A DNA stretch of 64,000 nucleotides from an uncultured Candidatus Woesearchaeota archaeon (GTDB lineage Archaea; Nanobdellota; Nanobdellia; Woesearchaeales; UBA525), in the NCBI GenBank assembly GCA_963724455.1, contig CAVRUV010000006.1, positions 63,158-127,157 of the forward strand, read 5' to 3'. Positions 1 to 64,000 of the stretch are shown piece by piece. Both the position numbers and the translations under genes were made by a program. How positions within the stretch are numbered: the stretch's first letter is position 1; each line of letters opens with the position of its first letter. Under the pieces are notes generated by a model that ran no database searches, was not told the DNA's origin, and saw only the letters and a program-made list of their open reading frames with translations.

Positions 1-3000
1 GTTACCAACAATACAGTTTCATTCAACTACACTTCAATGGATACATATTCTCCGTCGATGACTTGTAATTTAACAATTAACGGAACAGTATACTTTTCAA
101 ACACTAATGTTGTAAATGGAACAAATCAAAGCTCTAAAGTAACCATGCACGGCGGCAATGCATCGTATATTTGGAATGTTAGTTGCAACGATAGATCGAG
201 TAATCGCAATACAAGTGAGACTAGAACATTCTATGTTATTGCTCCGCCGGCAATAACGCTTGTTTCTCCAAATAATAATGCGCTCATTTTCGGAAATGCA
301 ACATTTGTCTATAAGCCATATGATCCATATGGACTAATCAATTGTTCACTCATTGTAGATGGTGTAATTGTTAATACAACTTCATCTCCAACAAACAATA
401 GCAACAACAATCTCTACGCCGAAGGCATATTGGGTGGACAACATAACTGGACTGTTGGTTGTTTTGATGTTGATGGTGATTATGGTACCGGACCATACAG
501 AACGATTAGCAATGACCAAACACCGCCGATTGTATTTTCAGAATTCCCTGAAAATGGAAATTATACTCCTAGTAGCACCACAATATTTGGGTGGAATGTA
601 AGTGATGATATTGCAACACAGTTAAGTTGTAGTGTCTATATTGATAGCATCAACAGATCAACCGTGCTTACAAATAATGGTAGTCGTGCAAATGCAACAA
701 TAATAAGAATTGCAGATGGATTGCGTTGGTGGAATGTAACTTGTGTTGATGGGGGAAATAATGCAAACACCAGTGCACCGCGTTCGCTCACTGTAAATCA
801 AACACCAACGCTTACAATACAAAATCCTATAAATAATTATCAAATAAATGTCAGCACAATACTGTTCACATTCACCCCATCAGATAATGATGGTTTTACA
901 AATTGTTCTTTATATTTGAATGGAACAATATATTCCGCAAATACTAGCGCAATCAACAACAGTAATCTCAATAATATCTCTGCAACGTTAACTACTGGAA
1001 AATATTATTGGGCCATTGAATGCATCGATAATGGAACATACTTGAATAGAAATATGAGCACAGATCGCAACATCACTATCAATCTCATACCTCCACGTAT
1101 CGACCTCAATTTGCCTGGTGGTGGTTTTGCAAGCACGGATTCTTGGGTTGTGTTCAATTGGACAGGATATGAGACTTTCCAGCAGAATATTGTGTGTAAC
1201 CTCAGTATTGATAGCATAATAAGCGCAACAAATGTTGTAACCTCTCATGCAGCTACCACTGCAAGAAATATCACAAACATAAATGATAGCAATAATCACT
1301 ATTGGAATGTTAGTTGCGCGGATCCTTCTGGAAACTACAACATTAGCGAGACTCGTCAATTCAGCGTTCAAGAATCTCCAAAAATAACACTGGTTGCTCC
1401 AGCAAATAATACTAGAACAAATAATGCTACACTAAATTTCACATATACTCCGACAGATAATTCAGGCATAATAAACAATTGCTCGCTTATTATTAATGGA
1501 CAAATCAACTCGACAAACAACACCATATATCCTGGAGTTCAAAATAATTTTACCGTAACTGGATTTGGCAATGGAACATATTACTGGAGTATAAACTGCA
1601 CAGATCCTAGCAGCAATACAGGTAATAGTGTACAACGAATATTGCTAATCGACCAAATTGCTCCAGTAATAATATTATATGATCCTGCAAATAATAGCAA
1701 CAAGACTGATGATGTTATGTTTAATTGGACGGCCTATGATTCTGCAGCATCAATAACATGCAATCTTACTTTAGATGGGGTTGTAAATGCAACAATAATT
1801 TCTAGTTCTGGTTCTCAATTCTATCGTCTAGTACAAAATAATAGTTATGGATACCACTATTGGAATGTTACTTGTGTAGATGACTTTGGACAATCAAACA
1901 TAAGCGATACTTACATATTCAATATTCCACCCGCGGAGCTATACATAAATGAAAGCATGATACGCTTCAATAATACTAACCCCAATATTAATGAAACAAT
2001 ACTCATCAGAGCAAATGTAACTAATGTTGGTGGAGTAGATGTGCCGAATGTCACAATTGCATTCTGGGATGGATTACCTTCTGGCGGCGGAATATACATA
2101 GGTAATGTTAGCATAACTATTGCGGTAAATCAGACAGTTACTGCAAATATTTCGTGGAACATAACTTTTGGTATGCACACGATATTTGTTGCAGTAGACC
2201 CAGAAGGAAATATAATAGAAACCTCAAAATTAAACAATAACGCGTCAAGAAATATTAGCGTCTTGCGCGTTAATATACTCACACCGGCAAATGCGTCTGT
2301 TTCTTCTTCTACTACTCCGGCAATAAATTTCACTGTACAAAATGATAGCGGTGGAGATTTCATGTATAAAATATTCGTAGACGGTTCTGCAAATGGTCAA
2401 CAAGGACTCATTACAGATAATACAAGCATTCTCTTAAATATAAATGCACTAAGTGAAGGATTGCATAGAATAATTGTACAAGCAAATGATAGTGCAAAAA
2501 TAAAAAACAGCACCGCTCTTTTTATTACAATAGATACTACCCCTCCTGTTGGAGTATTTTTAACTCTCAATAATACATTCTTTACTGGAACGCCATTGAA
2601 TATAACATTTAGATTAAACGATACTTACGATGCAAATATTGATTATGCAATTTTCGTTAATAATGTCTTGAATATAAGCGGTGTTGTGCCTAATGCAACT
2701 AATACTAACGGAACTCTTACAACGCTCGCAAATGGAATCTATACTTTAATTTTACAAGGACTAGATGATGCAGGCAATATCCAAAATAATACTCCAATAA
2801 ACATATTCGTCGACGGCATAACCCCAAGTCTTGTACAAGATTATCCCGCAAATGGCGCATCTTTTACAAATAGAAGTGTAACTATAAATTTCACTATAGG
2901 TGATAATCTAGATCCTTTATTGCAGTGTAATCTCACCTTTGATGGTACAGTAATTAGACCGTTATTAAACATCAGCAATGGCTCGCAATACAATACAACA

Positions 3001-4860
3001 CTAAATAATCTTGCTGAAGGAACGCATAGTTGGTATGTTGCTTGTTGGGATGGAAATAATGTAGTAAATCAAGTTAATAATCTTAATATAAGTCCTACTT
3101 GGACCTTTGGAGTATACATTAATCCTCTTGTAACTCTTGTTTCTCCTCCAAATAATACAATCACAAACAATCAAACAATAATATTTTACTATAATGTAAG
3201 TGATGAAACTGGTCTTGAAAATTGTAGTATTTTCATTAATGGAACGCTCATTGCAACAACATACACCACAAATATTACCAATAATGCAACGAATAACTTT
3301 ACATTAAACAATCTCAACAATACAAATCTTTGGTCTATTTCTTGCATAGATAATACAACTGCGAACATGATTAACACGACTGTAAATAGAACCATCACTA
3401 TAGATACAATCCCCCCAACAACCATAATTTATACACCCGACTATTCTTGGTTTAATACAAGCACTCCGCGAATAAATATAACTGCAACTGATAATTTTGC
3501 AGCAACAATAAATTGGAGTGCGTTTGTAAATAATAACTTTAATGCAAACGGCACAGTACCTAATGGTGCATCTTCATTGATACAGCTATCAGCACTTGCT
3601 GATGGAATATATGCTGTACTTGTACAAGGAAAAGATGATGCTATAAATGCGCAAAACAGCTCTAGCATCACAATTTATGTCGATACAACTGCTCCGAACA
3701 TAACCTTGCTCACCCCAATAAATGATAGCAATCTATCAGTAACGAATGCGTTGCTGAATTTTACAGTAACTGATAATCTTGCTGCAATCATGCCTTGTAA
3801 TTTAACATATGATGGCTCTGTTGTGGCTGCATATAATTTAACAAACGGTAGTTATGGATTCATAAATATTACAAGCATCCCTAGTGGATATCATTATTGG
3901 AATGTAACTTGCGTAGATAATGCGAGCAATAAAAAAATAAGTCCTACATTCAGATTCTTTATACAAATGCCAGATCTTGCAATTACAACAGACAATATTA
4001 CATTTAGCAATGATACACCTATTGAAAACCAGACAATACAAATTAATGCAACTATATTCAATATAGGATTGTTAGACGATCTTAATGCTACAATAAGATT
4101 CTACCTCGGGGATCCTTCTAGCGGCGGAGTGCAACTTGGTTCAAATCAAAGTGCTAGCCTCCCTATAGGAAGTAACATCACTGTAAGCATCTATTACAAT
4201 GCAACAATTGGTTTACAACAAATCTATGTGCTCGTAAATGGTAGTAATACTGAATCTAACTATACAAACAATAAAGCGCATAAAGATTTCTGGGTAGGGC
4301 TCTTTGAAATATTTGCTGGAAGTTCGGCTAATGACTTGCATATCGGCGACGCCGGCTTCATCTCTGCATTTAGTTGGAATGAAACAAATGTTACGGGAAG
4401 CAATGTATTTGTAGTAGATTCAGAAAGCAATATTGTATTCACTAGATTACAAGCTTTGGGAATAAATATATCAAACGGTACAAGTGCTGGAGCAAATGAC
4501 TTTGCTGAACTTGATACAAAATTAGGAACTACGTTGCTCAATGACAGCATTAATAGAACATTTACTTCCACAGGAGTTCCAAAAACATACGGCAGCATTG
4601 TTGCATTCAAAAATACTATCAATAATGTTTCGATAATAAATAGCACAAATACTGCTTCATTTATTACAGGAATACTCTGGGATACTTCTGACGGTGGATC
4701 ATTCTACAATGGATCACAAGATATTGTCTTTGTTACTGTAATGAATCAAAGTAAAGTAGGACAATATGGAACTTACGACTATGAAATTGCTGTACCTGCA
4801 AAGCTTCGTGATTATATCAATGGGGGAGGAACAATCACATTCTATGCCGAGATAAAATAG
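1..4860 (+). CDS. Giant secreted surface (glyco)protein, 5'-partial: the reading frame is open from nt 1 and the track start at 37 is an internal Met. It carries tandem ~100-aa two-Cys modules, Big-like domains and a CARDB-like domain.
   Basis: 1607-aa ORF with codons 1-36 in frame and no stop. At least 10 copies of a module end in the signature [YW]-W-x-V-x-C-x-D-x-x-G-N...S...R-x-F, each with two conserved Cys. A CARDB-like segment (NETILIRANVTNVGGVDVPNVTIAFWDGLPSGGG) is present. N-x-S/T sequons run at roughly one per 10-12 residues throughout. Confidence 0.8.
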   Translation, partial: VTNNTVSFNYTSMDTYSPSMTCNLTINGTVYFSNTNVVNGTNQSSKVTMHGGNASYIWNVSCNDRSSNRNTSETRTFYVIAPPAITLVSPNNNALIFGNATFVYKPYDPYGLINCSLIVDGVIVNTTSSPTNNSNNNLYAEGILGGQHNWTVGCFDVDGDYGTGPYRTISNDQTPPIVFSEFPENGNYTPSSTTIFGWNVSDDIATQLSCSVYIDSINRSTVLTNNGSRANATIIRIADGLRWWNVTCVDGGNNANTSAPRSLTVNQTPTLTIQNPINNYQINVSTILFTFTPSDNDGFTNCSLYLNGTIYSANTSAINNSNLNNISATLTTGKYYWAIECIDNGTYLNRNMSTDRNITINLIPPRIDLNLPGGGFASTDSWVVFNWTGYETFQQNIVCNLSIDSIISATNVVTSHAATTARNITNINDSNNHYWNVSCADPSGNYNISETRQFSVQESPKITLVAPANNTRTNNATLNFTYTPTDNSGIINNCSLIINGQINSTNNTIYPGVQNNFTVTGFGNGTYYWSINCTDPSSNTGNSVQRILLIDQIAPVIILYDPANNSNKTDDVMFNWTAYDSAASITCNLTLDGVVNATIISSSGSQFYRLVQNNSYGYHYWNVTCVDDFGQSNISDTYIFNIPPAELYINESMIRFNNTNPNINETILIRANVTNVGGVDVPNVTIAFWDGLPSGGGIYIGNVSITIAVNQTVTANISWNITFGMHTIFVAVDPEGNIIETSKLNNNASRNISVLRVNILTPANASVSSSTTPAINFTVQNDSGGDFMYKIFVDGSANGQQGLITDNTSILLNINALSEGLHRIIVQANDSAKIKNSTALFITIDTTPPVGVFLTLNNTFFTGTPLNITFRLNDTYDANIDYAIFVNNVLNISGVVPNATNTNGTLTTLANGIYTLILQGLDDAGNIQNNTPINIFVDGITPSLVQDYPANGASFTNRSVTINFTIGDNLDPLLQCNLTFDGTVIRPLLNISNGSQYNTTLNNLAEGTHSWYVACWDGNNVVNQVNNLNISPTWTFGVYINPLVTLVSPPNNTITNNQTIIFYYNVSDETGLENCSIFINGTLIATTYTTNITNNATNNFTLNNLNNTNLWSISCIDNTTANMINTTVNRTITIDTIPPTTIIYTPDYSWFNTSTPRINITATDNFAATINWSAFVNNNFNANGTVPNGASSLIQLSALADGIYAVLVQGKDDAINAQNSSSITIYVDTTAPNITLLTPINDSNLSVTNALLNFTVTDNLAAIMPCNLTYDGSVVAAYNLTNGSYGFINITSIPSGYHYWNVTCVDNASNKKISPTFRFFIQMPDLAITTDNITFSNDTPIENQTIQINATIFNIGLLDDLNATIRFYLGDPSSGGVQLGSNQSASLPIGSNITVSIYYNATIGLQQIYVLVNGSNTESNYTNNKAHKDFWVGLFEIFAGSSANDLHIGDAGFISAFSWNETNVTGSNVFVVDSESNIVFTRLQALGINISNGTSAGANDFAELDTKLGTTLLNDSINRTFTSTGVPKTYGSIVAFKNTINNVSIINSTNTASFITGILWDTSDGGSFYNGSQDIVFVTVMNQSKVGQYGTYDYEIAVPAKLRDYINGGGTITFYAEIK
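240..3960 (+). repeat. Protein-level tandem repeat: about 10 copies of a ~100-aa module (consensus P-x-I-x-L-x-x-P-x-N-N...F-x-Y...D...C-S-L-x-x-N-G...G-x-Y-[YW]-W-x-V-x-C-x-D-x-x-G-N).
   Basis: Recurring motifs YIWNVSCND, HNWTVGCFD, RWWNVTCVD, YYWAIECID, HYWNVSCAD, YYWSINCTD, HYWNVTCVD (twice), SWYVACWD and LWSISCID at roughly regular spacing. Confidence 0.7.
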
Positions 4861-4944
4861 ATGAAAAATAAATAAAAAATGAATTAAAATAAAAAATATT
4901 TGGATAAAATTACATGAATAAAAATAACAGATAGGAATTAGAAA

Positions 4945-7900
4945 ATGAAAAAAAGATACAAACGCAATTTTACAAATCAAAAAACACTAAGAATAATTGT
5001 GTTTTTCTTATCAGTAATATCTTTATTCTTAATAAATCTCCTTAGCGTGCAGGCTGCTAGCATTTCACAGTACTCATATTCTGTTGGAGAAACTATAATT
5101 ATTCATCCCGCACCCGGCACTAACGAACTTAGTTTGAAATTTGCAAATCAAACCTTCAAATATCTTGGTGCTCCCGATAATAGCATTGCGTATACACCTA
5201 AAATTCCAGGAGAATATATTATAGAAGAATTATTCAATGATGGAAGAATTCTTGAAACAAAATTTTATGTTGCAAAATCAGACTTAAATTGGAATGGTGT
5301 AGGAAAGGGCAATGATTCTGCTCAAGAAATAAACAATACTGAAATAATTATTAATAATACAAATAACACCAATACAAATACTAACAACAATCTAAACAAT
5401 AACACAAATAACAACATAAAAAATAATACCCCTCTTATCAATTCAACAAATGTAATATTTAATACAACAATAAAATTAATTCAAGACGACAATTCTCCAG
5501 TAGATTCTGGAAATGCTCCTTTGTTACAACAAGGCGATTCTAATCTCTTGATGATTACTCCACAATTGGATAATATAATTTCTCTTAAAACAGGAACTCT
5601 TGTAACAAAAATAGTAAATGAAATGGATTCCCGCCAGGCAAATAAAAGAATCAAACTAGTCTCTCCAAGAAATACTGTTTGGAAAGGTAATTTCATTGTT
5701 CGAGATAAAGGAACTACTTATAGAGGAAATCTTGCGGATTTGGGTGCCAATCCTCCACTAAGCGCAGGTACTGAAATAGAAATAACTCCTGAAGTAGACA
5801 GCATAAAAAATATTGTTATGCGCAATGTTGATATGCGTAAAGACATACAAATTGGAATTGATGAACCTGTTTATACAACGATTGACTCCCCGCGAGAAAA
5901 TAGAACATGGGTCAATGCGTTTGCTATCGACCCTACGAACGTTTCATTCACTGATGCAACGGTGTATGCAACGGCCGTAGGAACAGAATTGTACAAATGT
6001 AAAGATTGGTCATTCAATACAAGCACTTGTGATGGTGTATGGATAAAAGTTATGGATATTGTACCGGGACAAGATTATACTATTACAATCACTCCAAACG
6101 ATCCTGGTTTTGCAGAAGCAGTTATTACAACAGGAACAACAAATCTTGGCGACATAAGTAATATTTCTATAAGCGCAAGTATTGTTTCTCCATTTGAAAG
6201 CTGGCCAACCGCAACGAGCATTATTGTTAATAATCCGACCAATCAATCAATAAATGTTTCTGCTGTAAAATTTTCTTCACCAACAGCAATTTTTGGTGTT
6301 GTTACTGGAGTAATGCCAGCCACTGGATGGTCGAGAACTACAACTATTGTTAATTGGAGTGGGTCGATGATTATTCCCCCATATTCGAGTGAAGATTTTA
6401 TTGTAAATATCACAGGATCTAATACTAATAACGTTAATGCTATTGTTAGCATCAATGCAACCACCAATATAACCAATCTTACTAGAACTGGATACGTTAC
6501 GCACACAATATTAACGACTGCCATACAAAGTTCTTCGCTTACATTCCTCAATTCAAGTGGTATGCCTGTTTGTTATTTACCAAACGTACTTCAAAATACT
6601 TCAACAGCATACACTGTAAGTGTAAATAATTATCCTGGAGATGCAGCAGTACAGCTCAATACACTTTTCTTAATACATGTGCCTCAAGGATGGGAAAATT
6701 TGAGTGCTAATGCTCAAACTGGATGGAGTGTGGGAACTGCTAATGGAGATCCTGGTAGTGGCATGTTCTTGAATGCAAAAGTTGCAACTACCACTATTGC
6801 GTCCGGAGCTGCGCGAAACTTCACCTTTAGCGCAACACCTCCTGATGAAGATGGCACATCATTATATCAACCATATATTAGACTTATCGGACCATCAGCT
6901 AGCACTACGCGCGATATTTATACAGTCTTTGAACCAACATTACAATCAGTCAACATAACATCATTACTTAACTATGATGATGGTTTATACGCAGAGACTC
7001 GAACATATGGCGGATCACAACTTGTTGATCATTATATTTCTATTCCTACTCCTGCCGAAAGCACAGCAAATCAATGGGGCTTAGTTGTTGTTAACCCAAC
7101 TAACAATCCAATAAATGTAACACAAATAGATTGGGGTGCAAACCAAAATATCTTCAATACCGTTGCTGCAATAACTCCTGCGGCAACATGGAGTGTTCAA
7201 AGCGCATCAGCTCTTCGCTGGAATGGAACTGTAACAATACCTGCGCGTTCAGCCGCAGAATTTAGAGCAAATGTTGGATTACTAGGAAATGCTAATCTAA
7301 TTGCAAGCATCAGCGTAACTACTACAACAACAAATCGTACAATTGTTTCATCTGAATTCACAACAATGATGCTCAATAGAAATACTCAATATCCCTCTAT
7401 TATGGGCGTCAATAGAACTGGCTCTCAAACATATTTAATGGATAATATTTCTGCAGCAACCAGATATAATTTCACAATTCGTATAAACAATACGGGCGGT
7501 CTTGTAACTGTTCCAATAGGAACAAAATTGGAAATAACTATTCCTCCTGGTTGGTTCAATATTACTGCAGCTACACAAACTGGATGGACAATATATGACA
7601 TCACACAAAACAGCAATCGTGGTGGGGGACTTATACGCGCCATAACTGCAACAACCACAATTGCAAATGGGGGAACAAGAAATTTCTTATTCAATGCTAC
7701 TGCACCAAATGTGGGCTCTAACAGTACATACCGTATTGATGTGCGTTTACTGGGACCAAGCGCATCAAATGTTGCGTATTCGATACAAAGTCTTGCTCAA
7801 ATTGCTGCGCGCGTGGTTCCTGCTCCCGCCACATATGGATTAAGTGTAACACATTTATCGGAGTCTATAGGAAATTCTAGCAATGTCTCTAGCATCATCA

Positions 7901-10900
7901 TCACTTCAATTGCAAAAAGTACTTGGCCAACATCATACAACCTATCGATATACAATACACAAACTGCGATATATGATACAATCAGCACACTAACTTTGAA
8001 CAATACTCCGATCAATACAACTATCTTGTTGGTTGCAAATAGAACATTTAATCCACAAAAATATGTAAATCAAACGCTAGGTACAACAAATTATGGTAAG
8101 GTGCTTGTTGGTTGGTTTACTACAACGGGAAATACAACATCACTCTTAGAAGATCTTCTTATAATTAATATAACACAAGATATCCAACCGCCATTTGTTG
8201 TACTACACGCGCCGGAAAATGATAGTTATTTGAATATTTCTTTGCAATCTCTGCAGTATAACGCTTCTGACGATACCGATCTAATGAATTGCTCTTTGTA
8301 TATTAATGGCATACTCAATTCTACAAATAACTCAATAACCAACGCCAGTACAAATGCGTTTGTAATTAATTTTAGTAATGGAAGATATAATTGGAGTGTT
8401 GGTTGCTATGATCTTGTCTCAAAAACAAATAGAACTGATAATCAAAGTTTTGTAATAGATACGATTCTTCCTATTGTGGGTCTTACAAGTCCGACGGCTG
8501 TAAGTAATTGGAGTGTGAACTCTTTGATATTTACCTACACCCCACAAGACACAAATCTTGCAAACTGTAGCATACTCCTTGATGGCATAATAAATCAAAC
8601 AAATACAACTCCTTTGAGTGGTTTGCAAAATAATTTCTCAATTTTAAATATTCCAGATGGATTACATTACTGGAATATTAGTTGTATAGATCTTGCGCAG
8701 AATATGAATAGTAGTGTTACGTGGAATTTTACTATTGATGTTACTGCGCCTATTTGGAACAGCCCAAATGCTGCTCCTGATTCAAACGTTGTATATGATC
8801 CTGCTAACACCCATGATTTTGACATGAATTGGACTGATGGAAATGGTATCAGTACAGTAATTTTTATGGAGAATTTTACTGGAAATTGGGTAAATCATAC
8901 AACAACACAAAACGGAGATATCTATGCATATGCAACAAGCGCAATTGGTGTAGGATCTTATGCTTGGCGTATGTACGCAAATGATAGCTACAATAATTTG
9001 AATATGAGTGACTTACAAACATATGTTGTTCAGAAAGCAACCCCAGAAATTATGCTTTTGTTAAATGATACTATAGATAATTATCCTATTGATATAAATG
9101 AGAGTGTAAATATTACTGCATTAATGATTACTCCAGCAACGGGGTATCTTGAAATTTACTTGAATGGAACCCTTATTGCTTCAGGAAATAATGCTGTACA
9201 AAACATTTCAACATTTAATACCTCAGGAAAGAAAAACGTTACTGTAGTTTATCCAAGCACTCAAAACTATACTGGCACATCAACAACTCTCTTCATTGTT
9301 ATAGGAGATAAAACTGGTCCGGCCATCAATCAAACAAGCCCTGATAATGGTGGTTTTAGAGGAATGGTAAACACGACTTTTACATTCAATGCTTCGGATG
9401 ATACTGGAATTGACAATTGCACATTACTCATACGCAATAATATATCTGACACAACATCTTGGTGGAGCATTAACTGGTCTGCGCGACAAAAAATAATAAT
9501 ACAAGAGCAAAGCGGTGCAAATCTTTCAAATTATTCTGTACAACTGTTATTGAATAGCACAAACTTTAATTTCGATATTGCGAAACGGAATGGAAGCGAT
9601 ATTCGTGTGTTGCTGATAAATAATAGTGGAACCCAACAACAAATACCTCTATGGATAGAATGGTGGAATCAGACGACAAAGAATGCCAGTGTTTGGATAC
9701 AATTACCATATCTTAACGCGAGTGGTAATAAAACTGTATATCTCTATTATAGTAGTCCAAGCGCGAAAAGCGTATCTGATGGCAACACTACATTCCTTAT
9801 CTTTGGAGAATTTAGTGTCAATAGAATAGGAACATACTGGCAAAGCGCCGATAACGACCTTGTCGCCGGCACGTCATTTAATATATTGAATAATGTATTA
9901 AATATCACCGCTGGTGGTGTAGATACGTGGACTGTAAATGATGAATATGGATCTATTTTCCGTTCGATATCAGGAGATTTTATTGCTGAAATAAAAGTAC
10001 TTAGTCAACAAAATACAAATGCTTGGGCAAAAGCAGGCATCATGGTACGCAATAATATGTCTGCTAGAGCAAGCTCGTTAGGATATGCTTATGCCACAGT
10101 CACTCCTGGACATGGTTATTCCTTTGAAACAGATGTTGTTTCACAAAATGGATTCCTAGATACAAATGTTACTTCTGGAGCTACTTCATATCCTAGTATG
10201 TTACGACTCTTTAAGGTGGGAAATATATTTGGTATGCAATACAGCACAAATAATGGAAGTACATGGACATCAATTTCTCCAAACCAAACCCTCAGTACTG
10301 CAAATTATACACAAGATGTTGGTCTATCCGTAACAAGCCGTGCTGGAGCCACTCTTTCGAGGGTAATATTTGATGATTTTATTGTAAGAAGATACTCTTC
10401 GATTGCCCCGACAATAACTTACGGACGAGTGGACGCATTTTTTGAAAACAATACTAATTTGGGCCCATATACTGTGCCATTCGAAGGAACTTTTGATGTA
10501 AGAGGATTGTTTGAAGCAAACATGAGTTCAAAAATATACTGTTATGATCCTATTGGAAATATAGGCTATAGTAAAATAACAAACTTTACTGTAGACTTTA
10601 CATCACCAAGCTCAGTAACCTTACTAACACCCACAAATAACTCTATTAATAGAAACCAATCACCGCAGTTTACTTGGACGCAAACAACTGAACCTTATTT
10701 TGCAAATTATACACTCATACTCGATACTGCAGCAGACTTCTCAAGTCCAAATTATGCAATAGCAATTACTCCTATAACAAATACTACACTTTTATTTAAC
10801 GAAACATTGCTTCCGAATGTTGCTTGGTATTGGAAAATACGTTCTTATGATTTTGCAGGCAATTATAATGACAGTCTTTCATTCATATATCGTATTGATA

Positions 10901-13900
10901 TTAGTCCGCCTGAAATAACCTTGCAATCCCCACAAAATAATACCTATTACAACATTACCGCCATCAATATCACTTATCTTATTAATGATTTTAGTATAGT
11001 TGCTAACTGCACATTATCTTTGAATGACTCAACCACATATGTTAATAGTAGTTTAAACCAAACAAATCAAAATATTTTTACAATAACAAAATCTGCTGCA
11101 GATTGTCTCTATAATATAACTTGTACAGATATCACAAATAATTTTAATACGACAGAAAATGTGTTATTCCATATAGATACCTCTGCGCCTACACAAGTAA
11201 GTCTTCTAACACCAATAAATAATACATTTACAAATAATAATACTCCTACATTAACCTGGTCGCAAACTGTTGAAAATCATTTTGCCAATTATACTGTTTT
11301 AGTAAGTGACAACAGCACATTCCCTTATACTAATTATACCTATACTATCTATGATCTTTCCACAACAAACTATGTTGTAATAACTCCTTGGAGTGATGGC
11401 ATTTGGTATTGGAAAATAATTGTGTGGGATCTTGCAGGAAATAGCGTCGATCCGGGATTCGTATATACTCTCGACAGCACTCCACCAAACGCATTTGATC
11501 TACTTAGCCCTGTAAATGGCACATCGGATGTTTCATCAACTCCGAACCTTGTTTGGTATCCGAGTGATGATTTGTACTTTACAAATTACACTGTGCTTGT
11601 CAGCGATACAAACACGTTCAGCCACAACAACTATACATATGCAACGTACAATGCGACAAATACTTCTTATCAAGTATCTACACCCTGGACAACAAATACT
11701 ATTTGGTACTGGAAAGTCCTTGCTTATGATAATGCAACAAATGTTCAAAATAGCTCTTCAACATTCATGTATATTGCCGATACTGATAATCCTGTTGTAA
11801 AACTTGTTGCCCCTCCAAATTCTACAAGTTATGCTTCAAATTCTTCGTTAATTCCGTTCACATTTAATGTAACAGATTTAAGCGATATATCTTCATGTAC
11901 ACTCTATGTAAATGGAAGTGTTGATAGTTTTGCATCTGACATGTTTTTTATTGATAAGAATGTAAATCAAACATTTATCACCGCACTATCTAGTGATAAT
12001 TACAATTGGAGTGTATCTTGTATTGATGCTGCAGGAAACACTGGATATAGTGCTGTGTGGAATATTAGCATAAATGTGACTCTACCAAAACAGCGATGGT
12101 ATGATACCGCTCTAGAAAATACTCCACAAACAAACGCTTCACAAAATTGGAGCGCAATGATTGTATATGGAAATGCTACAGCTGCTGCAATAGTAAATAC
12201 CGTTCCTAAATATCGTATTTGGGACGGGAATGCTTGGAGTGCAGAAAGTAGTCTTCCTGATTCGGGAAGCCCTCTTCGTTGGGTAAAGATGGCCTCTAGT
12301 CCAATTCTTAGTAGAGCGAGTGAAAAAATAGCCGTTACATTAAGCAATGATGGTTGGCTTGATGCATATGTGTGGAATGGAAGTGCGTGGACTGCATACA
12401 ATAATATTGCAAGTGTTGGAACAACAAATAATGCGTATGGCTCATTTGATATTGAATATGAAAACCAACGCGGTAGAGCTATGCTGTTATACGCAGTAAA
12501 TAGCACAAATTCCGCTGAAGATCTAGCATATCGTATATGGAATGGTTCTGGCTGGCAACCACAAGTGGGTGTTAATGATCCTCTCAACACAACAGATATT
12601 TCTGTTGGATATATAAAACTCGTAAAAAATCCTGATTCTTCTTCAAATGAGCTCGCGAGCGCGTACATTGATGTCACTGATGCCGATGCAAGAGCGATGA
12701 TCTGGAATGGAAGTGCTTGGCAATCATTTATCAATATAACTTCTGCAATTAGCATTGCTACAGAAGAAGATATAGGTATAGCTTACGAACAACAAAGTAA
12801 GAAAATTTTAGCTGTTGCGGGTACAGGTTCGACTGTTGCTTTTGCATTTTATAATAGAACTAGTTGGAATCGAACAGGAACAACAGATATCAATCCGTCT
12901 GCGGCCGTAGTTACTAATTGGCTCACATTAAAACCAAATCCTGTAGGTAACGAAATAATGATTGGTGGTTTAGATGCTGGTTCAGACTTCTCAACTGCGT
13001 TATGGTCAAATGGTGTGTGGAGTGGAGCATTGCGTCATGATGCCACCTCTGATGGTAATACTCGAAGAATGGCAGATTTTGAGTGGGAATCAACCGGTAA
13101 TAATGGAATTGTTATGTGGGGAACCACCTCGGGGCAAGTAGATTATAAAACTTATAATGTAGGAACTGGTTGGGGAGCACAAAACAATGTAGTAACGAGC
13201 GCATCAACACACGCGTGGATCTGGCTTGTAAAAAACCCAAACAATGCCACTGGAGATGTAAAAATACTAGGGGGTATTGAAGATGCTGCCGCTCTTCTTG
13301 AGGGTGTTCGTTGGGTTGGTTCGACTCCTCCTGTTAGACAAGCAAATGCATTTACTACAAATCAAGGAAGCGTCACATATAGGATATTTGATATTGCTTA
13401 TGATAATTATGCACCAAGGACCACATCATACAATAATTATTCTCTAAATATGAGTATTGATTCAACTCCTAATGTTGTTTCTATAATAAGCAGCACAACT
13501 AGTGGCGGACTAACATTATTAAACAATGCTACAAGTTATCCTATGAGAAATTATAGTGCGCTTGGATTACTAATACCTCGTGGCGGCATTGTACGATTTT
13601 CTGCACTATTGTCTAGTATGAATCAAAATGTCAGCTATATTACGTGGTCTATTTTCGGAGTAAATAGTACGAGTGAAGTACTTATCTGTACGAAGGGGAA
13701 TTACACCAGAAATAGTAGTCTTGCTGTCCCGATTGATAAGAATGGTATAAACATCTATACTGGTATTTGCAGTCCTCAGAATAATACAATAATAACGCCA
13801 GAAAAATCTTTACGAGTGTATATGTACATTAATTCTAGTGTAGAAAATACAATTACTAAATTCATAGATAATCTTTCAACATATGTAGAAATTGATGGGT

Positions 13901-15480
13901 ATATGCTTGGAAATTTAAGTGTTAATATTGTAGCACCTACAATTGATCCGTATATAGGAGAAGGAGAAAATCTCACTTTTACCTGTCAAGTTAATTGCAC
14001 TAATGGTTACTGTTTAAAAGTTGAAGTGTTGGGACAAATAAACAATAGTACGGCAGTATATTCTCCTATTAATTATTTTACAGAAAATATCATACTTAAT
14101 CAAACGGCAGTAAATCCTGTTCTTCTAGGCACGATAAACAATACTATGAATGCAACAATTGAATTATTAGGCAACATCTATAGTTTCAATAATACACTTC
14201 TTTGTAATGTGAGTAGTGATTATATTAACGCTACGAGTGCGATAGAAAACATCACTGTGCTTGATAAAGTTCCTCCAAACATAATACTTGTAGATCTTAT
14301 TAATGGAGGCGCATACGATCCTGGCTTGTTTACATTTATCTATAATGCGAGCGATAGAAGATTGGGTGCTTGCTCATTATGGGGTAATTGGAGTGGTTCT
14401 TGGACACTCAATCAGACAATGATTCCAAATAATTATACTTTATCTTCATTCCCACAAATAAATATCAGCCAATATGGTAGTTTTATATGGAACGTGAACT
14501 GTAGTGATCTTGCCGGCAACAATGGCATGGCACCAGCAAATTATACATTCTATGTGGCGGGAGATGTTTCTGTAACCGCAAACGATATTTTCTTTTCTCC
14601 AACATCACCCACAGAAGGATCGAATGTAACAATATATGCAATAATTACAAATAATGCAAATAGAAATGAAACAAATGTAAACGTTGCGTTTTATGTTGGT
14701 GATCCTCAGTTGGGCGCACCACAATTAGGGGGGAATGTGACCATATCATTATTGGAAGCAAAATCTAATGTTACTGTAAATAACAGTGTGATTGTGGCTC
14801 TGGGAAATCTTAGTATTTATGTTGTAGTAGACCCTGCATATGGTGGAGGAAATATAATAGAATCTAATGAAACTAACAATATTGCAAATAACACTTTACA
14901 AGTTTCTATTTGGCAAAGCTTTTTTGGAAATACCTCGGGAAACACAACACTCGGCACTTCTTCTAATGCGTCATTCATTAGCTGGAGTGCTGCATCAATA
15001 AGTGGAAATATTTATGTTGCTTGTACGGGAACGACAAATGGTATTAGTTTTTTAGCATTGCGTCCTTTGGGAAAAAATAGCACCAATGGTGTTAATGTAA
15101 ATACTTTAAACGATTTTTCAGAACTCGATGCTGTAATTAATACAACACAATATCTCGATAATATAAATAATACATATACTTCGTCTGGTGTACCAATCGC
15201 GATGCAAAACTTTAATGTTTATGGCAATACATATAGTTTGCCTGTTGCAAATTCAAGTAGTGATGGAAATTTCACAACAGGAATAATGTGGGACTCTGAC
15301 GATTCTATCAATTCATATTATGATGCTGCCGATAAAGAAGATGTGGTCTTTGTTACAAAAATAAAACAAAACACCACAACAATATACGGTGCTGTTGATT
15401 ATATAACAAAATTCCCCTCACCACTCAAAGGAATGAAGGGTGGAGCAAACACGGTGACAATATACTATGAAATCAACTAA
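4945..15480 (+). CDS. Giant (3511 aa) secreted surface glycoprotein with a Sec-type signal peptide. It combines several domain types: the two-Cys modules shared with the upstream ORF, a DUF2341-like plus LamG/concanavalin-like unit, three FN3-like repeats, a W-N-G-S-A-W propeller-like repeat, a CARDB-like domain, and a ~190-aa C-terminal domain paralogous to the C-terminus of the upstream ORF.
   Basis: N-terminus MKKRYKRNF...IVFFLSVISLFLINLLSVQA|AS has a basic n-region, an h-region and an AXA site. DUF2341-like signature NFNFDIAKRNGSDIRVLL...IPLWIEWWN...ASVWIQLPYLNASGNKTVYLYYSS at about 9530-9760 is followed by a lectin-like beta-sandwich at about 9790-10400. CARDB-like segment at about 14581-14880 (NVTIYAIITNNANRNETNVNVAFYVGDPQLG...NIIESNETNN). 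The C-terminal domain at 14918-15477 aligns with nt 4300-4857 of ORF1 (shared ...TSSGVP...ILWDTSDG / IMWDSDDS...DIVFVT / DVVFVT...). Confidence 0.85.
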   Translation: MKKRYKRNFTNQKTLRIIVFFLSVISLFLINLLSVQAASISQYSYSVGETIIIHPAPGTNELSLKFANQTFKYLGAPDNSIAYTPKIPGEYIIEELFNDGRILETKFYVAKSDLNWNGVGKGNDSAQEINNTEIIINNTNNTNTNTNNNLNNNTNNNIKNNTPLINSTNVIFNTTIKLIQDDNSPVDSGNAPLLQQGDSNLLMITPQLDNIISLKTGTLVTKIVNEMDSRQANKRIKLVSPRNTVWKGNFIVRDKGTTYRGNLADLGANPPLSAGTEIEITPEVDSIKNIVMRNVDMRKDIQIGIDEPVYTTIDSPRENRTWVNAFAIDPTNVSFTDATVYATAVGTELYKCKDWSFNTSTCDGVWIKVMDIVPGQDYTITITPNDPGFAEAVITTGTTNLGDISNISISASIVSPFESWPTATSIIVNNPTNQSINVSAVKFSSPTAIFGVVTGVMPATGWSRTTTIVNWSGSMIIPPYSSEDFIVNITGSNTNNVNAIVSINATTNITNLTRTGYVTHTILTTAIQSSSLTFLNSSGMPVCYLPNVLQNTSTAYTVSVNNYPGDAAVQLNTLFLIHVPQGWENLSANAQTGWSVGTANGDPGSGMFLNAKVATTTIASGAARNFTFSATPPDEDGTSLYQPYIRLIGPSASTTRDIYTVFEPTLQSVNITSLLNYDDGLYAETRTYGGSQLVDHYISIPTPAESTANQWGLVVVNPTNNPINVTQIDWGANQNIFNTVAAITPAATWSVQSASALRWNGTVTIPARSAAEFRANVGLLGNANLIASISVTTTTTNRTIVSSEFTTMMLNRNTQYPSIMGVNRTGSQTYLMDNISAATRYNFTIRINNTGGLVTVPIGTKLEITIPPGWFNITAATQTGWTIYDITQNSNRGGGLIRAITATTTIANGGTRNFLFNATAPNVGSNSTYRIDVRLLGPSASNVAYSIQSLAQIAARVVPAPATYGLSVTHLSESIGNSSNVSSIIITSIAKSTWPTSYNLSIYNTQTAIYDTISTLTLNNTPINTTILLVANRTFNPQKYVNQTLGTTNYGKVLVGWFTTTGNTTSLLEDLLIINITQDIQPPFVVLHAPENDSYLNISLQSLQYNASDDTDLMNCSLYINGILNSTNNSITNASTNAFVINFSNGRYNWSVGCYDLVSKTNRTDNQSFVIDTILPIVGLTSPTAVSNWSVNSLIFTYTPQDTNLANCSILLDGIINQTNTTPLSGLQNNFSILNIPDGLHYWNISCIDLAQNMNSSVTWNFTIDVTAPIWNSPNAAPDSNVVYDPANTHDFDMNWTDGNGISTVIFMENFTGNWVNHTTTQNGDIYAYATSAIGVGSYAWRMYANDSYNNLNMSDLQTYVVQKATPEIMLLLNDTIDNYPIDINESVNITALMITPATGYLEIYLNGTLIASGNNAVQNISTFNTSGKKNVTVVYPSTQNYTGTSTTLFIVIGDKTGPAINQTSPDNGGFRGMVNTTFTFNASDDTGIDNCTLLIRNNISDTTSWWSINWSARQKIIIQEQSGANLSNYSVQLLLNSTNFNFDIAKRNGSDIRVLLINNSGTQQQIPLWIEWWNQTTKNASVWIQLPYLNASGNKTVYLYYSSPSAKSVSDGNTTFLIFGEFSVNRIGTYWQSADNDLVAGTSFNILNNVLNITAGGVDTWTVNDEYGSIFRSISGDFIAEIKVLSQQNTNAWAKAGIMVRNNMSARASSLGYAYATVTPGHGYSFETDVVSQNGFLDTNVTSGATSYPSMLRLFKVGNIFGMQYSTNNGSTWTSISPNQTLSTANYTQDVGLSVTSRAGATLSRVIFDDFIVRRYSSIAPTITYGRVDAFFENNTNLGPYTVPFEGTFDVRGLFEANMSSKIYCYDPIGNIGYSKITNFTVDFTSPSSVTLLTPTNNSINRNQSPQFTWTQTTEPYFANYTLILDTAADFSSPNYAIAITPITNTTLLFNETLLPNVAWYWKIRSYDFAGNYNDSLSFIYRIDISPPEITLQSPQNNTYYNITAINITYLINDFSIVANCTLSLNDSTTYVNSSLNQTNQNIFTITKSAADCLYNITCTDITNNFNTTENVLFHIDTSAPTQVSLLTPINNTFTNNNTPTLTWSQTVENHFANYTVLVSDNSTFPYTNYTYTIYDLSTTNYVVITPWSDGIWYWKIIVWDLAGNSVDPGFVYTLDSTPPNAFDLLSPVNGTSDVSSTPNLVWYPSDDLYFTNYTVLVSDTNTFSHNNYTYATYNATNTSYQVSTPWTTNTIWYWKVLAYDNATNVQNSSSTFMYIADTDNPVVKLVAPPNSTSYASNSSLIPFTFNVTDLSDISSCTLYVNGSVDSFASDMFFIDKNVNQTFITALSSDNYNWSVSCIDAAGNTGYSAVWNISINVTLPKQRWYDTALENTPQTNASQNWSAMIVYGNATAAAIVNTVPKYRIWDGNAWSAESSLPDSGSPLRWVKMASSPILSRASEKIAVTLSNDGWLDAYVWNGSAWTAYNNIASVGTTNNAYGSFDIEYENQRGRAMLLYAVNSTNSAEDLAYRIWNGSGWQPQVGVNDPLNTTDISVGYIKLVKNPDSSSNELASAYIDVTDADARAMIWNGSAWQSFINITSAISIATEEDIGIAYEQQSKKILAVAGTGSTVAFAFYNRTSWNRTGTTDINPSAAVVTNWLTLKPNPVGNEIMIGGLDAGSDFSTALWSNGVWSGALRHDATSDGNTRRMADFEWESTGNNGIVMWGTTSGQVDYKTYNVGTGWGAQNNVVTSASTHAWIWLVKNPNNATGDVKILGGIEDAAALLEGVRWVGSTPPVRQANAFTTNQGSVTYRIFDIAYDNYAPRTTSYNNYSLNMSIDSTPNVVSIISSTTSGGLTLLNNATSYPMRNYSALGLLIPRGGIVRFSALLSSMNQNVSYITWSIFGVNSTSEVLICTKGNYTRNSSLAVPIDKNGINIYTGICSPQNNTIITPEKSLRVYMYINSSVENTITKFIDNLSTYVEIDGYMLGNLSVNIVAPTIDPYIGEGENLTFTCQVNCTNGYCLKVEVLGQINNSTAVYSPINYFTENIILNQTAVNPVLLGTINNTMNATIELLGNIYSFNNTLLCNVSSDYINATSAIENITVLDKVPPNIILVDLINGGAYDPGLFTFIYNASDRRLGACSLWGNWSGSWTLNQTMIPNNYTLSSFPQINISQYGSFIWNVNCSDLAGNNGMAPANYTFYVAGDVSVTANDIFFSPTSPTEGSNVTIYAIITNNANRNETNVNVAFYVGDPQLGAPQLGGNVTISLLEAKSNVTVNNSVIVALGNLSIYVVVDPAYGGGNIIESNETNNIANNTLQVSIWQSFFGNTSGNTTLGTSSNASFISWSAASISGNIYVACTGTTNGISFLALRPLGKNSTNGVNVNTLNDFSELDAVINTTQYLDNINNTYTSSGVPIAMQNFNVYGNTYSLPVANSSSDGNFTTGIMWDSDDSINSYYDAADKEDVVFVTKIKQNTTTIYGAVDYITKFPSPLKGMKGGANTVTIYYEIN
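10607..11770 (+). repeat. Three FN3-like protein repeats inside the 3511-aa ORF.
   Basis: LLTPTNNSINRNQSPQFTWTQT...FANYTLIL...WYWKIRSYDFAGN; LLTPINNTFTNNNTPTLTWSQT...FANYTVLV...WYWKIIVWDLAGN; LLSPVNGTSDVSSTPNLVWYPS...FTNYTVLV...WYWKVLAYDNATN. Copies start at about 10607, 11181 and 11479. Confidence 0.65.
12100..13340 (+). repeat. Six to seven copies of a ~60-aa repeat with the signature [IVL]-W-[ND]-G-[SN]-[AG]-W, consistent with a beta-propeller-like domain inside the 3511-aa ORF.
   Basis: RIWDGNAWS, YVWNGSAWT, RIWNGSGWQ, MIWNGSAWQ, ALWSNGVWS, (V)RWVGSTP, regularly spaced and interleaved with hydrophobic beta-strand-like stretches. Confidence 0.5.
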
Positions 15481-18400
15481 TTATGTTGGGTTAAAAAATG
15501 TTGGGTTAAAGAAATCTGTATTATTAAGTATTATAATTATGTGTTTGGTGGTAGTTACAATACTATTTTTTGTTAAGAGTGGTTTGGCACTTTCTATATT
15601 GTCTCCACAAGAAACAACATACAATACAAGTGATATTTATGTGTCTTATATTACAACTTATTCAAATAGCACTTTCTGCTCTATAAAAACTGATGGTGGT
15701 TTGTGGATAAACTCTTCTTTGTGCAAATCAATTTTCATAACTGCCCACGAAGGATATAATGTTGTACTTGTTGATGATGGTTATGAAAAAAAGAGTGTTG
15801 GTTATTATTTAGTTGCTCAAATAAATAATTCTAACAACACAATCCAAATAACACAAAATAATGATACTAGCTCATTAAACTTAGATTTGGGGGGAAATAA
15901 TAATAATTCAAATTTAACTTTTGTAGAACAAGATGATATAGATCCTCTAAGTCTTCTTCCCCAAGAAATACAAGATGAAATAATTCAAGGAGAACAAATA
16001 ACAAATGATGAGTTGGTATTACAAAATAAATTTACTTCACGTAGCCCAAGCACCGGCACAATAACTGTGGAGCATTCTCAATATGATTATCCTGCGGGCG
16101 TTTCTTTTAAAGCTCTTGTAAAAATACATAATACAGGACAAGATTCTGCTGTTGTCATTTCTCCTGCCGCGTTATATGCAGATATTCTTCAAATAACTAG
16201 GATTGATATTCAACCACAAACAAAAACGATTACAAAACCCATTTACTCTTCAACAATACAAGATGTTTGTACTATTGATGGTTGTGTAAAAAAAGAAGTT
16301 AAAAAAATTATACGAACTGAACGTGAAAATAAAATAGAAAAAATTGGCATCAAAAAACCGCTTCTAAAGGTTGAAGGTTTTGATTCTCGTTCAGAAAATA
16401 TTCGTAATTCAAAAGATCGTGCGCCTAAAACTGCAAAGTCTATTACTGCAAAAGACACTATTTATCCTGGAGAAGATGCTTATTATGAAATAACTTTTAG
16501 AGCATCTGGCAATGGAAATGATGAATTTTATATTCAAGCACTTAGTAATTCTATGGCAATAGGCCTTGATCCTTTTATTAGTTCTAATTGGACGCACATG
16601 AGAAACATCACTTTGCAAGAAACCTACAATATTACGCGCAATAATCAACTCGTGTATCTGAATTTGACAAACTTTAACGATGATAATTTACGTAATTGTT
16701 CAGAAGAAATTCGTGTAAGTAATAGTTCATTAGATGATGTTGCCGTTCGTATAATTGATGATGGTGGTAATTTAACGACGGGAAAATATTGTACAATTAC
16801 TTTTGGTGCGAGTGTAGTTGCATTACAAAATACAACTTACTATATTTATTGGGAAAATGTGAATGCTACGGCTCCTGCCGCCGCAATAGATGTTAATGAA
16901 TTATACAATCTTACTTGGACGCCTAGCGCAGTATATTTCAACACAACAGATTATGGAACTGCGGCCGATAACACTGATTATATGGCACCAACAATTGTAG
17001 ACTATGATTGTGATGGTAACTTAGATTTAGTGTACGGTCTTGATGATGGGGGGGTGTATTTGCGACGTAATTTAGGAAATAATGTTGTTCCTAATTGGAG
17101 TGCTACAACTACCGTGCTTGCAACAATTGGTGCAAATAGTGGTATTAGTTTTGGATTACTTTTTGGAGGAGATAATCTATTAGATATGGTTGTTGGTGAA
17201 AATACTGGTAATTTGAACTATTATGAAAACACTGGAACTTGTGCAAGCCCAATATGGACTGCTAGAACATTTTCAAATAGCACTGCCGATTTTGGAACGT
17301 GGAGCAGTCCTACTGTATATGATTATAATGGTGATGGTCTTACTGATGTTCTTATAGGAGTTAGTACTGGTTTGTGGAATTCTACAAGAAACTACAACAC
17401 TACAACGTTGCCCGCGTTTATAATTGACGGAATTACTGAACCAACTACTGATGTTGGTACTAATAATTTTCCATCTGAAGCCGATTTGAATTTTGATGGT
17501 GTTATTGATGTTGTTTCGGGAAATTCTGTGGGTAATGTTCGTCTCTTTCAAAACAATGGTACAATAACCTCTCCGTCATGGATTAATTGGGGGCTACTTC
17601 GTTATAATGTGAGTGGGGGTAGTATTGACGTTGGTAATAATGCGCACCCTTCATTATATGATATAAATGGAGATGGTTGGATTGATATGGTGTTGGGAGA
17701 AGCAATCGGCACAATTAGATCATCTTTGGGTGCCGGGGGGTTGGGAGACTATCTTATCAATGCTCCTCTTAATTATACTTTAGGAGAACAGAATATTCGT
17801 CCTGTTGTAAACTCTTTTAGTATAACACCTTCTCCTGCTTACAAAAATGGTACACTAAATTGCACCATCAATATAAGTGATGTTGAAAGCGACACTGTTT
17901 TGGTTAATTTTAGTTGGAGAAGAAATGGAACGGCACAACCTTTGCTTAACAGTTCTGTTGTTTGTCAAAATAACACTTTATGTTTGGCCGGGGTTATAAT
18001 AAATAGTTCACAATTCAACAATACCGACACTTGGACTTGTTCTGCGTTTGCAATTGATGGGGGTTGGAGAGTTTCTTATGATACTAATGTTAGCATACTT
18101 AATTATCCGACAGATTTTACTTTTTTCAACATCCCCGCGCCGATTGTATTGAATGCTGGAACAACAAAACTCATTAATTTTAATCTTAGTATTTTAGATT
18201 ATGATGGAAATACAACAATAAATTTGCGCAATATGAGCATATATCTAAATAATACTGCTCCTGGTGTTATTGATAATAATGTTTCTCATTATACCAATAC
18301 AACCTGTAGATTATTATCTGTAAGTCCATTAATGAAAAATTATACTTGTTCTTTTTTACTTAATTATTATGCAGTGAATGGTACTTGGATTGCAAATGCC

Positions 18401-18859
18401 ACAGTAAATGATACTTGGTCTATAATTACCGACATAATAAATTTCTCCATAGATCCATTATACGCACTAAATCTTTCTGTAAAAAATATTACTTTTGGAA
18501 ACTTGGCGGCGGGAGATATTTCATCTAATATTTCTATTATAACATATAATTTAGGAAATCAAAAAATAAACATTTCTTCCTATAGTTATGGACGAAATGT
18601 AGGAGATAATAATGGTTTTACTTGTGCATTTGGCAATTTAACTCCTGATGTAATCCATTATTCAAATTATGTTGGTCATAATTTTACTCAAAAATCAAAT
18701 CTTTCTGGATCTTCTTCTTTACTAAATCTTTCTGTGACTACTCAAATGAATTCAACTCTAACTTCAAATATTTCTTATTGGCAAGTTGGTGTTCCGGTAC
18801 TTACTCCTCTTTTGGGCTTATGTAACGGAACTATTGTTTTTCAAGCAGAAGCCGGATAA
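15467..18859 (+). CDS. Large (1130 aa) membrane-anchored or secreted surface protein with FG-GAP/VCBS-type beta-propeller repeats.
   Basis: ATG at 15467 overlaps the previous stop by 14 nt. N-terminal hydrophobic segment KKSVLLSIIIMCLVVVTILFF. At least four D-x-[ND]-x-D-G-x-x-D repeats (DYDCDGNLDLVYG, DYNGDGLTDVLIG, DLNFDGVIDVVSG, DINGDGWIDMVLG) at about 17000-17720. Numerous N-x-S/T sequons. Confidence 0.75.
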   Translation: MKSTNYVGLKNVGLKKSVLLSIIIMCLVVVTILFFVKSGLALSILSPQETTYNTSDIYVSYITTYSNSTFCSIKTDGGLWINSSLCKSIFITAHEGYNVVLVDDGYEKKSVGYYLVAQINNSNNTIQITQNNDTSSLNLDLGGNNNNSNLTFVEQDDIDPLSLLPQEIQDEIIQGEQITNDELVLQNKFTSRSPSTGTITVEHSQYDYPAGVSFKALVKIHNTGQDSAVVISPAALYADILQITRIDIQPQTKTITKPIYSSTIQDVCTIDGCVKKEVKKIIRTERENKIEKIGIKKPLLKVEGFDSRSENIRNSKDRAPKTAKSITAKDTIYPGEDAYYEITFRASGNGNDEFYIQALSNSMAIGLDPFISSNWTHMRNITLQETYNITRNNQLVYLNLTNFNDDNLRNCSEEIRVSNSSLDDVAVRIIDDGGNLTTGKYCTITFGASVVALQNTTYYIYWENVNATAPAAAIDVNELYNLTWTPSAVYFNTTDYGTAADNTDYMAPTIVDYDCDGNLDLVYGLDDGGVYLRRNLGNNVVPNWSATTTVLATIGANSGISFGLLFGGDNLLDMVVGENTGNLNYYENTGTCASPIWTARTFSNSTADFGTWSSPTVYDYNGDGLTDVLIGVSTGLWNSTRNYNTTTLPAFIIDGITEPTTDVGTNNFPSEADLNFDGVIDVVSGNSVGNVRLFQNNGTITSPSWINWGLLRYNVSGGSIDVGNNAHPSLYDINGDGWIDMVLGEAIGTIRSSLGAGGLGDYLINAPLNYTLGEQNIRPVVNSFSITPSPAYKNGTLNCTINISDVESDTVLVNFSWRRNGTAQPLLNSSVVCQNNTLCLAGVIINSSQFNNTDTWTCSAFAIDGGWRVSYDTNVSILNYPTDFTFFNIPAPIVLNAGTTKLINFNLSILDYDGNTTINLRNMSIYLNNTAPGVIDNNVSHYTNTTCRLLSVSPLMKNYTCSFLLNYYAVNGTWIANATVNDTWSIITDIINFSIDPLYALNLSVKNITFGNLAAGDISSNISIITYNLGNQKINISSYSYGRNVGDNNGFTCAFGNLTPDVIHYSNYVGHNFTQKSNLSGSSSLLNLSVTTQMNSTLTSNISYWQVGVPVLTPLLGLCNGTIVFQAEAG
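17000..17720 (+). repeat. FG-GAP-like calcium-binding propeller repeats (protein level).
   Basis: Four or more spaced D-x-[DN]-G-D-G-x-x-D-x-[VL]-x-G motifs. Confidence 0.6.
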
Positions 18860-19089
18860 TTTTTACCCTCTCCCCTTGATTTCTTATAGAAATGTTTTTT
18901 TAAATTTTTTGTTGTGTATATTCTTTTTTGGTTGTTATTTGTTGTTTTTTGTAGTTATTTGTTATTCTTTGTTGTTTATCATTCTTTTTTGTTATTTGTT
19001 GTTTTTGTCGTTTTTGTTTGTTATTACACTTGTTATTATTGTTATAAAAAATTTAACTTTATTTTTGTTTTGTTGTGTGTTTTTTGTTT

Positions 19090-19160
19090 TTTTATTATAT
19101 TATTATAATATATTTTTATTATATTATTATATCATATATAATATTATCTATATAGAAAAG
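19090..19160. repeat. TA/ATT alternating low-complexity block; candidate DNA-unwinding element.
   Basis: ttattatattattataatatatttttattatattattatatcatatataatattatctatata, located at the point where T-rich sequence switches to A-rich. Confidence 0.45.
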
Positions 19161-19287
19161 AAATAGAAAGAGAAATAACAATAAAAAAATATCAAAACAA
19201 AAAAAGAATAAAAATAAAAAAATCGTTTTAAAAGGCTTAAGAGGTCACAATTAAAGAAAACAGACAGCACAACAACACAAAATAAGA

Positions 19288-19317
19288 GTTCCATACGAAA
19301 CAAAGGGGAGGGATAGG
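19288..19317 (+). promoter_or_regulatory. ORB-like (Orc1/Cdc6 origin recognition box) element: dyad GTTCCATACGAAAC followed by G-string GGGGAGGGATAGG.
   Basis: The TTCCA-N3-GAAAC core plus a downstream G-run resembles the archaeal ORB architecture of a TCCA...GGAAAC dyad followed by a G-string. Confidence 0.5.
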
Positions 19318-19393
19318 TTTTTAAAACTCTATGTCGGGGTCTATAAACACCAATAGATATTTTTTCAAGCAGTAGAACTTAAATATTACCTAC

Positions 19394-19407
19394 GTTTCAC
19401 ATGGAAC
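19394..19407 (-). promoter_or_regulatory. Second ORB-like dyad, GTTTCACATGGAAC, inverted relative to the first (reverse complement GTTCCATGTGAAAC, 12/14 identical to element 1). It lies between a TATA-like box (cTTAAATAtta, about 19378-19389) and the cdc6 start.
   Basis: Inverted repeat pair 19288-19301 / 19394-19407. Its position suggests Orc1 autoregulation. Confidence 0.45.
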
Positions 19408-19413
19408 AGTTGG

Positions 19414-20910
19414 GTGGATAATATGAGTGATATTAATCAATATTTTCAAGGATATCTGAAGAGAGAATCGCTATTCAAAGATAAATCCGTTCTACAAAGC
19501 AATTACATACCAGGAGAAATAAAACACAGAGATGAACAAATACAACAATTAGCAAAAATCGTCGCTCCGGGACTTCGTTTAGAACGACCAAGCAACATAT
19601 TTATCTACGGAAAAACAGGAACAGGAAAAACTCTAACAGTAAAACATACACTAAACAGCATGCAAGACGTTGCAAAATCACAAAATATTCCACTAAGAGT
19701 TTGTTATGTTAATTGCAAATTAAAAAGAATAGCAGATACAGAATATCGCTTAATAGCAGAACTTGCTAAACATTTCGGCAAACCATTACCTCCAACAGGA
19801 CTACCAACTGATGAAATCTACAACGCTTTTTACAAAGCAATAGATAAGGAAAAACAGATCATAATACTCATTCTTGACGAAATAGACCAACTTGTAAAGA
19901 AAATAGGTGACGAAATACTTTACAATCTTACAAGAATCAATACAGATCTTAAAAATGCACAAGTGAGTATTATAGGAATTAGCAATGATTTGATTTTTAG
20001 CAACACATTAGATCCTCGTGTAAAAAGCAGTCTTTCAGAAGAAGAGCTGGTTTTTCCACCATACAACGCATCACAATTACAGCACATCCTTTCAGAAAGA
20101 GCAACAGCGGCATTCGTTGATAATATTGTGGGAGAAGGAGTTATACAAAAATGCGCAGCATATGCTGCCCGAGAACACGGTGACGCCAGACGAGCACTAG
20201 AGCTTTTACGCGTTGCGGGTGAAGTAGCAGAGCGCGAAGAGAGCAAAACCATCGACATGGTACATATTGATGACGCCGAAGATAGAATCGAACGCGATAA
20301 AATCATAGAAGTAATTCAAACACAAACAAAACAATTTCACGCAACCATTCACGCAATACTTAGTCTTGCTAATAAAAGAAAGAACATTTTTACAGGAGAT
20401 GTGTATGAAGTATACAAAGCGGTGTGCGTCGCTGCAGGTCTTCGACCATTAACACAACGCAGAGTATCTGATATAATAGCAGAAATGGATATGCTCGGAA
20501 TAATTAATGCAAAAGTCATAAGTAAAGGACGATTCGGAAGAATGAGAGAAATAACAATAGGCGTCCACGACAGCCTTTTGCCACAAATACGTTCAATTGT
20601 AAAACACGAACTAGGATTAACAACAGAAGAACCCATTAACGAAGTGATTGCACAAGAAAAAATAACAACCTTTACTCCAGACACAACTACAGATAACACA
20701 TCAGATACAGATACGCAAATAGAAGAAAATGATCTTTTAATTCCTCAAATACAAGAAAAGATAGTAAATCTCAAAACTTCAACAAATCTTAAAACACCAA
20801 CTGTAGAAATAGGACTTGGTGATGAAGTAGAAGACGGAACAGATGTTTTAGAACCGGAAATGATAATCTCAGTAGATATTCAAGAAAAAATAAGAGAGAA
20901 AAACAATTAA
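19414..20910 (+). CDS. cdc6: Orc1/Cdc6 replication initiator (AAA+ ATPase plus winged helix) with an ~85-aa acidic C-terminal extension.
   Basis: Walker A IYGKTGTGKT and Walker B ILILDEIDQL. The C-terminal wH region reads ...RVSDIIAEMDMLGIINAKVISKGRFGRMREI. The track start at 19414 is GTG; the first ATG is 19423 (MSDINQYF) with GGGTGGAT 5 nt upstream. The tail after about residue 410 is D/E/T-rich. Confidence 0.9.
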   Translation: MDNMSDINQYFQGYLKRESLFKDKSVLQSNYIPGEIKHRDEQIQQLAKIVAPGLRLERPSNIFIYGKTGTGKTLTVKHTLNSMQDVAKSQNIPLRVCYVNCKLKRIADTEYRLIAELAKHFGKPLPPTGLPTDEIYNAFYKAIDKEKQIIILILDEIDQLVKKIGDEILYNLTRINTDLKNAQVSIIGISNDLIFSNTLDPRVKSSLSEEELVFPPYNASQLQHILSERATAAFVDNIVGEGVIQKCAAYAAREHGDARRALELLRVAGEVAEREESKTIDMVHIDDAEDRIERDKIIEVIQTQTKQFHATIHAILSLANKRKNIFTGDVYEVYKAVCVAAGLRPLTQRRVSDIIAEMDMLGIINAKVISKGRFGRMREITIGVHDSLLPQIRSIVKHELGLTTEEPINEVIAQEKITTFTPDTTTDNTSDTDTQIEENDLLIPQIQEKIVNLKTSTNLKTPTVEIGLGDEVEDGTDVLEPEMIISVDIQEKIREKNN

Positions 20911-21012
20911 TACAGCACACACAATAAATACAACAAACAATACATAATTAATAGTATAATGCAACACAAAATACTTTTTTTATCCCGAAAACACACTCAG
21001 TAGGGAGCAAAC

Positions 21013-22650
21013 ATGATAGCAGACGAACAAGAAACAAACGATTTAATAGACTCCTGTATACGCGCAGGAATAACCGTTCCTACAGACCTATTAGATGATG
21101 CACCAGAATTACGAAAACTTCTTCTCAACACAAAATCACAAATAACACCAACCAGTTCCGTGCAACAACCAATAACATCTCAGGTTGATACAACAATAAA
21201 ACCAGGAACAATACAAATAATAAAAAATTATACAAAACCACCTAAAAAATACAAATATGATGATTTTGTAAAATATTTTAACAAACGATATTTAGCAATA
21301 TCATCCATTCTTAAACAACGAAAAGAGTTATCAAATGTTACCAGCATAGTTCGCATCATCGGAAAGCGAGATCGTGAACAATCAACAATAATAGGCATTG
21401 TAACTGAAAAAAAAGAGATAAAAAGCAAAGCAGCAAACAAAACAGTCATTTTGACTGTAGAAGATCCCACTGGAAAAATTGAAGTGTGGGTAAATCCTGA
21501 AGGAAAAGGCACACACCCCAAAAATCACGAGCTCGAAGAAGCACTGTCTGAAGTGGTATTAGATGAAGTAATAGGAATTACAGGCCAAGCGGCAGGAGAT
21601 AGAATGTTTGCTTCAGCAATATTTTTCCCCGATATTCCAGTTTCTCATGAATTGAAAAAAGGAAGAGAAGAACAATACGTCGTATTTGTCGGCGACGTAC
21701 ACATTGGAGCAAAACTATTTTTAAAAGACGAATTTGAAAAAATGATACTGTGGTTATCAGGACAGATCGGCACAGATGAGCAAAAAGAAATAGCAAAAAA
21801 AGTAAAATATGCAGTTTTTTCAGGAGACCTTGTAGAGGGTGTTGGAATTTATCCAGATCAAGAATTTGATCTTACAATTCCTGACATAAAAAACCAATAT
21901 ACACAATTTGCAAGATATGTAAAAATGATTCCTTCTCATATACAAGTGGTTCTTATAGCAGGAAACCACGACGCAGGAAGATTGCAAGAACCACAAACAG
22001 CAATCTACAAAGATTTTGCTGAAGAACTCTACACAATGCCCAATGTGCATAACTTAAGCAACCCCTGTATGTTTACAATAGGGCAAACCGCAACACACCC
22101 AGGTTTCGATATATTATTGTATCACGGATATAGTCTTATTTATTATGCAAATAACGTTCAACCTATCCGTGACGCGGGCGGATTAAAAGCAACAGATAAG
22201 ATAATGAAACTTTTACTTAAAAAAAGACATCTCGCACCTACACACGGATGCAACACATATGTTCCAGATCCCGATGAAGATCCTCTTGTAATTGATAGAG
22301 TACCTGATTTTTTTGTAACGGGACACGTTCATTATGTAAATTTTGCAAATTACAGAGGAGTAACTTTATTAAATATAAGTTGCTGGTCCGAAGTTAGCGA
22401 ATATCAAGAAAAGAACGGATTAGTTGCATTGCCTGCAAGATTGCCAATAGTAAATCTGCGAACAAGAGATGTGACAATTATGAACTTTTATCACGGTAGT
22501 GAAGAAAAACGTAAAGCAATTCTCGACGCGGCAAAAGATAAAGCCGAACAAACAGCCGCTGAAGAAAAAACTAACAAAGAAAACAACAAAAAAGTCAACG
22601 AAGAAGACAATAAAGAAGAAAACTTGGCAAAAACAAAGGTGACTGTATGA
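21013..22650 (+). CDS. DNA polymerase II (PolD) small subunit DP1: OB-fold plus calcineurin-like phosphoesterase.
   Basis: PDE motifs VFVGDVHIG, GNHD and GHVHY. The K/E-rich C-terminal tail and overall length are typical of archaeal DP1. AGGGAG lies upstream of the ATG. Confidence 0.85.
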   Translation: MIADEQETNDLIDSCIRAGITVPTDLLDDAPELRKLLLNTKSQITPTSSVQQPITSQVDTTIKPGTIQIIKNYTKPPKKYKYDDFVKYFNKRYLAISSILKQRKELSNVTSIVRIIGKRDREQSTIIGIVTEKKEIKSKAANKTVILTVEDPTGKIEVWVNPEGKGTHPKNHELEEALSEVVLDEVIGITGQAAGDRMFASAIFFPDIPVSHELKKGREEQYVVFVGDVHIGAKLFLKDEFEKMILWLSGQIGTDEQKEIAKKVKYAVFSGDLVEGVGIYPDQEFDLTIPDIKNQYTQFARYVKMIPSHIQVVLIAGNHDAGRLQEPQTAIYKDFAEELYTMPNVHNLSNPCMFTIGQTATHPGFDILLYHGYSLIYYANNVQPIRDAGGLKATDKIMKLLLKKRHLAPTHGCNTYVPDPDEDPLVIDRVPDFFVTGHVHYVNFANYRGVTLLNISCWSEVSEYQEKNGLVALPARLPIVNLRTRDVTIMNFYHGSEEKRKAILDAAKDKAEQTAAEEKTNKENNKKVNEEDNKEENLAKTKVTV

Positions 22651-23096
22651 TTGATTATAAGCACACAATGAGTATTACCATACAAGAAGGTCAAGATGTT
22701 GCACAATGTTTTGCCGCAGGAAATCCATTAAGTTTTGTTGTAGAATTTGCAAAACAAGGATTAGTCCTAAATAAAAATAAATCCATCGTACAAGGAACCG
22801 GGAGTCTTTCTAGCGGGAACAATAGATTTTCTTTAACAATAGATGATTATTTTTTAAAAGAAAAAACTGTCAAAAAAAAGATGCAGATTAACAGATACAT
22901 TTTACAAGGAGAAAAAGATGGATTATGTTATGTTTGTATAGCGCAATCAACTCCAACAGGTGCTAGCATAACAATCGATGCCAACAATCAGGCAGCTCTC
23001 GACAAAACACTATTGGCGTTACAAGGAGCATACAATTTTCCTAAAAAATACAACGTAATCATCGAAAAAACAAGTTTTGAAAAAAAGAACACATAA
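22647..23096 (+). CDS. Hypothetical protein (149 aa), translationally coupled to DP1 (ATGA overlap).
   Basis: Clean ORF whose start overlaps the DP1 stop by 4 nt. No recognisable motif. Confidence 0.5.
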   Translation: MIDYKHTMSITIQEGQDVAQCFAAGNPLSFVVEFAKQGLVLNKNKSIVQGTGSLSSGNNRFSLTIDDYFLKEKTVKKKMQINRYILQGEKDGLCYVCIAQSTPTGASITIDANNQAALDKTLLALQGAYNFPKKYNVIIEKTSFEKKNT

Positions 23097-23156
23097 TACA
23101 TTAATAAAAAATAAAAAATCAAAAAAAGAGCAGCAAAAAAGAGTGTGTTGAGAACA

Positions 23157-23633
23157 ATGAGTGATAAAATGGAAACTGAAAAAATAAAGTTTATGACACA
23201 ATTGAACATTCATAATACTTCCCGAGATCAAGAAACATATTTTGGCGCAAGAAGCGTTGAGTGGGAAGCAATAAAATTTTCATTACAACAACAAGGAATA
23301 AATTTTAATGTACAAGATTCACGAAAAAATCTTGTTTATACTTCCAAAGAAATATTGTATCAAGTAACTGTTCCGATGGCGACAACATTTCCTCTTGAAA
23401 ATAATCCTAAAGTATTAGATTACACCTTTGTTGCTAGTAATTTCACCATCAACATCACATCAAAAAATTATTTATTAGATGAAGGTGGACATCAACAAGT
23501 TGTAGAATGCAGAATAGCTTCCCACGATAAAGAGACGTTAGAGGGTTTAGTATTAGGCCTTGTTTACGTTTACAAAAGAGAAGAGCACCACACTTTAGAA
23601 AGAAAAGATTATCCTATAATAAAAAGAGATTAA
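23157..23633 (+). CDS. Hypothetical protein (about 158 aa) between the DP1 and DP2 genes.
   Basis: The track start at 23145 is GTG; the first ATG is 23157 (MSDKMETEK). Co-directional with and flanked by the PolD subunit genes. No recognisable motif. Confidence 0.45.
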   Translation: MSDKMETEKIKFMTQLNIHNTSRDQETYFGARSVEWEAIKFSLQQQGINFNVQDSRKNLVYTSKEILYQVTVPMATTFPLENNPKVLDYTFVASNFTINITSKNYLLDEGGHQQVVECRIASHDKETLEGLVLGLVYVYKREEHHTLERKDYPIIKRD

Positions 23634-23691
23634 AAAATACTAAAAAATGTTAAAAAAACTAAAACTAAAAAACTAAAAAAAAGATGCGCAC

Positions 23692-26600
23692 ATGACTGAA
23701 ATAAACGCAAGTCCACAAATGCAGGAATATTTCGCACAATTCAAAAAAGATTGTTACGATGCGTATAATATTGCTAATAAAGCAAGAGCGTTAGGATACG
23801 ATCCGGAGCAAGAAGTTAGTGTGACATTAGCAGAAACTCTTGCACAAAGAGTTATTGGTCTTATTGCAGTTATTGCCCCCCAGATTAAGAATGCTGGTGT
23901 AGAAAAAAGAATAGAAGATCTTGAAGCACAATATGGTATTCTCGATTGGCGAGTGGCGTTGCAAATCGCACTTGAAGTGGCGCAACAGAAGTTTTGTACA
24001 TTTAAAGATGAGCTTGAAGCGATTGTTATTGGTGTAAGAGTTGGATTTGCCTATAACACTTTAGGTGTTGTTAGCGCACCTCTTGAAGGACTTACTACAA
24101 TAGAACTTAAGAAAAGGCTTGATTATGGAACTGAAGGCCGAGATGGAAAAAAAGGATATTACTTTTGCATAGATTTTGCCGGACCAATTAGAAATGCCGG
24201 CGGAACTGCTGCAGCAATAAGTGTAATTATCGCAGACTATGTTCGCGTAAATATGGGATATGGAACATACGATCCAACAGAAAAAGAGATTAAACGTTGT
24301 CCTGCAGAGTTGGAAGATTATCACGAGTGGGTCACAAACCTACAGTATTTTCCTAGCAAAGAAGAGAGTTTATTTCTTCTTGAACATCTTCCAGTGGAAA
24401 TTGGCGGAGACGGTTCTGAGAAATACCAAATAAGCAACGTAACACTAAAAGATCTTCCTCGTGTCTCTACAAATATTATACGTAACGGTTATTGTCTTAT
24501 TCATTCAAGTTGTATTCCTCTAAAAGCAGCAAAGCTTTGGAAAAATCTCGATAAGTGGGCAAAAGATTTCGGCATGGAGCACTGGAATTTCCTAAAAGAG
24601 TTCCTCGATATTCAAAAGAAAATGAAGGCCGCGGGTAAAAAATCCGAAGGATCAAATAAAATATCTCCCGATTATACTTACATTAAAGATTTGGTTGCTG
24701 GGCGCCCAGTTCTTGGTTATCCTCTTCGATCTGGCGGGTTTAGACTTCGTTATGGACGAAGTAGGGCATCAGGATATTCCGGCCAAGCAATTCATCCTTG
24801 TACAATGCACGTATTGAATAATTATATTGCAAGCGCAACACAGCTTAAAGTAGAGCGTCCGGGAAAAGCCGCAGCATTTACTCCGTGCGATACCATAGAA
24901 GGACCAATTGTGCGCTTGCGTGATGGAGAAGTGATGCAATTGCTCGATGAAGAAGAAGCAAAACGTGTTGCGCCCAAAGTAGAAGAAATAATCTATATCG
25001 GCGATGTACTGATAAATTATGGAGATTTTTATAACAGAAATCACGCATTAGTTCCTGCAGGATATTGTCCTGAATGGTGGATACAAGAAGTTGAAAAATC
25101 AGTTGTGGATTCTGGCAAGGAGTGGAATGCACAGTCGTTAAGCGAAATAACAGGATTGTCTTATGCGCGAGCAGAAGAATTTATTTTAAATTTCTTTAAA
25201 GCAATACCAACAATCGAAGAAGCAATACAAATTGCGCAAACAACAAACACCCCATTACATAGCGCATGGACTCCTTACTGGTCGCAAATAACTATAGAAG
25301 ATATGATAGATTTAATGAATTCTATAACTCTTATCGACGGAATTCTTATTATATCATTAAAGCCTAAGACACAAAAAACACTAGGAATACTTGGAATTCC
25401 TAATAAGCCAATCGATGGTGTTTTAGTGGTTAATGATCAATGGACAAAATCGATAATTGCAACACTTGGGTTAAAAATACTCGATTCTAAAGAGACAATA
25501 GCAATTCTTGAACGATTCCCTAAAGACATGCCGTTATACGAAATAGTAAGTTCTCTTGGAGGAATAACGTTGCGAGATAAGGCCGGAACGTTTATTGGTG
25601 CGCGTATGGGTCGTCCAGAAAAAGCAAAGATGAGAAAGCTTACTGGTAGTCCTCACGGCTTATTTCCAATAGGTGAAGAAGGTGGTAGAATGCGTAGCAT
25701 ACAAGAAGCGCTTGTGGGGGGAAAAGTTACTGCAGATTATCCTCTACGTTATTGTGAGACTTGCAAGACAAATACAGTTTTTGGTAGATGTGAGACTTGC
25801 GACGGTAGAACTGCGCAACACACAGTTACAGTTACAAGAAAACGAGATGGTGTAGAAACACAAGAAGAAATGACTTATTCTAAACAAGAAGCGCAAATTC
25901 GTAAATTGTTTGAAGGGGCGCTTAAGAAATTAAATTTCAAAATATATCCTGACATTATTAAAGGTGTTAGAGGTACAAGTAATCGCAGTCACATTCCCGA
26001 GCACATAACTAAAGCAATTTTACGCGCAAAACACGGCATTGCTGTAAATAAAGATGGAACGGTGCGTTATGATTGCAGCGAAGTAACTCTTACACACTTC
26101 AGACCGTGCGAAGTCGGTGCTAGCGTAGAAAAACTAAAAGCGTTAGGTTATACAAAAGATTGTTATGGAAAAGATTTTGTAGATGAAGATCAAATCTTGG
26201 AACTACGCGCGCAAGATATAGTAATTCCTTGCTGTCCAGAAAGCCCAGAAGATCCGGCAGATGTTGTTTTGCTTCGCGTTACAGCATTTATCGACGAATT
26301 GCTAGTAAAATTATACGGATTAAAGCCTTTCTATAAATGCAAAACACGCGAGGATCTTATCGGGCAATACGTTGTTGGTTTAGCACCACACACTTCAGCA
26401 GGAATAGTGGGTAGGATTGTAGGATTTAGTAAGACACAAGGATTCCTGGCGCACCCATTATATCACGCAGCAATGCGTCGTGACTGTGATGGTGATGAGA
26501 GTTGCATGAGTTTGCTCATGGATGTATTCTTGAATTTTTCAGCAAAGTTCTTGCCTGAATCTCGCGGCAGTACAATGGATGCACCACTTGTTTTGACTTA

Positions 26601-27231
26601 TCTATTGAATCCTGCAGAAGTAGACGATATGGCCTTTCACGTCGATACTGCTTGGAAATATCCACGCGCATTATACGAGCTTGCTTTAGAATACAAAAAA
26701 CCATACGATATCAAAATACCATTGCTTGGAGACGTCTTAGGAATGCCTGCGCAATTTGAAGGAATGGGATTTACACACGACACATCTAGCATCAATTCAG
26801 GAGTTTTATGTTCTGCATACAAGACATTGCCTTCAATGGAAGAAAAATTAGAAGGGCAAATGGCCATTGCAGTAAAATTGCGAGCGTGTGATGCAACTGA
26901 TGTTGCACGTCTTGTAATTGAAAAGCATTTCTTGCGCGACACAAAAGGAAATTTGCGTAAGTTTACACAGCAAGAGTATCGTTGCGTTCATTGCAATGAG
27001 AAATACCGCCGTCCTCCATTGCAAGGCAAATGCTTTGCTTGTTCAGGAAAAGTGATTTTTACCATCAGTGAAGGTAGCGTCATAAAATATTTGCAATTAT
27101 CTATTGATCTTGCAGCAAAATATAATGTTCTAGGATATTTGAAGGAAGATTTGGAGATATTGCAGCGTAAAGTTGATGATTTGTTTGGAAAAGACAAGGA
27201 AAAACAAACAGGCTTAGCTAATTGGGCTTAA
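23692..27231 (+). CDS. DNA polymerase II (PolD) large catalytic subunit DP2; no intein is apparent.
   Basis: 1179 aa. The N-terminus MTEINASPQMQEYFAQFKKDCYDAYNIANKARALGYDPE is typical of DP2. Zn-finger clusters CETCKTNTVFGRCETCDG and CVHCNEKYRRPPLQGKCFACSG. Contiguous homologous length leaves no room for an intein insertion. Confidence 0.9.
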   Translation: MTEINASPQMQEYFAQFKKDCYDAYNIANKARALGYDPEQEVSVTLAETLAQRVIGLIAVIAPQIKNAGVEKRIEDLEAQYGILDWRVALQIALEVAQQKFCTFKDELEAIVIGVRVGFAYNTLGVVSAPLEGLTTIELKKRLDYGTEGRDGKKGYYFCIDFAGPIRNAGGTAAAISVIIADYVRVNMGYGTYDPTEKEIKRCPAELEDYHEWVTNLQYFPSKEESLFLLEHLPVEIGGDGSEKYQISNVTLKDLPRVSTNIIRNGYCLIHSSCIPLKAAKLWKNLDKWAKDFGMEHWNFLKEFLDIQKKMKAAGKKSEGSNKISPDYTYIKDLVAGRPVLGYPLRSGGFRLRYGRSRASGYSGQAIHPCTMHVLNNYIASATQLKVERPGKAAAFTPCDTIEGPIVRLRDGEVMQLLDEEEAKRVAPKVEEIIYIGDVLINYGDFYNRNHALVPAGYCPEWWIQEVEKSVVDSGKEWNAQSLSEITGLSYARAEEFILNFFKAIPTIEEAIQIAQTTNTPLHSAWTPYWSQITIEDMIDLMNSITLIDGILIISLKPKTQKTLGILGIPNKPIDGVLVVNDQWTKSIIATLGLKILDSKETIAILERFPKDMPLYEIVSSLGGITLRDKAGTFIGARMGRPEKAKMRKLTGSPHGLFPIGEEGGRMRSIQEALVGGKVTADYPLRYCETCKTNTVFGRCETCDGRTAQHTVTVTRKRDGVETQEEMTYSKQEAQIRKLFEGALKKLNFKIYPDIIKGVRGTSNRSHIPEHITKAILRAKHGIAVNKDGTVRYDCSEVTLTHFRPCEVGASVEKLKALGYTKDCYGKDFVDEDQILELRAQDIVIPCCPESPEDPADVVLLRVTAFIDELLVKLYGLKPFYKCKTREDLIGQYVVGLAPHTSAGIVGRIVGFSKTQGFLAHPLYHAAMRRDCDGDESCMSLLMDVFLNFSAKFLPESRGSTMDAPLVLTYLLNPAEVDDMAFHVDTAWKYPRALYELALEYKKPYDIKIPLLGDVLGMPAQFEGMGFTHDTSSINSGVLCSAYKTLPSMEEKLEGQMAIAVKLRACDATDVARLVIEKHFLRDTKGNLRKFTQQEYRCVHCNEKYRRPPLQGKCFACSGKVIFTISEGSVIKYLQLSIDLAAKYNVLGYLKEDLEILQRKVDDLFGKDKEKQTGLANWA

Positions 27232-27270
27232 GTTTAGAATTTTAGAAAAAGTCGCCTTGAAGCAATCCTA

Positions 27271-27310
27271 AAAAATTTACCGATTGGTGCAGGTAAATTT
27301 TTATAAAATC
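27271..27310 (+). terminator. Terminator-like hairpin (11-bp AT-rich stem AAAAATTTACC / GGTAAATTTTT with a 10-nt loop) running into a T-tract, 40 nt after the DP2 stop.
   Basis: Perfect inverted repeat 27271-27281 / 27292-27302 followed by ttttataaaa. Confidence 0.35.
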
Positions 27311-27445
27311 TGCCCGGGCAATAAATGCTTCGCGATTTTTTAAAATTTAATTATTTAGAAATTAATTATTTTTTATTATTAACTTAATTTATTATTAAAT
27401 CCTATTACTATTTCCGGGAACTGTCTTTAAAATTATTATTTTTAA

Positions 27446-28048
27446 TTAATTCTTATCTAGATTTCTTGCAACGTCTACTATTTCTTTCCAATCTTTAACT
27501 CTGATGTGTCCCTCACACCCTTTTTCATTCATACAACAGTTTCTATTCCAAGATTTTGCTAACAAAAGCGCAGGAATATTTTCTTTAGCATATCCTTCAA
27601 TATGATGAATACCATCATCAACTGCAAGTCTTGCATTGAAACGTTTTGCTATATGTTCTTTGAATTCAGGTTTCTTATCTTGTAAGTATAGTCCTGTACA
27701 AATTACCTTTGATATCATTCCAGGAAAAAACTTTTCTGCTTGCAGCTCAGTAAGTTCTTGAATTCTTTGATCTCTATATGATATTACAATAAGCTCGTCA
27801 GTCTCACTTAATTTTGAAATGCCTTCTTGTGCGCCTTCAGTTACTGGCAAATTATGAAATTCTTCTGTTTTATAAAATTCTAAAACTCTTTTTAGAAATT
27901 CTTCTCTTGTAATATTAATTTGTGTATAGAAATTGATTGTTTCTAATTCTTCACTATCGAGGTTGGTGTTATATAGTTCATTATGATATTTACAAAATGC
28001 GTGCGTGAAATCTACACAAACATCATCAAAGTCTAAAATTATAACCAT
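27446..28048 (-). CDS. HAD-superfamily 5'(3')-deoxyribonucleotidase-like protein (NT5C family).
   Basis: N-terminal motif VIILDFDDVCVDF matches the NT5C pattern [IV]-L-V-D-M-D-G-V-L-A-D-F. About 200 aa. Confidence 0.55.
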   Translation of the reverse strand: MVIILDFDDVCVDFTHAFCKYHNELYNTNLDSEELETINFYTQINITREEFLKRVLEFYKTEEFHNLPVTEGAQEGISKLSETDELIVISYRDQRIQELTELQAEKFFPGMISKVICTGLYLQDKKPEFKEHIAKRFNARLAVDDGIHHIEGYAKENIPALLLAKSWNRNCCMNEKGCEGHIRVKDWKEIVDVARNLDKN

Positions 28049-28063
28049 GAGAATTCCTAGAAG

Positions 28064-28474
28064 TTAAATTCTGCTTTTGATGCTGTTTTTAGCGCCACAT
28101 GCCTGGCAAACTACAAAATAAACACTAACTTCTTTACTGAGTTTTGTATCAGGTTTTCCACAAGTCTTGCAAAAAACATACTCATTAGCATATTCTTGGA
28201 TCTTTTCATTGATTTTTGGAGCAGGAAGCTTTGTTCCGAAGATAACGGAATTTTTGATAATTTCTCCTGGTGTAGCCAGTTCTTTTTGAACGTATTTTAG
28301 AAGATGCTCTGGTTTTCGTCTAAGAGCGTCAGCAATCTGGAACCAGTTGTTGATGATTGTCTTGCTACCTTCTACGTGGCCTTTTACATTAGGAACAGTA
28401 AATCTACTAGTCTCTTCTGATTCATCAGGCAAAATCTCTTTTGCGCGCTCCAACATATCCTCGTAGGACTTCAT
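28064..28474 (-). CDS. Translation initiation factor aIF2 beta subunit.
   Basis: 136 aa. Conserved core ...KPEHLLKYVQKELATPGEI... and C-terminal C4 zinc ribbon CKTCGKPDT...CQACG. Confidence 0.85.
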   Translation of the reverse strand: MKSYEDMLERAKEILPDESEETSRFTVPNVKGHVEGSKTIINNWFQIADALRRKPEHLLKYVQKELATPGEIIKNSVIFGTKLPAPKINEKIQEYANEYVFCKTCGKPDTKLSKEVSVYFVVCQACGAKNSIKSRI

Positions 28475-28495
28475 AACTCAGAGAATCCGCGGGCG

Positions 28496-28503
28496 TTTAT
28501 AAA
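28496..28503 (-). promoter_or_regulatory. TATA box (TTTATAAA, palindromic), preceded by G/C-rich BRE-like gcgggcg, 22-29 nt upstream of the aIF2-beta ATG. The geometry suggests a leaderless transcript.
   Basis: gcgggcgTTTATAAAgg at 28489-28505. Confidence 0.45.
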
Positions 28504-28614
28504 GGTTAGTGGAGAAGACGAATTGGTAAATATCGTCGATGGTAATTACATATCGTGCAATTAAGTCGTTTAGTTCATCAAAAAATAGATAAAGAATGAG
28601 AGAAAACTATCATT

Positions 28615-28929
28615 ATGGAAAATAATATTGGATCAAAATATGTTTTTGGAGCACCAACCCTTGAAACTAGAGCAACAGTAAATCATACTGCGCGATTTGA
28701 AAGTTCATATGTTTCTTCAAGGCTAAATTCTCTAAATATTCTAGATATCTTGCGAACATGTTCTCCCGAAGAATTAGCAAAATTCAAGCCTCTTACAGAT
28801 GCAGATATACGAGAAGCATTAGACCAAGGAAAGCGAGAGGCAGACGCCATGCGCCCAATGCTTAGAATGAGCAGAATGCCAAGCGGAAGATATGCTCTAC
28901 CTATAGCTTATTCTATTGCGGGAAGATAA
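28615..28929 (+). CDS. Hypothetical protein (104 aa).
   Basis: ORF with an A-rich, TATA-like upstream region. No motif recognised. Confidence 0.35.
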   Translation: MENNIGSKYVFGAPTLETRATVNHTARFESSYVSSRLNSLNILDILRTCSPEELAKFKPLTDADIREALDQGKREADAMRPMLRMSRMPSGRYALPIAYSIAGR

Positions 28930-29015
28930 TTTATTATAAGAAGATAGTTTTTTATCTTTCAACCCATACTTTCTCAAGAGAACACTTATAAATACAGAGA
29001 ATCGGGAAGATACTA

Positions 29016-29867
29016 ATGGTACTAGAGAGTCTTTTAACTGCATTCCAAAGTGAGGAAAAACCGTATAAAACAATGTTCTTAGGATTTATCTATACCACTA
29101 TTGCAGTATTTTTGTCTTGGATGGTCTTCAAGTCCAATGCGTCGACCACCATGGTGTTTTTAGTAACAATGGCAGGCATGCCATTATTCTATCAATTAAT
29201 TGTTGCTGAAGAAGAAAAAGACCTCGAAGGATACGAAGAGAAATGGCTTCTAAAAGAGCACAGCAAGGCAATCCAAGCATACATGTGGATGTTTCTCGGA
29301 ATGAGTCTTGCATTCACACTATGGTATGTTGTACTGCCGTCCGATATGACTACAGGATTATTCCTAGCACAACACGATACATTGACCGCGCTCAACGGAA
29401 GAGCAACAGGCTATGTAAGCCAAGATATCAGTATATTCTCAAAAATATTCCTGAACAATGTTCGTGTTTTAGTATTTTGCATATTATTCAGTTTCTTATT
29501 CGGAGCAGGAGCATTATTCATACTGGCGTGGAACGCAAGCATAATTGGTACGGCCATAGGGATGATTATACGTTCAGAAATAACTAACATATCTAACTCG
29601 ATAGGTTTTGTATCGCTTGCTAGCTATTTTCAAATAGTGAGCTATTCCTTGTTGAAGTACGCAATCCACGGGGTTCCTGAAATAGCTGCATATTTTATTG
29701 CAGGTCTAGCTGGCGGCATCATTAGCATAGCAGTAATCAAGCACGATATGGGAACTAGGAAGTTCGAACACGTCATACTAGACACTGCAGATTTGATGCT
29801 GATTGCATTGCTAATAACATTTGTTGCAGGCATCTTAGAAGTCTGGGTAACTCCGGTGTTTTTCTAG
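29016..29867 (+). CDS. Polytopic membrane protein, SpoIIM/DUF95-family-like.
   Basis: Six predicted TM segments. Signature FLNNVRVLVF...FGAGALFILAWNASIIGTAIG fits the N-N...G-x-G...N-G-x-x-I-G pattern of the family. Confidence 0.55.
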   Translation: MVLESLLTAFQSEEKPYKTMFLGFIYTTIAVFLSWMVFKSNASTTMVFLVTMAGMPLFYQLIVAEEEKDLEGYEEKWLLKEHSKAIQAYMWMFLGMSLAFTLWYVVLPSDMTTGLFLAQHDTLTALNGRATGYVSQDISIFSKIFLNNVRVLVFCILFSFLFGAGALFILAWNASIIGTAIGMIIRSEITNISNSIGFVSLASYFQIVSYSLLKYAIHGVPEIAAYFIAGLAGGIISIAVIKHDMGTRKFEHVILDTADLMLIALLITFVAGILEVWVTPVFF

Positions 29868-29921
29868 AATAGTTTTGAATAGTTTTTATATAATCCAAAC
29901 GTGTAGTGATTAAGGATTGAG

Positions 29922-30338
29922 ATGGATATACAAGATTTTTATAAACAATTTAGCGATGTAGATGCTGCTCTTTCTAAACTCACAGATGAACATCGTTTAA
30001 AAAGAGAAGAAGTAGATTCTTTAGAAAAACGCATCGATCATCAGCAATTTATACATCAAGTTATCGCAGGATTAACATCAACACCACAACAACAAGATCC
30101 TGGAAAATACGAAACAGCATATTATTTTGTCAAAGAGATAACACCAACAAATATTTTACAAGCCGACGTGCCCACATTATATCATATTTGTCCAAATTGT
30201 AACACCCAACAACCAGTAATCATGAGCTATGAACAAAAAGGAGATGTTATGGGGGGAGATTGGGTGAAAAACGCATTTATTTTATGTCAAGATGAAACAA
30301 CAATTCTAGATACAAAAACAAATATCAATAGATTTTAA
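29922..30338 (+). CDS. Hypothetical protein (138 aa) with a coiled-coil-like N-terminus and a putative CPNC...C metal-binding site.
   Basis: ORF only. Contains HICPNCNTQQP and ILCQDE. Confidence 0.35.
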   Translation: MDIQDFYKQFSDVDAALSKLTDEHRLKREEVDSLEKRIDHQQFIHQVIAGLTSTPQQQDPGKYETAYYFVKEITPTNILQADVPTLYHICPNCNTQQPVIMSYEQKGDVMGGDWVKNAFILCQDETTILDTKTNINRF

Positions 30339-30387
30339 GTTTTTAATATGAAGAGATTTCTAAAAGTAATTTTATTCTAAAACCATT

Positions 30388-31038
30388 CTATTCTAGAACC
30401 TTAACTCTTCCAGGCTTTGTTTCGAATATCTCTCCTTCATCAATAAGCGTACGGACATACTTTTCAGCACCATCAATTTTCAATGTAGCAATTACTTCTT
30501 CAATATCTGCTCCGCTGCCAGAATCTAATTCACGAATTTTTTCAATAAGCAATTCAAATGGATTTTTAGTTGAACTTATAGGAACTTCCACCTTATGAGC
30601 AACAGGAGTAAACGCAACAGAATCATCTACAATAGGCATTTCATAAATTTCTACACCAGATAATAATTCCAATTCTTTTTTCCTGTATTGTATCCATGCA
30701 GGATTTCTTAATCTTTTTACTATTTCAAGAACTAAAAATCTTTCATTGTTATATTCACGAGGTCTTCCTACAACTAAAACAAGATCGCCGATGCTGGCAT
30801 AAATTGTCGGCGCGGGAGTATCAAAACTTCTTACACGAATAATACTGGTGCCGTCATCAATAGAGAATGCGCCTTCTGATTTATCTATCATTACACCGAT
30901 AGTGTTTACTCGAGAAATTGTTCCGCGAATTGTTTTTACACCACTAGGAACAAGACCATCGTTTTGCATCCACACACCATTTTTTAGTTCAAATAATGTG
31001 CATGGCACGGCAGTCTGGCGTAAAAATTGTGTAACCAT
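30388..31038 (-). CDS. OB-fold plus C-terminal winged-helix protein, RPA32/Stn1-like. Candidate single-strand-binding or replisome subunit, divergent from MCM.
   Basis: OB-fold pattern VKTIRGTISRVN...GAFSIDDGTSIIRVRSFD...IGDLVLVVGRPREY...LVLEIV. A C-terminal about 60 aa is winged-helix-like (ELLIEKIRELD...IEEVIATLKIDGAEKYVRTLIDEGEIFE). Confidence 0.45.
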   Translation of the reverse strand: MVTQFLRQTAVPCTLFELKNGVWMQNDGLVPSGVKTIRGTISRVNTIGVMIDKSEGAFSIDDGTSIIRVRSFDTPAPTIYASIGDLVLVVGRPREYNNERFLVLEIVKRLRNPAWIQYRKKELELLSGVEIYEMPIVDDSVAFTPVAHKVEVPISSTKNPFELLIEKIRELDSGSGADIEEVIATLKIDGAEKYVRTLIDEGEIFETKPGRVKVLE

Positions 31039-31176
31039 AAATAGAGAATCTTCTTAGTATTCTTAACGCTTACGCTGTAGAAAGCAGAAAATGCAACCCA
31101 AATGCCGCTTATGTGCCAGTATTTGCGTTTGTTTTTAAATAAATTGAAAAAGCCTTTTTTAGAGGCTGTAACCCTT

Positions 31177-31201
31177 GATTTCAATGGAAATGGTGGGGGG
31201 G
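31177..31201 (+). promoter_or_regulatory. ORB-like motif plus G-string (gaTTTCAATGGAAATGGTGGGGGGG) in the RPA-like/MCM divergent intergenic region.
   Basis: TCAATGGAAAT resembles the ORB core TCCAGTGGAAA[CT] and is followed by G7. A TATA-like tttcTTTTAAAcaag lies about 25 nt upstream of the MCM ATG. Confidence 0.3.
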
Positions 31202-31254
31202 TGCACAGGCCAGAGGCGCGAATTTCTTTTAAACAAGAGCACTACTCGTATCGT

Positions 31255-33300
31255 ATGGTAATGGAGTGGCCGGATCAAATTGAGAAGTTTAAAGAATTCT
31301 TCGAGATGAATGACCAATACAATACTGATTTGCACGATCAAGTGCGAAACGGTAAATCTTGGATTAATATAGAGTTCTCAGATCTAGCTAAACATAGCCC
31401 GGAGTTAGCAGAACTTCTTCTCGACCAACCAGAAGAAATTCTCAAAGCTGCGCAAGCAGCAATAGAAAAAATGGATTTGCCAAGAAGTTCTGATGAGCAA
31501 CCAAAAAAAATAGAACCACATTTTTTACACTTACCACAAGAGCACCAAATCGCTGTTCGATTAATCAGAGCAAAACATCTCAATAAATTAATTGAATTAG
31601 TTGGTATTGTCAGACAGAAATCAGATGTGCGTCCACAAATGACTTCTGCAAGATTTGAATGTCCAAGCTGCGGAAACATAATTCCAGTATTGCAGCTCGA
31701 CCAAAAATTCAAGGAACCATCACGATGCAGCTGCGGACGAAAAGGAAAATTCAGATTACTTAGTAAAGAGCTTGTTGATGCACAAGGAATTACTCTTGAA
31801 GAAGCATCAGAAGATCTCGACGGCGGAGACCAACCAAAACGCCTTAAGTTGTTTTTGAAAAATGATCTTGTTGCACCATTCAACGATAAAAGAACAAATC
31901 CTGGTGCAAAAATCAAAGTGGTTGGTGTTGTAAAAGAAGTTCCTATTACATTACAAACCGGTGGACAAAGCACACGCTTTGATCTTATTTTAGATACAAA
32001 TAGTATCGAACCAGTACAAGAAGATTTTACTGAAATTAATATTTCCTCAGAAGACGAGCAAGAAATAGTTGCTCTTAGCCAGGATCCTGATATTTTAGAA
32101 AAACTCGTAGTTAGTGTTGCTCCATCTATTTACGGTCTTGAACCAATCAAGCAAGCATTATTGCTTCAGCTGTTTGGCGGAGTGCATAAACAAAGAGATA
32201 AAGGAGTAAAATCTCGTGGAGATATTCACATATTATTGATTGGAGATCCTGGTTCTGGTAAATCTCAACTCCTAAAACGAATGAGTAATATTGCGCCTAA
32301 AGCACGTTTTGTTTCTGGAAAAGGTGCATCGGGAGCAGGACTTACCGCATCAGTTGTAAAAGATGAATTCCTAAAAGGTTGGGCGCTTGAAGCAGGTACT
32401 CTAGTATTAGCAAACAAGGGTCTAGCTTGCATTGATGAGATGGATAAGATGTCAGAAGATGATACTTCTGCAATGCACGAAGCCCTAGAACAGCAGACTG
32501 TTAGTATTAGCAAGGCAAATATTCAAGCAACACTTCGTTCTGAAACAACAGTACTTGCTGCAGCAAACCCAAAATTCGGAAGATTCGATCCTTATGAACT
32601 CATTAGTAAACAAATCGATTTGCCACCAACGCTATTAAACAGATTCGATCTTATTTTTCCAGTACGAGATATTCCCGACAAGACAAAAGATGAACGTCTT
32701 GCAAGTTTTATTTTAAATTTACATAAAGATGAACCGATGCAAGAAGGAATAATCAAACCAGAAACTATCAAAAAATATGTTGCATACGCAAGACAACGAT
32801 GCTTCCCCAAACTTACCGAACCAGCAATGGTAGAATTAAAAGATTATTACGTGAAGATGCGCGGCGGCGATGAACAAGGTGGAGGAGCAATCAAAGCAAT
32901 CCCCATTTCTGCTCGTCAACTTGAAGCGCTTGTTCGTTTATCAGAAGCATCTGCACGCATGAGATTATCTGATAAGGTAACGAAGCGTGATGCACAAATC
33001 GCAATTGAACTTGTTCACTACTGCCTCAGTCAGATCGGTATGGACCCAGAAACAGGAAAAATTGATATTGACAGAATAACAACAGGAATTACAGCATCGC
33101 AACGAAGCCACATCAGCGTCATTAAGGAATTAATTCATTCGCTCGAAGCATCTGTTGGTAAAGCAATTCCAATCGATGATGTCGTGCGAGAAGCAGGTAT
33201 AAAAGGCATAGCTGATGATACCACCCACGAAGTTATCGAGAAATTAAAACGCGGCGGAGATATTTATTCACCAAAGCATGGATTCATCAGCAGATTATGA
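31255..33300 (+). CDS. mcm: MCM replicative helicase.
   Basis: Walker A GDPGSGKSQLL, Walker B CIDEMDKM, C4 Zn finger CPSCGN...CSCG, arginine-finger region and C-terminal wH. The track start at 31102 is probably too far upstream. The canonical MCM N-terminus MVMEWPDQIEKFKEFF begins at 31255. Confidence 0.9.
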   Translation: MVMEWPDQIEKFKEFFEMNDQYNTDLHDQVRNGKSWINIEFSDLAKHSPELAELLLDQPEEILKAAQAAIEKMDLPRSSDEQPKKIEPHFLHLPQEHQIAVRLIRAKHLNKLIELVGIVRQKSDVRPQMTSARFECPSCGNIIPVLQLDQKFKEPSRCSCGRKGKFRLLSKELVDAQGITLEEASEDLDGGDQPKRLKLFLKNDLVAPFNDKRTNPGAKIKVVGVVKEVPITLQTGGQSTRFDLILDTNSIEPVQEDFTEINISSEDEQEIVALSQDPDILEKLVVSVAPSIYGLEPIKQALLLQLFGGVHKQRDKGVKSRGDIHILLIGDPGSGKSQLLKRMSNIAPKARFVSGKGASGAGLTASVVKDEFLKGWALEAGTLVLANKGLACIDEMDKMSEDDTSAMHEALEQQTVSISKANIQATLRSETTVLAAANPKFGRFDPYELISKQIDLPPTLLNRFDLIFPVRDIPDKTKDERLASFILNLHKDEPMQEGIIKPETIKKYVAYARQRCFPKLTEPAMVELKDYYVKMRGGDEQGGGAIKAIPISARQLEALVRLSEASARMRLSDKVTKRDAQIAIELVHYCLSQIGMDPETGKIDIDRITTGITASQRSHISVIKELIHSLEASVGKAIPIDDVVREAGIKGIADDTTHEVIEKLKRGGDIYSPKHGFISRL

Positions 33301-33343
33301 TTGGTGAATTTATTTAAAAAGTATAAAACATTTTTTAATATTT

Positions 33344-34231
33344 TTATTTATTTTTTCTATTCTGTATTGTTCTTATTGTTGCCAATCTACCATTGTCGTA
33401 GTTAAATTTTTTTAGGTCAGTGAGTAATAATTTTGCAATGACCATAGCAGATACTTCGTCTTGTTGAGGATTAGATAGTATTAGTTCGTGGCAGTATGCT
33501 ACGCAGTTGAGGCGCTCTCCATATGGGTAATTATAGTTTAGTATTTCTTTATTGAATTGTCTTAGTACTGCTTGTATGTATCTAGGAATACTATCTGAAA
33601 GGGTAAGCTCTTGTGGTTCTGCGAGAGGAAAGCATTGAGTTGAATTTTGAGGGGTAAATTTTTTCAATCCATACGGAGGTATTGGAATAATTATGGGAGT
33701 TGTATATGCATTTTCGTCTACGCGCACTTCATCTACACGTGCTTCAAGATCTTTTGAGATTACACAAGTTCCATCTATAATCAATTCTTGTGAGATATTT
33801 TCTGGTGTTTGAAACTGTAAAGGAATGGTTTTTGGTTGATTGTAGTCTGATTGATTATTTTGTGTTGAAGAATTGTGTGGTGTTGAGAGTATTGGGATTT
33901 GAAGATTTAATTTTTGAGAGTTTAATGTATAGAGTCCTTCTCTTTGTATGTAAAAGAGCGTTTGGAATATTGCCCCCACACTAATTGTACTTCCGTCGGA
34001 TAATTTTGAATAGATTATATCTCTTAGACCAATTTTTGTTATGTGTTTTGTGAAGGCTGTCGGCAATAAAGACATATTATTTATAAAATCTTGATATGAT
34101 TCACAAAATAAATCAGGATGATGCTTTTCAAATACTTCTCGCACACGAACAACGAGTTCATCTTTACTTATCATGTTTGGTTGTCCAGAATTCTTTTTTG
34201 TGGTTGTTACACTAGATGATGTTTTAGTCAT
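33344..34231 (-). CDS. Hypothetical protein (295 aa).
   Basis: ORF, last gene of a minus-strand run starting at TBP. No motif recognised. Confidence 0.4.
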   Translation of the reverse strand: MTKTSSSVTTTKKNSGQPNMISKDELVVRVREVFEKHHPDLFCESYQDFINNMSLLPTAFTKHITKIGLRDIIYSKLSDGSTISVGAIFQTLFYIQREGLYTLNSQKLNLQIPILSTPHNSSTQNNQSDYNQPKTIPLQFQTPENISQELIIDGTCVISKDLEARVDEVRVDENAYTTPIIIPIPPYGLKKFTPQNSTQCFPLAEPQELTLSDSIPRYIQAVLRQFNKEILNYNYPYGERLNCVAYCHELILSNPQQDEVSAMVIAKLLLTDLKKFNYDNGRLATIRTIQNRKNK

Positions 34232-34317
34232 GTGTTTTTGAGTTTTTGTTTAGATTATATAATTGTTATGGTAATATTTCCACTATCGAGTGAATACTTT
34301 TTTATTTATTATTTTAT

Positions 34318-35079
34318 TCAATCTTTTATGCTTGAAGAAATAGATGAATTAATTGTTGAAGAAGTAATGGCAGAAGTAATTTGTTTACTATGATTTGTTA
34401 TGAAAATGGTTGGGTATTTGTCTAGAACAATTTGTTTTGAAGCATTTTGTAATTGTTCTATACTCGGCAAAATAAAAGTATCTTTTTTAAAAAATCCACC
34501 AACTTTTTTATCTAATAAAAGTAAGACATTTTTATGAGACGCAGATTTTTCTGCTTTTAAAAATACATTATGCAGTTCAGCATAAGGCGCTTTTCCATAA
34601 GAGATTGTCGTAAGAATTGAAAATTCTTCTTCAGCATTTTTATTGGATTTAATATCAAAATATGTTGCATGAAAAAAGACGTGCGCCGATTCGTGCAATA
34701 AAACATCATCAATAATGTCTTCCAAAGTCGGATGACCTTCTTTTTTATTATCAAGCAATTTGAAATCTTCATCATTTTTTATTGCATAATCGAACTCTTC
34801 AACATGCAATTTACAAGTTGGAACATAAACAAATATTTTATTATCATAAGAAAACCCATCGGCCAGATTCTCGATTTTTTCTTTAATATCTGTTTTTGAA
34901 TTTATTATGTACGCATCAAGACTAAGAGGTGTAGAATATATATTGATTAATTTTTTTTGAACAGGAATAGATGCCGTTATTTCAGCAATTAAAGGTTTTA
35001 TTGACGATTCATCGTAAGACTGTGCTTGCAAATAATAAAAACTACCAAGTATCGCTGTACGAACAAACTTATTTAACAT
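34318..35079 (-). CDS. Putative HExxH zinc metallopeptidase-like protein with an N-terminal hydrophobic segment.
   Basis: Motif LLHESAHVFFH (HExxH...H). N-terminus FVRTAILGSFYYLQA is signal-like. Confidence 0.35.
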   Translation of the reverse strand: MLNKFVRTAILGSFYYLQAQSYDESSIKPLIAEITASIPVQKKLINIYSTPLSLDAYIINSKTDIKEKIENLADGFSYDNKIFVYVPTCKLHVEEFDYAIKNDEDFKLLDNKKEGHPTLEDIIDDVLLHESAHVFFHATYFDIKSNKNAEEEFSILTTISYGKAPYAELHNVFLKAEKSASHKNVLLLLDKKVGGFFKKDTFILPSIEQLQNASKQIVLDKYPTIFITNHSKQITSAITSSTINSSISSSIKD

Positions 35080-35122
35080 AATTATTTTTAGAAATTTTGA
35101 ATTAAAAGGTTATTGACCAAAA

Positions 35123-35791
35123 TCATGATAAATTTTGTGATAAAATATTTTTTATGTGCTTATTTGCATCATGCAGGTCTTTTGCAATATAATCCGCCGA
35201 GGAGTAGTCTTGGCCGTGTGTCCATTCTGTTGGTACAGCGATTGCATAACAACCAGCAGCTTTTGCCGCAAGAATGCCGTTTGATGCATCTTCAAGAACA
35301 ATGCATTGTGTCGAATCAACATCCAGTAATTCTGCCGCTTTAAGATAAATATCTGGCGAAGGTTTTCCTTTTGCGATTTCTTCACCAGAAACAGTTGCAT
35401 TTAAGTGTGTTAAATGGAATTTTTTAGTCATTAAATCAACGAATTCACGCTGTGAACCTGACGCAATAGCAAGCATAAGATCCTTATGATCATGAAAAAT
35501 TTCTTTAAATCCAGGCATAAGCGCAACATCTTCAGCATAATGTTTACGCATTAGGTTTGTACGTTCTTCAAGCAAATCTTCCGGAGTCTCGTCTAAATCA
35601 AGATCTTTTTTTAAAACACGAAGTGATTCAATAGAGCTTCTACCCATTCCATCCCAAATGGTTTGTGGGGTCACAACCTTTCCTCTTCTCACTCCCATTT
35701 CTCTAATAACTTCACGATAATATCGCTCGCTATCGATTATAAGACCATCCATATCGAAAATTATTGCTATAAAAGAGCTCATATTACACAT
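35123..35791 (-). CDS. HAD-IA hydrolase (beta-phosphoglucomutase/phosphatase-like).
   Basis: Motif I IIFDMDGLIIDSE, motif II AIASGS, motif III/IV GKPSPDIY...LEDASNGILAAKAAG. Confidence 0.75.
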   Translation of the reverse strand: MCNMSSFIAIIFDMDGLIIDSERYYREVIREMGVRRGKVVTPQTIWDGMGRSSIESLRVLKKDLDLDETPEDLLEERTNLMRKHYAEDVALMPGFKEIFHDHKDLMLAIASGSQREFVDLMTKKFHLTHLNATVSGEEIAKGKPSPDIYLKAAELLDVDSTQCIVLEDASNGILAAKAAGCYAIAVPTEWTHGQDYSSADYIAKDLHDANKHIKNILSQNLS

Positions 35792-35850
35792 AAAATTGCA
35801 TCACCTATAAGAGCTTTTGTTTTTTTAAGAAAAATAAAAAATTATTCCCC

Positions 35851-36288
35851 TTATCCTCTTATTACATCAAAAAATGGTATACGATAATCTGTTTTTAATC
35901 TAAACATTTCAGGACTTTCAGGCAATTGTTCTAGTTTTATGCTAACAGATCTTACGAGACCATCTTGGCGTATTGTTCCAAATGTCAAAGAATATATTGC
36001 TTTTAGAGCATCTTTAAATTCATATTCAGGATCACTTCTTGTAAATCCTCTTTGTTGCAAGAATGTAACTACATCTTCTTGAGTTCTTGGAGCATTGCCG
36101 AATTCTTGAGCAAATCTCTCTGTTGCTCTAAATCCTGCAAGAGGTCTTTGCCTTTCTCCGGTTGGTAATATGTTTGTTATATCAAATCCTGGATATTTGT
36201 AAATTGACATTACTTTAGAAATTTCGTTTTGTTCAAAAAGGTTGTGTTTTGTGAAAATATGTTTTATGACGACAAAATAATTTAACAA
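35851..36288 (-). CDS. Hypothetical protein. The real start is possibly the internal Met at about 36210 (MSIYKYPGF).
   Basis: ORF only. Confidence 0.35.
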   Translation of the reverse strand: MLNYFVVIKHIFTKHNLFEQNEISKVMSIYKYPGFDITNILPTGERQRPLAGFRATERFAQEFGNAPRTQEDVVTFLQQRGFTRSDPEYEFKDALKAIYSLTFGTIRQDGLVRSVSIKLEQLPESPEMFRLKTDYRIPFFDVIRG

Positions 36289-36375
36289 TCAAAGAACAGA
36301 AGGATAATAAAAAATTATACAAAAAGATTTTAAGAAATTAAAATATAAAAAAGAAATTAAAAAAATGATTTAAGC

Positions 36376-36972
36376 TTATTTGACCTTCTTTAGGACTTCG
36401 ATCAATTTCTTGATTGCATCCATTACTTGGTCCTTGCTTTTTGTACCAGTACAGACAATCTTTCCATTGCTGAATAACAAGAATGTTGCTTTTGCTTCGT
36501 TTAATTTGAAGACAAGGCCTGGGAACTGTTCAGGTTCGTATTCTGTGTTATCGAGCTTCATTGCAAGCTTGTTTAGGTTCAAATCCATACCAATGCTGCC
36601 GGAAGCTACAACGTTTTGCACGCTGATCTTTGGCTTTACAGTGATATCGATGTTAATCTTCTTCAAACTTTCAATAATGCGTTGTATAGATTTGTCTACA
36701 TCCTCAAGTGTTCTAGCGCCCGTGCACACCACCTTTCCGGAGCTAAAAATCAATGCTGATGTCTTTGGTTCTTTAATTCTGATTACGAGACCAGGGAATT
36801 GCTCTGGATTGTATTCAGTATTTGGCAAGACTGCTGCCATTTTCTCGAGCGGGATATCATGCTCAAGACTTGTTGAGACGACAATGTTCACAATTCTGAT
36901 TGTGGTATCGTCTACGACGCCCGGCTTATCGGTTGCGACGTCGAGCTTTGCTGTCTTTTTCTTAGTAGCCAT
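36376..36972 (-). CDS. tbp: TATA-box binding protein.
   Basis: Two internal repeats each carrying ...TEY[NE]PEQFPGLV...SGK[IV]VCTG.... Confidence 0.9.
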   Translation of the reverse strand: MATKKKTAKLDVATDKPGVVDDTTIRIVNIVVSTSLEHDIPLEKMAAVLPNTEYNPEQFPGLVIRIKEPKTSALIFSSGKVVCTGARTLEDVDKSIQRIIESLKKINIDITVKPKISVQNVVASGSIGMDLNLNKLAMKLDNTEYEPEQFPGLVFKLNEAKATFLLFSNGKIVCTGTKSKDQVMDAIKKLIEVLKKVK

Positions 36973-37009
36973 TAGCTAACCCCCAAAGGCGCGGTGGTTG
37001 CGCCGTCTC

Positions 37010-37017
37010 TTTATATA
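37010..37017 (-). promoter_or_regulatory. TATA box (TTTATATA) of the tbp promoter. A GC dyad GGCGC-GGTGGTT-GCGCC (36988-37004) lies between it and the start, and a GGGGGT SD-like motif sits 7 nt before the ATG.
   Basis: Read on the minus strand: ctgTATATAAAgagacGGCGCaaccaccGCGCCtttGGGGGTtagctaATG. Confidence 0.45.
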
Positions 37018-37338
37018 CAGAATTCATTTTCTATTTATAAATGCTTTTATAAATGACCTTCAAATGGCTAATTCGCCATTCTGAGGCCTTTATACCGTCG
37101 TAAAAAGAGTTTTAGTACTTAAATGATTTTCTATATAGAAAATATATGCTTATCGACGAGCGTGACTACTAAAAAGGAGTGCTTGTTTTAAGGTTTAAAA
37201 ATGAATTAATAAAAATCATTCTAAAAGTTGTAAATTTTAAAAAATAAATAAAAAAAGGAAAGGTGGTTGGTGTCATGCAGCGTTAAGGGAACGCTACAAT
37301 TGGTAAGTTAGGGGTTAATGGTGGGTAGATATTTCTTA

Positions 37339-37491
37339 ACCAGCCCTTCTTGTTGCAAGCCATTCTAATTCAGCAAGCTCTTCTTCTTCAGCTCTTCTTG
37401 CATTCGCTCGAAGCTCTTGCAGCCAGCTTGAATATTCTGGTCTTTGAGACTGTGCTTGTTCTGATTGTAGTAATATTTGCGTTTGTGTCAT
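37339..37491 (-). CDS. Possible small protein (50 aa, MTQTQILLQSEQAQSQRPEYSSWLQELRANARRAEEEELAELEWLATRRAG).
   Basis: ATG-to-TAA minus-strand ORF below the 60-aa track cutoff. The overlapping plus-strand ORF 37350-37628 has hydrophobic low-complexity translation and looks spurious. Confidence 0.2.
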
Positions 37492-37583
37492 GTGATTCAC
37501 CTTGTTTTGTGTTTGTTTTTTTGTATTTTTTTCTTGAATTGTTCTTCATTCTCTTTTGTCGCGAGAATGATTCTGTCGTTGAA

Positions 37584-37949
37584 TTAGTAGTCAGAGACGA
37601 TATAACGAGCGTCTTGCTCCCAGCCTAAGTGTTCTAAATCGAAATTAAAGAACATCAGATACTCGGCAACAAGAGAAGATTTGCTCTTCACAACGTCAAA
37701 GACATCTTTTGTATAACAATATGTGCAGACGTCCATGGGGCTATGACACTTAATGCACAAAGTATTGCCGTGCTCGTTTTTGTCGAGATCATGCAAATCA
37801 TTTTTGATATTACATTGTGTAATATCAAGTACTTTTTGTGCAAGCCGTAGCTCTTGTTGCTCGATTAACCACTGTCTGACTCCGCTATGGAGACAGTTAG
37901 GGCATACTGGGTTTGTGATGGCCTCATCGCACATCACGCAGGTCGTCAT
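37584..37949 (-). CDS. Double zinc-ribbon protein (121 aa).
   Basis: CVMCDEAITNPVCPNC (C-x2-C-x9-C-x2-C) and CIKCHSPMDVCTYC (C-x2-C-x6-C-x2-C). Confidence 0.45.
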   Translation of the reverse strand: MTTCVMCDEAITNPVCPNCLHSGVRQWLIEQQELRLAQKVLDITQCNIKNDLHDLDKNEHGNTLCIKCHSPMDVCTYCYTKDVFDVVKSKSSLVAEYLMFFNFDLEHLGWEQDARYIVSDY

Positions 37950-38002
37950 ATCGACACCTCATGTGGATGTTTTTTGTTTACTCAACTCGGGAAGAGAGGA
38001 GT

Positions 38003-38026
38003 AAAGACGCCGTAGCGTCTTTTTTT
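38003..38026 (+). terminator. Intrinsic-terminator-like hairpin AAAGACGC-cgta-GCGTCTTT followed by T7.
   Basis: Perfect GC-containing stem plus ttttttt. It lies in the divergent intergenic region, next to a second inverted repeat GGAAGGG (38027-33) / CCCTTCC (38068-74). Confidence 0.3.
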
Positions 38027-38249
38027 GGAAGGGTTAGAATTACTAGGTGTTTAGCCGTGCCATCCTGCCCTTCCGCTGTCGTTGCGGATTTTAGGCAGTT
38101 AGCACGCAATTCTTAATGTTCATATCATTAGAGAATAGCGTACGAGCTACTTCAGAGACTGGTGTATACCACAAGTGCTGTTGTAGCTGCTGCATAGGAT
38201 AAACAATCGACCCGGCATATTTAAAGATATTCCATGTTTTCTGTAAGTT

Positions 38250-38444
38250 ATGGAAGTATTTGTACAGAAAGATGCTAAGACTCTCGAGGTAGACTTTCGA
38301 GGGACGGCGCAAGAACTGCTCGCAAAGCTCTCTATCAATCCAGAGTTTGTTATTATAGTAAAAGATGATGTGCTTATTACTATAGATGAAGACATATCTG
38401 ATGCTAAAAGAATAGATTTGTTATCTGTAGTTAGTGGTGGATAA
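38250..38444 (+). CDS. ThiS/MoaD-family ubiquitin-like small protein ending in -GG (SAMP-type sulfur carrier or modifier).
   Basis: 64 aa. ...VIIVKDDVLITIDEDISDAKRIDLLSVVSGG-stop matches the beta-grasp ...VNG-x-V...L-x-DGD-x-V-x-I-x-P-x-V-S-G-G pattern. A TATA-like atatTTAAAgata lies about 25 nt upstream of the ATG, suggesting a leaderless transcript. Confidence 0.7.
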   Translation: MEVFVQKDAKTLEVDFRGTAQELLAKLSINPEFVIIVKDDVLITIDEDISDAKRIDLLSVVSGG

Positions 38445-38690
38445 AATTTCTACGTTTAGTGAGTTAGGATTTTCTAATAATTTAGTTTTAGTTACTTAGA
38501 ATTTTTTTTAACTTCGTGCTACGGAGAATTACTGTGATTCCATCACAGCAATAGCGTCGAAAGGGTTGCATAAATCACCCTTTCTCCTGATTATACTCCA
38601 AGGTAGCACTTTACTTTAACGTTTTATTATTTTATCAAATTTCTTTGCTCGACGAAACATATTTAAACGTCCTTGTGGAGGAATTGATTT

Positions 38691-41600
38691 ATGGTGGGTC
38701 GTGGAGTTTTCCTAACAGTTATTCTTATTCTACTTGCATCATTTGCATCCATTGGTATCGTGCATGCAGCAACAGACATAGGCGATACTGCCTTACACGC
38801 AAAACTTGCAGCACATATGCTCACAATTCCAGCAGAAGGGCAAGAATATACTATGGATTGTGGGCAATCAAAAGATGTTGTTAGCGTAACTCCGAGTACA
38901 GTACCGCTTCGCGGAGATTATTATTGCGTCATGAATACTAGTGGGATAATAATCTTCGGTACATTTAGGCATATGGGCGATACAAGTTCTAGCGAAGATA
39001 TTAGTGCTGAAATCATCAGCACCTATCAAGATAAATTGTTTAATGATCATATCGCTAAAACAGATATTGACCCAAAGGGATGCGGCAATTATGCAGCAGA
39101 TCCTAATAATCCATTATTTCAGCCTTGTAAATCAACAACGATCAAAGGTTTGAATGCGTATGTCTATGAGGACATCGACATAATGTATGTGTTAGTATCA
39201 ACTAAAACATTAAGCCAATTTGATTCTAGCATCATTGACAACATCCTTGATTGGATAAAATCATTCTTTGGTGTAGAGGGTGCTGCAACTACACAAATCG
39301 AAGTTCTTGACCATTTTGAGTATGCATATTTTGCAAATGTTGCACATAGACACATAAGTGCGCAATGGTACGATACAACCGCATTCATAATCTATCAGAA
39401 CTTTTCTACAGATATTAATTCCATAAAGCCAGAAGGAAGCGATTATTATCCTGGCCACGATCATAAGCAGATAATATCATTCAAAGATTTTGCAACTACA
39501 GATAAGAATATTCTTTTATGGAGAAAATATACTGCCGGTATTCGCATTGCTGACGATGGAAAAAATCCATTCGCCGGCGACGTTTGCGGCGATGGCAATG
39601 TAGGATTTGATGAAGAGTGCGAACCAGGAAAACCAGGAGATTTTGTTTCTTGCAAAACGTATAATTCGGCATTGTATACGACAGGAGTTCTCAGCTGCAA
39701 TCCTGTAGGCAGTGCACAACAATGCATGTATAATACAACTAGTTGTATTAGCTGTATTGATAAGGATCGTGACGGATATTCTGGAGGACAAGGAGCTACC
39801 GGCGCACTAAGTGTAGTATCTTATGGAAAATTCGGTATGGGAATTCCTTACGGACCGTTTGAAGCTTTTGATCCAGAAGTTATGAGTTCAACAACTCAGC
39901 TAGTTACAAATAGAAAATTATCAATGCATCTTGGTTATGAAGTCGTACCTATTACTTTTGATATGGCAATTCCTAATGGAACATCAAGCGATATTCAATT
40001 TACGCACGCAATTGCATTAGCAGAATCGTTATACGAAAACTGCAAGCAAAAAAACGGCGGAGTTGCAGCAACAGAAGAAGCAAAATTAATTTGTGAACGC
40101 CAAGCATACGCCAACATCACAACATTTAATCCAGCAATTGCTGCAGAAATGCAGCAGATAATCCCAACACCATCCACAGAAGCACTCTGTTCATTCAAAG
40201 AAGTTTACAATCAAGTAACTTCAAAATATGAAGGAAAATTCTTCTGCCCAGAAGGAGAAACTCCATCAGCATTAGGTGTTGAAAGTTCAATAAAAGATTT
40301 ATTTGGAAATATGAAAATATCAAATGTCAATCCTATCATCAAAATAAATCTAGGAAAACCATCAGATATTCCTGCGCAAGGAGCATGCGGCGGAACGCAC
40401 CAAGCGTGCAGTGGATTTTCTGCAACTACTTGCAGCGTGCACTCCGGATGCTCCGTTGCACAAACATGCGGCGGAACTATAGATGATTGCGGAGTATTTG
40501 CTACAAAATACATATGCAATAAACATAATCCTGTTTGTTCTTGGACGGGAACTGTCGCAGATGGATTTTGTGAAGGAAATGGTATTACCTGCGATCCAAC
40601 ATGGAACACAGCAACATGCACGGCAAATGATTGCGTGCCGGAAAATTCTTGTACCGGTACAACACACGCGTGCAGCACAATAACTGTTGAATCATCATGC
40701 AACGATTTGGAACATAAAGGCTGTTCGTGGAATTCAGGAACTGGTCCAACCGAAAGCAAACTACCAACAAAAGATTCCTATACAGAAGTAGAATTGCGCA
40801 AGATACGAGGATATTGTTTTGTTAGCGCAAAAGGACTTGGCAGTTATTGGAACGGCATTCCCTTAATCAACAATCCTGATGTAAAAGTAAAAAACTTCAT
40901 TATTGTTGGCGATCCCAAAATGGCAGGAATGTCGGGACAAACGTATAACCAAGTTTACCAATCGTGTCGTAGAGGAATAAAAGATGCAATCGGAGATAGT
41001 GCAAGAGCGTTATATGGATTGCCAAGTGATGAAAGTTTCTATAACGAGTATACACAATTTATTCTACAAGGACCATCGGCATATGATGGAATCTATATCG
41101 AACCAAAAATCATCTGCGATGGCGATTGTACAACACCAGACGCATCAACTCACAAATATAAATTTGCAGACATGTCTAAAGCAGATTACGATGCTAGATA
41201 TGAAGCGCTTAAAGAAACAAATCTATCTATAACTGCATTAGCAGAAATATCTTTAGATGATCCAAGTACAAATTACGGAACAAAACAGCTTTTAGATTTG
41301 ACGCTTGCAAAGACAAGACCACTAATATTTAACAAAGATTCATCTGGCAACTTTAAAACATTCAGTTCTTTTGAAGGTGATGAACCCGACGTGACAGAAA
41401 TTATTACAAATAAAACGCTTTATTGGAATGCTACAATCTATGGTTTGCAAGGAAAAGTTGTTTACGCCTTCAAAGACAAATTTGTCAACGAAAAAAATAT
41501 TCCAAATTCAAACACAATTCGTTTGTTTGTTGCAGATGTTGGCGCACATAGTTCTGTAGTATCAATACATAACTTTGGTGCAGCAACGCAGTTTAATCTC

Positions 41601-42527
41601 TCAGATTTCAATTTATCAAAATGTGTTGAAAAAGGTACGCGAACAATATCTCAAAAAGAGATAAAATCAACAGCAAAATTCAACGGCACCATTCCTGCAA
41701 ATTCTGTTGTAACAATAGATCTTGGAGAAAATGTTTCTTGTATTACACCAACTACGGGAACAATGGCCGCGTGCACTGTTCGCGTAGATTGTAATGATAA
41801 TGAAGATCCTGTTGGAAAGATAAATCCTGGCGCAATAGAGATTTGTGGCGACGGCATTGATAGCAATTGCGATGGTCAAGATTCTGGTCTTGGTTGTGTT
41901 GCAAATGGAAATGATATAGCAACAGATTTTATCTGTAATTATGATAATGTTTGTGACGACGGAGAAAATAGAAATCTATGCCGCGATTGCGCCGAAGCAC
42001 AAGATACTTGCCCCAAAGAAGTTTTATTCAAACAATATCCCGGATTCAATGTTTCTTTACGTGCAGACAATAATAATAATCCAACATTACACATCGTAAG
42101 TAAAGTTGCTGCTTGCAAGCTCTCAGGGGGCGCACTTGAAGCAACATACCAAAAGACCGGAACCAATGTGGGAATATTTACTAATGGAACATCAAGCGTT
42201 AATATTTCTTATCTGCAAAATAATTGGCGCTTAGAACCAAAAGGCGATATTGTAAAACAACTCAAGCCATGTTGGGGATCAATGACTACAGTCGACATAA
42301 CATTTGTAAGCGTTCCTGTATGTGTACCGGGGACTGGCAGCGGAAGTTGTATAGATGATACTGATTGTAATTTGGATGGAGGAACTCGCTTCTCTTGTGT
42401 TGATGGGGTGTGTGAACTTAAGATAGGAACTTGTAATTGCGAACCAAATGAATATTGTTTTAAGAGAGTCTGTTATCCAAACGAAGGCAATTGTGGCGGT
42501 TATGGTCAACCACTTTGCTATAATTAA
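38691..42527 (+). CDS. Large (1278 aa) secreted protein with a Sec signal peptide and Cys-rich central and C-terminal regions.
   Basis: MVGRGVFLTVILILLASFASIGIVHA|AT. GGAGG lies 10 nt upstream of the ATG. Multiple Cys clusters (CGGTHQACSGF...CSVHSGCSVAQTCGG..., C-terminal CNCEPNEYCFKRVCYPNEGNCGG). Confidence 0.7.
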   Translation: MVGRGVFLTVILILLASFASIGIVHAATDIGDTALHAKLAAHMLTIPAEGQEYTMDCGQSKDVVSVTPSTVPLRGDYYCVMNTSGIIIFGTFRHMGDTSSSEDISAEIISTYQDKLFNDHIAKTDIDPKGCGNYAADPNNPLFQPCKSTTIKGLNAYVYEDIDIMYVLVSTKTLSQFDSSIIDNILDWIKSFFGVEGAATTQIEVLDHFEYAYFANVAHRHISAQWYDTTAFIIYQNFSTDINSIKPEGSDYYPGHDHKQIISFKDFATTDKNILLWRKYTAGIRIADDGKNPFAGDVCGDGNVGFDEECEPGKPGDFVSCKTYNSALYTTGVLSCNPVGSAQQCMYNTTSCISCIDKDRDGYSGGQGATGALSVVSYGKFGMGIPYGPFEAFDPEVMSSTTQLVTNRKLSMHLGYEVVPITFDMAIPNGTSSDIQFTHAIALAESLYENCKQKNGGVAATEEAKLICERQAYANITTFNPAIAAEMQQIIPTPSTEALCSFKEVYNQVTSKYEGKFFCPEGETPSALGVESSIKDLFGNMKISNVNPIIKINLGKPSDIPAQGACGGTHQACSGFSATTCSVHSGCSVAQTCGGTIDDCGVFATKYICNKHNPVCSWTGTVADGFCEGNGITCDPTWNTATCTANDCVPENSCTGTTHACSTITVESSCNDLEHKGCSWNSGTGPTESKLPTKDSYTEVELRKIRGYCFVSAKGLGSYWNGIPLINNPDVKVKNFIIVGDPKMAGMSGQTYNQVYQSCRRGIKDAIGDSARALYGLPSDESFYNEYTQFILQGPSAYDGIYIEPKIICDGDCTTPDASTHKYKFADMSKADYDARYEALKETNLSITALAEISLDDPSTNYGTKQLLDLTLAKTRPLIFNKDSSGNFKTFSSFEGDEPDVTEIITNKTLYWNATIYGLQGKVVYAFKDKFVNEKNIPNSNTIRLFVADVGAHSSVVSIHNFGAATQFNLSDFNLSKCVEKGTRTISQKEIKSTAKFNGTIPANSVVTIDLGENVSCITPTTGTMAACTVRVDCNDNEDPVGKINPGAIEICGDGIDSNCDGQDSGLGCVANGNDIATDFICNYDNVCDDGENRNLCRDCAEAQDTCPKEVLFKQYPGFNVSLRADNNNNPTLHIVSKVAACKLSGGALEATYQKTGTNVGIFTNGTSSVNISYLQNNWRLEPKGDIVKQLKPCWGSMTTVDITFVSVPVCVPGTGSGSCIDDTDCNLDGGTRFSCVDGVCELKIGTCNCEPNEYCFKRVCYPNEGNCGGYGQPLCYN

Positions 42528-42640
42528 TAAACTACTATTAATAAAATAATAGTAAGTAATTAGTTCTAAATAATTAGTTTTAATTAATATCTAACCAATT
42601 TTTCCATAAAGCACTTAACTGCAAAAGATTTTCTTCTATT

Positions 42641-43534
42641 ATGGCAACATGCACTCTTTGCAAAGCACCCGCAGTAATAGAAAATCCACATTATTGTAAA
42701 GAACATTTTATCGAGAGATTTGAAGCCAGAGTTTCTGAAACAATAAAAAAATACGAACTTATATCACAAAACGATAAAGTGGTAGTTGCAGTTTCTGGCG
42801 GAAAAGATTCTCTAACAGTTCTTACACTTCTTCATAAATGGAGCTATGCTGTTACAGCGCTTCTTATTGATGAAGGAATTCCAGGATATCGCGACCACAC
42901 AATAGAAGATATGAAACGAGTCTGCGTTGAAAAAAATATACCTTACAAGATATTGTCTTTTGCAGAGTTGACAGGACACACGCTAAACGAAATGATACAA
43001 ACAAAAGCATCATACTCATCACATCCATGTACAACTTGCGGTACATTGAGAAGGTATCTTCTTGCAAAAGGAAGCAAGGACTTTGATGTTATAGCGACAG
43101 GTCACAACGCAGACGATGAATCACAAGTGGTGTTGATGAATATAATTCGTGGAAATACGGAGTTGTTTGCAAGATTAGGGCCAGTATCAGGAATAGCACA
43201 AGAAGGATTTACTAAACGTGTAAAGCCATTATATTTTTGTACTGAAAAAGAGATAATGACTTATGCATATTTGCAAGGGCTTGTAAGAGGATTTAATGAG
43301 TGCCCTCACATAGGCCTTAGTTATCGTAATATTATTCGTGAAGAACTGAATAATTATGCACAAGCGCATCCTAACGCAAGACGAGAATTATTAGAGAAAT
43401 TTTTATCATTTAAAGAATCGATGACTATTAATCAAACATTGGCAAAACTTTGCAGATTCTGTGAACAGCCATCAAGTGCGGGAATTTGTAAGGCATGCGA
43501 ACTTATCGAACGCATGAAAAAACAAACACAATAA
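42641..43534 (+). CDS. PP-loop ATPase tRNA thiolation enzyme of the TtuA/NcsA (Ncs6/Ctu1) type.
   Basis: PP-loop VAVSGGKDS. N-terminal Zn finger CTLCK...CKEH, C-terminal CRFCE...CKAC. [4Fe-4S]-type cysteines PCTTCG...ECPH. Confidence 0.65.
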   Translation: MATCTLCKAPAVIENPHYCKEHFIERFEARVSETIKKYELISQNDKVVVAVSGGKDSLTVLTLLHKWSYAVTALLIDEGIPGYRDHTIEDMKRVCVEKNIPYKILSFAELTGHTLNEMIQTKASYSSHPCTTCGTLRRYLLAKGSKDFDVIATGHNADDESQVVLMNIIRGNTELFARLGPVSGIAQEGFTKRVKPLYFCTEKEIMTYAYLQGLVRGFNECPHIGLSYRNIIREELNNYAQAHPNARRELLEKFLSFKESMTINQTLAKLCRFCEQPSSAGICKACELIERMKKQTQ

Positions 43535-43636
43535 CCCAAAGTATACACAATAGAAAGATTTTTGAAGAGTATAATTATCATCGTTATTATATCATTGCTA
43601 TCATATTATTGTTACTAGGTATGTAGATTTATACGG

Positions 43637-44227
43637 TTGAAAAATATGGTTAAAAACAAAACAATTCTAAACCTCATTCACAATTTTGTAGAACTGCATG
43701 CAATGGACATGCTTCGTATAGCACTTGCAATAGTTTTTATCTGGTTTGGACTACTTAAGATATTTTGGTTAAGTCCAGCTAATGCGTTAATAACCGAAAC
43801 AGTATTCTGGTTTGATAGCAGTTGGTTTATTCCTCTACTCGGAATTTGGGAAATAATTATTGGAATATTCTTTTTAGTACCAAAATTAACACGTTATGTG
43901 TTGTGGATAATGCTTCCACAGATGTTTGGTACGTTTTTGCCATTAGTAATATTATTCGAAAAAGCATTTCACGGAAATATTCTTGCTCCGACAATGGAAG
44001 GACAGTATATTATTAAGAATTTGGTATTGATTTCCGGCGCTCTCGTCGTAGTTGTGTATACTAATGTAAACAACGGCGCTTATGCTTGTAGCAAAAGTAA
44101 TTCAAATAAGAATTCTAATCAAAATATGAATTCAAATTTAAACAAGAATTTAAAAAATATTAAAGATCAAGCAAAATCTGCAAGTCGCGACAAGCGCGCA
44201 TCTGCAAAGGCTCGCACGCGCCGCTAA
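43637..44227 (+). CDS. Small polytopic membrane protein (DoxX-like?) with an N/K/S-rich C-terminal tail.
   Basis: Four predicted TM helices (MLRIALAIVFIWFGLLKIF...). The tail overlaps the convergent gene by about 68 nt, so the true stop is uncertain. Confidence 0.35.
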   Translation: MKNMVKNKTILNLIHNFVELHAMDMLRIALAIVFIWFGLLKIFWLSPANALITETVFWFDSSWFIPLLGIWEIIIGIFFLVPKLTRYVLWIMLPQMFGTFLPLVILFEKAFHGNILAPTMEGQYIIKNLVLISGALVVVVYTNVNNGAYACSKSNSNKNSNQNMNSNLNKNLKNIKDQAKSASRDKRASAKARTRR

Positions 44228-44744
44228 CAACAATAACGCGTGGAGAATATTTCTTATAAAACTCATTATTTTGCATTATACGGCCCAGCACAACGCCGGG
44301 AGCTATTTGTCCAGCAAAAAGTTGACTTGCATCTACAAGTAACGTCTTGTCATTATTATTTACGTGCTGTAAGAAGACTTGGTTAAGTCCGCTATTGCGG
44401 TGATGAATAAAATCGTCACGTTTACCAGATTCCATATCGATGATATGGCTTACTCGTTTATCTTCAAATAATTCAGGCCTTGCCATTCCAATAATGGTTT
44501 TTGTAAAGTTTTTTGCTTTTGCAACATCTTGTTGTGAATTTACAATAATTGCAAATTCAGTAGTAAGATTTTCTTGTTTTAGAAGTTGTACTTCTTTTGC
44601 TCGCATCTTTAGGAGCGGATCAGATAATTGATAGCATAAAATGAGGTGTTTTGTACCAAGACGTAGCGCCATATCTACAAGATGCTTCTCATTTCCATTA
44701 GGAAATACAACATCAATTTGCGCATTTTCACGTGTCATGACCAT
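44160..44744 (-). CDS. RNase P protein subunit p30 (Rnp3)-like.
   Basis: C-terminal VVSGACEPLQMRACRDLQIL resembles the Rpp30 motif ...TSSA....R.PRDL.... The first 39 codons of the track ORF overlap the divergent gene, so the start is taken at the internal Met MVMTRENAQ. Confidence 0.4.
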   Translation of the reverse strand: MVMTRENAQIDVVFPNGNEKHLVDMALRLGTKHLILCYQLSDPLLKMRAKEVQLLKQENLTTEFAIIVNSQQDVAKAKNFTKTIIGMARPELFEDKRVSHIIDMESGKRDDFIHHRNSGLNQVFLQHVNNNDKTLLVDASQLFAGQIAPGVVLGRIMQNNEFYKKYSPRVIVVSGACEPLQMRACRDLQILLDL

Positions 44745-44790
44745 AGAAAAGAGACACACCTTTAAAAGGAGTACGCTCTTCTCTGGGACT

Positions 44791-45489
44791 ATGGAAGTTC
44801 GTTTACAAAAGGCTATTGCTGAAGCCGGAATTTGTTCTCGCCGCAAGGCTGAAGAGCTCATCCAGCACGGTCATGTACGCGTCAATGGCGAGCTAGCAAT
44901 CATTGGAGCAAATGTTGATGTTACCAAGGATAAGATAATGGTTAGTGGGGAATATTTGCGTCCAGAAAAGAAAATTTATCTCATGCTAAATAAACCTCGA
45001 GGATATATTACTACGTCGAGCGATCCATACAACAGAAAGCACATAATGCAATTAATCGACGAAGATGTTAGAGTATTTCCTGTAGGAAGACTGGATAAAG
45101 AAACAACAGGACTTCTTTTATTGACAAACGACGGCGAGTTTGCAAACAAGATTACACATCCTCGTTATAATGTTCAAAAGACGTATGAAGCAACTCTGGA
45201 TAGAAGAATCGAACCAGAGGATTTAGAGAGTATCAATCACGGCGTTGTTATCGATGGCGTAGTTGTAAGAGCCTTTGCAATGCGCATAGGTCCTAAAGTT
45301 GTAAAGATTACCGTTCATACAGGCATGAATAAAGAAGTCAAGCGTATTTTCAAAAAAGTAGGTTATTGGGTAGAAGCTCTACGAAGAACAGAAATTAAAG
45401 GCGTAAGACTCACACCAAAAGAAGGCAAGTATAGAACATTAACTTCTGCCGAACTTACAAAGTTACTAGCTGACGAAAAGCGAAGATGA
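44791..45489 (+). CDS. Pseudouridine synthase of the RsuA/RluB family (S4 domain plus catalytic domain).
   Basis: S4 region LQKAIAEAGICSRRKAEELIQHGHVRVNG. Catalytic region YLMLNKPRGYITT...PVGRLDKETTGLLLLTNDGEFANKITHP with catalytic Asp. The track start at 44641 overlaps the divergent gene; the Met at 44791 is used. Confidence 0.8.
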   Translation: MEVRLQKAIAEAGICSRRKAEELIQHGHVRVNGELAIIGANVDVTKDKIMVSGEYLRPEKKIYLMLNKPRGYITTSSDPYNRKHIMQLIDEDVRVFPVGRLDKETTGLLLLTNDGEFANKITHPRYNVQKTYEATLDRRIEPEDLESINHGVVIDGVVVRAFAMRIGPKVVKITVHTGMNKEVKRIFKKVGYWVEALRRTEIKGVRLTPKEGKYRTLTSAELTKLLADEKRR

Positions 45490-45579
45490 ATGTTTAGTAT
45501 TCTTTGATTTATTATCGTTTAGTTATTGATTATTAGTTAATTTTTGTTTTGTTAATCACTTTTAATTATTCTTTTATTA

Positions 45580-45665
45580 GTGCTGCGAAGAATTAGTCAC
45601 GTAGTCGTTTTACGATCCGCGTCGCCTACAGCACGACTCGGATCTGTTTAACTTCAAGGCAGCAC
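45580..45665. ncRNA. Candidate structured RNA or bidirectional terminator element: a GC-rich island in an AT-rich convergent intergenic region.
   Basis: Outer stem GTGCTG (45580) / CAGCAC (45660). Inner 11-bp hairpin GATCCGCGTCG (45614-24) / CGACTCGGATC (45634-44) with one mismatch. Flanked on both sides by TAGTTATT-type AT-rich repeats. Confidence 0.25.
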
Positions 45666-45816
45666 AGGATTATTAACTATTTCTTACTATTTTTGAACTA
45701 TTGATTCTTTAGTTATTAATTTTTAGTTAGTTATTTTTTTGTTATTAGTTATGTAATTAATTATTTTTTAGTATTATTTTTAGCAGCGTTATTTTTATTT
45801 AATATTTTTAGAAATC

Positions 45817-46674
45817 TTATGCTCTATCAAAAATGACTGCGGCGTATGAAACACTATTCTTGTAATCTCCGAGGATATCTCCACTAGTATAGTGTCGCAG
45901 AACACGAGGTGCAGCGCGGTCTATTATTCTTAAAAGAAGTTCTATTGTACGAAGGCCTTCTTTTGTTTCAAAATGAGTTTCTACAAATTTTGCGTACCCA
46001 TCAGGATCACGTTTTTGTACGAACGCAAGCAGTTCATCATCCAGTTCATAAATTCTTGAAGCAATCTGCGTCGTGAAAGGAACATAGTGAAAAATTGGTC
46101 CATAGTGCGTAAGATCGGTACTTGCAATAACAATTATTTTTCTCTTCAATGATTCTGCAGCGCTTTTTATGTCTGCTGCAAGTTTTTTTAAATCAATATT
46201 TTCGTTAATGATGATTGGCAAGATTCGTATTTGTTCTTGTTCTTTGTATTTTGCGTGCAGCAAAAATGGCAATTGCACCTCAATACCGTGATCTTTTGCA
46301 TGTATGTTTTCATTCAGTTCTATGGTTCCTTTTTTTATGATCGCCGTAGCAAGCTCTACATCCGGCAGTATAAATCCAAGGGGTGTATTGAATACAGCAG
46401 TACTTAGGCCGGATTCTTGAGAATGATGATTTGCGCTTATGATAATATAAGTGTCTGGTAAGGGCGTTTCTGCAATTGATTTGTAGCTCCAAGCCATACA
46501 GTCTCCGCAATGACTATATGGGGAATTAGGAGAAATGCAAGCAATAGTATCTTTTGATTCTCCTTTAGGAAGATTACCAGGACTTCTAGGGCCCGTATAG
46601 TGCGCAACAATCTCTTTTTTTAGAAGATCACGATCACGATCATAATATGCTCCTAAAGATATTGGTTCTCGCAT
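45817..46674 (-). CDS. MEMO1 / AmmeMemoRadiSam system protein B family protein.
   Basis: HGIEVQLPFL and IASTDLTHYGP motifs. About 285 aa. Confidence 0.7.
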   Translation of the reverse strand: MREPISLGAYYDRDRDLLKKEIVAHYTGPRSPGNLPKGESKDTIACISPNSPYSHCGDCMAWSYKSIAETPLPDTYIIISANHHSQESGLSTAVFNTPLGFILPDVELATAIIKKGTIELNENIHAKDHGIEVQLPFLLHAKYKEQEQIRILPIIINENIDLKKLAADIKSAAESLKRKIIVIASTDLTHYGPIFHYVPFTTQIASRIYELDDELLAFVQKRDPDGYAKFVETHFETKEGLRTIELLLRIIDRAAPRVLRHYTSGDILGDYKNSVSYAAVIFDRA

Positions 46675-46802
46675 ATTATTTTTATCTTAGAGGTGTTTAT
46701 ATTTCTTCTCCTTTATCTTCTCTAATATTAATATTTTTATTCTCGCCGACACGCTTTTAAACAAGGCTTGCTACAAGAAGCAGATGAGGGGTGAAAACTC
46801 AT

Positions 46803-48032
46803 ATGAGTTGTGAAAAGAGGCCGGTAAAACAAGGGCAAATAACGCTCTTTGTAATAATAGGTCTTGTAGCACTAATCATAATAGGAATTTTCTTTTCCCT
46901 TGCAAAAATGCCAGTTTCTAAAGAACCTTCACAAGCAATAGAAAATGTAGCAGATAATGCGATTTTGCAACAATATTTGTCATCTTGTCTTGATAGCGTT
47001 GTAAATGATGAATTGTATAAATTAGGTCAAAGCGGCGGACTTCCAAATGATCCAGGATACCCTTCGGCAGAAGTTGGAGATGGTGAAAGCATAAGAAAAG
47101 TATTGTACGGTGTTACACGCAATAGAGATGTAGATATCCCACAACCAGCAGTCGCTCCAGAATATCCAGATAACAGTTCTTCATTTGCTAATATGTCAAT
47201 AAATGCTCGTACCGGACAACCATTCTTACCATTCAAAGATGGATTTTTCGGGGATACGCATTTTCCTGCAACATGCGAGCGAACAGGCGCAAATGCTCTG
47301 GGTGGAGCGCATGCATGTAGATATTATATTGATAATCCCCCTGGAACAAAAGGACCGTCAACACAAAAGCAATTACAGCAAAGAATTGAGCAGCGTGTAG
47401 CTGAGTGTGCAAGCCTTGATAGGTTCAATCGTGCAACAAACGGAGCAATATCTTCTGTTAATGTCCCCACAGTTAATCTATCTTTTTCATCAGATGTTGT
47501 AATGGTAGGATTTACTTATGATATAACTTTGAAAGGAAGTGCGCACAAACTTCTGCCAATTACAAGAAGATATGATGTGCGATATGTTTCAATTGCAGAA
47601 TTCGCGTATGATCTTGCTCGTGAAGAGACAAGAAATCTTACTTTTAATCCTGCAAATCCTCTTCATTACAAGAACATACAATCGTATAGAAACGGATTTA
47701 CTGTCGGAAGAAGCGAAGTTGTAACAACAGGAAATTATCTCATTCCTCCATCGCAAATTAAGAATGCGACACTCATTACAATTATTGATGATAAATCTTC
47801 TTTGCGTTCAGAAACATATGATTTTTCATTCCTAATAGAACATAGGACTCCTGTATTGAATAAATTGAGTGATATTTCGCAATGTGTGCTTACAAATGGA
47901 ATAGACCCCGACACCTTACTCGTTATTGTCAATTTAGTTGAAGTAAAAGACATTAATGATGTTACTATTGGTCATAATTGTATAGTCACGGATACAGATG
48001 GTGAAAAGGATTGGCAGTATATTGCTTCTTAG
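46803..48032 (+). CDS. Secreted protein with a class III (type IV prepilin-like) N-terminus.
   Basis: The track start at 46791 is GTG. ATG 46803 gives MSCEKRPVKQG|QITLFVIIGLVALIIIGIFF. GAGGGGTGA lies about 8 nt upstream. Confidence 0.6.
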   Translation: MSCEKRPVKQGQITLFVIIGLVALIIIGIFFSLAKMPVSKEPSQAIENVADNAILQQYLSSCLDSVVNDELYKLGQSGGLPNDPGYPSAEVGDGESIRKVLYGVTRNRDVDIPQPAVAPEYPDNSSSFANMSINARTGQPFLPFKDGFFGDTHFPATCERTGANALGGAHACRYYIDNPPGTKGPSTQKQLQQRIEQRVAECASLDRFNRATNGAISSVNVPTVNLSFSSDVVMVGFTYDITLKGSAHKLLPITRRYDVRYVSIAEFAYDLAREETRNLTFNPANPLHYKNIQSYRNGFTVGRSEVVTTGNYLIPPSQIKNATLITIIDDKSSLRSETYDFSFLIEHRTPVLNKLSDISQCVLTNGIDPDTLLVIVNLVEVKDINDVTIGHNCIVTDTDGEKDWQYIAS

Positions 48033-48179
48033 AGGTTTAAGGAATTGGGTTAAGAACTTCAAAAGGAGGATTTAAGGGGTTAAATGCGAGTTTGTGGTGG
48101 ATTATTTATTCTTTCTTCAACATCTTCTACGTCGTAAAGTTTATAAATGCCAAGACGGGAGAATTGATGTGGTGTGGCT

Positions 48180-50465
48180 ATGAACCGTATGTTTGTTGCA
48201 GTTATAGCAGTTTTAACAATACTTATTGCAATTCCCCTCTGTGCTAACTTTGCTAGCGCAGTAGATCCGGTAGGCTGCTGTGTTCCTAAAAACAGTACAG
48301 TATCATGCTTTAGTGCAGCAGGAAATTTCATAACACAACCAGAATTCGATTCAGCGTGTATTGCTTTGCCCGGTCAGAAAAAAAACGTTGCAACCTGTAA
48401 CGGTCTTAGCGAATGTACAACGGGTTGCTGTTGTGCTGATGCCGCAACTGTTCCTAACGCGGCAACTTTTAACAGTCTTGAAACAAATCTTAATATGACA
48501 CAAGGAGCTTGTGCAGCAAAACCCTGGTCGGGAGAACAAGGCACTTATACTTTTACAAAAACTATTCCTACTGACCCAACAAAAGATACTTGCGTTGAAG
48601 TCTGTAAAGGCTCTTCAGGTGGCGGCTCAGCAAAATACAAAGTTTCTGGTGTTGTTCATAATGCAACAAATACCGCTAAACCAGGATTGAAAAATGTCAC
48701 CGTATACATTCCAGTAATCAATGGATTCATCTCTTCAATTAGCGACGGGCAAGGTAAATTCGTGCTCAATGATGTTCCCAGTATGATAAAACCAATTTAT
48801 GCAATACACCCAGCATGCATGCCTTATGTTTCACAACCATACACTGTTGATAAGGACATCACCAATGTTAATATAGATATGAATTGCGATCTTAAAGCGT
48901 GTTCTCGCATAAAACCAACAATAGAAAATCTTGCGCTTATTGCAGGAACCGACAAAGCATCATTTACTGCAAAATACGACGATAAATGCAAGGATTTTGT
49001 ACGATTTATTGTAAAACGCTGTGATAAGGATTTCAAAAACTGCGGTATGCGAGGACAGATGACTGATCCCGATGTTACTGCTGCAAAAAAAGAAGCAACA
49101 TTTACTGATTCTGGACTTACTAACAATACAAAACACTGCTATCTTGTAGATGTAGAAACATTCACAGGATATATAGAAATGAACGGTTCAGCAGATGGTG
49201 GAAAATGCATAGATGAAGGGGATAAAATTTGCATGACCCTACCTGCAGACCATCCAACTTCATGGTGCGGTACTAACGATGCTAGAAAACCTACAATTTT
49301 GAGTTGTGATGATAAGAATAAACTCGATAAAACATCTCACGTCTGTAACGATAAAGAAGTTTGCACAGTTGATACTGACGGACCAGTATGCATTCCAATG
49401 GAAGATTGTAGAAAATGCAATGGTATATTAGGATTCTTTGCAGGATTTGTTCGAGCAATTGGTGTTGGAGATTTTATGAAAACATGCGGGTCACAAACAC
49501 CAACTTGCTATATTGATACTCGTGATGGTGATGCAAGCACAGCTCGAGCAAAAACAATGAATGTATACACATCTTGCGCCAACGTAACAGGATGCACTAC
49601 TTATGGAAGTAAAAATGTGTGCGATAATAATGTCTGTACAACTGGCGCGGGATCATGTCAGTGGAAAGAAATTAGTAAAGAACTTAGTGCCGGCATTTGC
49701 ATTTCAAAAGAAAATCCTGAATGTAGCGCATGCAATACGGTTTTTGGATATTGCAACAAAGCAGCATGCACTGCGATAAGCCCTGATTGCTATTATGATC
49801 AAGACAAAGGAGCATTTGCATACAATCTTGGTTGTGTTAATAAAAATGAGATGGCGTGCGCATTCTATGATACAAAAACTGATTGTGTAGGCAGCGGAGC
49901 TAATGAAAAAAGCGCTATATACAATATTACCTATACTCAAGACAATAGAACCGGCGGAACTAATAGCAGGATACGTCCAAGCAATGATATATTAGGAATT
50001 GGTGCATGTGTCTGGCTTGATGCAGAAGCGATTTGCGTAAAGAATACAGATAATCATTATTTCAAAACTCCAAGAGTTGATGATTGTAGCGATTATCTTG
50101 CAAATCCTCCAATATCTTGCTTTAAGGACAGTACTCCTCCTAATACAAGCATAGAATTACTCAACAAGCCATATTCTAGGGCGCAAATCAGAGGACTTCC
50201 ATTTATCGTAATTGATGAAGGATCAGCACTAGACACCCTCAAGACATTTGCTTGTTTTAATATCACAGATAATAATTGCTATCCGCGCGAGGAGTTGCGC
50301 AAATTATCGATTAATAGCATTCCTCCCGCAGGAACATTCACATTACGTTATTACTCAATGGATAAAGGTGGGAATATCGAGGAGATCAAGAGCACAGTAA
50401 TTACTGTAGTTGATACTGGAGAACCAATATTGGAGCTGCCAATTGATATTCAAGAGAATCCATAA
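48180..50465 (+). CDS. Cys-rich secreted protein (about 761 aa) with a Sec-type signal peptide.
   Basis: The track start at 48174 is GTG; the ATG is at 48180. MNRMFVAVIAVLTILIAIPLCANFASA|VDP. Many Cys, including GCCV and GCCCAD clusters. Confidence 0.7.
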   Translation: MNRMFVAVIAVLTILIAIPLCANFASAVDPVGCCVPKNSTVSCFSAAGNFITQPEFDSACIALPGQKKNVATCNGLSECTTGCCCADAATVPNAATFNSLETNLNMTQGACAAKPWSGEQGTYTFTKTIPTDPTKDTCVEVCKGSSGGGSAKYKVSGVVHNATNTAKPGLKNVTVYIPVINGFISSISDGQGKFVLNDVPSMIKPIYAIHPACMPYVSQPYTVDKDITNVNIDMNCDLKACSRIKPTIENLALIAGTDKASFTAKYDDKCKDFVRFIVKRCDKDFKNCGMRGQMTDPDVTAAKKEATFTDSGLTNNTKHCYLVDVETFTGYIEMNGSADGGKCIDEGDKICMTLPADHPTSWCGTNDARKPTILSCDDKNKLDKTSHVCNDKEVCTVDTDGPVCIPMEDCRKCNGILGFFAGFVRAIGVGDFMKTCGSQTPTCYIDTRDGDASTARAKTMNVYTSCANVTGCTTYGSKNVCDNNVCTTGAGSCQWKEISKELSAGICISKENPECSACNTVFGYCNKAACTAISPDCYYDQDKGAFAYNLGCVNKNEMACAFYDTKTDCVGSGANEKSAIYNITYTQDNRTGGTNSRIRPSNDILGIGACVWLDAEAICVKNTDNHYFKTPRVDDCSDYLANPPISCFKDSTPPNTSIELLNKPYSRAQIRGLPFIVIDEGSALDTLKTFACFNITDNNCYPREELRKLSINSIPPAGTFTLRYYSMDKGGNIEEIKSTVITVVDTGEPILELPIDIQENP

Positions 50466-50528
50466 GTACAAAGTGTACAAGGTATAACAAAAATAGTTAT
50501 TTAGTAAAATAATAAAAATAGGTGAGCA

Positions 50529-53500
50529 ATGAGAAGTAAAATATCATTATCTATTGTGTTGTGTGTGCTTGCAATAGCTCTTCTTGTTCCCTCAATCCAC
50601 GCATCGGTTACAGTAAATGTTGGAAATTATAGCGTATCAAATCCAAAAATATTATTGAATTATTCTGAATTAGTTACATTGCAATCAGCAATATTAGTTG
50701 ATGCAACACATCCTGATCCATACACTCTTTGTCAAGTACCAAAACAGGCAGAATATGCAAAAAACTTTGAGTTATACACAAGAACAGGAGCTAATATAGA
50801 TACTTGTGAAGGCGGGGAGACTAAATTGTTAGAACCTGGCAAGTACTCTCTTACTCTACAGGCAATAAATAGGGATGGAAATTCAACCATTGATACTGTT
50901 GAGTTTAACGTTGTCGGATTGGATATACAATTCATTTCTCCAGCACAAGGTATTGCAAACAAAACTCCATATGATGTAAAATTCTGGACAAGTGAAGATG
51001 CTATTTGCAAATACTCATTTACATCAAATGATAATTTTGCATCAATGAGTCTGACATTAGAAGCAGATATGTATGTCAAAAATCATAACGTGCACGGCAT
51101 TACTTATGTCGATAGCGATTTTTTTGTTATCTGCAAAGAGCATAACGGAAGAATGACTGCAAAAACAATGCGAATAGGATTTGATAATTCTCCTCCAGTA
51201 TTTCAAGAACTTGCAGCAATACCGCAAAAAGTTATTGATCCTAACAACCCATATTCTAGCATTATAGCAAAAACAGACGATAAAACTGTTTGCAGTGTTA
51301 AGATGTGTGATGGCGTAGTTTTATTCATAAGCCAAAATGGAAAGCGAGAATCTCCAGAGATTGTAGAATTATACAATACAACACATGCCACAACATTCTA
51401 TTATAACGAATCTCCTTGCAGCAAATCAACAAGCGATATGCGTCCATATCCTATCTATAATAATATTACTTGCAAGAATCTTGCGGGCTATAGTGCTTCA
51501 AAAGGCATAACAGTACTTTTGAATTTTAGCGAGTTCTCATACATCAATGTATTAGAACCATCCGCGCTCATTAGTAAAACAGTCTTTGATGTTGTTGTTC
51601 AACCAGAGACATTCACAGCAGACTCTTGTTTACTTGATGGCAGAGAAATGAGCCCCGGAGTAGATCCTAGCACTTTTACGCTTGAAAAAACATTACCAGT
51701 TAATCCTAAGAAATTATACAATGTGACTTTAAACATCACTTGCAGTAACAGCGTAAAGACTACAGAACGTTTATACAACATAACTATAGATTTGAATACA
51801 CCTCCTGCGCCAGGTATTGACGGAGGAAATGCTATATGTTCTGGTTATATACCTGTAAAATTCTTCATGCCAGATGGTACATCTGTAGAAAATTATACTT
51901 ATACATTGACTGATGGCGCAGGCCTCAATATACAAAATACAACAAGACAAAATACAATCGAAATAAAAATACCGGGCACAGCACCAACTCACGTAAAGTG
52001 GAGTGTTTATGCAATAACTTCAGCAGGTAAGCAATCACCTACAAATGAAACAGAAAGAGATGTTGAAGAGGGTGAAGACGAAGTATGTGGATTGCCCCCC
52101 TTTATTACAATAAAATCACCACCATTAGGATTTGGTAAAGTATCCCCTTACACATTAGTGTTAGGCACAGTTACGTCAAGCGAATGCAGATTCTCAATTG
52201 ATAAGCAGGAAGCTTGGGAGAATATGTCTAAATTCATAGTAAGTGATGCTGGAAAAACTCATACAAAGCAGAAAATAGAGAATAAATCTACTATGTATGT
52301 GACGTGCATCGAAACTGCAAATAGTAAAGTTCATCATAAAAAAATTGATATTGGCATAGATGATACTGCACCCAGAGTTTCAATAAAAATATCTCCAAGC
52401 ACAATACAACAAGATCCAAAGGTTGCAAGTATAGAAGTTATAACGGACGACAGAACATATTGTACACACACAAGTACTGCAGGGCCACAATTTACTACAA
52501 TGCTCCCAACATCACAAAGCGCATATACATTAGAACATTATTCATCTTTCGATTATCGAGCAACATCAGACGATCCAACCGATTATGAGTTTGATGTTAC
52601 ATGCAAAAATCTCGTAGGAAAAGAAACAACGGTAAAAGCATTGCTTGCAGTAGATATAGCACCAGCAATAAAAATAACAGTACTTGCTCCTCCAGAGTTT
52701 GTTGCTAGATCAAATGGACAAAACTTAACCATACAAACAGACAAACTAACCGCAAATTGCTACTGGAGAAAAGCAGGCAATCCATCATCAACAGATTTTG
52801 AAGGAGCAAATGGAAAATATACCTCTTCAATTGGACCTTTGCTAAACGGCAGTAATTTCTTCTCTATTTGGTGTTCAGCAGATGATCAAACGTCAGTTCT
52901 TGCATACCAAGTAACTGTGGATGGCGAGTTGCCGGTAATCACTACATTTTCAGGACCGGCATCAGCTTGTCCAGAATCTACTATAAAATATCAATACACA
53001 GTTTCCGGACTTGACCAATCACCGACAATTTCTTACAGTCTTGAAAATGATAATGGCTTCGGAGTTAGTTTCCAACAAAATACTACAGATGCGATATTAT
53101 CATTGCCACTCGTAGGTATTACAGCAGGCAATTATACATTAACAGCATTCCCTATTAATCATGCAAATGCAGAGGGCCCCAAAATACGAATTAAATTAAA
53201 AGTATTATCTGCAGATGACGCATCTTGTACTACTAATCATTGTTCTGATAATCAGAAAAATTATGATGAAATAGGTATTGATTGCGGAGGCATTTGCCCA
53301 GTGTGCATTTCTTGTCAAGATGATTTTGTTTGTCCTCTCGGAGAAGTTTGTACAGCACATGTATGTGTAAAACCAAATGCTTGCTCAACACAAACCGATT
53401 GTAAGTTAACTGAACGTTGCGAGAATGGAAATTGCGTAGATGCATCATGTACAAGAGATTCTGATTGTACCGCACCCACAATTTGTATTAAGAGCGTCGG

Positions 53501-55148
53501 TATGGAGCACGGAGTATGTAATAAACCTCCAACGTGTTCATCGACTGACGGCATTTGTGTCTCACCATATGTCTGCGATGCGTCAGGAACTTGCACAGTA
53601 CCACATTGCGGTAATTTGAAAAAAGATTCTGATGAAACAGGAATTGATTGCGGTGGATCATGCAATGCGTGCGTTTCTTGTTCAGGCAATGATAGTTGTG
53701 TAGCACCACAGACTTGCTCGAGCGGAGTTTGCGTAAGTCCGCGTTGTCAAAGCACCGCCGATTGCGATATGAACCACGTTTGTAGCACAGAGGGTAATTG
53801 TGTTCCGGTTTTTGTATGCGGCAGCGATACACAATGTAATGGTAAGACTTGCTTTGAAGGCATTTGTAAAGAAAAGACGTGTTTAGCAGATACTGATTGT
53901 TTATCAACAGAATATTGCGATAAAACAAATAATGTGTGCGTTGATGCAACATGTGAATCCAATACAGAGTGTGTATCGCCAAAAATTTGCATTAAACAAG
54001 AAGGGTCAAAAGGAATGTGTAATAATCCTCCTCCATGTACGAAACCAGAAGATTGCGCTGAACCATATACTTGTAACAATGAAGTATGTTCTTTACCAAT
54101 GTGCGGAGATGGTAGCAAGGACGGTACTGAAACAAATCTTGATTGTGGCGGATCTTGTCCTGTTTGTATAACTTGTAAGGATAAAACAGAGTGTCCCGTA
54201 TTACAAACTTGTTCATCAGAAGGAGTTTGTATAAGTCCTGTTTGTACAACGGATATCGAATGCGATGCAAATCACGTTTGTAGTGCAGAAGGAAAATGCA
54301 TTCCAGTTTTTGTATGCACGACAAAAGAAGATTGTCCTTCAGGAATATGTACAGAAGGCACGTGTGTTCCAGAAGAGGGTGGATGTACAAGAGATACGGA
54401 TTGTACTGGTGAACAAATATGTAAAAATAAAATTTGCATAAATCCAACGCCTAAACCAGAATGTACTAAAGATGAAGATTGCACCACTGAAGGAGAAATT
54501 TGCAGTCCACAAAAAACTTGCATTGCTGCACCAACTGCGCCAAAAAGAAATCTTGTATCATATATACTTCTTATAGTTGGATTACTTATTATGGGTGGCG
54601 CTGGTTACTTCTTGTATCAGCAGGATGTTGAGAAGAAAAGGATTGCTGCAGAATATGCACGCATGCAAGCAACAAGAGCACCACCTAGAAAAGTAGTTAT
54701 TGCGCCACAATTAGGCAGACCGCAAGCAGGATTACAGCAACCAACATCACAGCAATCAAGATTACAATCAAATACAATGCAAGGTTCAAGTACTGATGCA
54801 TCACAAAAACCATCTGCAGATAAGTCGATAAAAGATAATAAACGTAACACTTTCTTTAATGCATTTGATAATGGTGTTGAGGGAAGTGTTGCTACAATTA
54901 AGGATAAAAAAATAATTGGTGCAAGTGCAAATGCAGGTTCTTCAGGAGATGTAGCAATAACAGGCACTAATGAAGAAGATGGATTTATTGATATCTCTGA
55001 TATGAAGAGCCCGAAAACATCTAAGAAAAAAGATGATAAGACTGTCGCAGTTACAAAATCCTCTCAAGATTCAAAGGAATCTGGAAAAACAAAAGAAGAT
55101 TCTAAAAAAGATGATCCTTTTAGCGATCTAGATAAAATTGGAAAGTAG
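50529..55148 (+). CDS. Giant (1539 aa) Cys-rich type I membrane protein: signal peptide, long ectodomain, three Cys-rich super-repeats, one C-terminal TM helix and a ~190-aa low-complexity cytoplasmic tail.
   Basis: MRSKISLSIVLCVLAIALLVPSIHA|SV with AGGTGA upstream. TM helix LVSYILLIVGLLIMGGAGYFLY. The tail is K/S/D/Q-rich. The antisense ORFs listed in the track across 53.2-55.0 kb are shadow ORFs of this gene. Confidence 0.8.
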   Translation: MRSKISLSIVLCVLAIALLVPSIHASVTVNVGNYSVSNPKILLNYSELVTLQSAILVDATHPDPYTLCQVPKQAEYAKNFELYTRTGANIDTCEGGETKLLEPGKYSLTLQAINRDGNSTIDTVEFNVVGLDIQFISPAQGIANKTPYDVKFWTSEDAICKYSFTSNDNFASMSLTLEADMYVKNHNVHGITYVDSDFFVICKEHNGRMTAKTMRIGFDNSPPVFQELAAIPQKVIDPNNPYSSIIAKTDDKTVCSVKMCDGVVLFISQNGKRESPEIVELYNTTHATTFYYNESPCSKSTSDMRPYPIYNNITCKNLAGYSASKGITVLLNFSEFSYINVLEPSALISKTVFDVVVQPETFTADSCLLDGREMSPGVDPSTFTLEKTLPVNPKKLYNVTLNITCSNSVKTTERLYNITIDLNTPPAPGIDGGNAICSGYIPVKFFMPDGTSVENYTYTLTDGAGLNIQNTTRQNTIEIKIPGTAPTHVKWSVYAITSAGKQSPTNETERDVEEGEDEVCGLPPFITIKSPPLGFGKVSPYTLVLGTVTSSECRFSIDKQEAWENMSKFIVSDAGKTHTKQKIENKSTMYVTCIETANSKVHHKKIDIGIDDTAPRVSIKISPSTIQQDPKVASIEVITDDRTYCTHTSTAGPQFTTMLPTSQSAYTLEHYSSFDYRATSDDPTDYEFDVTCKNLVGKETTVKALLAVDIAPAIKITVLAPPEFVARSNGQNLTIQTDKLTANCYWRKAGNPSSTDFEGANGKYTSSIGPLLNGSNFFSIWCSADDQTSVLAYQVTVDGELPVITTFSGPASACPESTIKYQYTVSGLDQSPTISYSLENDNGFGVSFQQNTTDAILSLPLVGITAGNYTLTAFPINHANAEGPKIRIKLKVLSADDASCTTNHCSDNQKNYDEIGIDCGGICPVCISCQDDFVCPLGEVCTAHVCVKPNACSTQTDCKLTERCENGNCVDASCTRDSDCTAPTICIKSVGMEHGVCNKPPTCSSTDGICVSPYVCDASGTCTVPHCGNLKKDSDETGIDCGGSCNACVSCSGNDSCVAPQTCSSGVCVSPRCQSTADCDMNHVCSTEGNCVPVFVCGSDTQCNGKTCFEGICKEKTCLADTDCLSTEYCDKTNNVCVDATCESNTECVSPKICIKQEGSKGMCNNPPPCTKPEDCAEPYTCNNEVCSLPMCGDGSKDGTETNLDCGGSCPVCITCKDKTECPVLQTCSSEGVCISPVCTTDIECDANHVCSAEGKCIPVFVCTTKEDCPSGICTEGTCVPEEGGCTRDTDCTGEQICKNKICINPTPKPECTKDEDCTTEGEICSPQKTCIAAPTAPKRNLVSYILLIVGLLIMGGAGYFLYQQDVEKKRIAAEYARMQATRAPPRKVVIAPQLGRPQAGLQQPTSQQSRLQSNTMQGSSTDASQKPSADKSIKDNKRNTFFNAFDNGVEGSVATIKDKKIIGASANAGSSGDVAITGTNEEDGFIDISDMKSPKTSKKKDDKTVAVTKSSQDSKESGKTKEDSKKDDPFSDLDKIGK
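53240..54540 (+). repeat. Three Cys-rich super-repeats of about 120-165 aa, each opening with a ...D-E-[TI]-G-I-D-C-G-G-x-C-x-x-C... unit.
   Basis: HCSDNQKNYDEIGIDCGGICPVC / HCGNLKKDSDETGIDCGGSCNAC / MCGDGSKDGTETNLDCGGSCPVC. Downstream CSSGVCVSPRCQSTADCDMNHVCSTEGNCVPVFVC aligns with CSSEGVCISPVCTTDIECDANHVCSAEGKCIPVFVC. Confidence 0.75.
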
Positions 55149-55183
55149 GAAAATATGAATATAATAAAAATTCACGGCGCATT

Positions 55184-55678
55184 ATGAAAAACGCACAGAT
55201 TTCACAAATATTCTTGATGATAACTGCGCTAATAGTTATAGGTGCAACGATTTTTCTTGGCGGAAAATTAATTGGCGGACTTACTGGGACCGTATGTTCT
55301 GCAAATGATGCCGTTTTCTTAAAAGAGATAGTTCAAGTAATAGATGACAAAGCATCGTATGGCAGCAGGGACATTGTACAAATAAAAACACCCTGCGATG
55401 CAATAACTCTTTGTTTTGTTAATGATAGCAATATTGGTGATCCAGGATTTATTTCAGATAATTCAGTTATACAAAATGTTGTTCGTGTTGGAACACCAAC
55501 CACTATTTTTTTAGAAGGGCATGATGGTGCTACAGTTCCAGTGGGGGATGAAGAACGAATAGAAGTAAATACTAATTATGCAGGAGATACTAATCCTGTT
55601 ATTTGTATTCCCGCAGTGAGCGGAGAGTTTACTTTTAGAACGGAGGGGTATGGCCGCAAGATTAGAATCAGCAAGTGA
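55184..55678 (+). CDS. Pilin-like protein (164 aa) with a class III signal-like N-terminus.
   Basis: MKNA|QISQIFLMITALIVIGATIFLGG. Confidence 0.55.
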   Translation: MKNAQISQIFLMITALIVIGATIFLGGKLIGGLTGTVCSANDAVFLKEIVQVIDDKASYGSRDIVQIKTPCDAITLCFVNDSNIGDPGFISDNSVIQNVVRVGTPTTIFLEGHDGATVPVGDEERIEVNTNYAGDTNPVICIPAVSGEFTFRTEGYGRKIRISK

Positions 55679-56885
55679 ATACAAATCGTGTTCAAATAAA
55701 CAAATTCGTTCACATGAACAAATGTGTTCACGACCACACTTATCAAGATTAGTTAAGCGAAATAATAAATTCTCTCAGCCTAAAATTTCAAAACCAGTAC
55801 TCTTCAAACCAGTGCATCCTAAATCAAATAAGGGACAAATGGAATCATCTTTTCAATGGGTGTATGTGATAATTGCTGGCGGTTCATTTCTATTAATATT
55901 TTTTATGCTTTTTAGAAGCTGTTCGTCTGCAGGAGAAATAAAACAAGACGCTCAAGCAATTACTGCTACAGCAACAGCATTATCGAGTGTTGGTTGGCAA
56001 AGTAATTTACAGAAAAACTTTTCTGTACCAGAAGTGAGCGTATTGTGTCCTGTGGGAAGTTTAACGCTCCATAGCACCGGTGCTAAGAGCATCGATAAAC
56101 CAATTGATCGCGTTCCTATTTTCTTCTCCTCAAATATGGGGGGATTATTGCGCGTAATCATGCGAAATATTTCTATAGATATGGGTTCATCGGGGAGTAT
56201 TAGTTATGGAACTGTTGGGTATGCAATAGATGCCAATACATATTATTTCTTGATAAAAGATGATGATGATCATTCTTCAGCATTTTCTCAAGGTAAAAAG
56301 TTTTATGAAAGTATAAATGGAACAAATATTAAATTTGTAAAATATGATTCTCTTGAAGTAGAATTAAATAAAATTCCCTCGAGTGCGCACGGAGTAGTTA
56401 TTGTAGCATTCGATGCAAGAAATACTGACACAATAGATTCTCTTATTGCTAATATCGATCCAAAAATAACTTTTGTAAGGTTGCAAGGCAATTCGATAGA
56501 GTTTTTTAAGAAAAGTGGGACAAGGCTTGTTTCTGAGGGATCAACAACCAATATCGACAGCAGGTTTGCGTTAGGCGCAATAGTGAGTGGTGATAAAGTT
56601 TTATATCTGTGTACGAAAAATGTTATTCTTGAACGTGCAAGAAAAATTACAATAATTTATGGATTAAGAGCAGAACAAATAGCTCGGTCAGAATCGCCAG
56701 CTCTTAGCGACAATTGTAAAGAGCTTTATGGAAAATATCCTGGCGGCATTAATACTACACTCTTCAATCTTAATAAGCAATCTCAAACAAATCCCGATGC
56801 ATATTTAGCAGAATTACTCCATCCAACAACAACGCGTTATTTGCAAGATGATGCATACTCAAGCAGCTGTCCGGTGATAGCATGA
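55650..56885 (+). CDS. Pilin-like protein (411 aa; start uncertain) with the class III motif ...KSNKG|QMESSFQWVYVIIAGGSFLLIFFMLF after a long basic N-region.
   Basis: GGAGGGG lies immediately before the ATG at 55650, overlapping the previous gene by 29 nt. The hydrophobic segment is preceded by K/R/P-rich sequence. Confidence 0.5.
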   Translation: MAARLESASEYKSCSNKQIRSHEQMCSRPHLSRLVKRNNKFSQPKISKPVLFKPVHPKSNKGQMESSFQWVYVIIAGGSFLLIFFMLFRSCSSAGEIKQDAQAITATATALSSVGWQSNLQKNFSVPEVSVLCPVGSLTLHSTGAKSIDKPIDRVPIFFSSNMGGLLRVIMRNISIDMGSSGSISYGTVGYAIDANTYYFLIKDDDDHSSAFSQGKKFYESINGTNIKFVKYDSLEVELNKIPSSAHGVVIVAFDARNTDTIDSLIANIDPKITFVRLQGNSIEFFKKSGTRLVSEGSTTNIDSRFALGAIVSGDKVLYLCTKNVILERARKITIIYGLRAEQIARSESPALSDNCKELYGKYPGGINTTLFNLNKQSQTNPDAYLAELLHPTTTRYLQDDAYSSSCPVIA

Positions 56886-57424
56886 TGTTTTTGCAACTTT
56901 GTAGAAAAGTATTTGAAAAAAAAGTAGTTCGTCGTGCACAGCTTCAAGCAATGGAACCCATCATGATAGTCATTGTTCTAGCGATTATTGCAGGCATTTC
57001 ATTGCTTTTCTATGTTAGATTATCTTCGGGAGAAACACGAGCACAGATTAGAACAACAGAGTCTATCGAAGACGTACAAATATTGGGAGCGGTTGCTAGG
57101 ATGCCGGAATTATTATGTCCCGATACAGAATCGGTGCAAGTAAATTGTATAGATTATGAAAAAGCAAAAATATTTTCTCAAAGCTCTAAACTGCCGGAGA
57201 ATAAAATATATTACAATCCATTTTTTGGAAATGCAAACATAACATTGTATTGGATAGAGTCTATAAGCGGGTCTAATGATGTTACAATACAATCACAGCA
57301 ACTTTTTGATACGATGGTAAATAGAAATAAAACCAAGACTTCGATAACGTATTTTACGTTGTATAAACCAATAGAAGACCGCAGATACATGGCGTGGATG
57401 CAAATAGAGCGTGAAGTGCAATGA
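56882..57424 (+). CDS. Pilin-like protein (180 aa), coupled to the upstream gene by an ATGA overlap.
   Basis: ...VRRAQ|LQAMEPIMIVIVLAIIAGISLLFYV. Confidence 0.6.
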   Translation: MMFLQLCRKVFEKKVVRRAQLQAMEPIMIVIVLAIIAGISLLFYVRLSSGETRAQIRTTESIEDVQILGAVARMPELLCPDTESVQVNCIDYEKAKIFSQSSKLPENKIYYNPFFGNANITLYWIESISGSNDVTIQSQQLFDTMVNRNKTKTSITYFTLYKPIEDRRYMAWMQIEREVQ

Positions 57425-57927
57425 GCCAAAATAAATTTAATCAAACGAGACGCGCACAAATGGAAATGGTTGGTCTTGTATTTATTGTGGTTATTATTGT
57501 CATAGGATTCATACTATACGCTCTGTCAATAGATAAAAAAGATACTTCACAAACATACAAGGATGCTATAGAAAAACAAAAAAGCCCGACATTCTTGACT
57601 GCGCTTGCAACAGCAGATGTTATAGATTGCAACAATATACCTCTTCAAGAAGTAATTGGTAAATGCATTCGTAACGAAAGATACTGCACAAGTGGAGATG
57701 CTTGTGAAGCGGCGGGAGCATTTATGACAACTATTGCAATTAGCACTCTACATACACAAGGCGAAAAGTACGACCTTTATGTTAAAGATCACACCGATAA
57801 GTTACGAGTGTATGATCGTTGTGATAGTATTGGTAATAGAAGCGCTTTAACATATGTGGGTAAAACATATCCTATGAACTTAGGCACTGGCGACACTGCA
57901 ACTTTAGTGCTAGTTATTTGTAAGTAA
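57421..57927 (+). CDS. Pilin-like protein (168 aa), coupled to the upstream gene by an ATGA overlap.
   Basis: MSQNKFNQTRRAQ|MEMVGLVFIVVIIVIGFILYAL. Confidence 0.6.
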   Translation: MSQNKFNQTRRAQMEMVGLVFIVVIIVIGFILYALSIDKKDTSQTYKDAIEKQKSPTFLTALATADVIDCNNIPLQEVIGKCIRNERYCTSGDACEAAGAFMTTIAISTLHTQGEKYDLYVKDHTDKLRVYDRCDSIGNRSALTYVGKTYPMNLGTGDTATLVLVICK

Positions 57928-57993
57928 TAAATTGGTAATAGAAATCAAAAAAAATATAGAAATCATAATAAGCTACATGATGAGGAGAATATT

Positions 57994-58122
57994 ATGCGCA
58001 AATCACGTAAGGGCGAAGAAGATCAGATGAATAAGACAACAATATATATTATTCTCGCCATTATTGGAATAATCATTCTCATCATTGCAGCAACAAAAAG
58101 CATGAAGTTCCTCAAGACATAA
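57994..58122 (+). CDS. Small single-TM protein (42 aa, MRKSRKGEEDQMNKTTIYIILAIIGIIILIIAATKSMKFLKT), not in the track.
   Basis: ATG to TAA. GAGGAG lies 8 nt upstream. Charged N-region followed by a 20-residue hydrophobic helix. Confidence 0.4.
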   Translation: MRKSRKGEEDQMNKTTIYIILAIIGIIILIIAATKSMKFLKT

Positions 58123-58212
58123 ATATATTGAGAGAACGTTAAAAGTGTTATAAAATGCTAAAAAATGCTATATTGTAGTAATTTGTAGTAATTGATAATA
58201 ATTCGGTAAAGC

Positions 58213-59082
58213 ATGAAACTCTCAAAAAACAAAAAAGGCATGGAATTGCAATCAGCACTTGTTGTCCTGATAATCTTTGGTGTCGTATTATTGATGCTGA
58301 TATTCTTTTACAAGAATTTCTTGCAAGGATCCAGCAAGGAGATGGATGTTGCAAAATGCCAGAGTTCATTGCTGCTCACAAAAGCAGTATCAGATAAAGC
58401 AAAAGGCATAGCTTGTTCGGTCGGCTCTCTTACTCCCTTTACAATAGATTGTCCAAGACAATTTGTTAGTGTTAATAATGGAGAAGTAAATAAAAATGGC
58501 AAGAGTGCAACGTCAAAATATGATGCTAAATGCCCAACTGGAGAAAGCACCTGTTTGCAACAGAATGTTGTTGCATCAGAAATGGCTTTTTGTTCAAATC
58601 TATTCTTTAATGGCGAGCAAGTAGTCCTACAACAGATGGAGATGAGTGAATGGAGTTTGTTAACCCCAAAAGACCACATGACTACTTGTTTTATCTGTTC
58701 AGAAATTACTGTGGATAAGGATACTGGAGATCTTCTGTCATTTCTGAAGGCCAAAACTCAAAAAAGTGGTAAAACCTATTACGATTCTTTAGCAAATAAC
58801 AAAAAAGCTTGGTGCAACAATTATTATGAAAAGCAAAGCACGACTTGCTGGGACGGTATGCGTACGGCAGTTGATACTTCTACATTAGGTTGGGCAAAAA
58901 ATAAGCCAGCTTTAGATTATACATTAAAACCAGGAAAATACGCAGTAGTTTTTGTTCGCGAAGGATTGAGCAGTTGTGATGGAGAGACTAATGATAAAAA
59001 GGGCGATGAATATTTAACAAATACCGTCCAGCTCATTCCTGCTGATAAAATATCTTCATATTGTAATACGGTGATGTCATGA
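58213..59082 (+). CDS. Pilin-like secreted protein (289 aa), Cys-containing.
   Basis: MKLSKNKKG|MELQSALVVLIIFGVVLLMLIFFY. Confidence 0.6.
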   Translation: MKLSKNKKGMELQSALVVLIIFGVVLLMLIFFYKNFLQGSSKEMDVAKCQSSLLLTKAVSDKAKGIACSVGSLTPFTIDCPRQFVSVNNGEVNKNGKSATSKYDAKCPTGESTCLQQNVVASEMAFCSNLFFNGEQVVLQQMEMSEWSLLTPKDHMTTCFICSEITVDKDTGDLLSFLKAKTQKSGKTYYDSLANNKKAWCNNYYEKQSTTCWDGMRTAVDTSTLGWAKNKPALDYTLKPGKYAVVFVREGLSSCDGETNDKKGDEYLTNTVQLIPADKISSYCNTVMS

Positions 59083-59110
59083 AGGTGATGTTCTGATGGT
59101 GATGTCATAA
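59070..59110 (+). repeat. Three tandem 14-nt units cGGTGATGTCATGA / aGGTGATGTTCTGA / tGGTGATGTCATAA, each an SD-like GGTG, an ATG, one codon and a stop.
   Basis: Direct repeat overlapping the stop of the 58213 gene and preceding the GAGGT-ATG of the 59124 gene. Confidence 0.5.
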
Positions 59111-59123
59111 TGAGGTTTGCATA

Positions 59124-60044
59124 ATGAGCCGTATGATGGGTCGCACAATTGGTCGTATTACGAATCGCCGAGCAGAAGCGCTCACGATGGTAGTTGGTTT
59201 TGTTCTGCTTACAGTTTGCATATTAGTTGCAGTTATGTTTTTTCTTAAATGGAAATCTGCTGTAGCAGATACTGAAGATACTGCTCCATGTGCAACAGCC
59301 ATCAAAGCACATAGCGTTGCAATTAGTTTATCTAAACAAGCAAGCGATGCAGCCAATCTTCCAATAGTTTGTCCAACAAAAATAGTTTCATTAAGCACTA
59401 AAGACGAAGATAAGGTAAAAGAAACGCTCGCCAAAGAGATGAAAAATTGCTGGTCGATGTGGGGTCAAGGCAAGAACAAATTATTCACACAAGATGGAGT
59501 TTATTGTCATGTTTGCAGCATTGTTCGCGTTAATGGCGTAGATAATGTTACTGGATTCACAACATATCTTGATACACACACCGTAGCAAAAGGACAGTCT
59601 TATACAGATTATTTATCCGGCGCAAAGACAGGATCATACTTCAATAAAACTGATTTTCCAGGAATTGATTCAAGCACCATGCCGGTCAATCAAACCGCCA
59701 TAATATTTTATCATGCCAATGGCAAAAAAGCAATCGATAAAGTGTGGAATAGTGTTTTTGGCAATGTTCCTGCTGTTGCAACAACCGGTGCTGTGATTGG
59801 AGCGGTGGCCGGTATTGCTATAGGTATTGCTCTTGCACCTGCAACTGGCGGCACAGTAACTGTTATTCTTATTGCAACTGCTGCAGGAACGTTGGGTGCA
59901 GGTATTGGCGGTGTAACTGCGGCGGCTGCCGCATATAAGGCTCGCATAGAATCTGATTATATGAGTATTGTCGTGATAAAACCACTACGCGAAGAAGAAC
60001 TTACAAGCATGGAATGCAAGTATGCTCCTGTACGCAATACTTGA
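59124..60044 (+). CDS. Pilin-like protein (306 aa) with a second Gly/Ala-rich hydrophobic segment near the C-terminus.
   Basis: MSRMMGRTIGRITNRRA|EALTMVVGFVLLTVCILVAVMFFL. GAGGT lies 8 nt upstream. C-terminal AVATTGAVIGAVAGIAIGIALAPATGGTVTVILIATAAGTLGAGIGG. Confidence 0.6.
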   Translation: MSRMMGRTIGRITNRRAEALTMVVGFVLLTVCILVAVMFFLKWKSAVADTEDTAPCATAIKAHSVAISLSKQASDAANLPIVCPTKIVSLSTKDEDKVKETLAKEMKNCWSMWGQGKNKLFTQDGVYCHVCSIVRVNGVDNVTGFTTYLDTHTVAKGQSYTDYLSGAKTGSYFNKTDFPGIDSSTMPVNQTAIIFYHANGKKAIDKVWNSVFGNVPAVATTGAVIGAVAGIAIGIALAPATGGTVTVILIATAAGTLGAGIGGVTAAAAAYKARIESDYMSIVVIKPLREEELTSMECKYAPVRNT

Positions 60045-60205
60045 ATTTTGTAATAGATGATTTAGCAGGAGGATAATCTAATTAGAATTAAAGAATTAAA
60101 CAAAAATAACTAAGGAAATGATTAATGAAATAATAAGGTCTTACGAAAATTTTTAGTTAAGTACATTCAGCTAAGCATAAATACTAGTTATGAGTGGAGA
60201 AGGAT

Positions 60206-60403
60206 ATGATACTTAATATGATATTTAATATGAAATTTGCAAAGATGAGACTTGCAAAGAAGGGAGATGTTAATTGGACAGTAATTTCTATCATATTAGC
60301 AGTATTTTTGCTTCTTGCAATAATTGGATTGGTGTTGAAAGGACGCAGTTCAGAATCATCATCGCTAAGTCTCCTTTGCCCATTCTTACCATCGTTCTGT
60401 TAG
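60206..60403 (+). CDS. Mini pilin-like protein (65 aa).
   Basis: The track start at 60194 is GTG; the ATG is at 60206. ...RLAKKG|DVNWTVISIILAVFLLLAIIGLVL. GGAGAAGG upstream. Confidence 0.45.
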   Translation: MILNMIFNMKFAKMRLAKKGDVNWTVISIILAVFLLLAIIGLVLKGRSSESSSLSLLCPFLPSFC

Positions 60404-60416
60404 ATTTGAGGATATT

Positions 60417-60590
60417 ATGAAAAAACTACGCGGAAAAAAAGGAGCATTGTGGGATACAATCGCTATCATTATAGCACTTTTTGCACTCGGTGTTTTGTTA
60501 TATCTTACTATCAAGTGGATAGTTGTAGGCGGTAGTAATGTAGTACCTACCAACGCGTCTGAAGTTGCTAAGACGATACTTTCTAAATAG
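60417..60590 (+). CDS. Mini pilin-like protein (57 aa, MKKLRGKKG|ALWDTIAIIIALFALGVLLYLTIKWIVVGGSNVVPTNASEVAKTILSK), not in the track.
   Basis: ATG to TAG ORF, 14 nt after the previous stop. Class III-like N-terminus. Confidence 0.45.
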   Translation: MKKLRGKKGALWDTIAIIIALFALGVLLYLTIKWIVVGGSNVVPTNASEVAKTILSK

Positions 60591-60671
60591 TTCCTAAGTA
60601 GTTTCCGTCAATAACCACCATAACCTTTAAATAGTCTTAGAGGAGAAAAATATCATGCCCAGAGGTGGTTT

Positions 60672-60920
60672 ATGAAACGACATGGCGAACTCTCAATGGA
60701 AGTAATTATCATAGCAGCAATAGCATTACTTATTCTCGTAATATTAAGTGTGCTCATCATTAGAAGTGGCGGTAAGCTTTCTACTGATTGTACTAATTCC
60801 GGTGGAACTTGTGGTACAAAAGGAGGTTGTGAAGCTGGAGCACTCGAAACGCCAAACAGCGGCGGATGTCCTGGTGGTTCAGAAGCAGTCTGTTGCACAT
60901 CGCTTGCTAAGAAAGAGTAA
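60672..60920 (+). CDS. Mini pilin-like protein (82 aa) with a Gly/Cys-rich C-terminal module.
   Basis: MKRHG|ELSMEVIIIAAIALLILVILSVLII then DCTNSGGTCGTKGGCEAGALETPNSGGCPGGSEAVCC. GAGGTGG lies 4 nt upstream of the ATG. Confidence 0.55.
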   Translation: MKRHGELSMEVIIIAAIALLILVILSVLIIRSGGKLSTDCTNSGGTCGTKGGCEAGALETPNSGGCPGGSEAVCCTSLAKKE

Positions 60921-60928
60921 CTCTTAGC

Positions 60929-62881
60929 ATGAAACGTCGAGCACAATCGGCAGATATCATGATGAAAATAGCATTTGCTATTTTCGTTTTTGCCGTGCTC
61001 ATTTTTGTTTTCAAAAAATATGCAGACAAAGCTGATACTTTCAACACTTGCGAATCAGGTACTGGGCAGTGCAAGGCTTCTTGTATTCCTGGTGTTGAAC
61101 GACAAACAGGAGCATTTTGTAAAACCACAGCACAAGTTTGTTGTGTTACAGGATTATCCGGCGCAGGAGGTGGAGGTACAACTCCTGGCGGTGGCGGTGG
61201 CGGATCTGGTACAGAATCTACTCTGCAAGCATTATCGATACCAACTATAAAGTTCTGGTATAATACTGAAAAAAGCCCTTCAAGAGTACCAGTAATTGGC
61301 GGTATGGAAAAAGATATTGTGCTTGTAGCAGATATTACAGTTCCATACTACGATCCTGCTTTAGTGCAGAGTTCTAAAACATTATCTGTTGAAGATAAGA
61401 AAATCTGTACTCAAACTGATGCTCAAACAGCAGGCAAGCAAATATATGATCAAAAAGGCGTTTGCGATAAATCAAAATGGGTAATCAATATTACTTTAGA
61501 GACTATATCAACAAAACGCGTAATTGAATATAAGTACGATTTGGTTGGTCCAACGACTGAAATAATAAATTCTTATAGAATTGGACCGGATGGAAAAACA
61601 CCCATTTCTGGCCCTAAATATTTGATTGGCGAAGCTCAACCTCAAGATGATTCTGCAATAAAAGGCGTTGCTTATATGAAAAATGCACGAGAAATTATTA
61701 CCTTGCACGTAGATCCTTCTTTAGCAAAAGACTTCTCCGGGCAATCAGTAAATCTTGTAATTACTGTGCATCCGGCAGGCAATCCTACAAGTCCAATAAC
61801 TGCACAATACCGCGTTGCATTAGCTTCAACATTGCTTGCGCGTTATGAAGGACTCAGTCAAGTATGGAGTCAAGAAAAATCCATCAATACTTATTGTGAT
61901 AAGGATAATGTGCGTTGCGACATGATGGCATTCTCTACACAAGCAAACGTTGAATGCCCCGACACTCCGGGAACGAACGTAAAACAATCACTAACCATTA
62001 TCAAAAAAGTCTATTATATAACAAAATCAGACGGCACTAAATATTCAACAGTTGCATATGATACTCAGACTTCTTGCGAAGGAGCTATTAATACACTAGG
62101 TGGATCAATCGAACAACAATTAATCTCTGCAGCTTCAGTAGTCAATAAAGTTTCAGGAACAGGTTCGGATATCTTCCAAAATAAAGATCTTGCAAACATA
62201 ATAAACCAACAGAATGGCAATCTGAAATGTACGGATGGCTCTTCTGTTAAGACAACATCTGAAGATGTAACTGGACCATACCTTACCGACACATTCAATT
62301 CAGATCCAGCAATTCAAAAAGGTACTATCCGTCTTGCACAAGCAGGAATGGCGGGGCGATATCTCTGCGTTTACGGTCACGACAATAGAACTGATAAATG
62401 GTTTAGTGCAGGAAAAGGACAGAAAATTATGGTAGATAGAACTGCACCGCAAGTCAATATGACTTATTATCCTTGGACAGGATATCGCATTGTTATTGAT
62501 TGCATGGATGGAAAATCTGGAGACACCACAGAATCCGGTTGTAAACCATCCTTTGAATATGCATACATTAGTGAGCCTATGAAGTTCCTTTCAGCTCTTG
62601 TTAGTGGACCACAAACCGCAGCACAATGGTGTCCTACATCTGGTTATGTTACAAGCTCTCAACAACTAATAAACTACAATTACGTTATGAACATAACAAC
62701 TGGCGCGAATATAACGGGTTCGCAGCAAACAATGAATTACAATTACGACGGCATACGCGTTATGTGTGCGCGATGGCAAGATAAGGCCGGCAATCAAGGA
62801 TTGTCTATGGTAACCGTATACAACAGTTATGAATTGCTAGCAAAAGCCATTATGATGCAGCAACAGCAAAAGGCAAAATAA
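60929..62881 (+). CDS. Large pilin-like secreted protein (650 aa) with a Cys module and a poly-Gly linker.
   Basis: MKRRAQ|SADIMMKIAFAIFVFAVLIFVF, then CESGTGQCKASCIPGVERQTGAFCKTTAQVCC, then GAGGGGTTPGGGGGGSG. Confidence 0.6.
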   Translation: MKRRAQSADIMMKIAFAIFVFAVLIFVFKKYADKADTFNTCESGTGQCKASCIPGVERQTGAFCKTTAQVCCVTGLSGAGGGGTTPGGGGGGSGTESTLQALSIPTIKFWYNTEKSPSRVPVIGGMEKDIVLVADITVPYYDPALVQSSKTLSVEDKKICTQTDAQTAGKQIYDQKGVCDKSKWVINITLETISTKRVIEYKYDLVGPTTEIINSYRIGPDGKTPISGPKYLIGEAQPQDDSAIKGVAYMKNAREIITLHVDPSLAKDFSGQSVNLVITVHPAGNPTSPITAQYRVALASTLLARYEGLSQVWSQEKSINTYCDKDNVRCDMMAFSTQANVECPDTPGTNVKQSLTIIKKVYYITKSDGTKYSTVAYDTQTSCEGAINTLGGSIEQQLISAASVVNKVSGTGSDIFQNKDLANIINQQNGNLKCTDGSSVKTTSEDVTGPYLTDTFNSDPAIQKGTIRLAQAGMAGRYLCVYGHDNRTDKWFSAGKGQKIMVDRTAPQVNMTYYPWTGYRIVIDCMDGKSGDTTESGCKPSFEYAYISEPMKFLSALVSGPQTAAQWCPTSGYVTSSQQLINYNYVMNITTGANITGSQQTMNYNYDGIRVMCARWQDKAGNQGLSMVTVYNSYELLAKAIMMQQQQKAK

Positions 62882-62896
62882 ACGAGATGAAAACGA

Positions 62897-63805
62897 ATGG
62901 GACAACCAGTAAGACGACCAATGAGACAACAAGTAAAAGGTCAGATGGCAATCATCGGTAAAATCGTCTTCATTCTTTTTGCTCTCGGAATAATGCTGTG
63001 GCTAATCTATAAATGGTCATCAAACGCAGATGTGGGTGTTGAAAATCTTCAAAAATGCGATGGAGGAACATATAGAGTGCTTTTAGGCGCAACACAAGGA
63101 GTATGTTCTGCTTCAAAGGATTGTGTTGGTAAAGAGCTTCCTACAATAAAAAATTCTTATTGGTTTAGTGTAGCTTCCGGTTGTCCTTCTGCACAATTCT
63201 GCTGTCTTGCAGTTCCAAGCAATGGAGATGGGTCTGATGTTCATAGCGGTTGTACTGCGAGAGATAATGCTGATGGAATCTGGAACGGATTATGTGCACA
63301 AACATCTTGTACAACAGACTTTGTATCAAAAGGTCAAGGAACTTGTTCAAGTGGAGAAGTATGTTGTACAACTAAAGATGCAAAAGTTACAAGAACTCTG
63401 CAAGCTTGCTATGCATATGTAAATTCTCAGTTGACACAACCAGGTGGAACGTTTAAAGATGGCACAAGTACGCTCAAAGTAGATGGTTATTGTTCTCAAA
63501 AGGGTTGTGCTGATGAGTCATTCCCTACAAATAAAATATATTTATTGTTTAGTGGCGGAGCAATAAGCAATGGAAAAAGCGCATGTACTGATGGTTGTTG
63601 TGCTGCATGGGCTTGCAATGCAAAACCCACCCAGCTTGATGCAAGCACAAATACATGGGTAGAAATTCCCAATGCACAATTAGCAAATGGTTTTTGTTCA
63701 AATAATAATTGTAAACATGCTGCACCAGTAGGACAAAAATGGGAGAAATATGGAACCGGTACTTGCGGTAGCGGATACAACTGTTGTGTATTGCAAGCCG
63801 AGTAA
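62897..63805 (+). CDS. Pilin-like secreted protein (302 aa) with at least three copies of the C...C...C...CC module.
   Basis: ...RQQVKGQ|MAIIGKIVFILFALGIMLWLIY. Cys modules ...GCPSAQFCC, ...CSSGEVCC and ...CGSGYNCC. Confidence 0.6.
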   Translation: MGQPVRRPMRQQVKGQMAIIGKIVFILFALGIMLWLIYKWSSNADVGVENLQKCDGGTYRVLLGATQGVCSASKDCVGKELPTIKNSYWFSVASGCPSAQFCCLAVPSNGDGSDVHSGCTARDNADGIWNGLCAQTSCTTDFVSKGQGTCSSGEVCCTTKDAKVTRTLQACYAYVNSQLTQPGGTFKDGTSTLKVDGYCSQKGCADESFPTNKIYLLFSGGAISNGKSACTDGCCAAWACNAKPTQLDASTNTWVEIPNAQLANGFCSNNNCKHAAPVGQKWEKYGTGTCGSGYNCCVLQAE

Positions 63806-63818
63806 TCTTTAGGTCTTT

Positions 63819-64000
63819 ATGGTAAATCGTCGCGGATCGCTCGAATGGAATCTTGAAACAATAGGAAAGCTCTTCATAGGAGCAGTAGTGCTTATTTTCA
63901 TATTTACCCTTACAATTGCAATTTTTAATATCTTCAATCAGCAAGAGGACATACAAGCAAGAAAGAACTTCGATATGCTAGTTAGCAGAATTGAGCAAGT
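63819..64000 (+). CDS. Pilin-like protein, 3'-truncated by the window edge.
   Basis: MVNRRG|SLEWNLETIGKLFIGAVVLIFIFTLTIAIF... running off the end of the window. Confidence 0.45.
   Translation, partial: MVNRRGSLEWNLETIGKLFIGAVVLIFIFTLTIAIFNIFNQQEDIQARKNFDMLVSRIEQ

What the first reader, a model, noticed from the sequence alone, without database searches (positions are those of the whole stretch)
1..18859. About 19 kb of three consecutive giant, heavily sequon-loaded surface proteins sharing modules and a paralogous C-terminal domain
The first ORF is truncated by the window edge at 1607 or more aa, the second is 3511 aa and the third is 1130 aa. All are co-directional, and the third overlaps the second by 14 nt. 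ORF1 and ORF2 share a ~100-aa two-Cys module with the signature W-x-V-x-C-x-D-x-x-G-N; ORF2 carries it at about 8180-8760, 11790-12080 and 14270-14560. They also share CARDB-like domains and a nearly collinear ~190-aa C-terminal domain (nt 4300-4857 versus 14918-15477). This indicates tandem paralogy followed by domain shuffling. Asn in N-x-S/T context occurs roughly every 10-12 residues across more than 6000 residues, which implies very heavy AglB-type N-glycosylation. A region of this kind is what one would expect for a host-attachment or S-layer apparatus in a DPANN-type episymbiont.
Basis: partly seen in the sequence, partly recalled or inferred. Interest (0 to 1): 0.6.

Follow-up and report, generated by a model that had tools for sequence, protein, structure and literature searches.

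The report
Giant glycosylated surface proteins, DPANN archaeon
Three adjacent genes of a Woesearchaeota-type (DPANN) archaeon encode very large secreted proteins built of Ig-like modules and crowded with N-glycosylation sites; two of them end in a conserved 188-residue domain with no annotation and no detectable structural relative, which marks a family of at least 791 sequence clusters and probably docks these proteins on the cell envelope.

Summary
ORF1 (1-4860, open at the window edge), ORF2 (4945-15480) and ORF3 (15467-18859) are co-directional, and ORF3 overlaps ORF2 by 14 nt. N-x-S/T sequons are enriched 2.3-2.8-fold over shuffles (z 8-14), only in that register. The other 32 window ORFs show no enrichment. 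Sequon Asn is better conserved in orthologues than other Asn. Spacing is 1 per 12/18/19.5 residues, not 10-12 throughout.

ORF1 and ORF2 share two-Cys Ig-like modules and a collinear roughly 450-aa end: Ig, CARDB, then a 188-aa C-terminal domain (CTD). ORF3 is not a paralogue. It has an N-terminal TM segment, FG-GAP repeats and a different conserved domain.

The CTD has no Pfam, NCBIfam, PDB or Foldseek match. It occurs in 791 50%-identity clusters and is always at the extreme C-terminus of proteins 160-6414 aa long. Named hits are almost all Woesearchaeota/Nanoarchaeota/Pacearchaeota MAGs; viral contigs have none. Related loci carry a recurring neighbourhood, including small secreted CTD-only paralogues.

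Best reading: heavily N-glycosylated surface fibrils or adhesins, with the CARDB-CTD cassette as a shared envelope-docking or co-assembly module. The docking role is inferred. This is a new variant of a known kind and moderately interesting.

The parts
1..4860 (+). ORF1, a giant surface protein. Its 5' end is cut by the window edge (1619 codons or more). 14.7% Asn, 132 sequons.
4..1935 (+). ORF1: seven tandem two-Cys Ig-like modules of about 95 aa, signature W-x-V-x-C-x-D. The first is truncated.
   Evidence: HMM built from the repeats, i-E 1e-28 to 1e-35; Cys pairs
1963..2247 (+). ORF1: first CARDB domain (aa 655-749)
   Evidence: Pfam PF07705, E 1e-9, above the cut-off
2269..2817 (+). ORF1: two Cys-less Ig-like modules (aa 757-939)
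   Evidence: weak hits to the module HMM, i-E 2.5e-7 and 4.1e-6
2818..3975 (+). ORF1: two-Cys modules at aa 940-1138 and 1230-1325, flanking a Big_13-type Ig domain (aa 1137-1230)
   Evidence: (Big_7, Big_13)
4003..4278 (+). ORF1: second CARDB domain, directly before the CTD
   Evidence: Pfam PF07705, E 1.1e-6, 29.2 bits against a cut-off of 22.7
4294..4857 (+). ORF1: 188-aa C-terminal domain (CTD) with motifs NSTN..F.TGILWD, YG.YDYEI.VP..LR.Y and T..FY.E
   Evidence: E 2.3e-80 to the family profile
4945..15480 (+). ORF2, a 3511-aa giant surface protein with 196 sequons
4945..5055 (+). ORF2: Sec-type signal peptide (MKKRYKRNFTNQKTLRIIVFFLSVISLFLINLLSVQA/AS). It holds the only hydrophobic segment of the protein.
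   Evidence: the cleavage site is read by eye, not predicted by a tool
5767..6144 (+). ORF2: N-proximal conserved two-Cys domain (AFAIDPT...ELYKC...C.G.W...PG..Y..TP.DP.FAE). It is unannotated and shared with at least 24 of 39 other CTD giants.
8185..8745 (+). ORF2: two two-Cys Ig-like modules (aa 1081-1267)
   Evidence: (i-E about 1e-24)
9589..9840 (+). ORF2: DUF2341 domain (aa 1549-1632)
   Evidence: Pfam PF10102, E 4e-17
10612..12081 (+). ORF2: run of five Ig-like modules (aa 1890-2379). The last is a clear two-Cys copy (aa 2282-2379).
14272..14556 (+). ORF2: two-Cys Ig-like module (aa 3110-3204) that opens the shared terminal cassette
14590..14889 (+). ORF2: CARDB domain, directly before the CTD
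   Evidence: Pfam PF07705, E 4.4e-11
14902..15477 (+). ORF2: CTD (aa 3320-3511)
   Evidence: E 2.6e-63
15467..15480 (+). 14-nt overlap of ORF2 and ORF3. The ORF3 ATG lies inside the Y-Y-E codons at the end of the CTD. The same arrangement is present in a related contig (L003).
15467..18859 (+). ORF3, 1130 aa with 58 sequons. Not a CTD protein.
15512..15574 (+). ORF3: N-terminal hydrophobic helix, a signal anchor or signal peptide
   Evidence: helix 16-34 in the otherwise poor model
17168..17371 (+). ORF3: FG-GAP / FG-GAP_3 repeats (best stretch aa 568-635; three stretches in all)
17819..18856 (+). ORF3: C-terminal 'cluster 3' domain ending ...GLCNGTIVFQAEAG. It is homologous to roughly 320-aa membrane-anchored proteins encoded near CTD genes in 17 related loci.
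   Evidence: (E 1.7e-51)

Best explanation
The three genes encode exported, very heavily N-glycosylated, non-enzymatic cell-surface proteins of a Woesearchaeota-type DPANN archaeon.

ORF1 and ORF2 belong to a large lineage-specific family. Its members have a Sec signal peptide, then a variable interior of disulfide-bearing Ig-like modules mixed with unannotated segments. They end in an invariant cassette: Ig, CARDB, then a 188-residue domain (CTD) at the very end of the chain.

Proposed mechanism:
1. The chain is exported through Sec and the signal peptide is removed.
2. The oligosaccharyltransferase glycosylates most sequons, 5-12 per 95-aa module. The Ig stalk becomes a stiff, protease-shielded, glycan-coated fibril.
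3. The CARDB-CTD cassette is the common 'foot'. It docks very different passengers onto one conserved envelope component, or co-assembles with the small secreted CTD-only paralogues encoded next to such genes in relatives.
4. The variable interior and N-proximal parts do the outward-facing work, most plausibly adhesion to a partner cell or a surface.

ORF3 is a membrane-anchored FG-GAP-repeat protein. It is translationally coupled to ORF2 and is a candidate partner or receptor for it.

Shown: the architecture, the sequon statistics, the family's distribution, the strict terminal position of the CTD, the conserved ORF2-ORF3 pairing and the recurring neighbourhood.

Inferred: actual glycosylation, signal-peptide cleavage, the docking role of the CTD, the adhesive role, and any ORF2-ORF3 contact.
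For: Export: ORF2 has a signal peptide and no other hydrophobic segment. All 46 full-length family giants with a signal-like N-terminus lack any further TM-like segment.

Glycosylation:
- Register-specific sequon excess, z 8-14.
- The excess is family-wide: 83 of 84 CTD ORFs in related loci have z > 3, median 5.9 sequons per 100 aa. The predicted cytoplasmic neighbour family has 0.32 per 100 aa.
- Sequon Asn is conserved 73/96 in an orthologue against 49/104 for other Asn, p = 4e-5.
- AglB is nearly universal in Archaea (PMC11407970).

Ig-like stalk: Big_7, Big_13 and CARDB hits, and paired Cys in each module.

CTD as a shared foot:
- 791 clusters match the CTD profile at E <= 1e-3. In all 175 members checked the domain ends 6 residues or fewer from the C-terminus, there is never more than one copy, and protein lengths run from 160 to 6414 aa.
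- Detectable similarity between family giants rises toward the C-terminus. The share of pairs with a hit is 17-32% in the interior, 71% in the 400 aa before the CARDB-CTD cassette, 97% for CARDB and 100% for the CTD.
- Minimal proteins of about 325 aa consist of signal peptide, CARDB and CTD only.
- Small secreted CTD-only paralogues lie in 45 of 81 related loci. hhalign gives 97% probability, E 1e-10.
- 19 of 81 loci carry tandem CTD genes.

ORF3 as a partner: it lies directly downstream of a CTD giant in both related contigs examined. The identical 14-nt overlap is present in one of them.

Lineage: archaeal replication genes in the window. MAG names of CTD hits. No CTD in 2.9 million viral contigs.
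Against: - No experiment or tool here shows glycosylation, surface location or binding.
- No AglB gene was seen among the window ORFs I scanned with Pfam, and several small ORFs were not scanned.
- Between orthologues the CTD (52-57% identity) is not much more conserved than the rest of ORF2 (47-58%). Its special status rests on breadth across paralogues, not on rate.
- About half of family giants also share N-terminal similarity. Polarity, meaning which end is cell-proximal, is therefore not settled.
- The window itself contains none of the small CTD-only or coiled-coil neighbour genes.
- The ORF3 model was unusable (pLDDT 38).
- Some CTD-bearing MAGs are labelled 'uncultured Methanosarcinales' and one is labelled 'Verrucomicrobia'. 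I could not check these labels.
Confidence: 0.55

Rival explanations
1. Reversed polarity. The N-terminal hydrophobic segment is an uncleaved signal anchor that holds the protein in the membrane. The strictly terminal CTD is then the distal head, a conserved lectin-like or receptor-binding knob presented at the tip of a glycosylated Ig stalk, as in fibre-knob or tip-adhesin designs.
For: - The CTD carries an invariant polar and aromatic motif set (N116, S117, F123, T125, G126, W129, D130, D69, D74, D162) that could form a ligand or metal site.
- Minimal proteins of signal peptide, CARDB and CTD make sense as short-stalk binders.
- About half of the giants share a conserved N-terminal region that could be the cell-proximal base.
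- The non-significant top Foldseek hits include adenovirus fibre knobs. At TM <= 0.19 these carry no weight.
Against: - Host-binding tips are usually the most variable part of such proteins. An example is the hypervariable C-terminal Ig domain of VARTIG proteins (PMC8416519). Here the C-terminal cassette is the one universally shared part.
- ORF2's N-terminus reads as a cleavable signal peptide (V-Q-A/A-S).
- Small secreted CTD-only paralogues, often two or more per locus (88 ORFs in 45 loci), fit a structural or co-assembly role better than soluble lectins.
Confidence: 0.25
2. The proteins are themselves the principal envelope layer (an S-layer or sheath) rather than accessory fibrils. The CTD would be the lattice-forming domain, and the giants would be lattice subunits with long outward extensions.
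For: - No S-layer protein is known for this lineage. DPANN S-layers had not been analysed as of PMC6098224.
- Small CTD-only paralogues are abundant near these genes.
- High sequon density is typical of archaeal S-layer glycoproteins. The S. acidocaldarius S-layer glycoprotein has 31 sequons (PMC6098224).
Against: - Proteins of 3500-6400 aa with variable interiors, and several divergent paralogues per locus (35% identity between the CTDs of ORF1 and ORF2), are not what a single repetitive lattice subunit looks like.
- If anything forms a lattice, the small roughly 260-aa paralogues are the better candidates, and none is in the window.
Confidence: 0.12
3. The sequon richness is a by-product of Asn/Ser/Thr-rich, AT-biased composition, and the proteins are not glycosylated to any notable extent.
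For: The genome is AT-rich, about 36% G+C. The proteins contain 11-15% Asn and about 20% Ser plus Thr.
Against: - Composition-preserving shuffles give 2.3-2.8-fold fewer sequons.
- Other registers of the same residues sit at the shuffle level.
- Other proteins from the same DNA have 3-7% Asn and no excess.
- Sequon Asn is preferentially conserved.
Confidence: 0.04
4. The block is part of an integrated virus or mobile element, with fibre or tail-like proteins, rather than a chromosomal surface-protein locus.
For: Giant repetitive fibre-like proteins occur in viruses. The block sits at the edge of the window, so its upstream context is unknown.
Against: - No CTD relative was found in 2.9 million viral contigs.
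- 186 loci were found in cellular genome assemblies.
- G+C content matches the rest of the window.
- The block abuts oriC, cdc6 and the PolD genes.
- No integrase, capsid or terminase appeared among the window ORFs I scanned with Pfam; several small ORFs were not scanned.
Confidence: 0.02

Closest known systems
Giant surface proteins of other DPANN archaea (the 'SPEARE' proteins of Nanohaloarchaeota, e.g. SVXNc_0300 at 9409 aa; PMC10266531)
   Same: A DPANN host with a small genome that still spends many kilobases on secreted proteins thousands of residues long. These have a Sec signal and tandem Ig/fibronectin-like domains and are presumed to mediate cell-cell contact.
   Different: SPEARE-type proteins are described as membrane-anchored and as carrying a VirB4/TraG-like ATPase domain, with a secretion ATPase gene downstream (PMC10266531). 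ORF1-3 have no ATPase or other enzymatic Pfam domain and no TM segment beyond the N-terminus. They end in the CARDB-CTD cassette and are far more sequon-dense.
Bacterial fibrillar adhesins with long Ig-like stalks (e.g. the 7651-aa Mobiluncus mulieris adhesin with 51 Ig-like domains; PMC10619420)
   Same: A signal peptide, a long stalk of tandem Ig-like domains stabilised by intradomain cross-links (here a conserved Cys pair), and terminal specialised domains.
   Different: The bacterial proteins are anchored by sortase/LPXTG or by secretion-system retention modules (my own knowledge). Here there is no sorting motif or TM anchor. The stalk is loaded with N-glycosylation sequons, and the terminal domain is archaeal and lineage-specific.
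Families that share one envelope-binding module among many passenger proteins: SLH-domain proteins, the Clostridioides difficile CWB2 cell-wall proteins, and S-layer-associated proteins (own knowledge; see PMC7090030, PMC8942822)
   Same: The logic is the same: one conserved module at a fixed end of the chain, many paralogues per genome with unrelated passengers, and small members that are little more than the module.
   Different: There is no sequence or detected fold similarity. The ligand of the CTD is unknown, and archaea lack the secondary cell-wall polymers those modules bind. This is an analogy of design only.
VARTIG modules of Thermococcales (large Ig/CARDB proteins plus small genes that align to their C-terminal part; PMC8416519)
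   Same: An archaeal locus with a large secreted Ig/CARDB protein with conserved Cys, neighbouring shorter proteins homologous to its C-terminal region, and a proposed role at the cell surface in self/non-self interaction.
   Different: In VARTIG the C-terminal Ig domain is hypervariable and is followed by a hydrophobic stretch and a DNNxxxGG motif. Here the C-terminal cassette is the conserved part. There is no hydrophobic tail, and that motif is not among the CTD's conserved motifs or C-terminal endings.
Archaeal S-layer glycoproteins (e.g. the S. acidocaldarius S-layer glycoprotein with 31 sequons; PMC6098224)
   Same: Secreted envelope proteins in which a high N-x-S/T density is taken to reflect dense N-glycosylation.
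   Different: ORF1 alone has 132 sequons in 1619 aa. There is no evidence of lattice formation, and there are several divergent giant paralogues rather than one abundant subunit.

Membership tests
CARDB (Pfam PF07705) | Match to the Pfam profile above the gathering score | tested here: met
   ORF1: 38.9 bits for the whole protein, and 29.2 bits for the second copy scanned alone. ORF2 pre-CTD domain: 43.3 bits. The cut-off is 22.7.
Bacterial Ig-like domains (Pfam Big_7 PF17957 and Big_13 PF19077) | Match to the Pfam profile above the gathering score | tested here: met
   ORF1: Big_7 43.5 bits (cut-off 24.1), best stretch inside a two-Cys module (aa 1042-1097). Big_13 36.6 bits (cut-off 27). Most module copies are too divergent to hit on their own. 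They are linked through the module HMM.
Woesearchaeota-type CTD protein family (defined here; no database entry found) | A roughly 188-aa domain with the motifs NSTN..F.TGILWD and YG.YDYEI.VP..LR.Y, matching the family profile | tested here: met
   ORF1 E 2.3e-80 and ORF2 E 2.6e-63. ORF3 has no match.
Woesearchaeota-type CTD protein family (defined here) | The domain is the last element of the chain and is preceded by CARDB | tested here: met
   The CTD ends at the last residue in ORF1 and ORF2. It ends 6 residues or fewer from the C-terminus in 175 of 175 relatives. CARDB lies directly upstream.
Woesearchaeota-type CTD protein family (defined here) | N-terminal signal peptide and no other membrane segment | tested here: met
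   Met for ORF2 and for 46 of 46 full-length giants with a signal-like N-terminus. ORF1 cannot be judged because its N-terminus lies outside the window.
Archaeosortase substrates (PGF-CTERM / PEF-CTERM) | A C-terminal tripartite signal: short motif, hydrophobic helix, basic tail | tested here: not met
   No hydrophobic 19-mer other than at the N-terminus. The C-termini are ...TFYAEIK...IYYEIN and ...VFQAEAG. No NCBIfam hit.
Bacteroidota T9SS C-terminal sorting domain (Por_Secre_tail) | Profile match to the T9SS CTD, in an organism with a T9SS | tested here: not met
   No Pfam or NCBIfam hit at E <= 0.01. The organism is an archaeon. The resemblance is limited to 'a conserved beta-rich domain at the extreme C-terminus of diverse secreted proteins'.
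SPEARE-type giant proteins of Nanohaloarchaeota | A VirB4/TraG-like ATPase domain in the giant protein and a secretion ATPase gene next to it (PMC10266531) | tested here: not met
   No ATPase domain in ORF1-3. The downstream gene is cdc6/orc1.
VARTIG module (Thermococcales) | A hypervariable C-terminal Ig domain followed by a hydrophobic region and a D[ND]NxxxG[GD] motif (PMC8416519) | tested here: not met
   The C-terminal cassette is the most widely shared part of the family. There is no C-terminal hydrophobic region, and that motif is not among the CTD's conserved motifs or C-terminal endings.
S-layer protein | Self-assembly into a two-dimensional lattice that covers the cell; the dominant envelope protein | not testable with these tools
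   Needs microscopy or proteomics of the organism, which is uncultured.
AglB-dependent N-glycoprotein | Occupied N-x-S/T sites and an AglB oligosaccharyltransferase in the genome | tested here: inconclusive
   The sequon statistics and their conservation strongly suggest use. No STT3/AglB hit appeared among the window ORFs I scanned, and the rest of the genome is not available. Site occupancy cannot be tested here.
Integrin-alpha-like FG-GAP beta-propeller (ORF3) | Seven FG-GAP blades forming a propeller | tested here: inconclusive
   FG-GAP_3 scores above the cut-off, with three matched stretches. The structure model was too poor to count blades (pLDDT 37.9).

The most novel reading that the evidence does not exclude
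The CARDB-CTD cassette could define a previously undescribed archaeal surface-display system specific to Woesearchaeota and Pacearchaeota. In this reading, a roughly 190-residue domain of apparently new fold at the extreme C-terminus sorts or docks hundreds of different passenger proteins, up to 6400 aa long, onto an envelope scaffold. The scaffold would be built from the small secreted CTD-only paralogues, and the co-encoded membrane-anchored 'cluster 3' proteins (including the C-terminal part of ORF3) would act as the membrane link. Functionally this would parallel SLH/CWB2 or T9SS-CTD display in bacteria, and it would be the main host-contact apparatus of these episymbionts.
Probability: 0.3. 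Interest if true: 0.7.

Novelty: new variant of a known kind. Interest (0 to 1): 0.45.

Why it matters
Woesearchaeota and their relatives are among the most widespread uncultured archaea. They are presumed to live attached to other cells, but no attachment machinery or envelope protein is known for them. Published comparative genomics notes only that many Woesearchaeota/Pacearchaeota-specific families are extracellular and of unknown function (PMC8204110).

This locus gives that statement a concrete form:
- a family of at least 791 sequence clusters, recognisable by one terminal domain with no annotation and no detected structural relative;
- a recurring gene neighbourhood;
- a sequon density of 5-12 potential N-glycans per 95-residue module.

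It supplies a searchable marker (the CTD profile) for finding the surface proteome in any such MAG. It also yields specific testable predictions about docking, partners and glycosylation. Finally, it shows a contrast within a single genome between sequon-loaded, Cys-poor proteins and Cys-rich, sequon-normal secreted giants.

Tried and rejected
2. A profile search of PDB sequences with the CTD found only chance-level hits, best E 0.1. The same search with the N-proximal domain gave best E 0.17.
3. NCBIfam had no family for ORF1 or ORF2.
5. A homologue search with the whole of ORF2 timed out. The search with its N-terminal 1043 aa returned only two weak partial hits, named Nanoarchaeota and Micrarchaeota.
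6. An exact look-up of ORF2 to recover DNA upstream of the window failed. The N-terminus of ORF1 and the upstream neighbourhood therefore remain unknown.
7. I tested whether ORF3 carries a diverged CTD, because the tails look alike (...TIVFQAEAG against ...TITFYAEIK). BLASTP gave E 0.88 and hhalign of the CTD against cluster 3 gave probability 0.2%, so this was rejected.
8. I looked for recent DNA-level duplication or phase-variable repeats in the coding region. None was found. The modules are ancient, with median 27.7% identity.
9. A viral origin was rejected.
10. Rfam and tRNA scans of the window found nothing.
11. Literature searches found no description of this C-terminal domain or gene cluster. 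The library is incomplete, so absence is not proof.

Full report
**What is in the sequence.**
The first 18.9 kb of the window hold three co-directional open frames. ORF1 runs 1-4860 and is open from base 1, giving 1619 codons. ORF2 runs 4945-15480 (3511 aa). ORF3 runs 15467-18859 (1130 aa) and overlaps ORF2 by 14 nt. Frames this long in DNA of about 36% G+C cannot be chance. The rest of the window is an archaeal chromosome. It carries cdc6/orc1 (19414-20910), PolD small and large subunits, aIF2-beta, MCM and a TBP-like gene.

**Sequons.**
- ORF1, ORF2 and ORF3 contain 132, 196 and 58 N-x-S/T sites (x not P). Composition-preserving shuffles give 47.8, 85.1 and 23.4, so z is 14.5, 14.0 and 8.4.
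- The excess is confined to the glycosylation register. In ORF1 the counts are N-x-S/T 132, S/T-x-N 50, N-S/T 33 and N-x-x-S/T 35.
- None of the 32 other ORFs in the window exceeds z 2.6. That includes other large secreted proteins.
- Spacing is one site per 12.3, 17.9 and 19.5 residues, or 16.2 overall.
- Each 95-aa module of ORF1 carries 5-12 sequons.
- In an alignment with an orthologue (L003), 73 of 96 sequon Asn are conserved, 71 of them as full sequons. For other Asn the figure is 49 of 104. Fisher p = 4e-5. A second orthologue gives p = 0.026.
- The sites are therefore under selection. This is the strongest indirect evidence available here that they are used.
- No STT3/AglB hit appeared among the window ORFs I scanned. 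AglB is nearly universal in Archaea (PMC11407970).

**Architecture.**
A profile built from the ORF1 repeats finds 13 Ig-like modules in ORF1. Ten have a Cys pair about 40 residues apart and the W-x-V-x-C-x-D signature.

| Protein | Pfam assignments |
|---|---|
| ORF1 | Big_7, Big_13 and two CARDB domains |
| ORF2 | DUF2341 and one CARDB |
| ORF3 | FG-GAP repeats |

About 2400 residues of ORF2 and most of ORF3 match no Pfam family.

The modules are old. Median pairwise identity is 27.7%, and there are no DNA-level tandem repeats.

ORF2 starts with a Sec-type signal peptide and has no other hydrophobic segment. ORF3 has one N-terminal hydrophobic helix. None of the three has a C-terminal anchor.

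**The shared end.**
ORF1 aa 1184-1618 and ORF2 aa 3062-3510 are collinear, with 32% identity and E 3e-44. This stretch comprises one two-Cys module, one CARDB domain and a 188-aa C-terminal domain (CTD) that is 35% identical between the two proteins, E 3e-34. ORF3 lacks it.

The CTD has no match in any of the following:
- Pfam or NCBIfam;
- PDB sequences;
- PDB or viral structures by Foldseek, using an AlphaFold model of fair quality (pLDDT 79, pTM 0.81, mostly beta). No hit reached E <= 0.001, and the best TM was about 0.2.

**The family.**
- A CTD profile finds 791 representatives of 50%-identity clusters among 1.84 billion proteins, 640 of them at E <= 1e-30.
- In all 175 members I hold, the domain ends within 6 residues of the C-terminus and occurs once. 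Protein lengths run from 160 to 6414 aa.
- 46 full-length giants have a signal-like N-terminus and no further TM-like segment.
- Median sequon density is 6.0 per 100 aa. The two-Cys module occurs in 100 of the 175, with up to 28 copies.
- Wherever the sequence extends upstream, a CARDB domain precedes the CTD. Minimal members of about 325 aa are just signal peptide, CARDB and CTD.
- Among 40 full-length giants, the share of pairs with detectable similarity is 49% for the first 400 residues after the signal peptide. It is 17-32% in the interior, 71% in the 400 aa before the CARDB-CTD cassette, 97% for CARDB and 100% for the CTD.
- Part of the N-terminal similarity is a second unannotated two-Cys domain, ORF2 aa about 275-400. 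At least 24 of 39 giants share it.

**Lineage.**
Named hits are 'Nanoarchaeota archaeon' MAGs. A scan of one genome per GTDB species finds 186 loci. Nearly all titles shown are Woesearchaeota, Nanoarchaeota/Nanoarchaeia or Pacearchaeota MAGs. There is also a block of co-assembly MAGs labelled 'uncultured Methanosarcinales' and one labelled 'Verrucomicrobia', which I could not verify. No relative exists in 2.9 million viral contigs.

**Context in relatives.**
ORF3 has only three homologues, at 41-45% identity. In both contigs that could be read, the homologue lies directly downstream of a giant CTD gene that is orthologous to ORF2, up to 49% identical over 1660 aa. In one of these contigs the identical 14-nt overlap is present, with the ATG embedded in the Y-Y-E codons of the CTD's last strand. 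ORF2 and ORF3 are thus a conserved, probably translationally coupled pair.

In 81 loci with 6-kb flanks, 19 hold two or more CTD genes in tandem. Three other families recur there:

| Family | Description | Loci |
|---|---|---|
| Cluster 1 | Secreted proteins of about 260 aa, 88 ORFs. They are distant CTD homologues (hhalign probability 97%, E 1e-10 over 169 columns). | 45 |
| Cluster 2 | Lys/Glu-rich coiled-coil protein of about 350 aa. It usually starts 17-250 nt after the CTD gene, is sequon-poor and has no signal segment. | 35 |
| Cluster 3 | Protein of about 320 aa with an N-terminal TM segment. ORF3 aa 785-1130 belongs to this family (E 1.7e-51). | 17 |

The window itself has no cluster 1 or cluster 2 gene. 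The locus runs straight into the replication origin region.

**Interpretation.**
The firm part is as follows. These are exported, non-enzymatic, modular Ig-repeat proteins of a Woesearchaeota-type archaeon. Their sequons are selected for. ORF1 and ORF2 are typical members of a large, unannotated, lineage-restricted family defined by a terminal CARDB-CTD cassette.

The inferred part concerns what the cassette does. I favour a shared docking or co-assembly 'foot', for four reasons:
- it is the one element common to passengers ranging from 0 to more than 6000 residues;
- it is fixed at the chain end;
- it exists as stand-alone small secreted paralogues next to the giants;
- ORF2 and all 46 full-length family giants that have a signal-like N-terminus lack any other anchor.

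This is the design logic of SLH or CWB2 proteins in bacteria, without any homology to them.

The main rival reverses the polarity, with an N-terminal signal anchor and the CTD as a distal binding knob. The data do not exclude it. Between orthologues the CTD is not markedly slower-evolving than the rest of the protein, and half of the giants also share N-terminal similarity.

A primary S-layer role, a compositional artefact and a viral origin are each less likely. The reasons are given under the rival explanations.

**Comparison with what is known.**
Giant secreted Ig-repeat proteins are already known in DPANN archaea (Nanohaloarchaeota; PMC10266531). Lineage-specific extracellular families of unknown function have been noted for Woesearchaeota and Pacearchaeota (PMC8204110). 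The Thermococcales VARTIG module pairs a large Ig/CARDB protein with small genes homologous to its C-terminal part (PMC8416519).

The present family differs from each of these:
- it has no ATPase domain;
- it has no C-terminal hydrophobic signal;
- its C-terminal cassette is conserved rather than hypervariable;
- it has an unannotated terminal domain;
- it has an extreme sequon load.

I found no description of this domain or gene cluster in the searchable literature, but that library is incomplete.

**Verdict.**
This is a new variant of a known kind, giant DPANN surface proteins. It is moderately interesting, chiefly because the CTD gives a handle on the unknown envelope and attachment biology of a very widespread uncultured lineage.

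Noticed in passing
window 18860-19413: This is the lowest-G+C stretch of the window (0.29), lying between ORF3 and cdc6/orc1. An AT-rich core is flanked by an inverted pair of ORB-like boxes, CTCCCCTTGATTTCTTATAGAAAT at 18870-18893 and GTTCCATACGAAACAAAGGGGAGGG at 19289-19313. A mini-ORB (GTTCCATGTGAAAC, reverse strand) lies at about 19394-19410. This is very probably the replication origin, so the giant genes sit directly beside oriC.
   Followed up: partly
window 38691-42527, 48174-50465, 50529-55148, 60929-62881, 62897-63805: A second set of large secreted proteins has signal peptides and many cysteines (60, 51, 93, 18 and 24 Cys). Their sequon density is ordinary (z <= 1.5) and they have almost no Pfam matches. 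The same genome therefore carries two contrasting kinds of extracellular giants: glycan-loaded and Cys-poor, against Cys-rich and sequon-normal.
   Followed up: partly
L002:8728-14276 and 44 other related loci (e.g. L020, L043, L012): A recurring neighbourhood surrounds CTD genes in Woesearchaeota-type MAGs. It comprises a K/E-rich coiled-coil protein with a ...HVN..KNDFa.Wi motif immediately downstream, two to four small secreted CTD-like proteins, a membrane-anchored 'cluster 3' protein of about 320 aa, and in 8 loci a small HTH protein. None has a Pfam family above the cut-off.
   Followed up: partly
window 4840-4857, 15460-15477, 18836-18856; cluster 1 and cluster 3 proteins in related loci: Secreted families of this neighbourhood end in a similar last strand. 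CTD proteins end ...T(V/I).FY.E(I/L)x, cluster 1 proteins end ...YYF(W/Y).E(I/L)x, and cluster 3 proteins and ORF3 end ...CNGT(V/I).F.AExx. Cluster 3 shows no detectable homology to the CTD. This could be a shared C-terminal signal or a coincidence.
   Followed up: partly
window 5767-6144 (ORF2 aa ~275-400): A second conserved, unannotated domain with two invariant Cys and an invariant D-P (...LTP.DP.FAE) is shared by most family giants. In three relatives it is followed by an alpha-2-macroglobulin-type MG2 domain.
   Followed up: partly
window 15467-15480 and L003:7835-7848: The ORF3 start codon is embedded in the Tyr-Tyr-Glu codons that end the CTD of ORF2 (TAC TAT GAA). The same 14-nt overlap occurs in a contig whose proteins are only 42-49% identical. 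The third relative (L002) has a 160-nt gap instead.
   Followed up: yes
P0017-P0023, P0028 (relatives found with the ORF1 CTD): A subfamily of minimal proteins (signal peptide, CARDB, CTD; about 325 aa) has a 13-residue insertion in the CTD. It also has a short extra tail ending in a conserved Cys (...FFLDMDSICS), which suggests a disulfide link to a partner.
   Followed up: no
L005, L007, L010, L015, L022, L023 and about 18 further loci; L059: Many CTD-bearing contigs come from co-assembled MAGs deposited as 'uncultured Methanosarcinales archaeon', and one comes from a 'Verrucomicrobia bacterium' MAG. Several carry the same Woesearchaeota-type neighbour families, so these labels are probably taxonomic misassignments or binning errors.
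   Followed up: no
window 19414-33300 and 36376-36972: Replication and initiation genes are clustered next to the origin: cdc6/orc1, PolD DP1 and DP2, a dNMP 5'-nucleotidase-like gene, aIF2-beta, MCM, and a TBP-like gene on the minus strand.
   Followed up: partly

What the first reader, a model, noticed from the sequence alone, without database searches (positions are those of the whole stretch)
18860..19425. Predicted oriC next to orc1/cdc6: strand-composition switch, TA-repeat DUE and inverted ORB-like dyads with a G-string
This is the only sizeable non-coding stretch in the window. From about 18880 to 19110 the plus strand is almost only T and G. From about 19140 to 19290 it is almost only A with some C/G, a mirror-image switch of the kind seen at origins. 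The switch point is a pure alternating TA/ATT block (19090-19160), the expected site for a DNA-unwinding element. Next to the cdc6 start there are two 14-bp dyads in inverted orientation about 90 bp apart: GTTCCATACGAAAC (19288-19301) and GTTTCACATGGAAC (19394-19407). The first is followed by GGGGAGGGATAGG. Archaeal ORB elements are built the same way, with a TCCA...GGAAAC dyad plus a G-string. The second dyad lies between a TATA-like box and the cdc6 start, which implies Orc1 binds its own promoter. Together with cdc6, PolD-S and PolD-L, this repeats the oriC-cdc6-polD arrangement known from Thermococcales, here in an AT-rich, probably DPANN-type genome.
Basis: partly seen in the sequence, partly recalled or inferred. 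Interest (0 to 1): 0.7.

Follow-up and report, generated by a model that had tools for sequence, protein, structure and literature searches.

The report
Replication origin upstream of orc1/cdc6
The 563-base gap in front of the orc1/cdc6 gene has all the sequence hallmarks of a standard archaeal chromosome replication origin, and the same layout recurs in dozens of related DPANN (Woesearchaeota-like) genomes, so it is a well-supported but ordinary kind of feature, with one conserved central motif that the papers I searched did not describe.

Summary
Window 18860-19422 is intergenic, between an FG-GAP surface-protein gene and orc1/cdc6. It contains a T-rich arm, a 58-bp block that is 97% A+T and is the least stable duplex in the 64 kb, an A-rich arm, and the two quoted dyads. 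These dyads are the only exact TTCCANNNGAAAC copies in the window.

A third ORB with a G-string lies on the minus strand at 18866-18891, so inverted ORBs bracket the whole AT-rich tract. A palindrome, CTATATAG (19148-19155), sits at the T-to-A switch.

In 80 related orc1 loci the ORB core is about 51-fold enriched in the 1 kb upstream of orc1. The layout recurs: ORB(-), AT-rich tract, TTCTATATAGAAA, ORB(+), then a TATA box fused to a mini-ORB(-), then orc1, polD-small and polD-large. The Orc1 protein is closest to the solved ORB-binding initiators Sulfolobus Orc1-1 and Aeropyrum ORC1.

The skew test could not be run properly on 64 kb and is inconclusive. No replication data exist.

Verdict: an oriC1-type origin, a new member of a known kind. 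The central palindrome is the only element I could not match to anything described.

The parts
18866..18891 (-). ORB-L, a full origin recognition box. It reads TTCTATAAGAAAT-CAA-GGGGAGAGGG on the minus strand. The dyad faces the AT-rich tract and the G-string points outward. It starts 7 nt after the stop codon of the upstream gene.
   Evidence: It forms inverted repeat I4 with 19279-19310, matching 25 of 32 positions. It has 1 mismatch to TTCCANNNGAAAYNNNGG. A minus-strand ORB with a G-string lies 250-950 nt upstream of orc1 in 33 relatives. The closest relative, L081, carries the same TTCTA variant.
18896..19092 (+). T-rich arm (T 68%, G 14%) with roughly 10-bp periodic GTTGTTATTT-like units. 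It probably also supplies oligo-T terminators for the upstream gene; that part is inferred.
   Evidence: Composition. Tandem Repeats Finder reports period 10 with 9.9 copies. Autocorrelation of G peaks at 10, 20 and 30 nt.
19093..19150 (.). Candidate DNA unwinding element, a block that is 97% A+T.
   Evidence: It is the least stable duplex in the 64-kb window at every scale tested (z about 5). Composition.
19146..19158 (.). Central palindromic motif ATCTATATAGAAA (core CTATATAG at 19148-19155), placed exactly at the switch from the T-rich to the A-rich arm.
   Evidence: CTATATAG is 51-fold enriched upstream of orc1 (25 hits in 76 kb against 5 in 784 kb). A match within 1 mismatch of TTCTATATAGAAA is present in 40 of 61 loci, against 0.75 per 61 in shuffled controls. 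It is invariant in the alignment of the 6 closest relatives. T-A skew is higher on its left than on its right in 35 of 37 loci.
19156..19287 (+). A-rich arm (about 64% A).
   Evidence: The relatives show the same tendency.
19289..19312 (+). ORB-R, a full origin recognition box: TTCCATACGAAAC-AAA-GGGGAGGG. The dyad faces the AT-rich tract and the G-string points outward.
   Evidence: Exact motif match. A plus-strand ORB with a G-string lies 40-300 nt upstream of orc1 in about 55 cases among relatives. The clade consensus is TTCCAtAgGAAAT.AAGGgGTg.
19379..19406 (-). orc1 promoter fused to a mini-ORB. The TATA-like TTAAATATTA (19379-19388) is followed directly by the minus-strand mini-ORB TTCCATGTGAAAC-GTAGG (19389-19406). 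This mini-ORB has no G-string.
   Evidence: Exact motif match. In 38 relatives the near-minus element has the consensus TTCCA.A.GAAAtaaAGG-TTTATAAA, so the TATA box takes the place of the G-string. The conserved block GAACTTA.A.A..ACCT...TTtC...TGGA appears in alignment A2.
19423..20910 (+). orc1/cdc6 initiator gene (495 aa). An Orc1-1-type core is followed by an acidic, Thr-rich C-terminal tail of about 95 aa. A GGGTGG Shine-Dalgarno-like element lies at 19412-19417.
   Evidence: Pfam Cdc6_C, Cdc6_lid and AAA domains. Solved-structure hits 2qby_A (2.7e-99) and 2v1u_A (1e-91). Translation.
21013..27231 (+). PolD small subunit (21013-22650), two small ORFs with no family match, and PolD large subunit (23692-27231). 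All are co-oriented with orc1.
   Evidence: Pfam. Synteny is conserved in 74 of 75 loci for the small subunit and 66 of 67 for the large subunit.

Best explanation
This is the chromosomal replication origin of a Woesearchaeota-like DPANN archaeon. It is of the oriC1 type and is paired in cis with its initiator gene.

Shown by sequence and comparison:
- Two full ORB elements in inverted orientation (18866-18891 minus strand, 19289-19312 plus strand) bracket a roughly 400-bp tract that is 82% A+T. The centre of that tract (19093-19150) is the easiest DNA to melt in the window.
- A conserved palindrome marks the centre.
- A third, G-string-less mini-ORB is fused to the TATA box of orc1.
- The gene product is an Orc1-1 orthologue.

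Inferred by analogy with Sulfolobus oriC1 and Pyrococcus oriC (PMC12141716, PMC6742236, PMC1904270):
- One Orc1 monomer binds each ORB with fixed polarity. The winged helix sits on the TTCCA...GAAA dyad, which faces inward, and the AAA+ domain sits toward the G-string, which faces outward.
- ATP-bound Orc1 on the two opposed ORBs recruits MCM hexamers onto the tract between them. MCM is encoded 12 kb away at 31102-33300.
- Melting starts in the TA block and replication proceeds in both directions.
- Because the top strand is T-rich on the left and A-rich on the right, both outgoing helicases would track along a T-rich leading-strand template. This point is speculative.
- Orc1 bound at the mini-ORB between the TATA box and the start codon would occlude TBP, TFB or RNA polymerase. 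That would give negative autoregulation linked to origin occupancy.
- The central palindrome TTCTATATAGAAA is most likely the site of a dimeric accessory factor, or a symmetric Orc1 site. In position it is analogous to the Sulfolobus ucm motif.
For: - The window holds exactly two copies of TTCCANNNGAAAC, 92 bp apart and inverted, against 0.18 expected. A third ORB with a G-string lies at the far edge of the gap.
- The duplex-stability minimum of the whole window is at 19093-19152.
- In 80 related loci the ORB core occurs at 2.08 per kb in -1000..0 against 0.041 per kb elsewhere, as a single sharp peak.
- 44 of 55 loci with enough upstream sequence have the inverted ORB pair around an AT-rich tract (mean 367 nt, 79% A+T).
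- The central motif is conserved in 40 of 61 loci against 0.75 expected. It lies between the ORBs at the T/A skew switch.
- The TATA/mini-ORB fusion is conserved.
- Orc1 is closest to the structurally characterised ORB binders.
- orc1-polD synteny is conserved.
- The literature defines archaeal origins as exactly this arrangement (PMC4010727, PMC6742236). In another DPANN genome the origin predicted from skew lies next to cdc6 (PMC5905446).
Against: - There is no functional evidence: no marker frequency, ChIP or autonomous-replication assay.
- Skew within the window shows no extremum at 19 kb.
- A gene-orientation-corrected regression over 400 genes gave only weak side effects (GC3 t = -2.1, AT3 t = 3.8). 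It is confounded because the same conserved genes always lie on the right.
- In Thermococcus kodakarensis a canonical oriC/cdc6 pair is dispensable (PMC5663688, title and abstract). Sequence hallmarks therefore do not prove use.
- The spacing between the opposed ORBs (about 400 bp) is larger than the 130-bp ORB3-DUE-ORB2 unit of Sulfolobus (PMC12141716).
- ORB-L departs from the core at one position (TTCTA instead of TTCCA).
Confidence: 0.85

Rival explanations
1. The ORB elements serve only as operator sites through which Orc1 regulates its own operon (orc1-polD). The AT-rich tract would then be an ordinary terminator and promoter spacer, and replication would start elsewhere or by recombination.
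For: The mini-ORB overlaps the promoter in the window and in about 38 relatives. Orc1 paralogues can act as transcription regulators (Orc1-2; PMC9738581 abstract). T. kodakarensis replicates without cdc6 or oriC (PMC5663688). There is no skew signal in the window.
Against: A pure operator does not need two further full ORBs with G-strings, opposed to each other, 130-550 nt upstream of the promoter around the least stable DNA in the window. It also does not need a conserved central motif at a strand-composition switch. The initiator is the Orc1-1 type, not the Orc1-2 type. It is reported as single-copy across Nanobdellota (preprint 10.64898/2026.05.13.725050).
Confidence: 0.08
2. It is a genuine origin but a secondary or dormant one, and the main origin lies elsewhere on the chromosome.
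For: Many archaea have several origins, and some predicted origins are dormant (PMC4595724 abstract). Only 64 kb of the replicon is visible.
Against: Orc1/Cdc6 is reported as a single-copy core gene in Nanobdellota. The architecture is conserved next to that single gene in most relatives. Genomes in this group are small, 0.55-2.7 Mb.
Confidence: 0.05
3. It is a chance low-complexity intergenic region, or an assembly artefact, that happens to contain ORB-like words.
For: Low-complexity AT-rich DNA generates many weak repeats. Assemblies often break at this spot in relatives.
Against: The exact-motif count is far above the shuffled expectation. Position, orientation and order of all elements are conserved in dozens of independent assemblies.
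Confidence: 0.02

Closest known systems
Sulfolobus oriC1 / Aeropyrum pernix oriC1 (Orc1-1-dependent origin with ORB elements)
   Same: The initiator is the closest solved homologue (2qby_A, 2v1u_A). The origin lies directly upstream of the initiator gene. Opposed ORBs flank an AT-rich unwinding element. A conserved sequence motif sits midway in that element, as the ucm motif does in Sulfolobus (PMC12141716).
   Different: The distance between the opposed ORBs is about 400 bp, against a 130-bp ORB3-DUE-ORB2 unit. The central motif (TTCTATATAGAAA, palindromic) is unrelated in sequence to ucm (ATTATACAAAC). UBP is reported to be restricted to Sulfolobales and Desulfurococcales. This origin has pronounced T-rich and A-rich arms. 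It has a single initiator and, presumably, a single origin.
Pyrococcus/Thermococcales oriC (oriC-cdc6-dp1-dp2 cluster)
   Same: The gene order is the same: oriC, orc1/cdc6, PolD small subunit, PolD large subunit (PMC1904270). Two long inverted ORBs are combined with short mini-ORBs. The TTCC...GAA core and a G-run are shared: P. furiosus ORB1 read on the other strand is TTCCAGTGGAAATGAAACTCTGGGGGG.
   Different: There is no second ORB cluster inside dp1. The G-run starts 4 nt after GAAA here, against 9 nt in P. furiosus ORB1. The genome is mesophile-like and AT-rich, with a much more extreme AT tract.
Haloarchaeal oriC1 (ORBs with an extended G-string)
   Same: ORBs end in a G-string and lie next to the initiator gene. 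In Haloarcula the G-string is essential for autonomous replication (PMC4010727).
   Different: The G-string here is short and interrupted (GGGGAGGG; clade consensus GGGGTG). The genome is AT-rich and has one initiator rather than many.
Cdc6-adjacent origin predicted in the DPANN archaeon Candidatus Forterrea
   Same: It is a DPANN genome whose origin is predicted next to cdc6 (PMC5905446).
   Different: That prediction rested on cumulative GC skew and the Z-curve over a closed genome, and the passages I read described no ORB or unwinding-element anatomy. Here the anatomy is resolved but genome-wide skew is unavailable.

Membership tests
Archaeal oriC1-type replication origin (ORB/Orc1-1 replicator-initiator pair) | Located directly next to an orc1/cdc6 initiator gene | tested here: met
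   The origin elements span 18866-19406 and the orc1 ATG is at 19423.
Archaeal oriC1-type replication origin (ORB/Orc1-1 replicator-initiator pair) | The initiator is an Orc1-1-class protein (AAA+ domain plus C-terminal winged helix) | tested here: met
   Pfam AAA, Cdc6_lid and Cdc6_C. Best solved-structure hits are Sso Orc1-1 (2.7e-99) and Ape ORC1 (1e-91), against Orc1-3 (3e-42) and ORC2 (7e-20).
Archaeal oriC1-type replication origin (ORB/Orc1-1 replicator-initiator pair) | Repeated ORB elements with a TTCC...GAA dyad core, the long forms ending in a G-run | tested here: met
   There are three elements, two of them with a G-string. The core agrees with the conserved 'TTCC' and 'GAA' motifs of PMC1904270.
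Archaeal oriC1-type replication origin (ORB/Orc1-1 replicator-initiator pair) | ORBs of opposite polarity flanking an AT-rich DNA unwinding element | tested here: met
   ORB-L (minus strand) and ORB-R (plus strand) flank 397 bp that is 82% A+T. The stability minimum of the window lies inside that tract.
Archaeal oriC1-type replication origin (ORB/Orc1-1 replicator-initiator pair) | Conservation of the arrangement in related genomes | tested here: met
   ORB enrichment is 51-fold. The inverted pair is present in 44 of 55 loci. The density profile has a single peak.
Archaeal oriC1-type replication origin (ORB/Orc1-1 replicator-initiator pair) | Strand-composition (GC-skew or Z-curve) polarity switch of the replicon at the site | tested here: inconclusive
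   Only 64 kb is available. Cumulative skew follows gene orientation and its minimum is at 11.9 kb, inside a giant gene. The pooled regression is weak and confounded.
Archaeal oriC1-type replication origin (ORB/Orc1-1 replicator-initiator pair) | Orc1 binding to the ORBs, and replication initiation in vivo or autonomous-replication activity | not testable with these tools
   This needs footprinting or ChIP, marker-frequency analysis, 2D gels or a plasmid assay.
Thermococcales-type oriC region | Second ORB/mini-ORB cluster inside the dp1 gene | tested here: not met
   There is no ORB hit in 21013-22650. Relatives show no enrichment at +1000..+3000.
Sulfolobales ucm/UBP origin module | An 11-bp ucm sequence (ATTATACAAAC) within the unwinding element | tested here: not met
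   The central conserved motif here is TTCTATATAGAAA, which is unrelated in sequence. Only the position, midway between opposed ORBs, is analogous.

The most novel reading that the evidence does not exclude
The palindrome TTC(T/A)ATAT(A/T)GAAA marks the exact centre of the unwinding region and the T-to-A strand switch in about two thirds of Woesearchaeota-like origins. It may be an essential origin element read by a lineage-specific dimeric factor, or by Orc1 in a second, symmetric binding mode. That would make it a functional analogue of the Sulfolobus ucm/UBP module in DPANN archaea. The authors of the ucm/UBP paper explicitly ask whether other archaeal lineages have such analogues (PMC12141716).
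Probability: 0.35. Interest if true: 0.55.

Novelty: new member of a known kind. Interest (0 to 1): 0.35.

Why it matters
DPANN archaea are uncultivated or hard to grow, and their replication control is essentially unstudied. A recent set of 208 closed Nanobdellota genomes was simply rotated to orc1 by convention, and a search of that preprint's main text found no mention of ORBs or skew.

This work gives a sequence-level origin model that is conserved across the clade: opposed ORBs, phased T and A arms, a central palindrome, and a promoter built into a mini-ORB. The model provides a rational start coordinate for these genomes. It offers a plausible reason why many short-read assemblies break just upstream of orc1. 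It also provides concrete DNA probes for Orc1 binding, and for fishing out a possible origin-accessory factor.

The model does not change the general picture of archaeal replication initiation.

Tried and rejected
- Source contig. I tried to retrieve it for a genome-scale skew plot. The identical protein P0001 sits on a 142-kb contig, but two look-ups by exact sequence failed.
- Skew within the window. Cumulative GC, AT, RY and MK skews follow gene orientation and have no extremum at 19 kb.
- Pooled skew regression. I regressed third-codon-position skew on gene orientation and on side of the origin for 400 genes. The side effects are small and confounded by the conserved right-hand genes, so I treat this as inconclusive.
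- Snap-back or cruciform reading of the T and A arms. Single-strand DNA folding of 19000-19300 is no better than shuffles (z = -0.12). Rejected.
- Co-evolution of the left and right ORBs within a genome. Identity at variable positions is 0.411 within genomes and 0.410 between genomes (permutation p = 0.45). Rejected.
- The palindrome as a general promoter or TBP-gene element. A second perfect copy, TTTTCTATATAGAAAA, lies about 160 nt upstream of the TBP gene. Among 71 related TBP loci with enough upstream sequence, only 2 have a copy within 400 nt, and one of those is a relative with 94% identical TBP. In the orc1 loci the extended motif never occurs outside the origin zone (28 inside, 0 outside). 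It is therefore not a general promoter element.
- Non-coding RNAs. The window has no Rfam or tRNA hit. The GC-rich segment upstream of the origin in relative L081 has no Rfam match.
- Second ORB cluster in dp1, as in Pyrococcus. Absent.
- Prior description. Literature searches for ORB work in DPANN or Woesearchaeota found none in the library.
Full report
**1. The observation**

The region 18860-19422 is a 563-nt gap. It lies between the stop codon of a 1130-aa FG-GAP repeat protein gene (15467-18859, plus strand) and the ATG of orc1/cdc6 at 19423.

GTTCCATACGAAAC is at 19288-19301 and is followed by AAA-GGGGAGGGATAGG. GTTTCACATGGAAC is at 19394-19407. They are the only two exact matches to TTCCANNNGAAAC in the 64-kb window and lie on opposite strands, 92 bp apart. 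Dinucleotide-preserving shuffles give 0.18 matches on average and never reach two.

The composition claims hold within rounding:

| Segment | Composition |
|---|---|
| 18896-19092 | T 68%, G 14%, A 14%, C 4% |
| 19093-19150 | 97% A+T, no G |
| 19151-19287 | A 64% |

A nearest-neighbour stability scan places the least stable duplex of the whole window at 19093-19152 at all four window sizes tried (z about 5).

Two small corrections are needed. The gap is not the only ORF-free stretch, because gaps of 611 and 627 nt exist at 36973-37583 and 60045-60671. It is, however, the most AT-rich. The two arms are also not a foldable palindrome (DNA fold z = -0.12).

**2.

A third ORB sits at the far left edge of the gap on the minus strand, at 18866-18891. 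It reads TTCTATAAGAAAT-CAA-GGGGAGAGGG. It forms a 25-of-32 inverted repeat with the right-hand ORB.

The gap is therefore bracketed by two full ORBs of opposite polarity. Their dyads face inward and their G-strings face outward. They enclose 397 bp that is 82% A+T.

The element next to the start codon lacks a G-string. In its place lies the TATA-like box TTAAATATTA (19379-19388).

An 8-bp palindrome, CTATATAG (19148-19155; extended form ATCTATATAGAAA), sits exactly where the T-rich arm changes to the A-rich arm.

The T-rich arm also has a roughly 10-bp periodicity. This is the spacing expected for phased T-tracts that give intrinsically bent DNA. The bending itself is inferred, not measured.

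**3. The genes around it**

Pfam confirms Orc1/Cdc6 (AAA, Cdc6_lid, Cdc6_C), the PolD small subunit and the PolD large subunit downstream on the same strand. MCM lies at 31102-33300.

Among solved structures, the Orc1 protein is closest to the two initiators crystallised on ORB DNA. These are S. solfataricus Orc1-1 (2qby_A, E = 2.7e-99) and A. pernix ORC1 (2v1u_A, E = 1e-91). The other paralogue classes score far lower: Orc1-3 at 3e-42 and ORC2 at 7e-20.

The nearest database proteins are annotated Woesearchaeota, Nanoarchaeota or Nanoarchaeia. An identical protein exists on a 142-kb public contig that I could not retrieve.

**4. Comparative test**

I fetched 80 genome loci encoding Orc1 relatives at 58-69% identity and five closer ones at 74-80% identity.

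- The ORB core TTCCANNNGAAA occurs 129 times in the 62 kb lying within 1 kb upstream of orc1, and 30 times in the remaining 737 kb. That is 2.08 against 0.041 per kb, a 51-fold difference.
- A binned profile shows one sharp peak at -1000..0 and nothing inside orc1 or the polD genes.
- The hits fall into three classes with the same order and orientation as in the window:
  - a far minus-strand ORB with a G-string, at -250 to -950;
  - a near plus-strand ORB with a G-string, at -40 to -300, with clade consensus TTCCAtAgGAAAT.AAGGgGTg;
  - a promoter-proximal minus-strand mini-ORB at about -20 to -50, whose 3' side runs straight into the TATA box (consensus TTCCA.A.GAAAtaaAGG-TTTATAAA).
- Of 55 loci with at least 900 nt upstream, 44 have the opposed ORB pair around an AT-rich tract (mean 367 nt, 79% A+T).
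- orc1 is followed by the PolD small subunit in 74 of 75 loci and by the PolD large subunit in 66 of 67.

**5. The central motif**

- CTATATAG occurs 25 times in the 76 kb upstream of orc1 and 5 times in the other 784 kb.
- A match within one mismatch of TTCTATATAGAAA is found upstream of orc1 in 40 of 61 loci. Block-shuffled controls that preserve local composition give 0.75 per 61.
- The variants TTCAATATAGAAA, TTCTATATTGAAA and TTCAATATTGAAA keep the TTC...GAA frame.
- The stricter form TTC[TA]ATAT[AT]GAA occurs 28 times in the origin zone and never elsewhere in these loci.
- When loci are anchored on the motif, the 100 nt to its left have a mean T-A skew of +0.27 and the 100 nt to its right -0.21. 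Left exceeds right in 35 of 37 loci. The motif lies a median 176 nt from the left ORB and 144 nt from the right ORB.
- In an alignment of the six closest relatives only three blocks are invariant: this palindrome, the ORB-R core with its G-run, and the promoter/mini-ORB block.

It is most extreme in the window and its nearest relatives, and it is centred on a conserved sequence element.

**6. Mechanism**

Steps 1-5 show the anatomy. The mechanism is inferred from experimentally studied origins.

- In Sulfolobus oriC1, each ORB binds one Orc1-1 monomer with fixed polarity. ORB2 and ORB3 are inverted around the unwinding element. Both are individually required, and together they direct MCM to the intervening DNA (PMC12141716).
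- The opposed polarity places the winged-helix and lid regions of Orc1 facing each other across the unwinding element (PMC6742236).
- In Pyrococcus, Cdc6/Orc1 binds long ORBs strongly and single mini-ORBs weakly (PMC1904270).

By analogy I propose the following.

- Orc1 binds ORB-L and ORB-R and loads MCM onto the AT tract. Melting begins in the 19093-19150 TA block.
- Orc1 at the weaker mini-ORB, between the TATA box and the Shine-Dalgarno-like GGGTGG (19412-19417), represses its own transcription when Orc1 is abundant.
- Because of the T and A arms, each outgoing helicase would translocate 3' to 5' on a T-rich strand. Whether that matters for loading or priming is speculation.
- The central palindrome could bind a dimeric accessory protein, as ucm binds UBP midway between the Sulfolobus ORBs. 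It could instead be a symmetric, one-base-longer relative of the ORB dyad. The window's ORB-L, TTCTATAAGAAAT, differs from it by a single-base deletion.

**7. What is not established**

- No skew extremum can be shown. Cumulative skews across the 64 kb track gene orientation.
- A regression of third-position skew on gene orientation and side of the origin, over 400 genes, gave only small side terms. It is confounded because the same genes always lie on the right.
- There are no replication data. A canonical oriC/cdc6 pair can be dispensable, as in T. kodakarensis (PMC5663688).
- The Sulfolobus and Aeropyrum ORB sequences themselves were not available in the open texts I read. My statement that the G-run spacing here resembles theirs more than that of Pyrococcus would rest on memory, so I do not use it as evidence. 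The comparison with P. furiosus ORB1 (TTCCAGTGGAAATGAAACTCTGGGGGG on the other strand) comes.

**8. Novelty**

A cdc6-adjacent origin with ORBs is the textbook archaeal arrangement (PMC4010727). A DPANN origin next to cdc6 has already been inferred from skew (PMC5905446).

I found no description of ORBs or origin anatomy for Woesearchaeota or DPANN in the searchable library. The 2026 preprint on complete Nanobdellota genomes uses orc1 only as a rotation convention.

The locus is therefore a new member of a known kind. The clade-wide central palindrome and the TATA/mini-ORB fusion are details I found no prior description of. They are of moderate specialist interest.

Noticed in passing
L004, L009, L010, L013, L015, L018, L024-L026, L031, L035, L036, L038, L040, L044, L045, L048, L055, L066, L068, L072-L074, L079; L083-L085: About 24 of 80 genome contigs, and 3 of 5 metagenome contigs, end within roughly 550 nt upstream of orc1. 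That is far more than random fragmentation would give. The low-complexity AT-rich origin seems to break short-read assemblies across this clade.
   Followed up: partly
window 37127-37142: A second perfect copy of the origin-centre palindrome, TTTTCTATATAGAAAA, lies about 160 nt upstream of the TBP gene (36376-36972, minus strand) in a 611-nt ORF-poor gap, with no ORB nearby. Among 71 related TBP loci with enough upstream sequence, only 2 have a copy within 400 nt upstream, one of them the relative with 94% identical TBP (L086).
   Followed up: yes
L081 6807-7100; L083 1-100: In the closest relatives a GC-rich, structured-looking segment sits between the upstream gene and the left ORB. It ends in a stem-loop such as CCCCGCCCTTTAGGGCGGGG. 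It is absent from the window and has no Rfam match. It may be an undescribed non-coding RNA or an inserted element.
   Followed up: partly
window 20620-20907 (Orc1 residues about 400-495): The window's Orc1 carries an acidic, Thr/Glu/Asp-rich C-terminal tail of about 95 aa after the winged-helix domain. Most relatives are about 400 aa long and lack it. The closest relatives (489-519 aa) are similarly long, although I did not inspect their C-termini.
   Followed up: no
window 37-18859: Three consecutive very large genes (1607, 3511 and 1130 aa) all point toward the origin. The last one has FG-GAP repeats. Close relatives have He_PIG/Big-domain giants in the same position. These are probably cell-surface proteins of the kind reported in DPANN genomes.
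   Followed up: no
window 31102-33300, 36376-36972, 28064-28474: MCM helicase, TBP and an eIF2-beta/eIF5-domain protein lie within 18 kb of the origin, together with orc1 and both PolD subunits. Information-processing genes are thus clustered near the origin.
   Followed up: partly
window 31172-31196 and 24389-24406: Isolated ORB-like words with one mismatch occur inside the start of the MCM gene (TTTCAATGGAAATGGTGG) and inside the PolD large-subunit gene (TTCCAGTGGAAATTGGCG). The count of such near-matches is within about twice the chance expectation, and relatives show no enrichment at these positions.
   Followed up: partly
L084 1-19: This public metagenome contig begins with CACGACGCTCTTCCGATCT. 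From memory this is the 3' part of the Illumina TruSeq adapter, which would make it untrimmed adapter at a contig end.
   Followed up: no
window 1-64000: No tRNA gene and no Rfam family at gathering threshold were found anywhere in the 64 kb.
   Followed up: no
L011 about -2750 to -2000 relative to orc1: In this relative the ORB cluster lies about 2-2.7 kb upstream of orc1 instead of directly next to it. This suggests an insertion between the origin and the initiator gene.
   Followed up: no

What the first reader, a model, noticed from the sequence alone, without database searches (positions are those of the whole stretch)
46791..64000. Uninterrupted array of about 13 class III-signal (type IV prepilin-like) genes with giant Cys-rich partners; candidate undescribed surface-filament or adhesion system
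From 46.8 kb to the window end every gene is on the plus strand. All but two begin with a short basic N-region ending in G or A, followed by an acidic or polar residue within about 5 positions and a hydrophobic stretch of about 20 residues: KQG|QITLF..., KNA|QISQIF..., KG|QMESSF..., RRAQ|LQAMEP..., RRAQ|MEMVG..., KKG|MELQS..., RRA|EALTMV..., KKG|DVNWTV..., KKG|ALWDTI..., RHG|ELSMEV..., RRAQ|SADIMM..., KGQ|MAIIGK..., RRG|SLEWNLE.... This matches the archaeal PibD/EppA-processed pilin/archaellin-type signal. Sizes range from 57 to 650 aa, with mini pilins beside large tip or adhesin-like ones. Three consecutive pairs are translationally coupled through ATGA overlaps (56882, 57421) or near-contiguity. 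Two very large Sec-signal Cys-rich proteins (763 and 1539 aa) sit inside the array. No assembly ATPase (PilB/FlaI), platform protein (PilC/FlaJ/TadC) or prepilin peptidase is present in these 17 kb, so the machinery is either downstream or elsewhere. The density and diversity of pilin-like genes is unusual. Together with the giant glycoproteins at the other end of the window, it points to an elaborate cell-surface or host-attachment apparatus.
Basis: partly seen in the sequence, partly recalled or inferred. Interest (0 to 1): 0.8.

Follow-up and report, generated by a model that had tools for sequence, protein, structure and literature searches.

The report
Woesearchaeal pilin-like gene cassette
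A tiny symbiotic archaeon (Woesearchaeota) carries a conserved block of about 20 genes, most of which start like pilus subunits and the last of which (seen only in relatives) is fused to enzymes that cut bacterial cell walls, so it may be a surface apparatus for attaching to and attacking bacteria.

Summary
From 46.8 kb to the window end every gene is on the + strand. Fourteen of the 16 genes (13 reported plus a missed 42-aa gene at 57994-58122) start with a short basic leader, G/A, a polar or acidic residue, then a ~20-aa hydrophobic helix. None of 27 upstream genes does.

The organism is a Woesearchaeote (DPANN). The block is a conserved cassette of about 20 genes, found in the same order in MAGs with 36-61% GC. 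Across 18 families in five genomes, 70 of 78 N-termini keep [KR][GAS] just before the helix. In the large gene-1 family the +1 Gln is invariant. This matches archaeal class III (EppA-type) signals.

In three relatives the cassette ends with a pilin-like protein of about 1,100-1,250 aa that carries murein hydrolase domains (M23 in all three, with Amidase_2 and/or SLT). Housekeeping genes follow in the relative read past that gene. No ATPase, platform or peptidase lies next to it.

No Pfam or NCBIfam pilin family matches, and the two structure models do not resemble solved pilins. Cleavage and filament assembly remain inferred.

Verdict: a new variant of archaeal type IV pilus-like loci.

The parts
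46803..48032 (+). Gene 1 (409 aa; the ORF opens at GTG 46791). The leader reads MSCEKRPVKQG|QITLF, followed by a TM helix. The C-terminal domain is PKD/cadherin-like.
48174..50465 (+). Gene 2, 763 aa. It has a cleavable Sec-type signal and 51 Cys. Probably a secreted adhesin-like partner.
   Evidence: There is a weak OmpL47-type barrel hit at the C-terminus. Orthologues of 696-780 aa with a conserved GCC[VIL]P motif sit at the same position in relatives.
50529..55148 (+). Gene 3, 1539 aa. It has a Sec-type signal, 93 Cys, a C-terminal TM helix (aa 1342-1360) and a charged tail. Probably an S-layer-like or anchored surface protein.
   Evidence: Weak DUF7107 and Y_Y_Y hits. Orthologues of 1289-1497 aa are present in all relatives.
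55184..55678 (+). Gene 4, 164 aa, pilin-like. N-terminus MKNA|QISQIF followed by a TM helix.
   Evidence: Orthologues read KRA|QIPEIF, SKG|QTQQVF and SKG|QIPQLF.
55812..56885 (+). Gene 5, about 357 aa from GTG 55812 (the ORF opens at 55650). N-terminus NKG|QMESSFQW followed by a TM helix.
   Evidence: Orthologues start MKG|QLE(S/V)SFQW or RRG|QLEVSFSW. No Pfam or NCBIfam hit.
56882..57424 (+). Gene 6, 180 aa. N-terminus RRA|QLQAMEPI followed by a TM helix. Its start overlaps the gene 5 stop (ATGA).
   Evidence: Orthologues read [KR][GA]|Q(L/F/I)Q(A/T/S)(L/M)EPI.
57421..57927 (+). Gene 7, 168 aa. N-terminus RRA|QMEMVG followed by a TM helix, with 5 invariant Cys. Its start overlaps the gene 6 stop (ATGA).
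57994..58122 (+). N-terminus MRKSRKG|EEDQMNK followed by a TM helix. A mini pilin candidate with no globular domain.
   Evidence: Positional orthologues are present in L003, L010, L064, L065 and L017.
58213..59082 (+). Gene 8, 289 aa. N-terminus NKKG|MELQSAL followed by a TM helix, with 12 Cys.
   Evidence: Orthologues read RKG|MELQS, RRG|VELST and RKG|VSLEA. It is weakly similar to gene 9 (pairwise E 0.07). dN/dS is 0.11.
59124..60044 (+). Gene 9, 306 aa. N-terminus NRRA|EALTMV followed by a TM helix. It also has a Gly/Ala-rich C-terminal TM hairpin, so it is a membrane-embedded component rather than a simple pilin.
   Evidence: TM scan. Orthologues. dN/dS is 0.11.
60245..60403 (+). Gene 10, 52 aa (the ORF opens at 60194). 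N-terminus MRLAKKG|DVNWT followed by a TM helix. A mini pilin candidate.
   Evidence: Positional orthologues of 45-50 aa keep [KR][GA] and the TM helix, although sequence identity is only 24% and dN/dS is 0.69.
60417..60590 (+). Gene 11, 57 aa. N-terminus GKKG|ALWDT followed by a TM helix. A mini pilin candidate of Flp/EpdE size.
   Evidence: dN/dS is 0.47.
60672..60920 (+). Gene 12, 82 aa. N-terminus MKRHG|ELSMEVIII followed by a TM helix, then a small 6-Cys knot.
   Evidence: It is 89% identical in L003, and the N-terminal 30 aa are nearly identical in all five genomes. dN/dS is 0.11.
60929..62881 (+). Gene 13, 650 aa. N-terminus KRRA|QSADIM followed by a TM helix, a Cys knot, a Gly-rich linker and a large beta-rich ectodomain. 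A modular, adhesin-like pilin candidate.
   Evidence: Only one homologue was found by word-based search (P0009, 67% identity). Orthologues of 562-678 aa are present in relatives. No Pfam hit.
62921..63805 (+). Gene 14, 294 aa (the ORF opens at 62897). N-terminus VKG|QMAIIG followed by a TM helix, with 24 Cys. A paralogue of gene 15.
   Evidence: blastp between genes 14 and 15 gives 1.6e-16. Orthologue starts.
63819..64000 (+). Gene 15, 5' end only; the complete gene is 391 aa in L001. N-terminus NRRG|SLEWNLE followed by a TM helix, with 26 Cys.
   Evidence: L001 is identical to the window over 11,104 bases and extends it. Downstream lies gene 16 (292 aa, SRKG|SIPWMFE). By synteny genes 17-19 follow.

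Best explanation
This is the window's copy of a conserved Woesearchaeal cassette of about 20 co-oriented genes. Eighteen of them encode proteins with archaeal class III (type IV prepilin-like) signal peptides. Two encode Sec-secreted giant Cys-rich surface proteins.

Proposed mechanism. The only shown parts are the sequence patterns, the conserved gene order and the absence of machinery genes from the locus; each mechanistic step below is inferred.
- The precursors are inserted through Sec.
- A class III signal peptidase encoded elsewhere (FlaK/PibD/EppA type) removes the short basic leader after G/A.
- A FlaI/PilB-type ATPase with a FlaJ/TadC platform, also encoded elsewhere, assembles the N-terminal helices into a type IV filament.
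- The three mini proteins (genes 7b, 10, 11; about 35-48 aa when mature, essentially one helix) are the best candidates for the bulk subunit, as in Flp/Tad and EpdE pilins.
- The 150-400-aa members would act as minor pilins that prime or cap the filament.
- The large members are modular pilins that display functional domains: a PKD-like domain on gene 1, a large ectodomain on gene 13 and, in the relatives, a last gene carrying murein hydrolase domains (M23 in all three relatives, with Amidase_2 and/or SLT).
- The likely function is contact with bacterial cells and local lysis of their peptidoglycan, for attachment, feeding or predation.
For: Pattern:
- Fourteen of 16 genes in the window carry the motif, against 0 of 27 upstream genes.
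- [KR][GAS] lies within 13 residues of the hydrophobic domain in 70 of 78 N-termini, from 18 families in five genomes. The -1 residue is G 53, A 16, S 1. The +1 residue is Q in 26.
- The permutation test gives P = 8e-4 and 3.5e-5.
- In the gene-1 family, 124 of 150 representatives have [GAS]QxTx[FYL], the -2 residue is R or K in 106 of 124, the leader is mostly 3-10 aa, and Q(+1) is invariant.
- These are the published rules for archaeal prepilins: G/A/S at -1, a charged residue at -2, and EppA processing sites KGQ/RAQ (PMC4371748).

The genes are real and form a functional unit:
- The gene order is identical in relatives with 36-61% GC.
- dN/dS is 0.09-0.30 for the larger genes.
- Two gene pairs overlap by ATGA.

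Modular end gene: orthologues of 1126-1249 aa combine a class III-like N-terminus with Amidase_2, Peptidase_M23 and/or SLT domains.

Machinery exists in the lineage: flaB/H/I/J/K were detected in most Woesearchaeota MAGs of one study (PMC11606122).

Architectural precedent: archaeal T4P loci with five or more minor pilins, large adhesins, an S-layer-like protein with a C-terminal TM helix, and many cysteines (PMC4858521; bioRxiv 10.64898/2026.04.22.720090).

Topology: the gene 7 model has a 59-residue N-terminal helix followed by a four-stranded sheet.
Against: - No Pfam or NCBIfam pilin, archaellin or class III signal family matches any member.
- The best structural neighbours of the gene 7 model are PDC/Cache sensor domains, not pilins, and that model has only pLDDT 70.
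- No ATPase, platform protein or peptidase lies in the window, next to the cassette in relatives, or within 10 kb of any class III-like gene in about 0.92 Mb of fetched DPANN loci. The last point rests on a motif scan only.
- The rest of this genome could not be read.
- In many members up to 9 polar residues separate the putative cleavage site from the hydrophobic core, which is longer than in textbook prepilins.
- Gene 9 has extra C-terminal TM helices.
- The hydrolase gene is seen only in relatives, not in this organism.
- One preprint states that T4P systems are missing in DPANN genomes.
Confidence: 0.55

Rival explanations
1. The class III signals are real and are processed, but the proteins do not build an extended pilus. 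They form a short pseudopilus or a membrane-proximal surface complex, comparable to the Sulfolobus bindosome or a type II secretion pseudopilus. Its task would be to display or release the Cys-rich giants and the murein hydrolase at the cell surface.
For: - Class III signals occur on non-pilin functional proteins in archaea, such as bindosome binding proteins.
- Many members are large or carry enzymatic or adhesive domains.
- Gene 9 has additional TM helices.
- The globular parts do not look like solved pilins.
- The locus holds two Sec-secreted giants that could be cargo or partners.
Against: - Three tandem mini proteins that are little more than one helix are what filament-forming Flp/EpdE-type subunits look like, and are hard to explain as enzymes or binders.
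- A pseudopilus still needs the same ATPase, platform and peptidase, so this differs from the best explanation only in filament length and use.
Confidence: 0.2
2. The N-termini are ordinary uncleaved signal anchors (type II membrane proteins). The basic residues reflect the positive-inside rule, and the Gly/Ala is a helix-capping or packing preference. The cassette then simply encodes membrane-tethered surface proteins and a tethered murein hydrolase.
For: - No pilin family and no pilin fold was detected.
- No machinery is linked to the cassette.
- Polar spacers of up to 9 residues lie between the G/A and the hydrophobic core.
- One preprint reports T4P systems as missing in DPANN.
Against: - A signal anchor has no need for a fixed G/A directly after the last K/R, yet this is kept in 70 of 78 N-termini while the leaders themselves change in sequence and length.
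- Q(+1) is invariant over 83 diverged gene-1 homologues.
- The adjacency of K/R and G/A exceeds the expectation from leader composition.
- The Sec-signal genes 2 and 3 in the same operon lack the motif.
- Genes for the archaellum peptidase and ATPase are reported in most Woesearchaeota MAGs of one study.
Confidence: 0.15
3. The block is an integrated virus or mobile element that encodes envelope or structural membrane proteins and a lysin.
For: - All genes are co-oriented, densely packed and mostly orphans in annotation libraries.
- The terminal gene has lysin-type domains.
Against: - The GC content matches the flanks.
- No integrase gene, flanking tRNA gene or PHROG match was found.
- The same chromosomal position next to Memo, the pseudouridine synthase and the PP-loop ATPase recurs in the syntenic relatives, and Memo-gene 1 adjacency also holds in a more distant MAG. 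GC ranges from 36 to 61% across these MAGs, which means vertical inheritance over long times.
- Purifying selection.
Confidence: 0.03

Closest known systems
Epd pili of Methanococcus maripaludis and the related archaeal 'system 1 / clade 1' type IV pilus loci (EppA-processed pilins)
   Same: - Short basic leader with processing-site motif KGQ/RAQ and Gln at +1. Seven of 15 members here have it, and it is invariant in the gene-1 family.
- Often an acidic residue within the first few mature positions.
- Many different pilin-like genes in one cluster.
- A major-pilin candidate that is little more than the N-terminal helix.
- Large adhesin-like partners.
   Different: - No ATPase, TadC-like platform or peptidase in or beside the cassette.
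- No sequence-family match.
- About 18 pilin-like genes instead of about 5-10.
- A terminal pilin-like murein hydrolase.
- Longer polar spacers before the hydrophobic core in many members.
Thermoproteales type IV pilus loci (subclades 4E/4G of Makarova et al. 2016)
   Same: - One large protein with a C-terminal TM helix (S-layer-like).
- One large signal-peptide protein (adhesin or minor pilin).
- A set of diverse small predicted minor pilins.
- Conserved cysteines throughout.
   Different: - Those loci are defined around their ATPase and TadC genes, which are absent here.
- Different phylum; no detectable homology was tested or found.
Modular type IV pilins (e.g. Streptococcus sanguinis PilB/PilC) and bacterial minor-pilin/PilY1 tip complexes
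   Same: - A pilin-type N-terminus fused to a bulky functional module.
- A set of several minor pilins encoded together with a large adhesin (PMC8179133).
   Different: - Bacterial leader rules (G|F, Glu5, N-methylation) are not followed.
- The module here is a set of murein hydrolase domains (M23 with Amidase_2 and/or SLT).
Sulfolobus bindosome (class III signal peptides on substrate-binding proteins)
   Same: Class III-type N-termini on proteins whose main part is a functional, non-pilin domain; encoded away from the assembly ATPase.
   Different: Bindosome proteins are solute-binding proteins next to ABC transporters. Here there are no transporter genes, and there are many small members with no functional domain.
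Archaeal secreted peptidoglycan hydrolases and the proposed predatory or 'vampiristic' Woesearchaeota
   Same: M23, amidase and lytic transglycosylase domains in DPANN/Nanoarchaeia genomes, taken as evidence for attack on bacteria (PMC12352652; PMC9723730).
   Different: In the passages read, those reports describe such enzymes as isolated genes. The link to a class III-type N-terminus and to a conserved cassette of about 20 pilin-like genes was not found in the literature searched.

Membership tests
Archaeal class III (type IV prepilin-like) signal peptide substrates | A short positively charged leader that lies before, not after, the hydrophobic domain | tested here: met
   All 15 pilin-like N-termini of the window and its L001 extension. 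In the gene-1 family the -1 residue mostly sits at positions 4-11.
Archaeal class III (type IV prepilin-like) signal peptide substrates | Gly, Ala or Ser at position -1 (rule quoted in PMC4371748) | tested here: met
   All 15 in the window have G or A. Across five genomes 70 of 78 N-termini have [KR][GAS] (G 53, A 16, S 1), and five more have G/A with a non-basic -2.
Archaeal class III (type IV prepilin-like) signal peptide substrates | A charged residue at position -2 | tested here: met
   Twelve of 15 in the window. The exceptions KQG, KNA and RHG have K/R at -3, and their orthologues have R/K at -2.
Archaeal class III (type IV prepilin-like) signal peptide substrates | A hydrophobic domain of about 20 residues beginning at or right after the cleavage site | tested here: inconclusive
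   A TM helix is always present, but it is separated from the G/A by up to 9 polar residues. Some members (genes 1, 4, 14) are canonical. Others (genes 5, 15, 16) have long spacers.
Archaeal class III (type IV prepilin-like) signal peptide substrates | Cleavage by a class III signal peptidase (PibD/FlaK/EppA); a positive call by FlaFind or SignalP | not testable with these tools
   No predictor or experiment was available, and the genome outside the window was not retrievable.
Curated pilin/archaellin sequence families (Pfam-A, NCBIfam) | A profile match to a pilin, archaellin or class III signal family | tested here: not met
   No such family at E<=0.1 (Pfam) or E<=1 (NCBIfam) for any of the 16 proteins.
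Type IV pilin fold | A long N-terminal alpha-helix packed on a globular beta-sheet domain, with structural similarity to solved pilins | tested here: inconclusive
Type IV filament (TFF) system as a locus | A PilB/FlaI-type secretion ATPase and a PilC/FlaJ/TadC platform encoded with the pilins | tested here: not met
   None in the 64-kb window. None flanking the complete cassette in L010/L011 or inside it in L064/L065. No ORF with a P-loop plus GE[IV]R box in 0.92 Mb of fetched loci.
Type IV filament (TFF) system in the genome | ATPase, platform protein and class III signal peptidase present somewhere in the same genome | not testable with these tools
   The 142,450-bp source contig and the rest of the MAG could not be fetched. 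At lineage level, flaI/J/K were found in most Woesearchaeota MAGs of one study (PMC11606122), whereas another preprint calls T4P missing in DPANN.
EppA-type (Epd) pilins | Gln at +1 and an acidic residue near +5 | tested here: inconclusive
   Q(+1) is present in 7 of 15 window members and in 26 of 70 across genomes, and is invariant in the gene-1 family. By inspection of the N-termini, an acidic residue lies within +1 to +7 in 12 of 15, but rarely exactly at +5.
Modular pilins | A pilin-type N-terminus fused to an independent functional domain | tested here: met
   In relatives: gene 19 has RRG|DMFMLG or RKG|ETFMFG plus a TM helix, then Amidase_2 (E 9.6e-12), M23 (E 2.7e-17) and SLT. In the window: gene 1 carries a PKD-like domain.

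The most novel reading that the evidence does not exclude
Woesearchaeota build a dedicated 'attack pilus'. This would be a type IV filament of helix-only subunits, primed by a dozen minor pilins, that carries a pilin-anchored set of murein hydrolase activities (amidase, M23 endopeptidase, lytic transglycosylase) and Cys-rich adhesins at its end. The filament would be used to bind bacterial cells and breach their peptidoglycan. If so, the partners or prey of these DPANN archaea are bacteria, and the cassette is the first defined archaeal organelle for cross-domain parasitism or predation.
Probability: 0.22. Interest if true: 0.85.

Novelty: new variant of a known kind. Interest (0 to 1): 0.62.

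Why it matters
Woesearchaeota are among the most widespread DPANN archaea. None is cultivated, and their partners and mode of interaction are unknown.

A conserved, vertically inherited cassette takes up about 25 kb of a very small genome. It encodes some 18 prepilin-like proteins, two giant Cys-rich surface proteins and, in the relatives, a pilin-anchored murein hydrolase. That gives a concrete, testable candidate for the contact apparatus, and it points to bacteria rather than archaea as targets.

The cassette also defines a large unannotated protein family (gene 1, more than 500 clusters at 50% identity). That family has a confidently predicted fold with no solved relative. It also provides a clean set of DPANN class III signal sequences that current profile libraries miss.

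Tried and rejected
- A homology search with genes 4-9 joined into one 1464-aa query returned nothing, not even the proteins themselves, so one capped search was wasted.
- A search with gene 16 found only itself.
- Scans of genome contigs and metagenome contigs with gene 16 found nothing.
- The 142-kb source contig could not be fetched through genes 13, 14 or 16, so genes 17-19 and the machinery of this organism remain unseen.
- An alignment of 38 gene-1 homologues was too diverse for a locus scan.
I obtained protein ids for the same sequences by exact look-up instead.
- The afdb50 fold library was unavailable.
- Genes 8 and 9 look like distant paralogues by shared Cys motifs, but pairwise BLASTP gives only E 0.07, so I do not claim it.
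- The virus or mobile-element idea was rejected on synteny, GC and the PHROGs result.
- The sigma-70 promoter scan was not used because it does not apply to archaea.
- I recalled a FlaFind-style regular expression from memory. I did not use it as evidence because I could not verify it in a held paper (one search failed).

Full report
**Observation**

The ORF table confirms an unbroken run of + strand genes from 46.8 kb to the window end, at the coordinates given.

Reading the N-termini with all candidate start codons shows the described pattern in 13 genes. The pattern is a short basic leader ending in G or A, then a polar or acidic residue, then a hydrophobic helix of about 20 residues. A simple hydropathy scan finds one N-terminal TM segment in each.

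A 14th gene had been missed. It lies at 57994-58122 and encodes 42 aa, MRKSRKG|EEDQMNK followed by a TM helix.

The two exceptions, of 763 and 1539 aa, have classical cleavable Sec signals and 51 and 93 cysteines. The larger one also has a C-terminal TM anchor.

The ATGA overlaps at 56882 and 57421 are real.

None of 27 genes upstream in the window has such an N-terminus. Shuffling the residues of each leader, which keeps its composition, gives 6.0 expected [KR][GA] pairs against 12 of 15 observed (P = 8e-4). In a distant relative the figures are 7.9 expected against 15 of 18 observed (P = 3.5e-5).

**Context and organism**

The window is archaeal. It carries Cdc6, PolD small and large subunits, aIF2-beta, MCM and TBP. 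GC content is 33-39% throughout, with no shift at the array. There are no tRNA genes.

No Pfam family for a secretion ATPase, a platform protein or an A24 peptidase occurs anywhere in the 64 kb.

Loci found with the gene-1 family come almost only from MAGs labelled Woesearchaeota, Nanoarchaeota, Nanoarchaeia, Nanobdellota or Pacearchaeota, that is, DPANN. Many of these records are deposited as 'uncultured Methanosarcinales archaeon', which I take to be default labels; this was not checked. Two N-terminal-only matches are on records labelled as bacteria.

**Extension and relatives**

- A Logan contig (L001/L002) is identical to the window over 11.1 kb and extends it by 2.2 kb. It completes gene 15 (391 aa) and adds gene 16 (292 aa, SRKG|SIPWMFE).
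- A close relative (L003, 60-89% amino-acid identity for most genes) has the same order for genes 7 to 16.
- The exhaustive search with gene 1 found 506 cluster representatives at E<=1e-3.
- The best hit led to a syntenic locus in a 61% GC organism. It has the same upstream neighbours (a MopE/HINT giant, a PP-loop ATPase, DoxX, an S4 pseudouridine synthase and Memo) and the same array.
- Walking down that contig showed the whole cassette: genes 1-16, then genes 17 and 18 (188 and 180 aa, RSG|QAEMIEW and RKG|MWTQVF), then gene 19.
- Gene 19 is 1239 aa. It begins RNRRG|DMFMLG followed by a TM helix and carries Amidase_2 (E 9.6e-12) and Peptidase_M23 (E 2.7e-17).
- After gene 19 the strand flips and unrelated genes follow (RadB-like, ScpB, MJ0538).
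- Two more relatives, at 49% and 56% GC, show the same gene order, with sizes similar for most genes. They end in proteins of 1126 and 1249 aa with M23 and SLT, one also with Amidase_2.
- Further MAGs show the first part of the cassette. A more distant one keeps the Memo-gene 1 pair near MCM and TBP.

The block is therefore an old, vertically inherited cassette and not an island. PHROGs gives no viral signal. dN/dS between the window and L003 is 0.09-0.30 for the larger genes. For the mini genes 10 and 11 it is 0.5-0.7, yet both keep the motif and the helix.

**Are these class III signals?**

The published rules are a G/A/S at -1, a charged residue at -2 (critical in archaea), cleavage before the hydrophobic domain, and, for EppA substrates, sites such as KGQ and RAQ with Gln at +1 (PMC4371748).

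- In the gene-1 family, 124 of 150 representatives have [GAS]QxTx[FYL]. The -1 residue is G 77, A 31, S 16. The -2 residue is R 60, K 46. The -1 residue sits mostly at positions 4-11.
- Q(+1) is one of only three invariant columns in an 83-sequence alignment.
- Across 18 families in five genomes, 70 of 78 N-termini have [KR][GAS] within 13 residues of the helix. Five of the eight exceptions have G/A with the basic residue at -3.
- The leaders differ in length and sequence between orthologues, while the dipeptide and the first mature residues are kept. Examples are RRA|QMEMVG, RRG|QMEMVG and KRA|QIEMIG for gene 7, and KG|QLE(S/V)SFQW for gene 5.

An uncleaved signal anchor would not need this. 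The Sec-signal genes in the same operon lack it.

Against a textbook reading, up to nine polar residues can precede the hydrophobic core, and no curated family matches.

**Structures**

- Gene 1, modelled with 83 sequences, gives a confident model (pLDDT 91.3, pTM 0.86). It has a TM helix, a helical stalk and beta-rich domains.
- The gene-1 family profile matches PKD domains of collagenase ColH in its C-terminal part (E 5.6e-5), which is an adhesion-type module.
- Gene 7, modelled with nine sequences, gives a moderate model (pLDDT 70) with one helix from residue 6 to 64 and a four-stranded sheet.

Structure therefore neither confirms nor excludes pilin function.

**Machinery**

Nothing resembling FlaI/PilB is linked to the cassette or to any class III-like gene in about 0.92 Mb of fetched DPANN loci. 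This rests on a scan for a P-loop plus a GE[IV]R box. The remainder of this genome could not be retrieved.

The literature is mixed:
- flaB/H/I/J/K were detected in most Woesearchaeota MAGs of one study.
- A census of archaeal type IV filament systems reports some systems in DPANN.
- An earlier preprint states that T4P systems are missing in DPANN.

**Interpretation**

The most economical reading is a type IV filament-like surface apparatus whose subunits are encoded apart from the assembly genes. Haloferax PilA1-6 is a known precedent for such separation.

- The mini proteins are candidate bulk subunits, comparable to EpdE or Flp pilins that lack a globular domain.
- The mid-sized members would be minor pilins.
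- Genes 1, 13 and 19 would be modular pilins.
- Genes 2 and 3 would be adhesin-like and S-layer-like partners, as in the Thermoproteales loci described by Makarova et al..

The conserved murein hydrolase at the end points to bacterial cell walls as the target. This fits earlier genomic proposals of peptidoglycan-degrading, possibly predatory Woesearchaeota.

I found no paper in the held library that describes this cassette, or a pilin-anchored murein hydrolase in archaea.

**Verdict**

This is a new variant of a known kind of system. It is of moderate to high interest because it offers a testable handle on how uncultivated Woesearchaeota contact other cells.

Noticed in passing
window 4945-15480 (with 37-4860 and 15467-18859): A 3511-aa Sec-signal protein carries DUF2341 (E 4e-17). 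Makarova et al. 2016 point to this domain in PilY-like adhesins of archaeal clade-1 pilus loci. It is flanked by a 1607-aa protein (Big_7/CARDB/Big_13) and a 1130-aa protein (FG-GAP). These giants may belong functionally with the pilin-like cassette 30 kb away.
   Followed up: no
window 38691-42527; orthologue L004 262-4092: A 1278-aa Sec-signal protein with a MopE metal-binding motif. Its syntenic orthologue has PT-HINT and Hint_2 domains, an architecture typical of polymorphic toxins. This is a second hint of antagonistic interactions.
   Followed up: no
window 45817-46674 (- strand) and 46803: The Memo-family gene sits directly upstream of gene 1 in most relatives where that flank could be read: divergently in L004, L005, L007, L015 and L065, and co-oriented in L013. 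In L019 a different gene sits there. The reason for this conserved pairing is unknown.
   Followed up: partly
L010, L064, L065 versus the window: The same cassette of about 20 genes is kept in organisms whose GC content is 36%, 49%, 56% and 61%. That is a very wide compositional spread for one syntenic block.
   Followed up: partly
L010 10536-14255 (gene 19 orthologue): The M23 domain has the HxxxD motif (HDAVD). Its second metal motif reads AHLDF, that is HxD instead of the usual HxH as I recall it; the canonical form was not checked here. The endopeptidase may be altered or inactive, whereas the amidase and SLT modules were not inspected at residue level.
   Followed up: no
window 60672-60920, 60929-62881, 62921-63805, 63819 onward: Genes 12 and 13 carry a small cysteine-knot module directly after the TM helix (C-x5-7-C ... 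CC), and the Cys-rich genes 14 and 15 also end in a CC pair. Gene 12 gives a weak defensin-like Pfam hit (E 0.03). Genes 14 and 15 are paralogues.
   Followed up: partly
Gene-1 family, alignments A3-A5: Besides Q(+1), the family has invariant or near-invariant Cys62, Cys158, Cys172 and Cys202, and a D-P-D motif near the C-terminus. These are probably disulfides and a calcium site of the PKD-like domain. About half of the 150 best-scoring representatives are roughly 830-1,600 aa long, with extra C-terminal domains.
   Followed up: no
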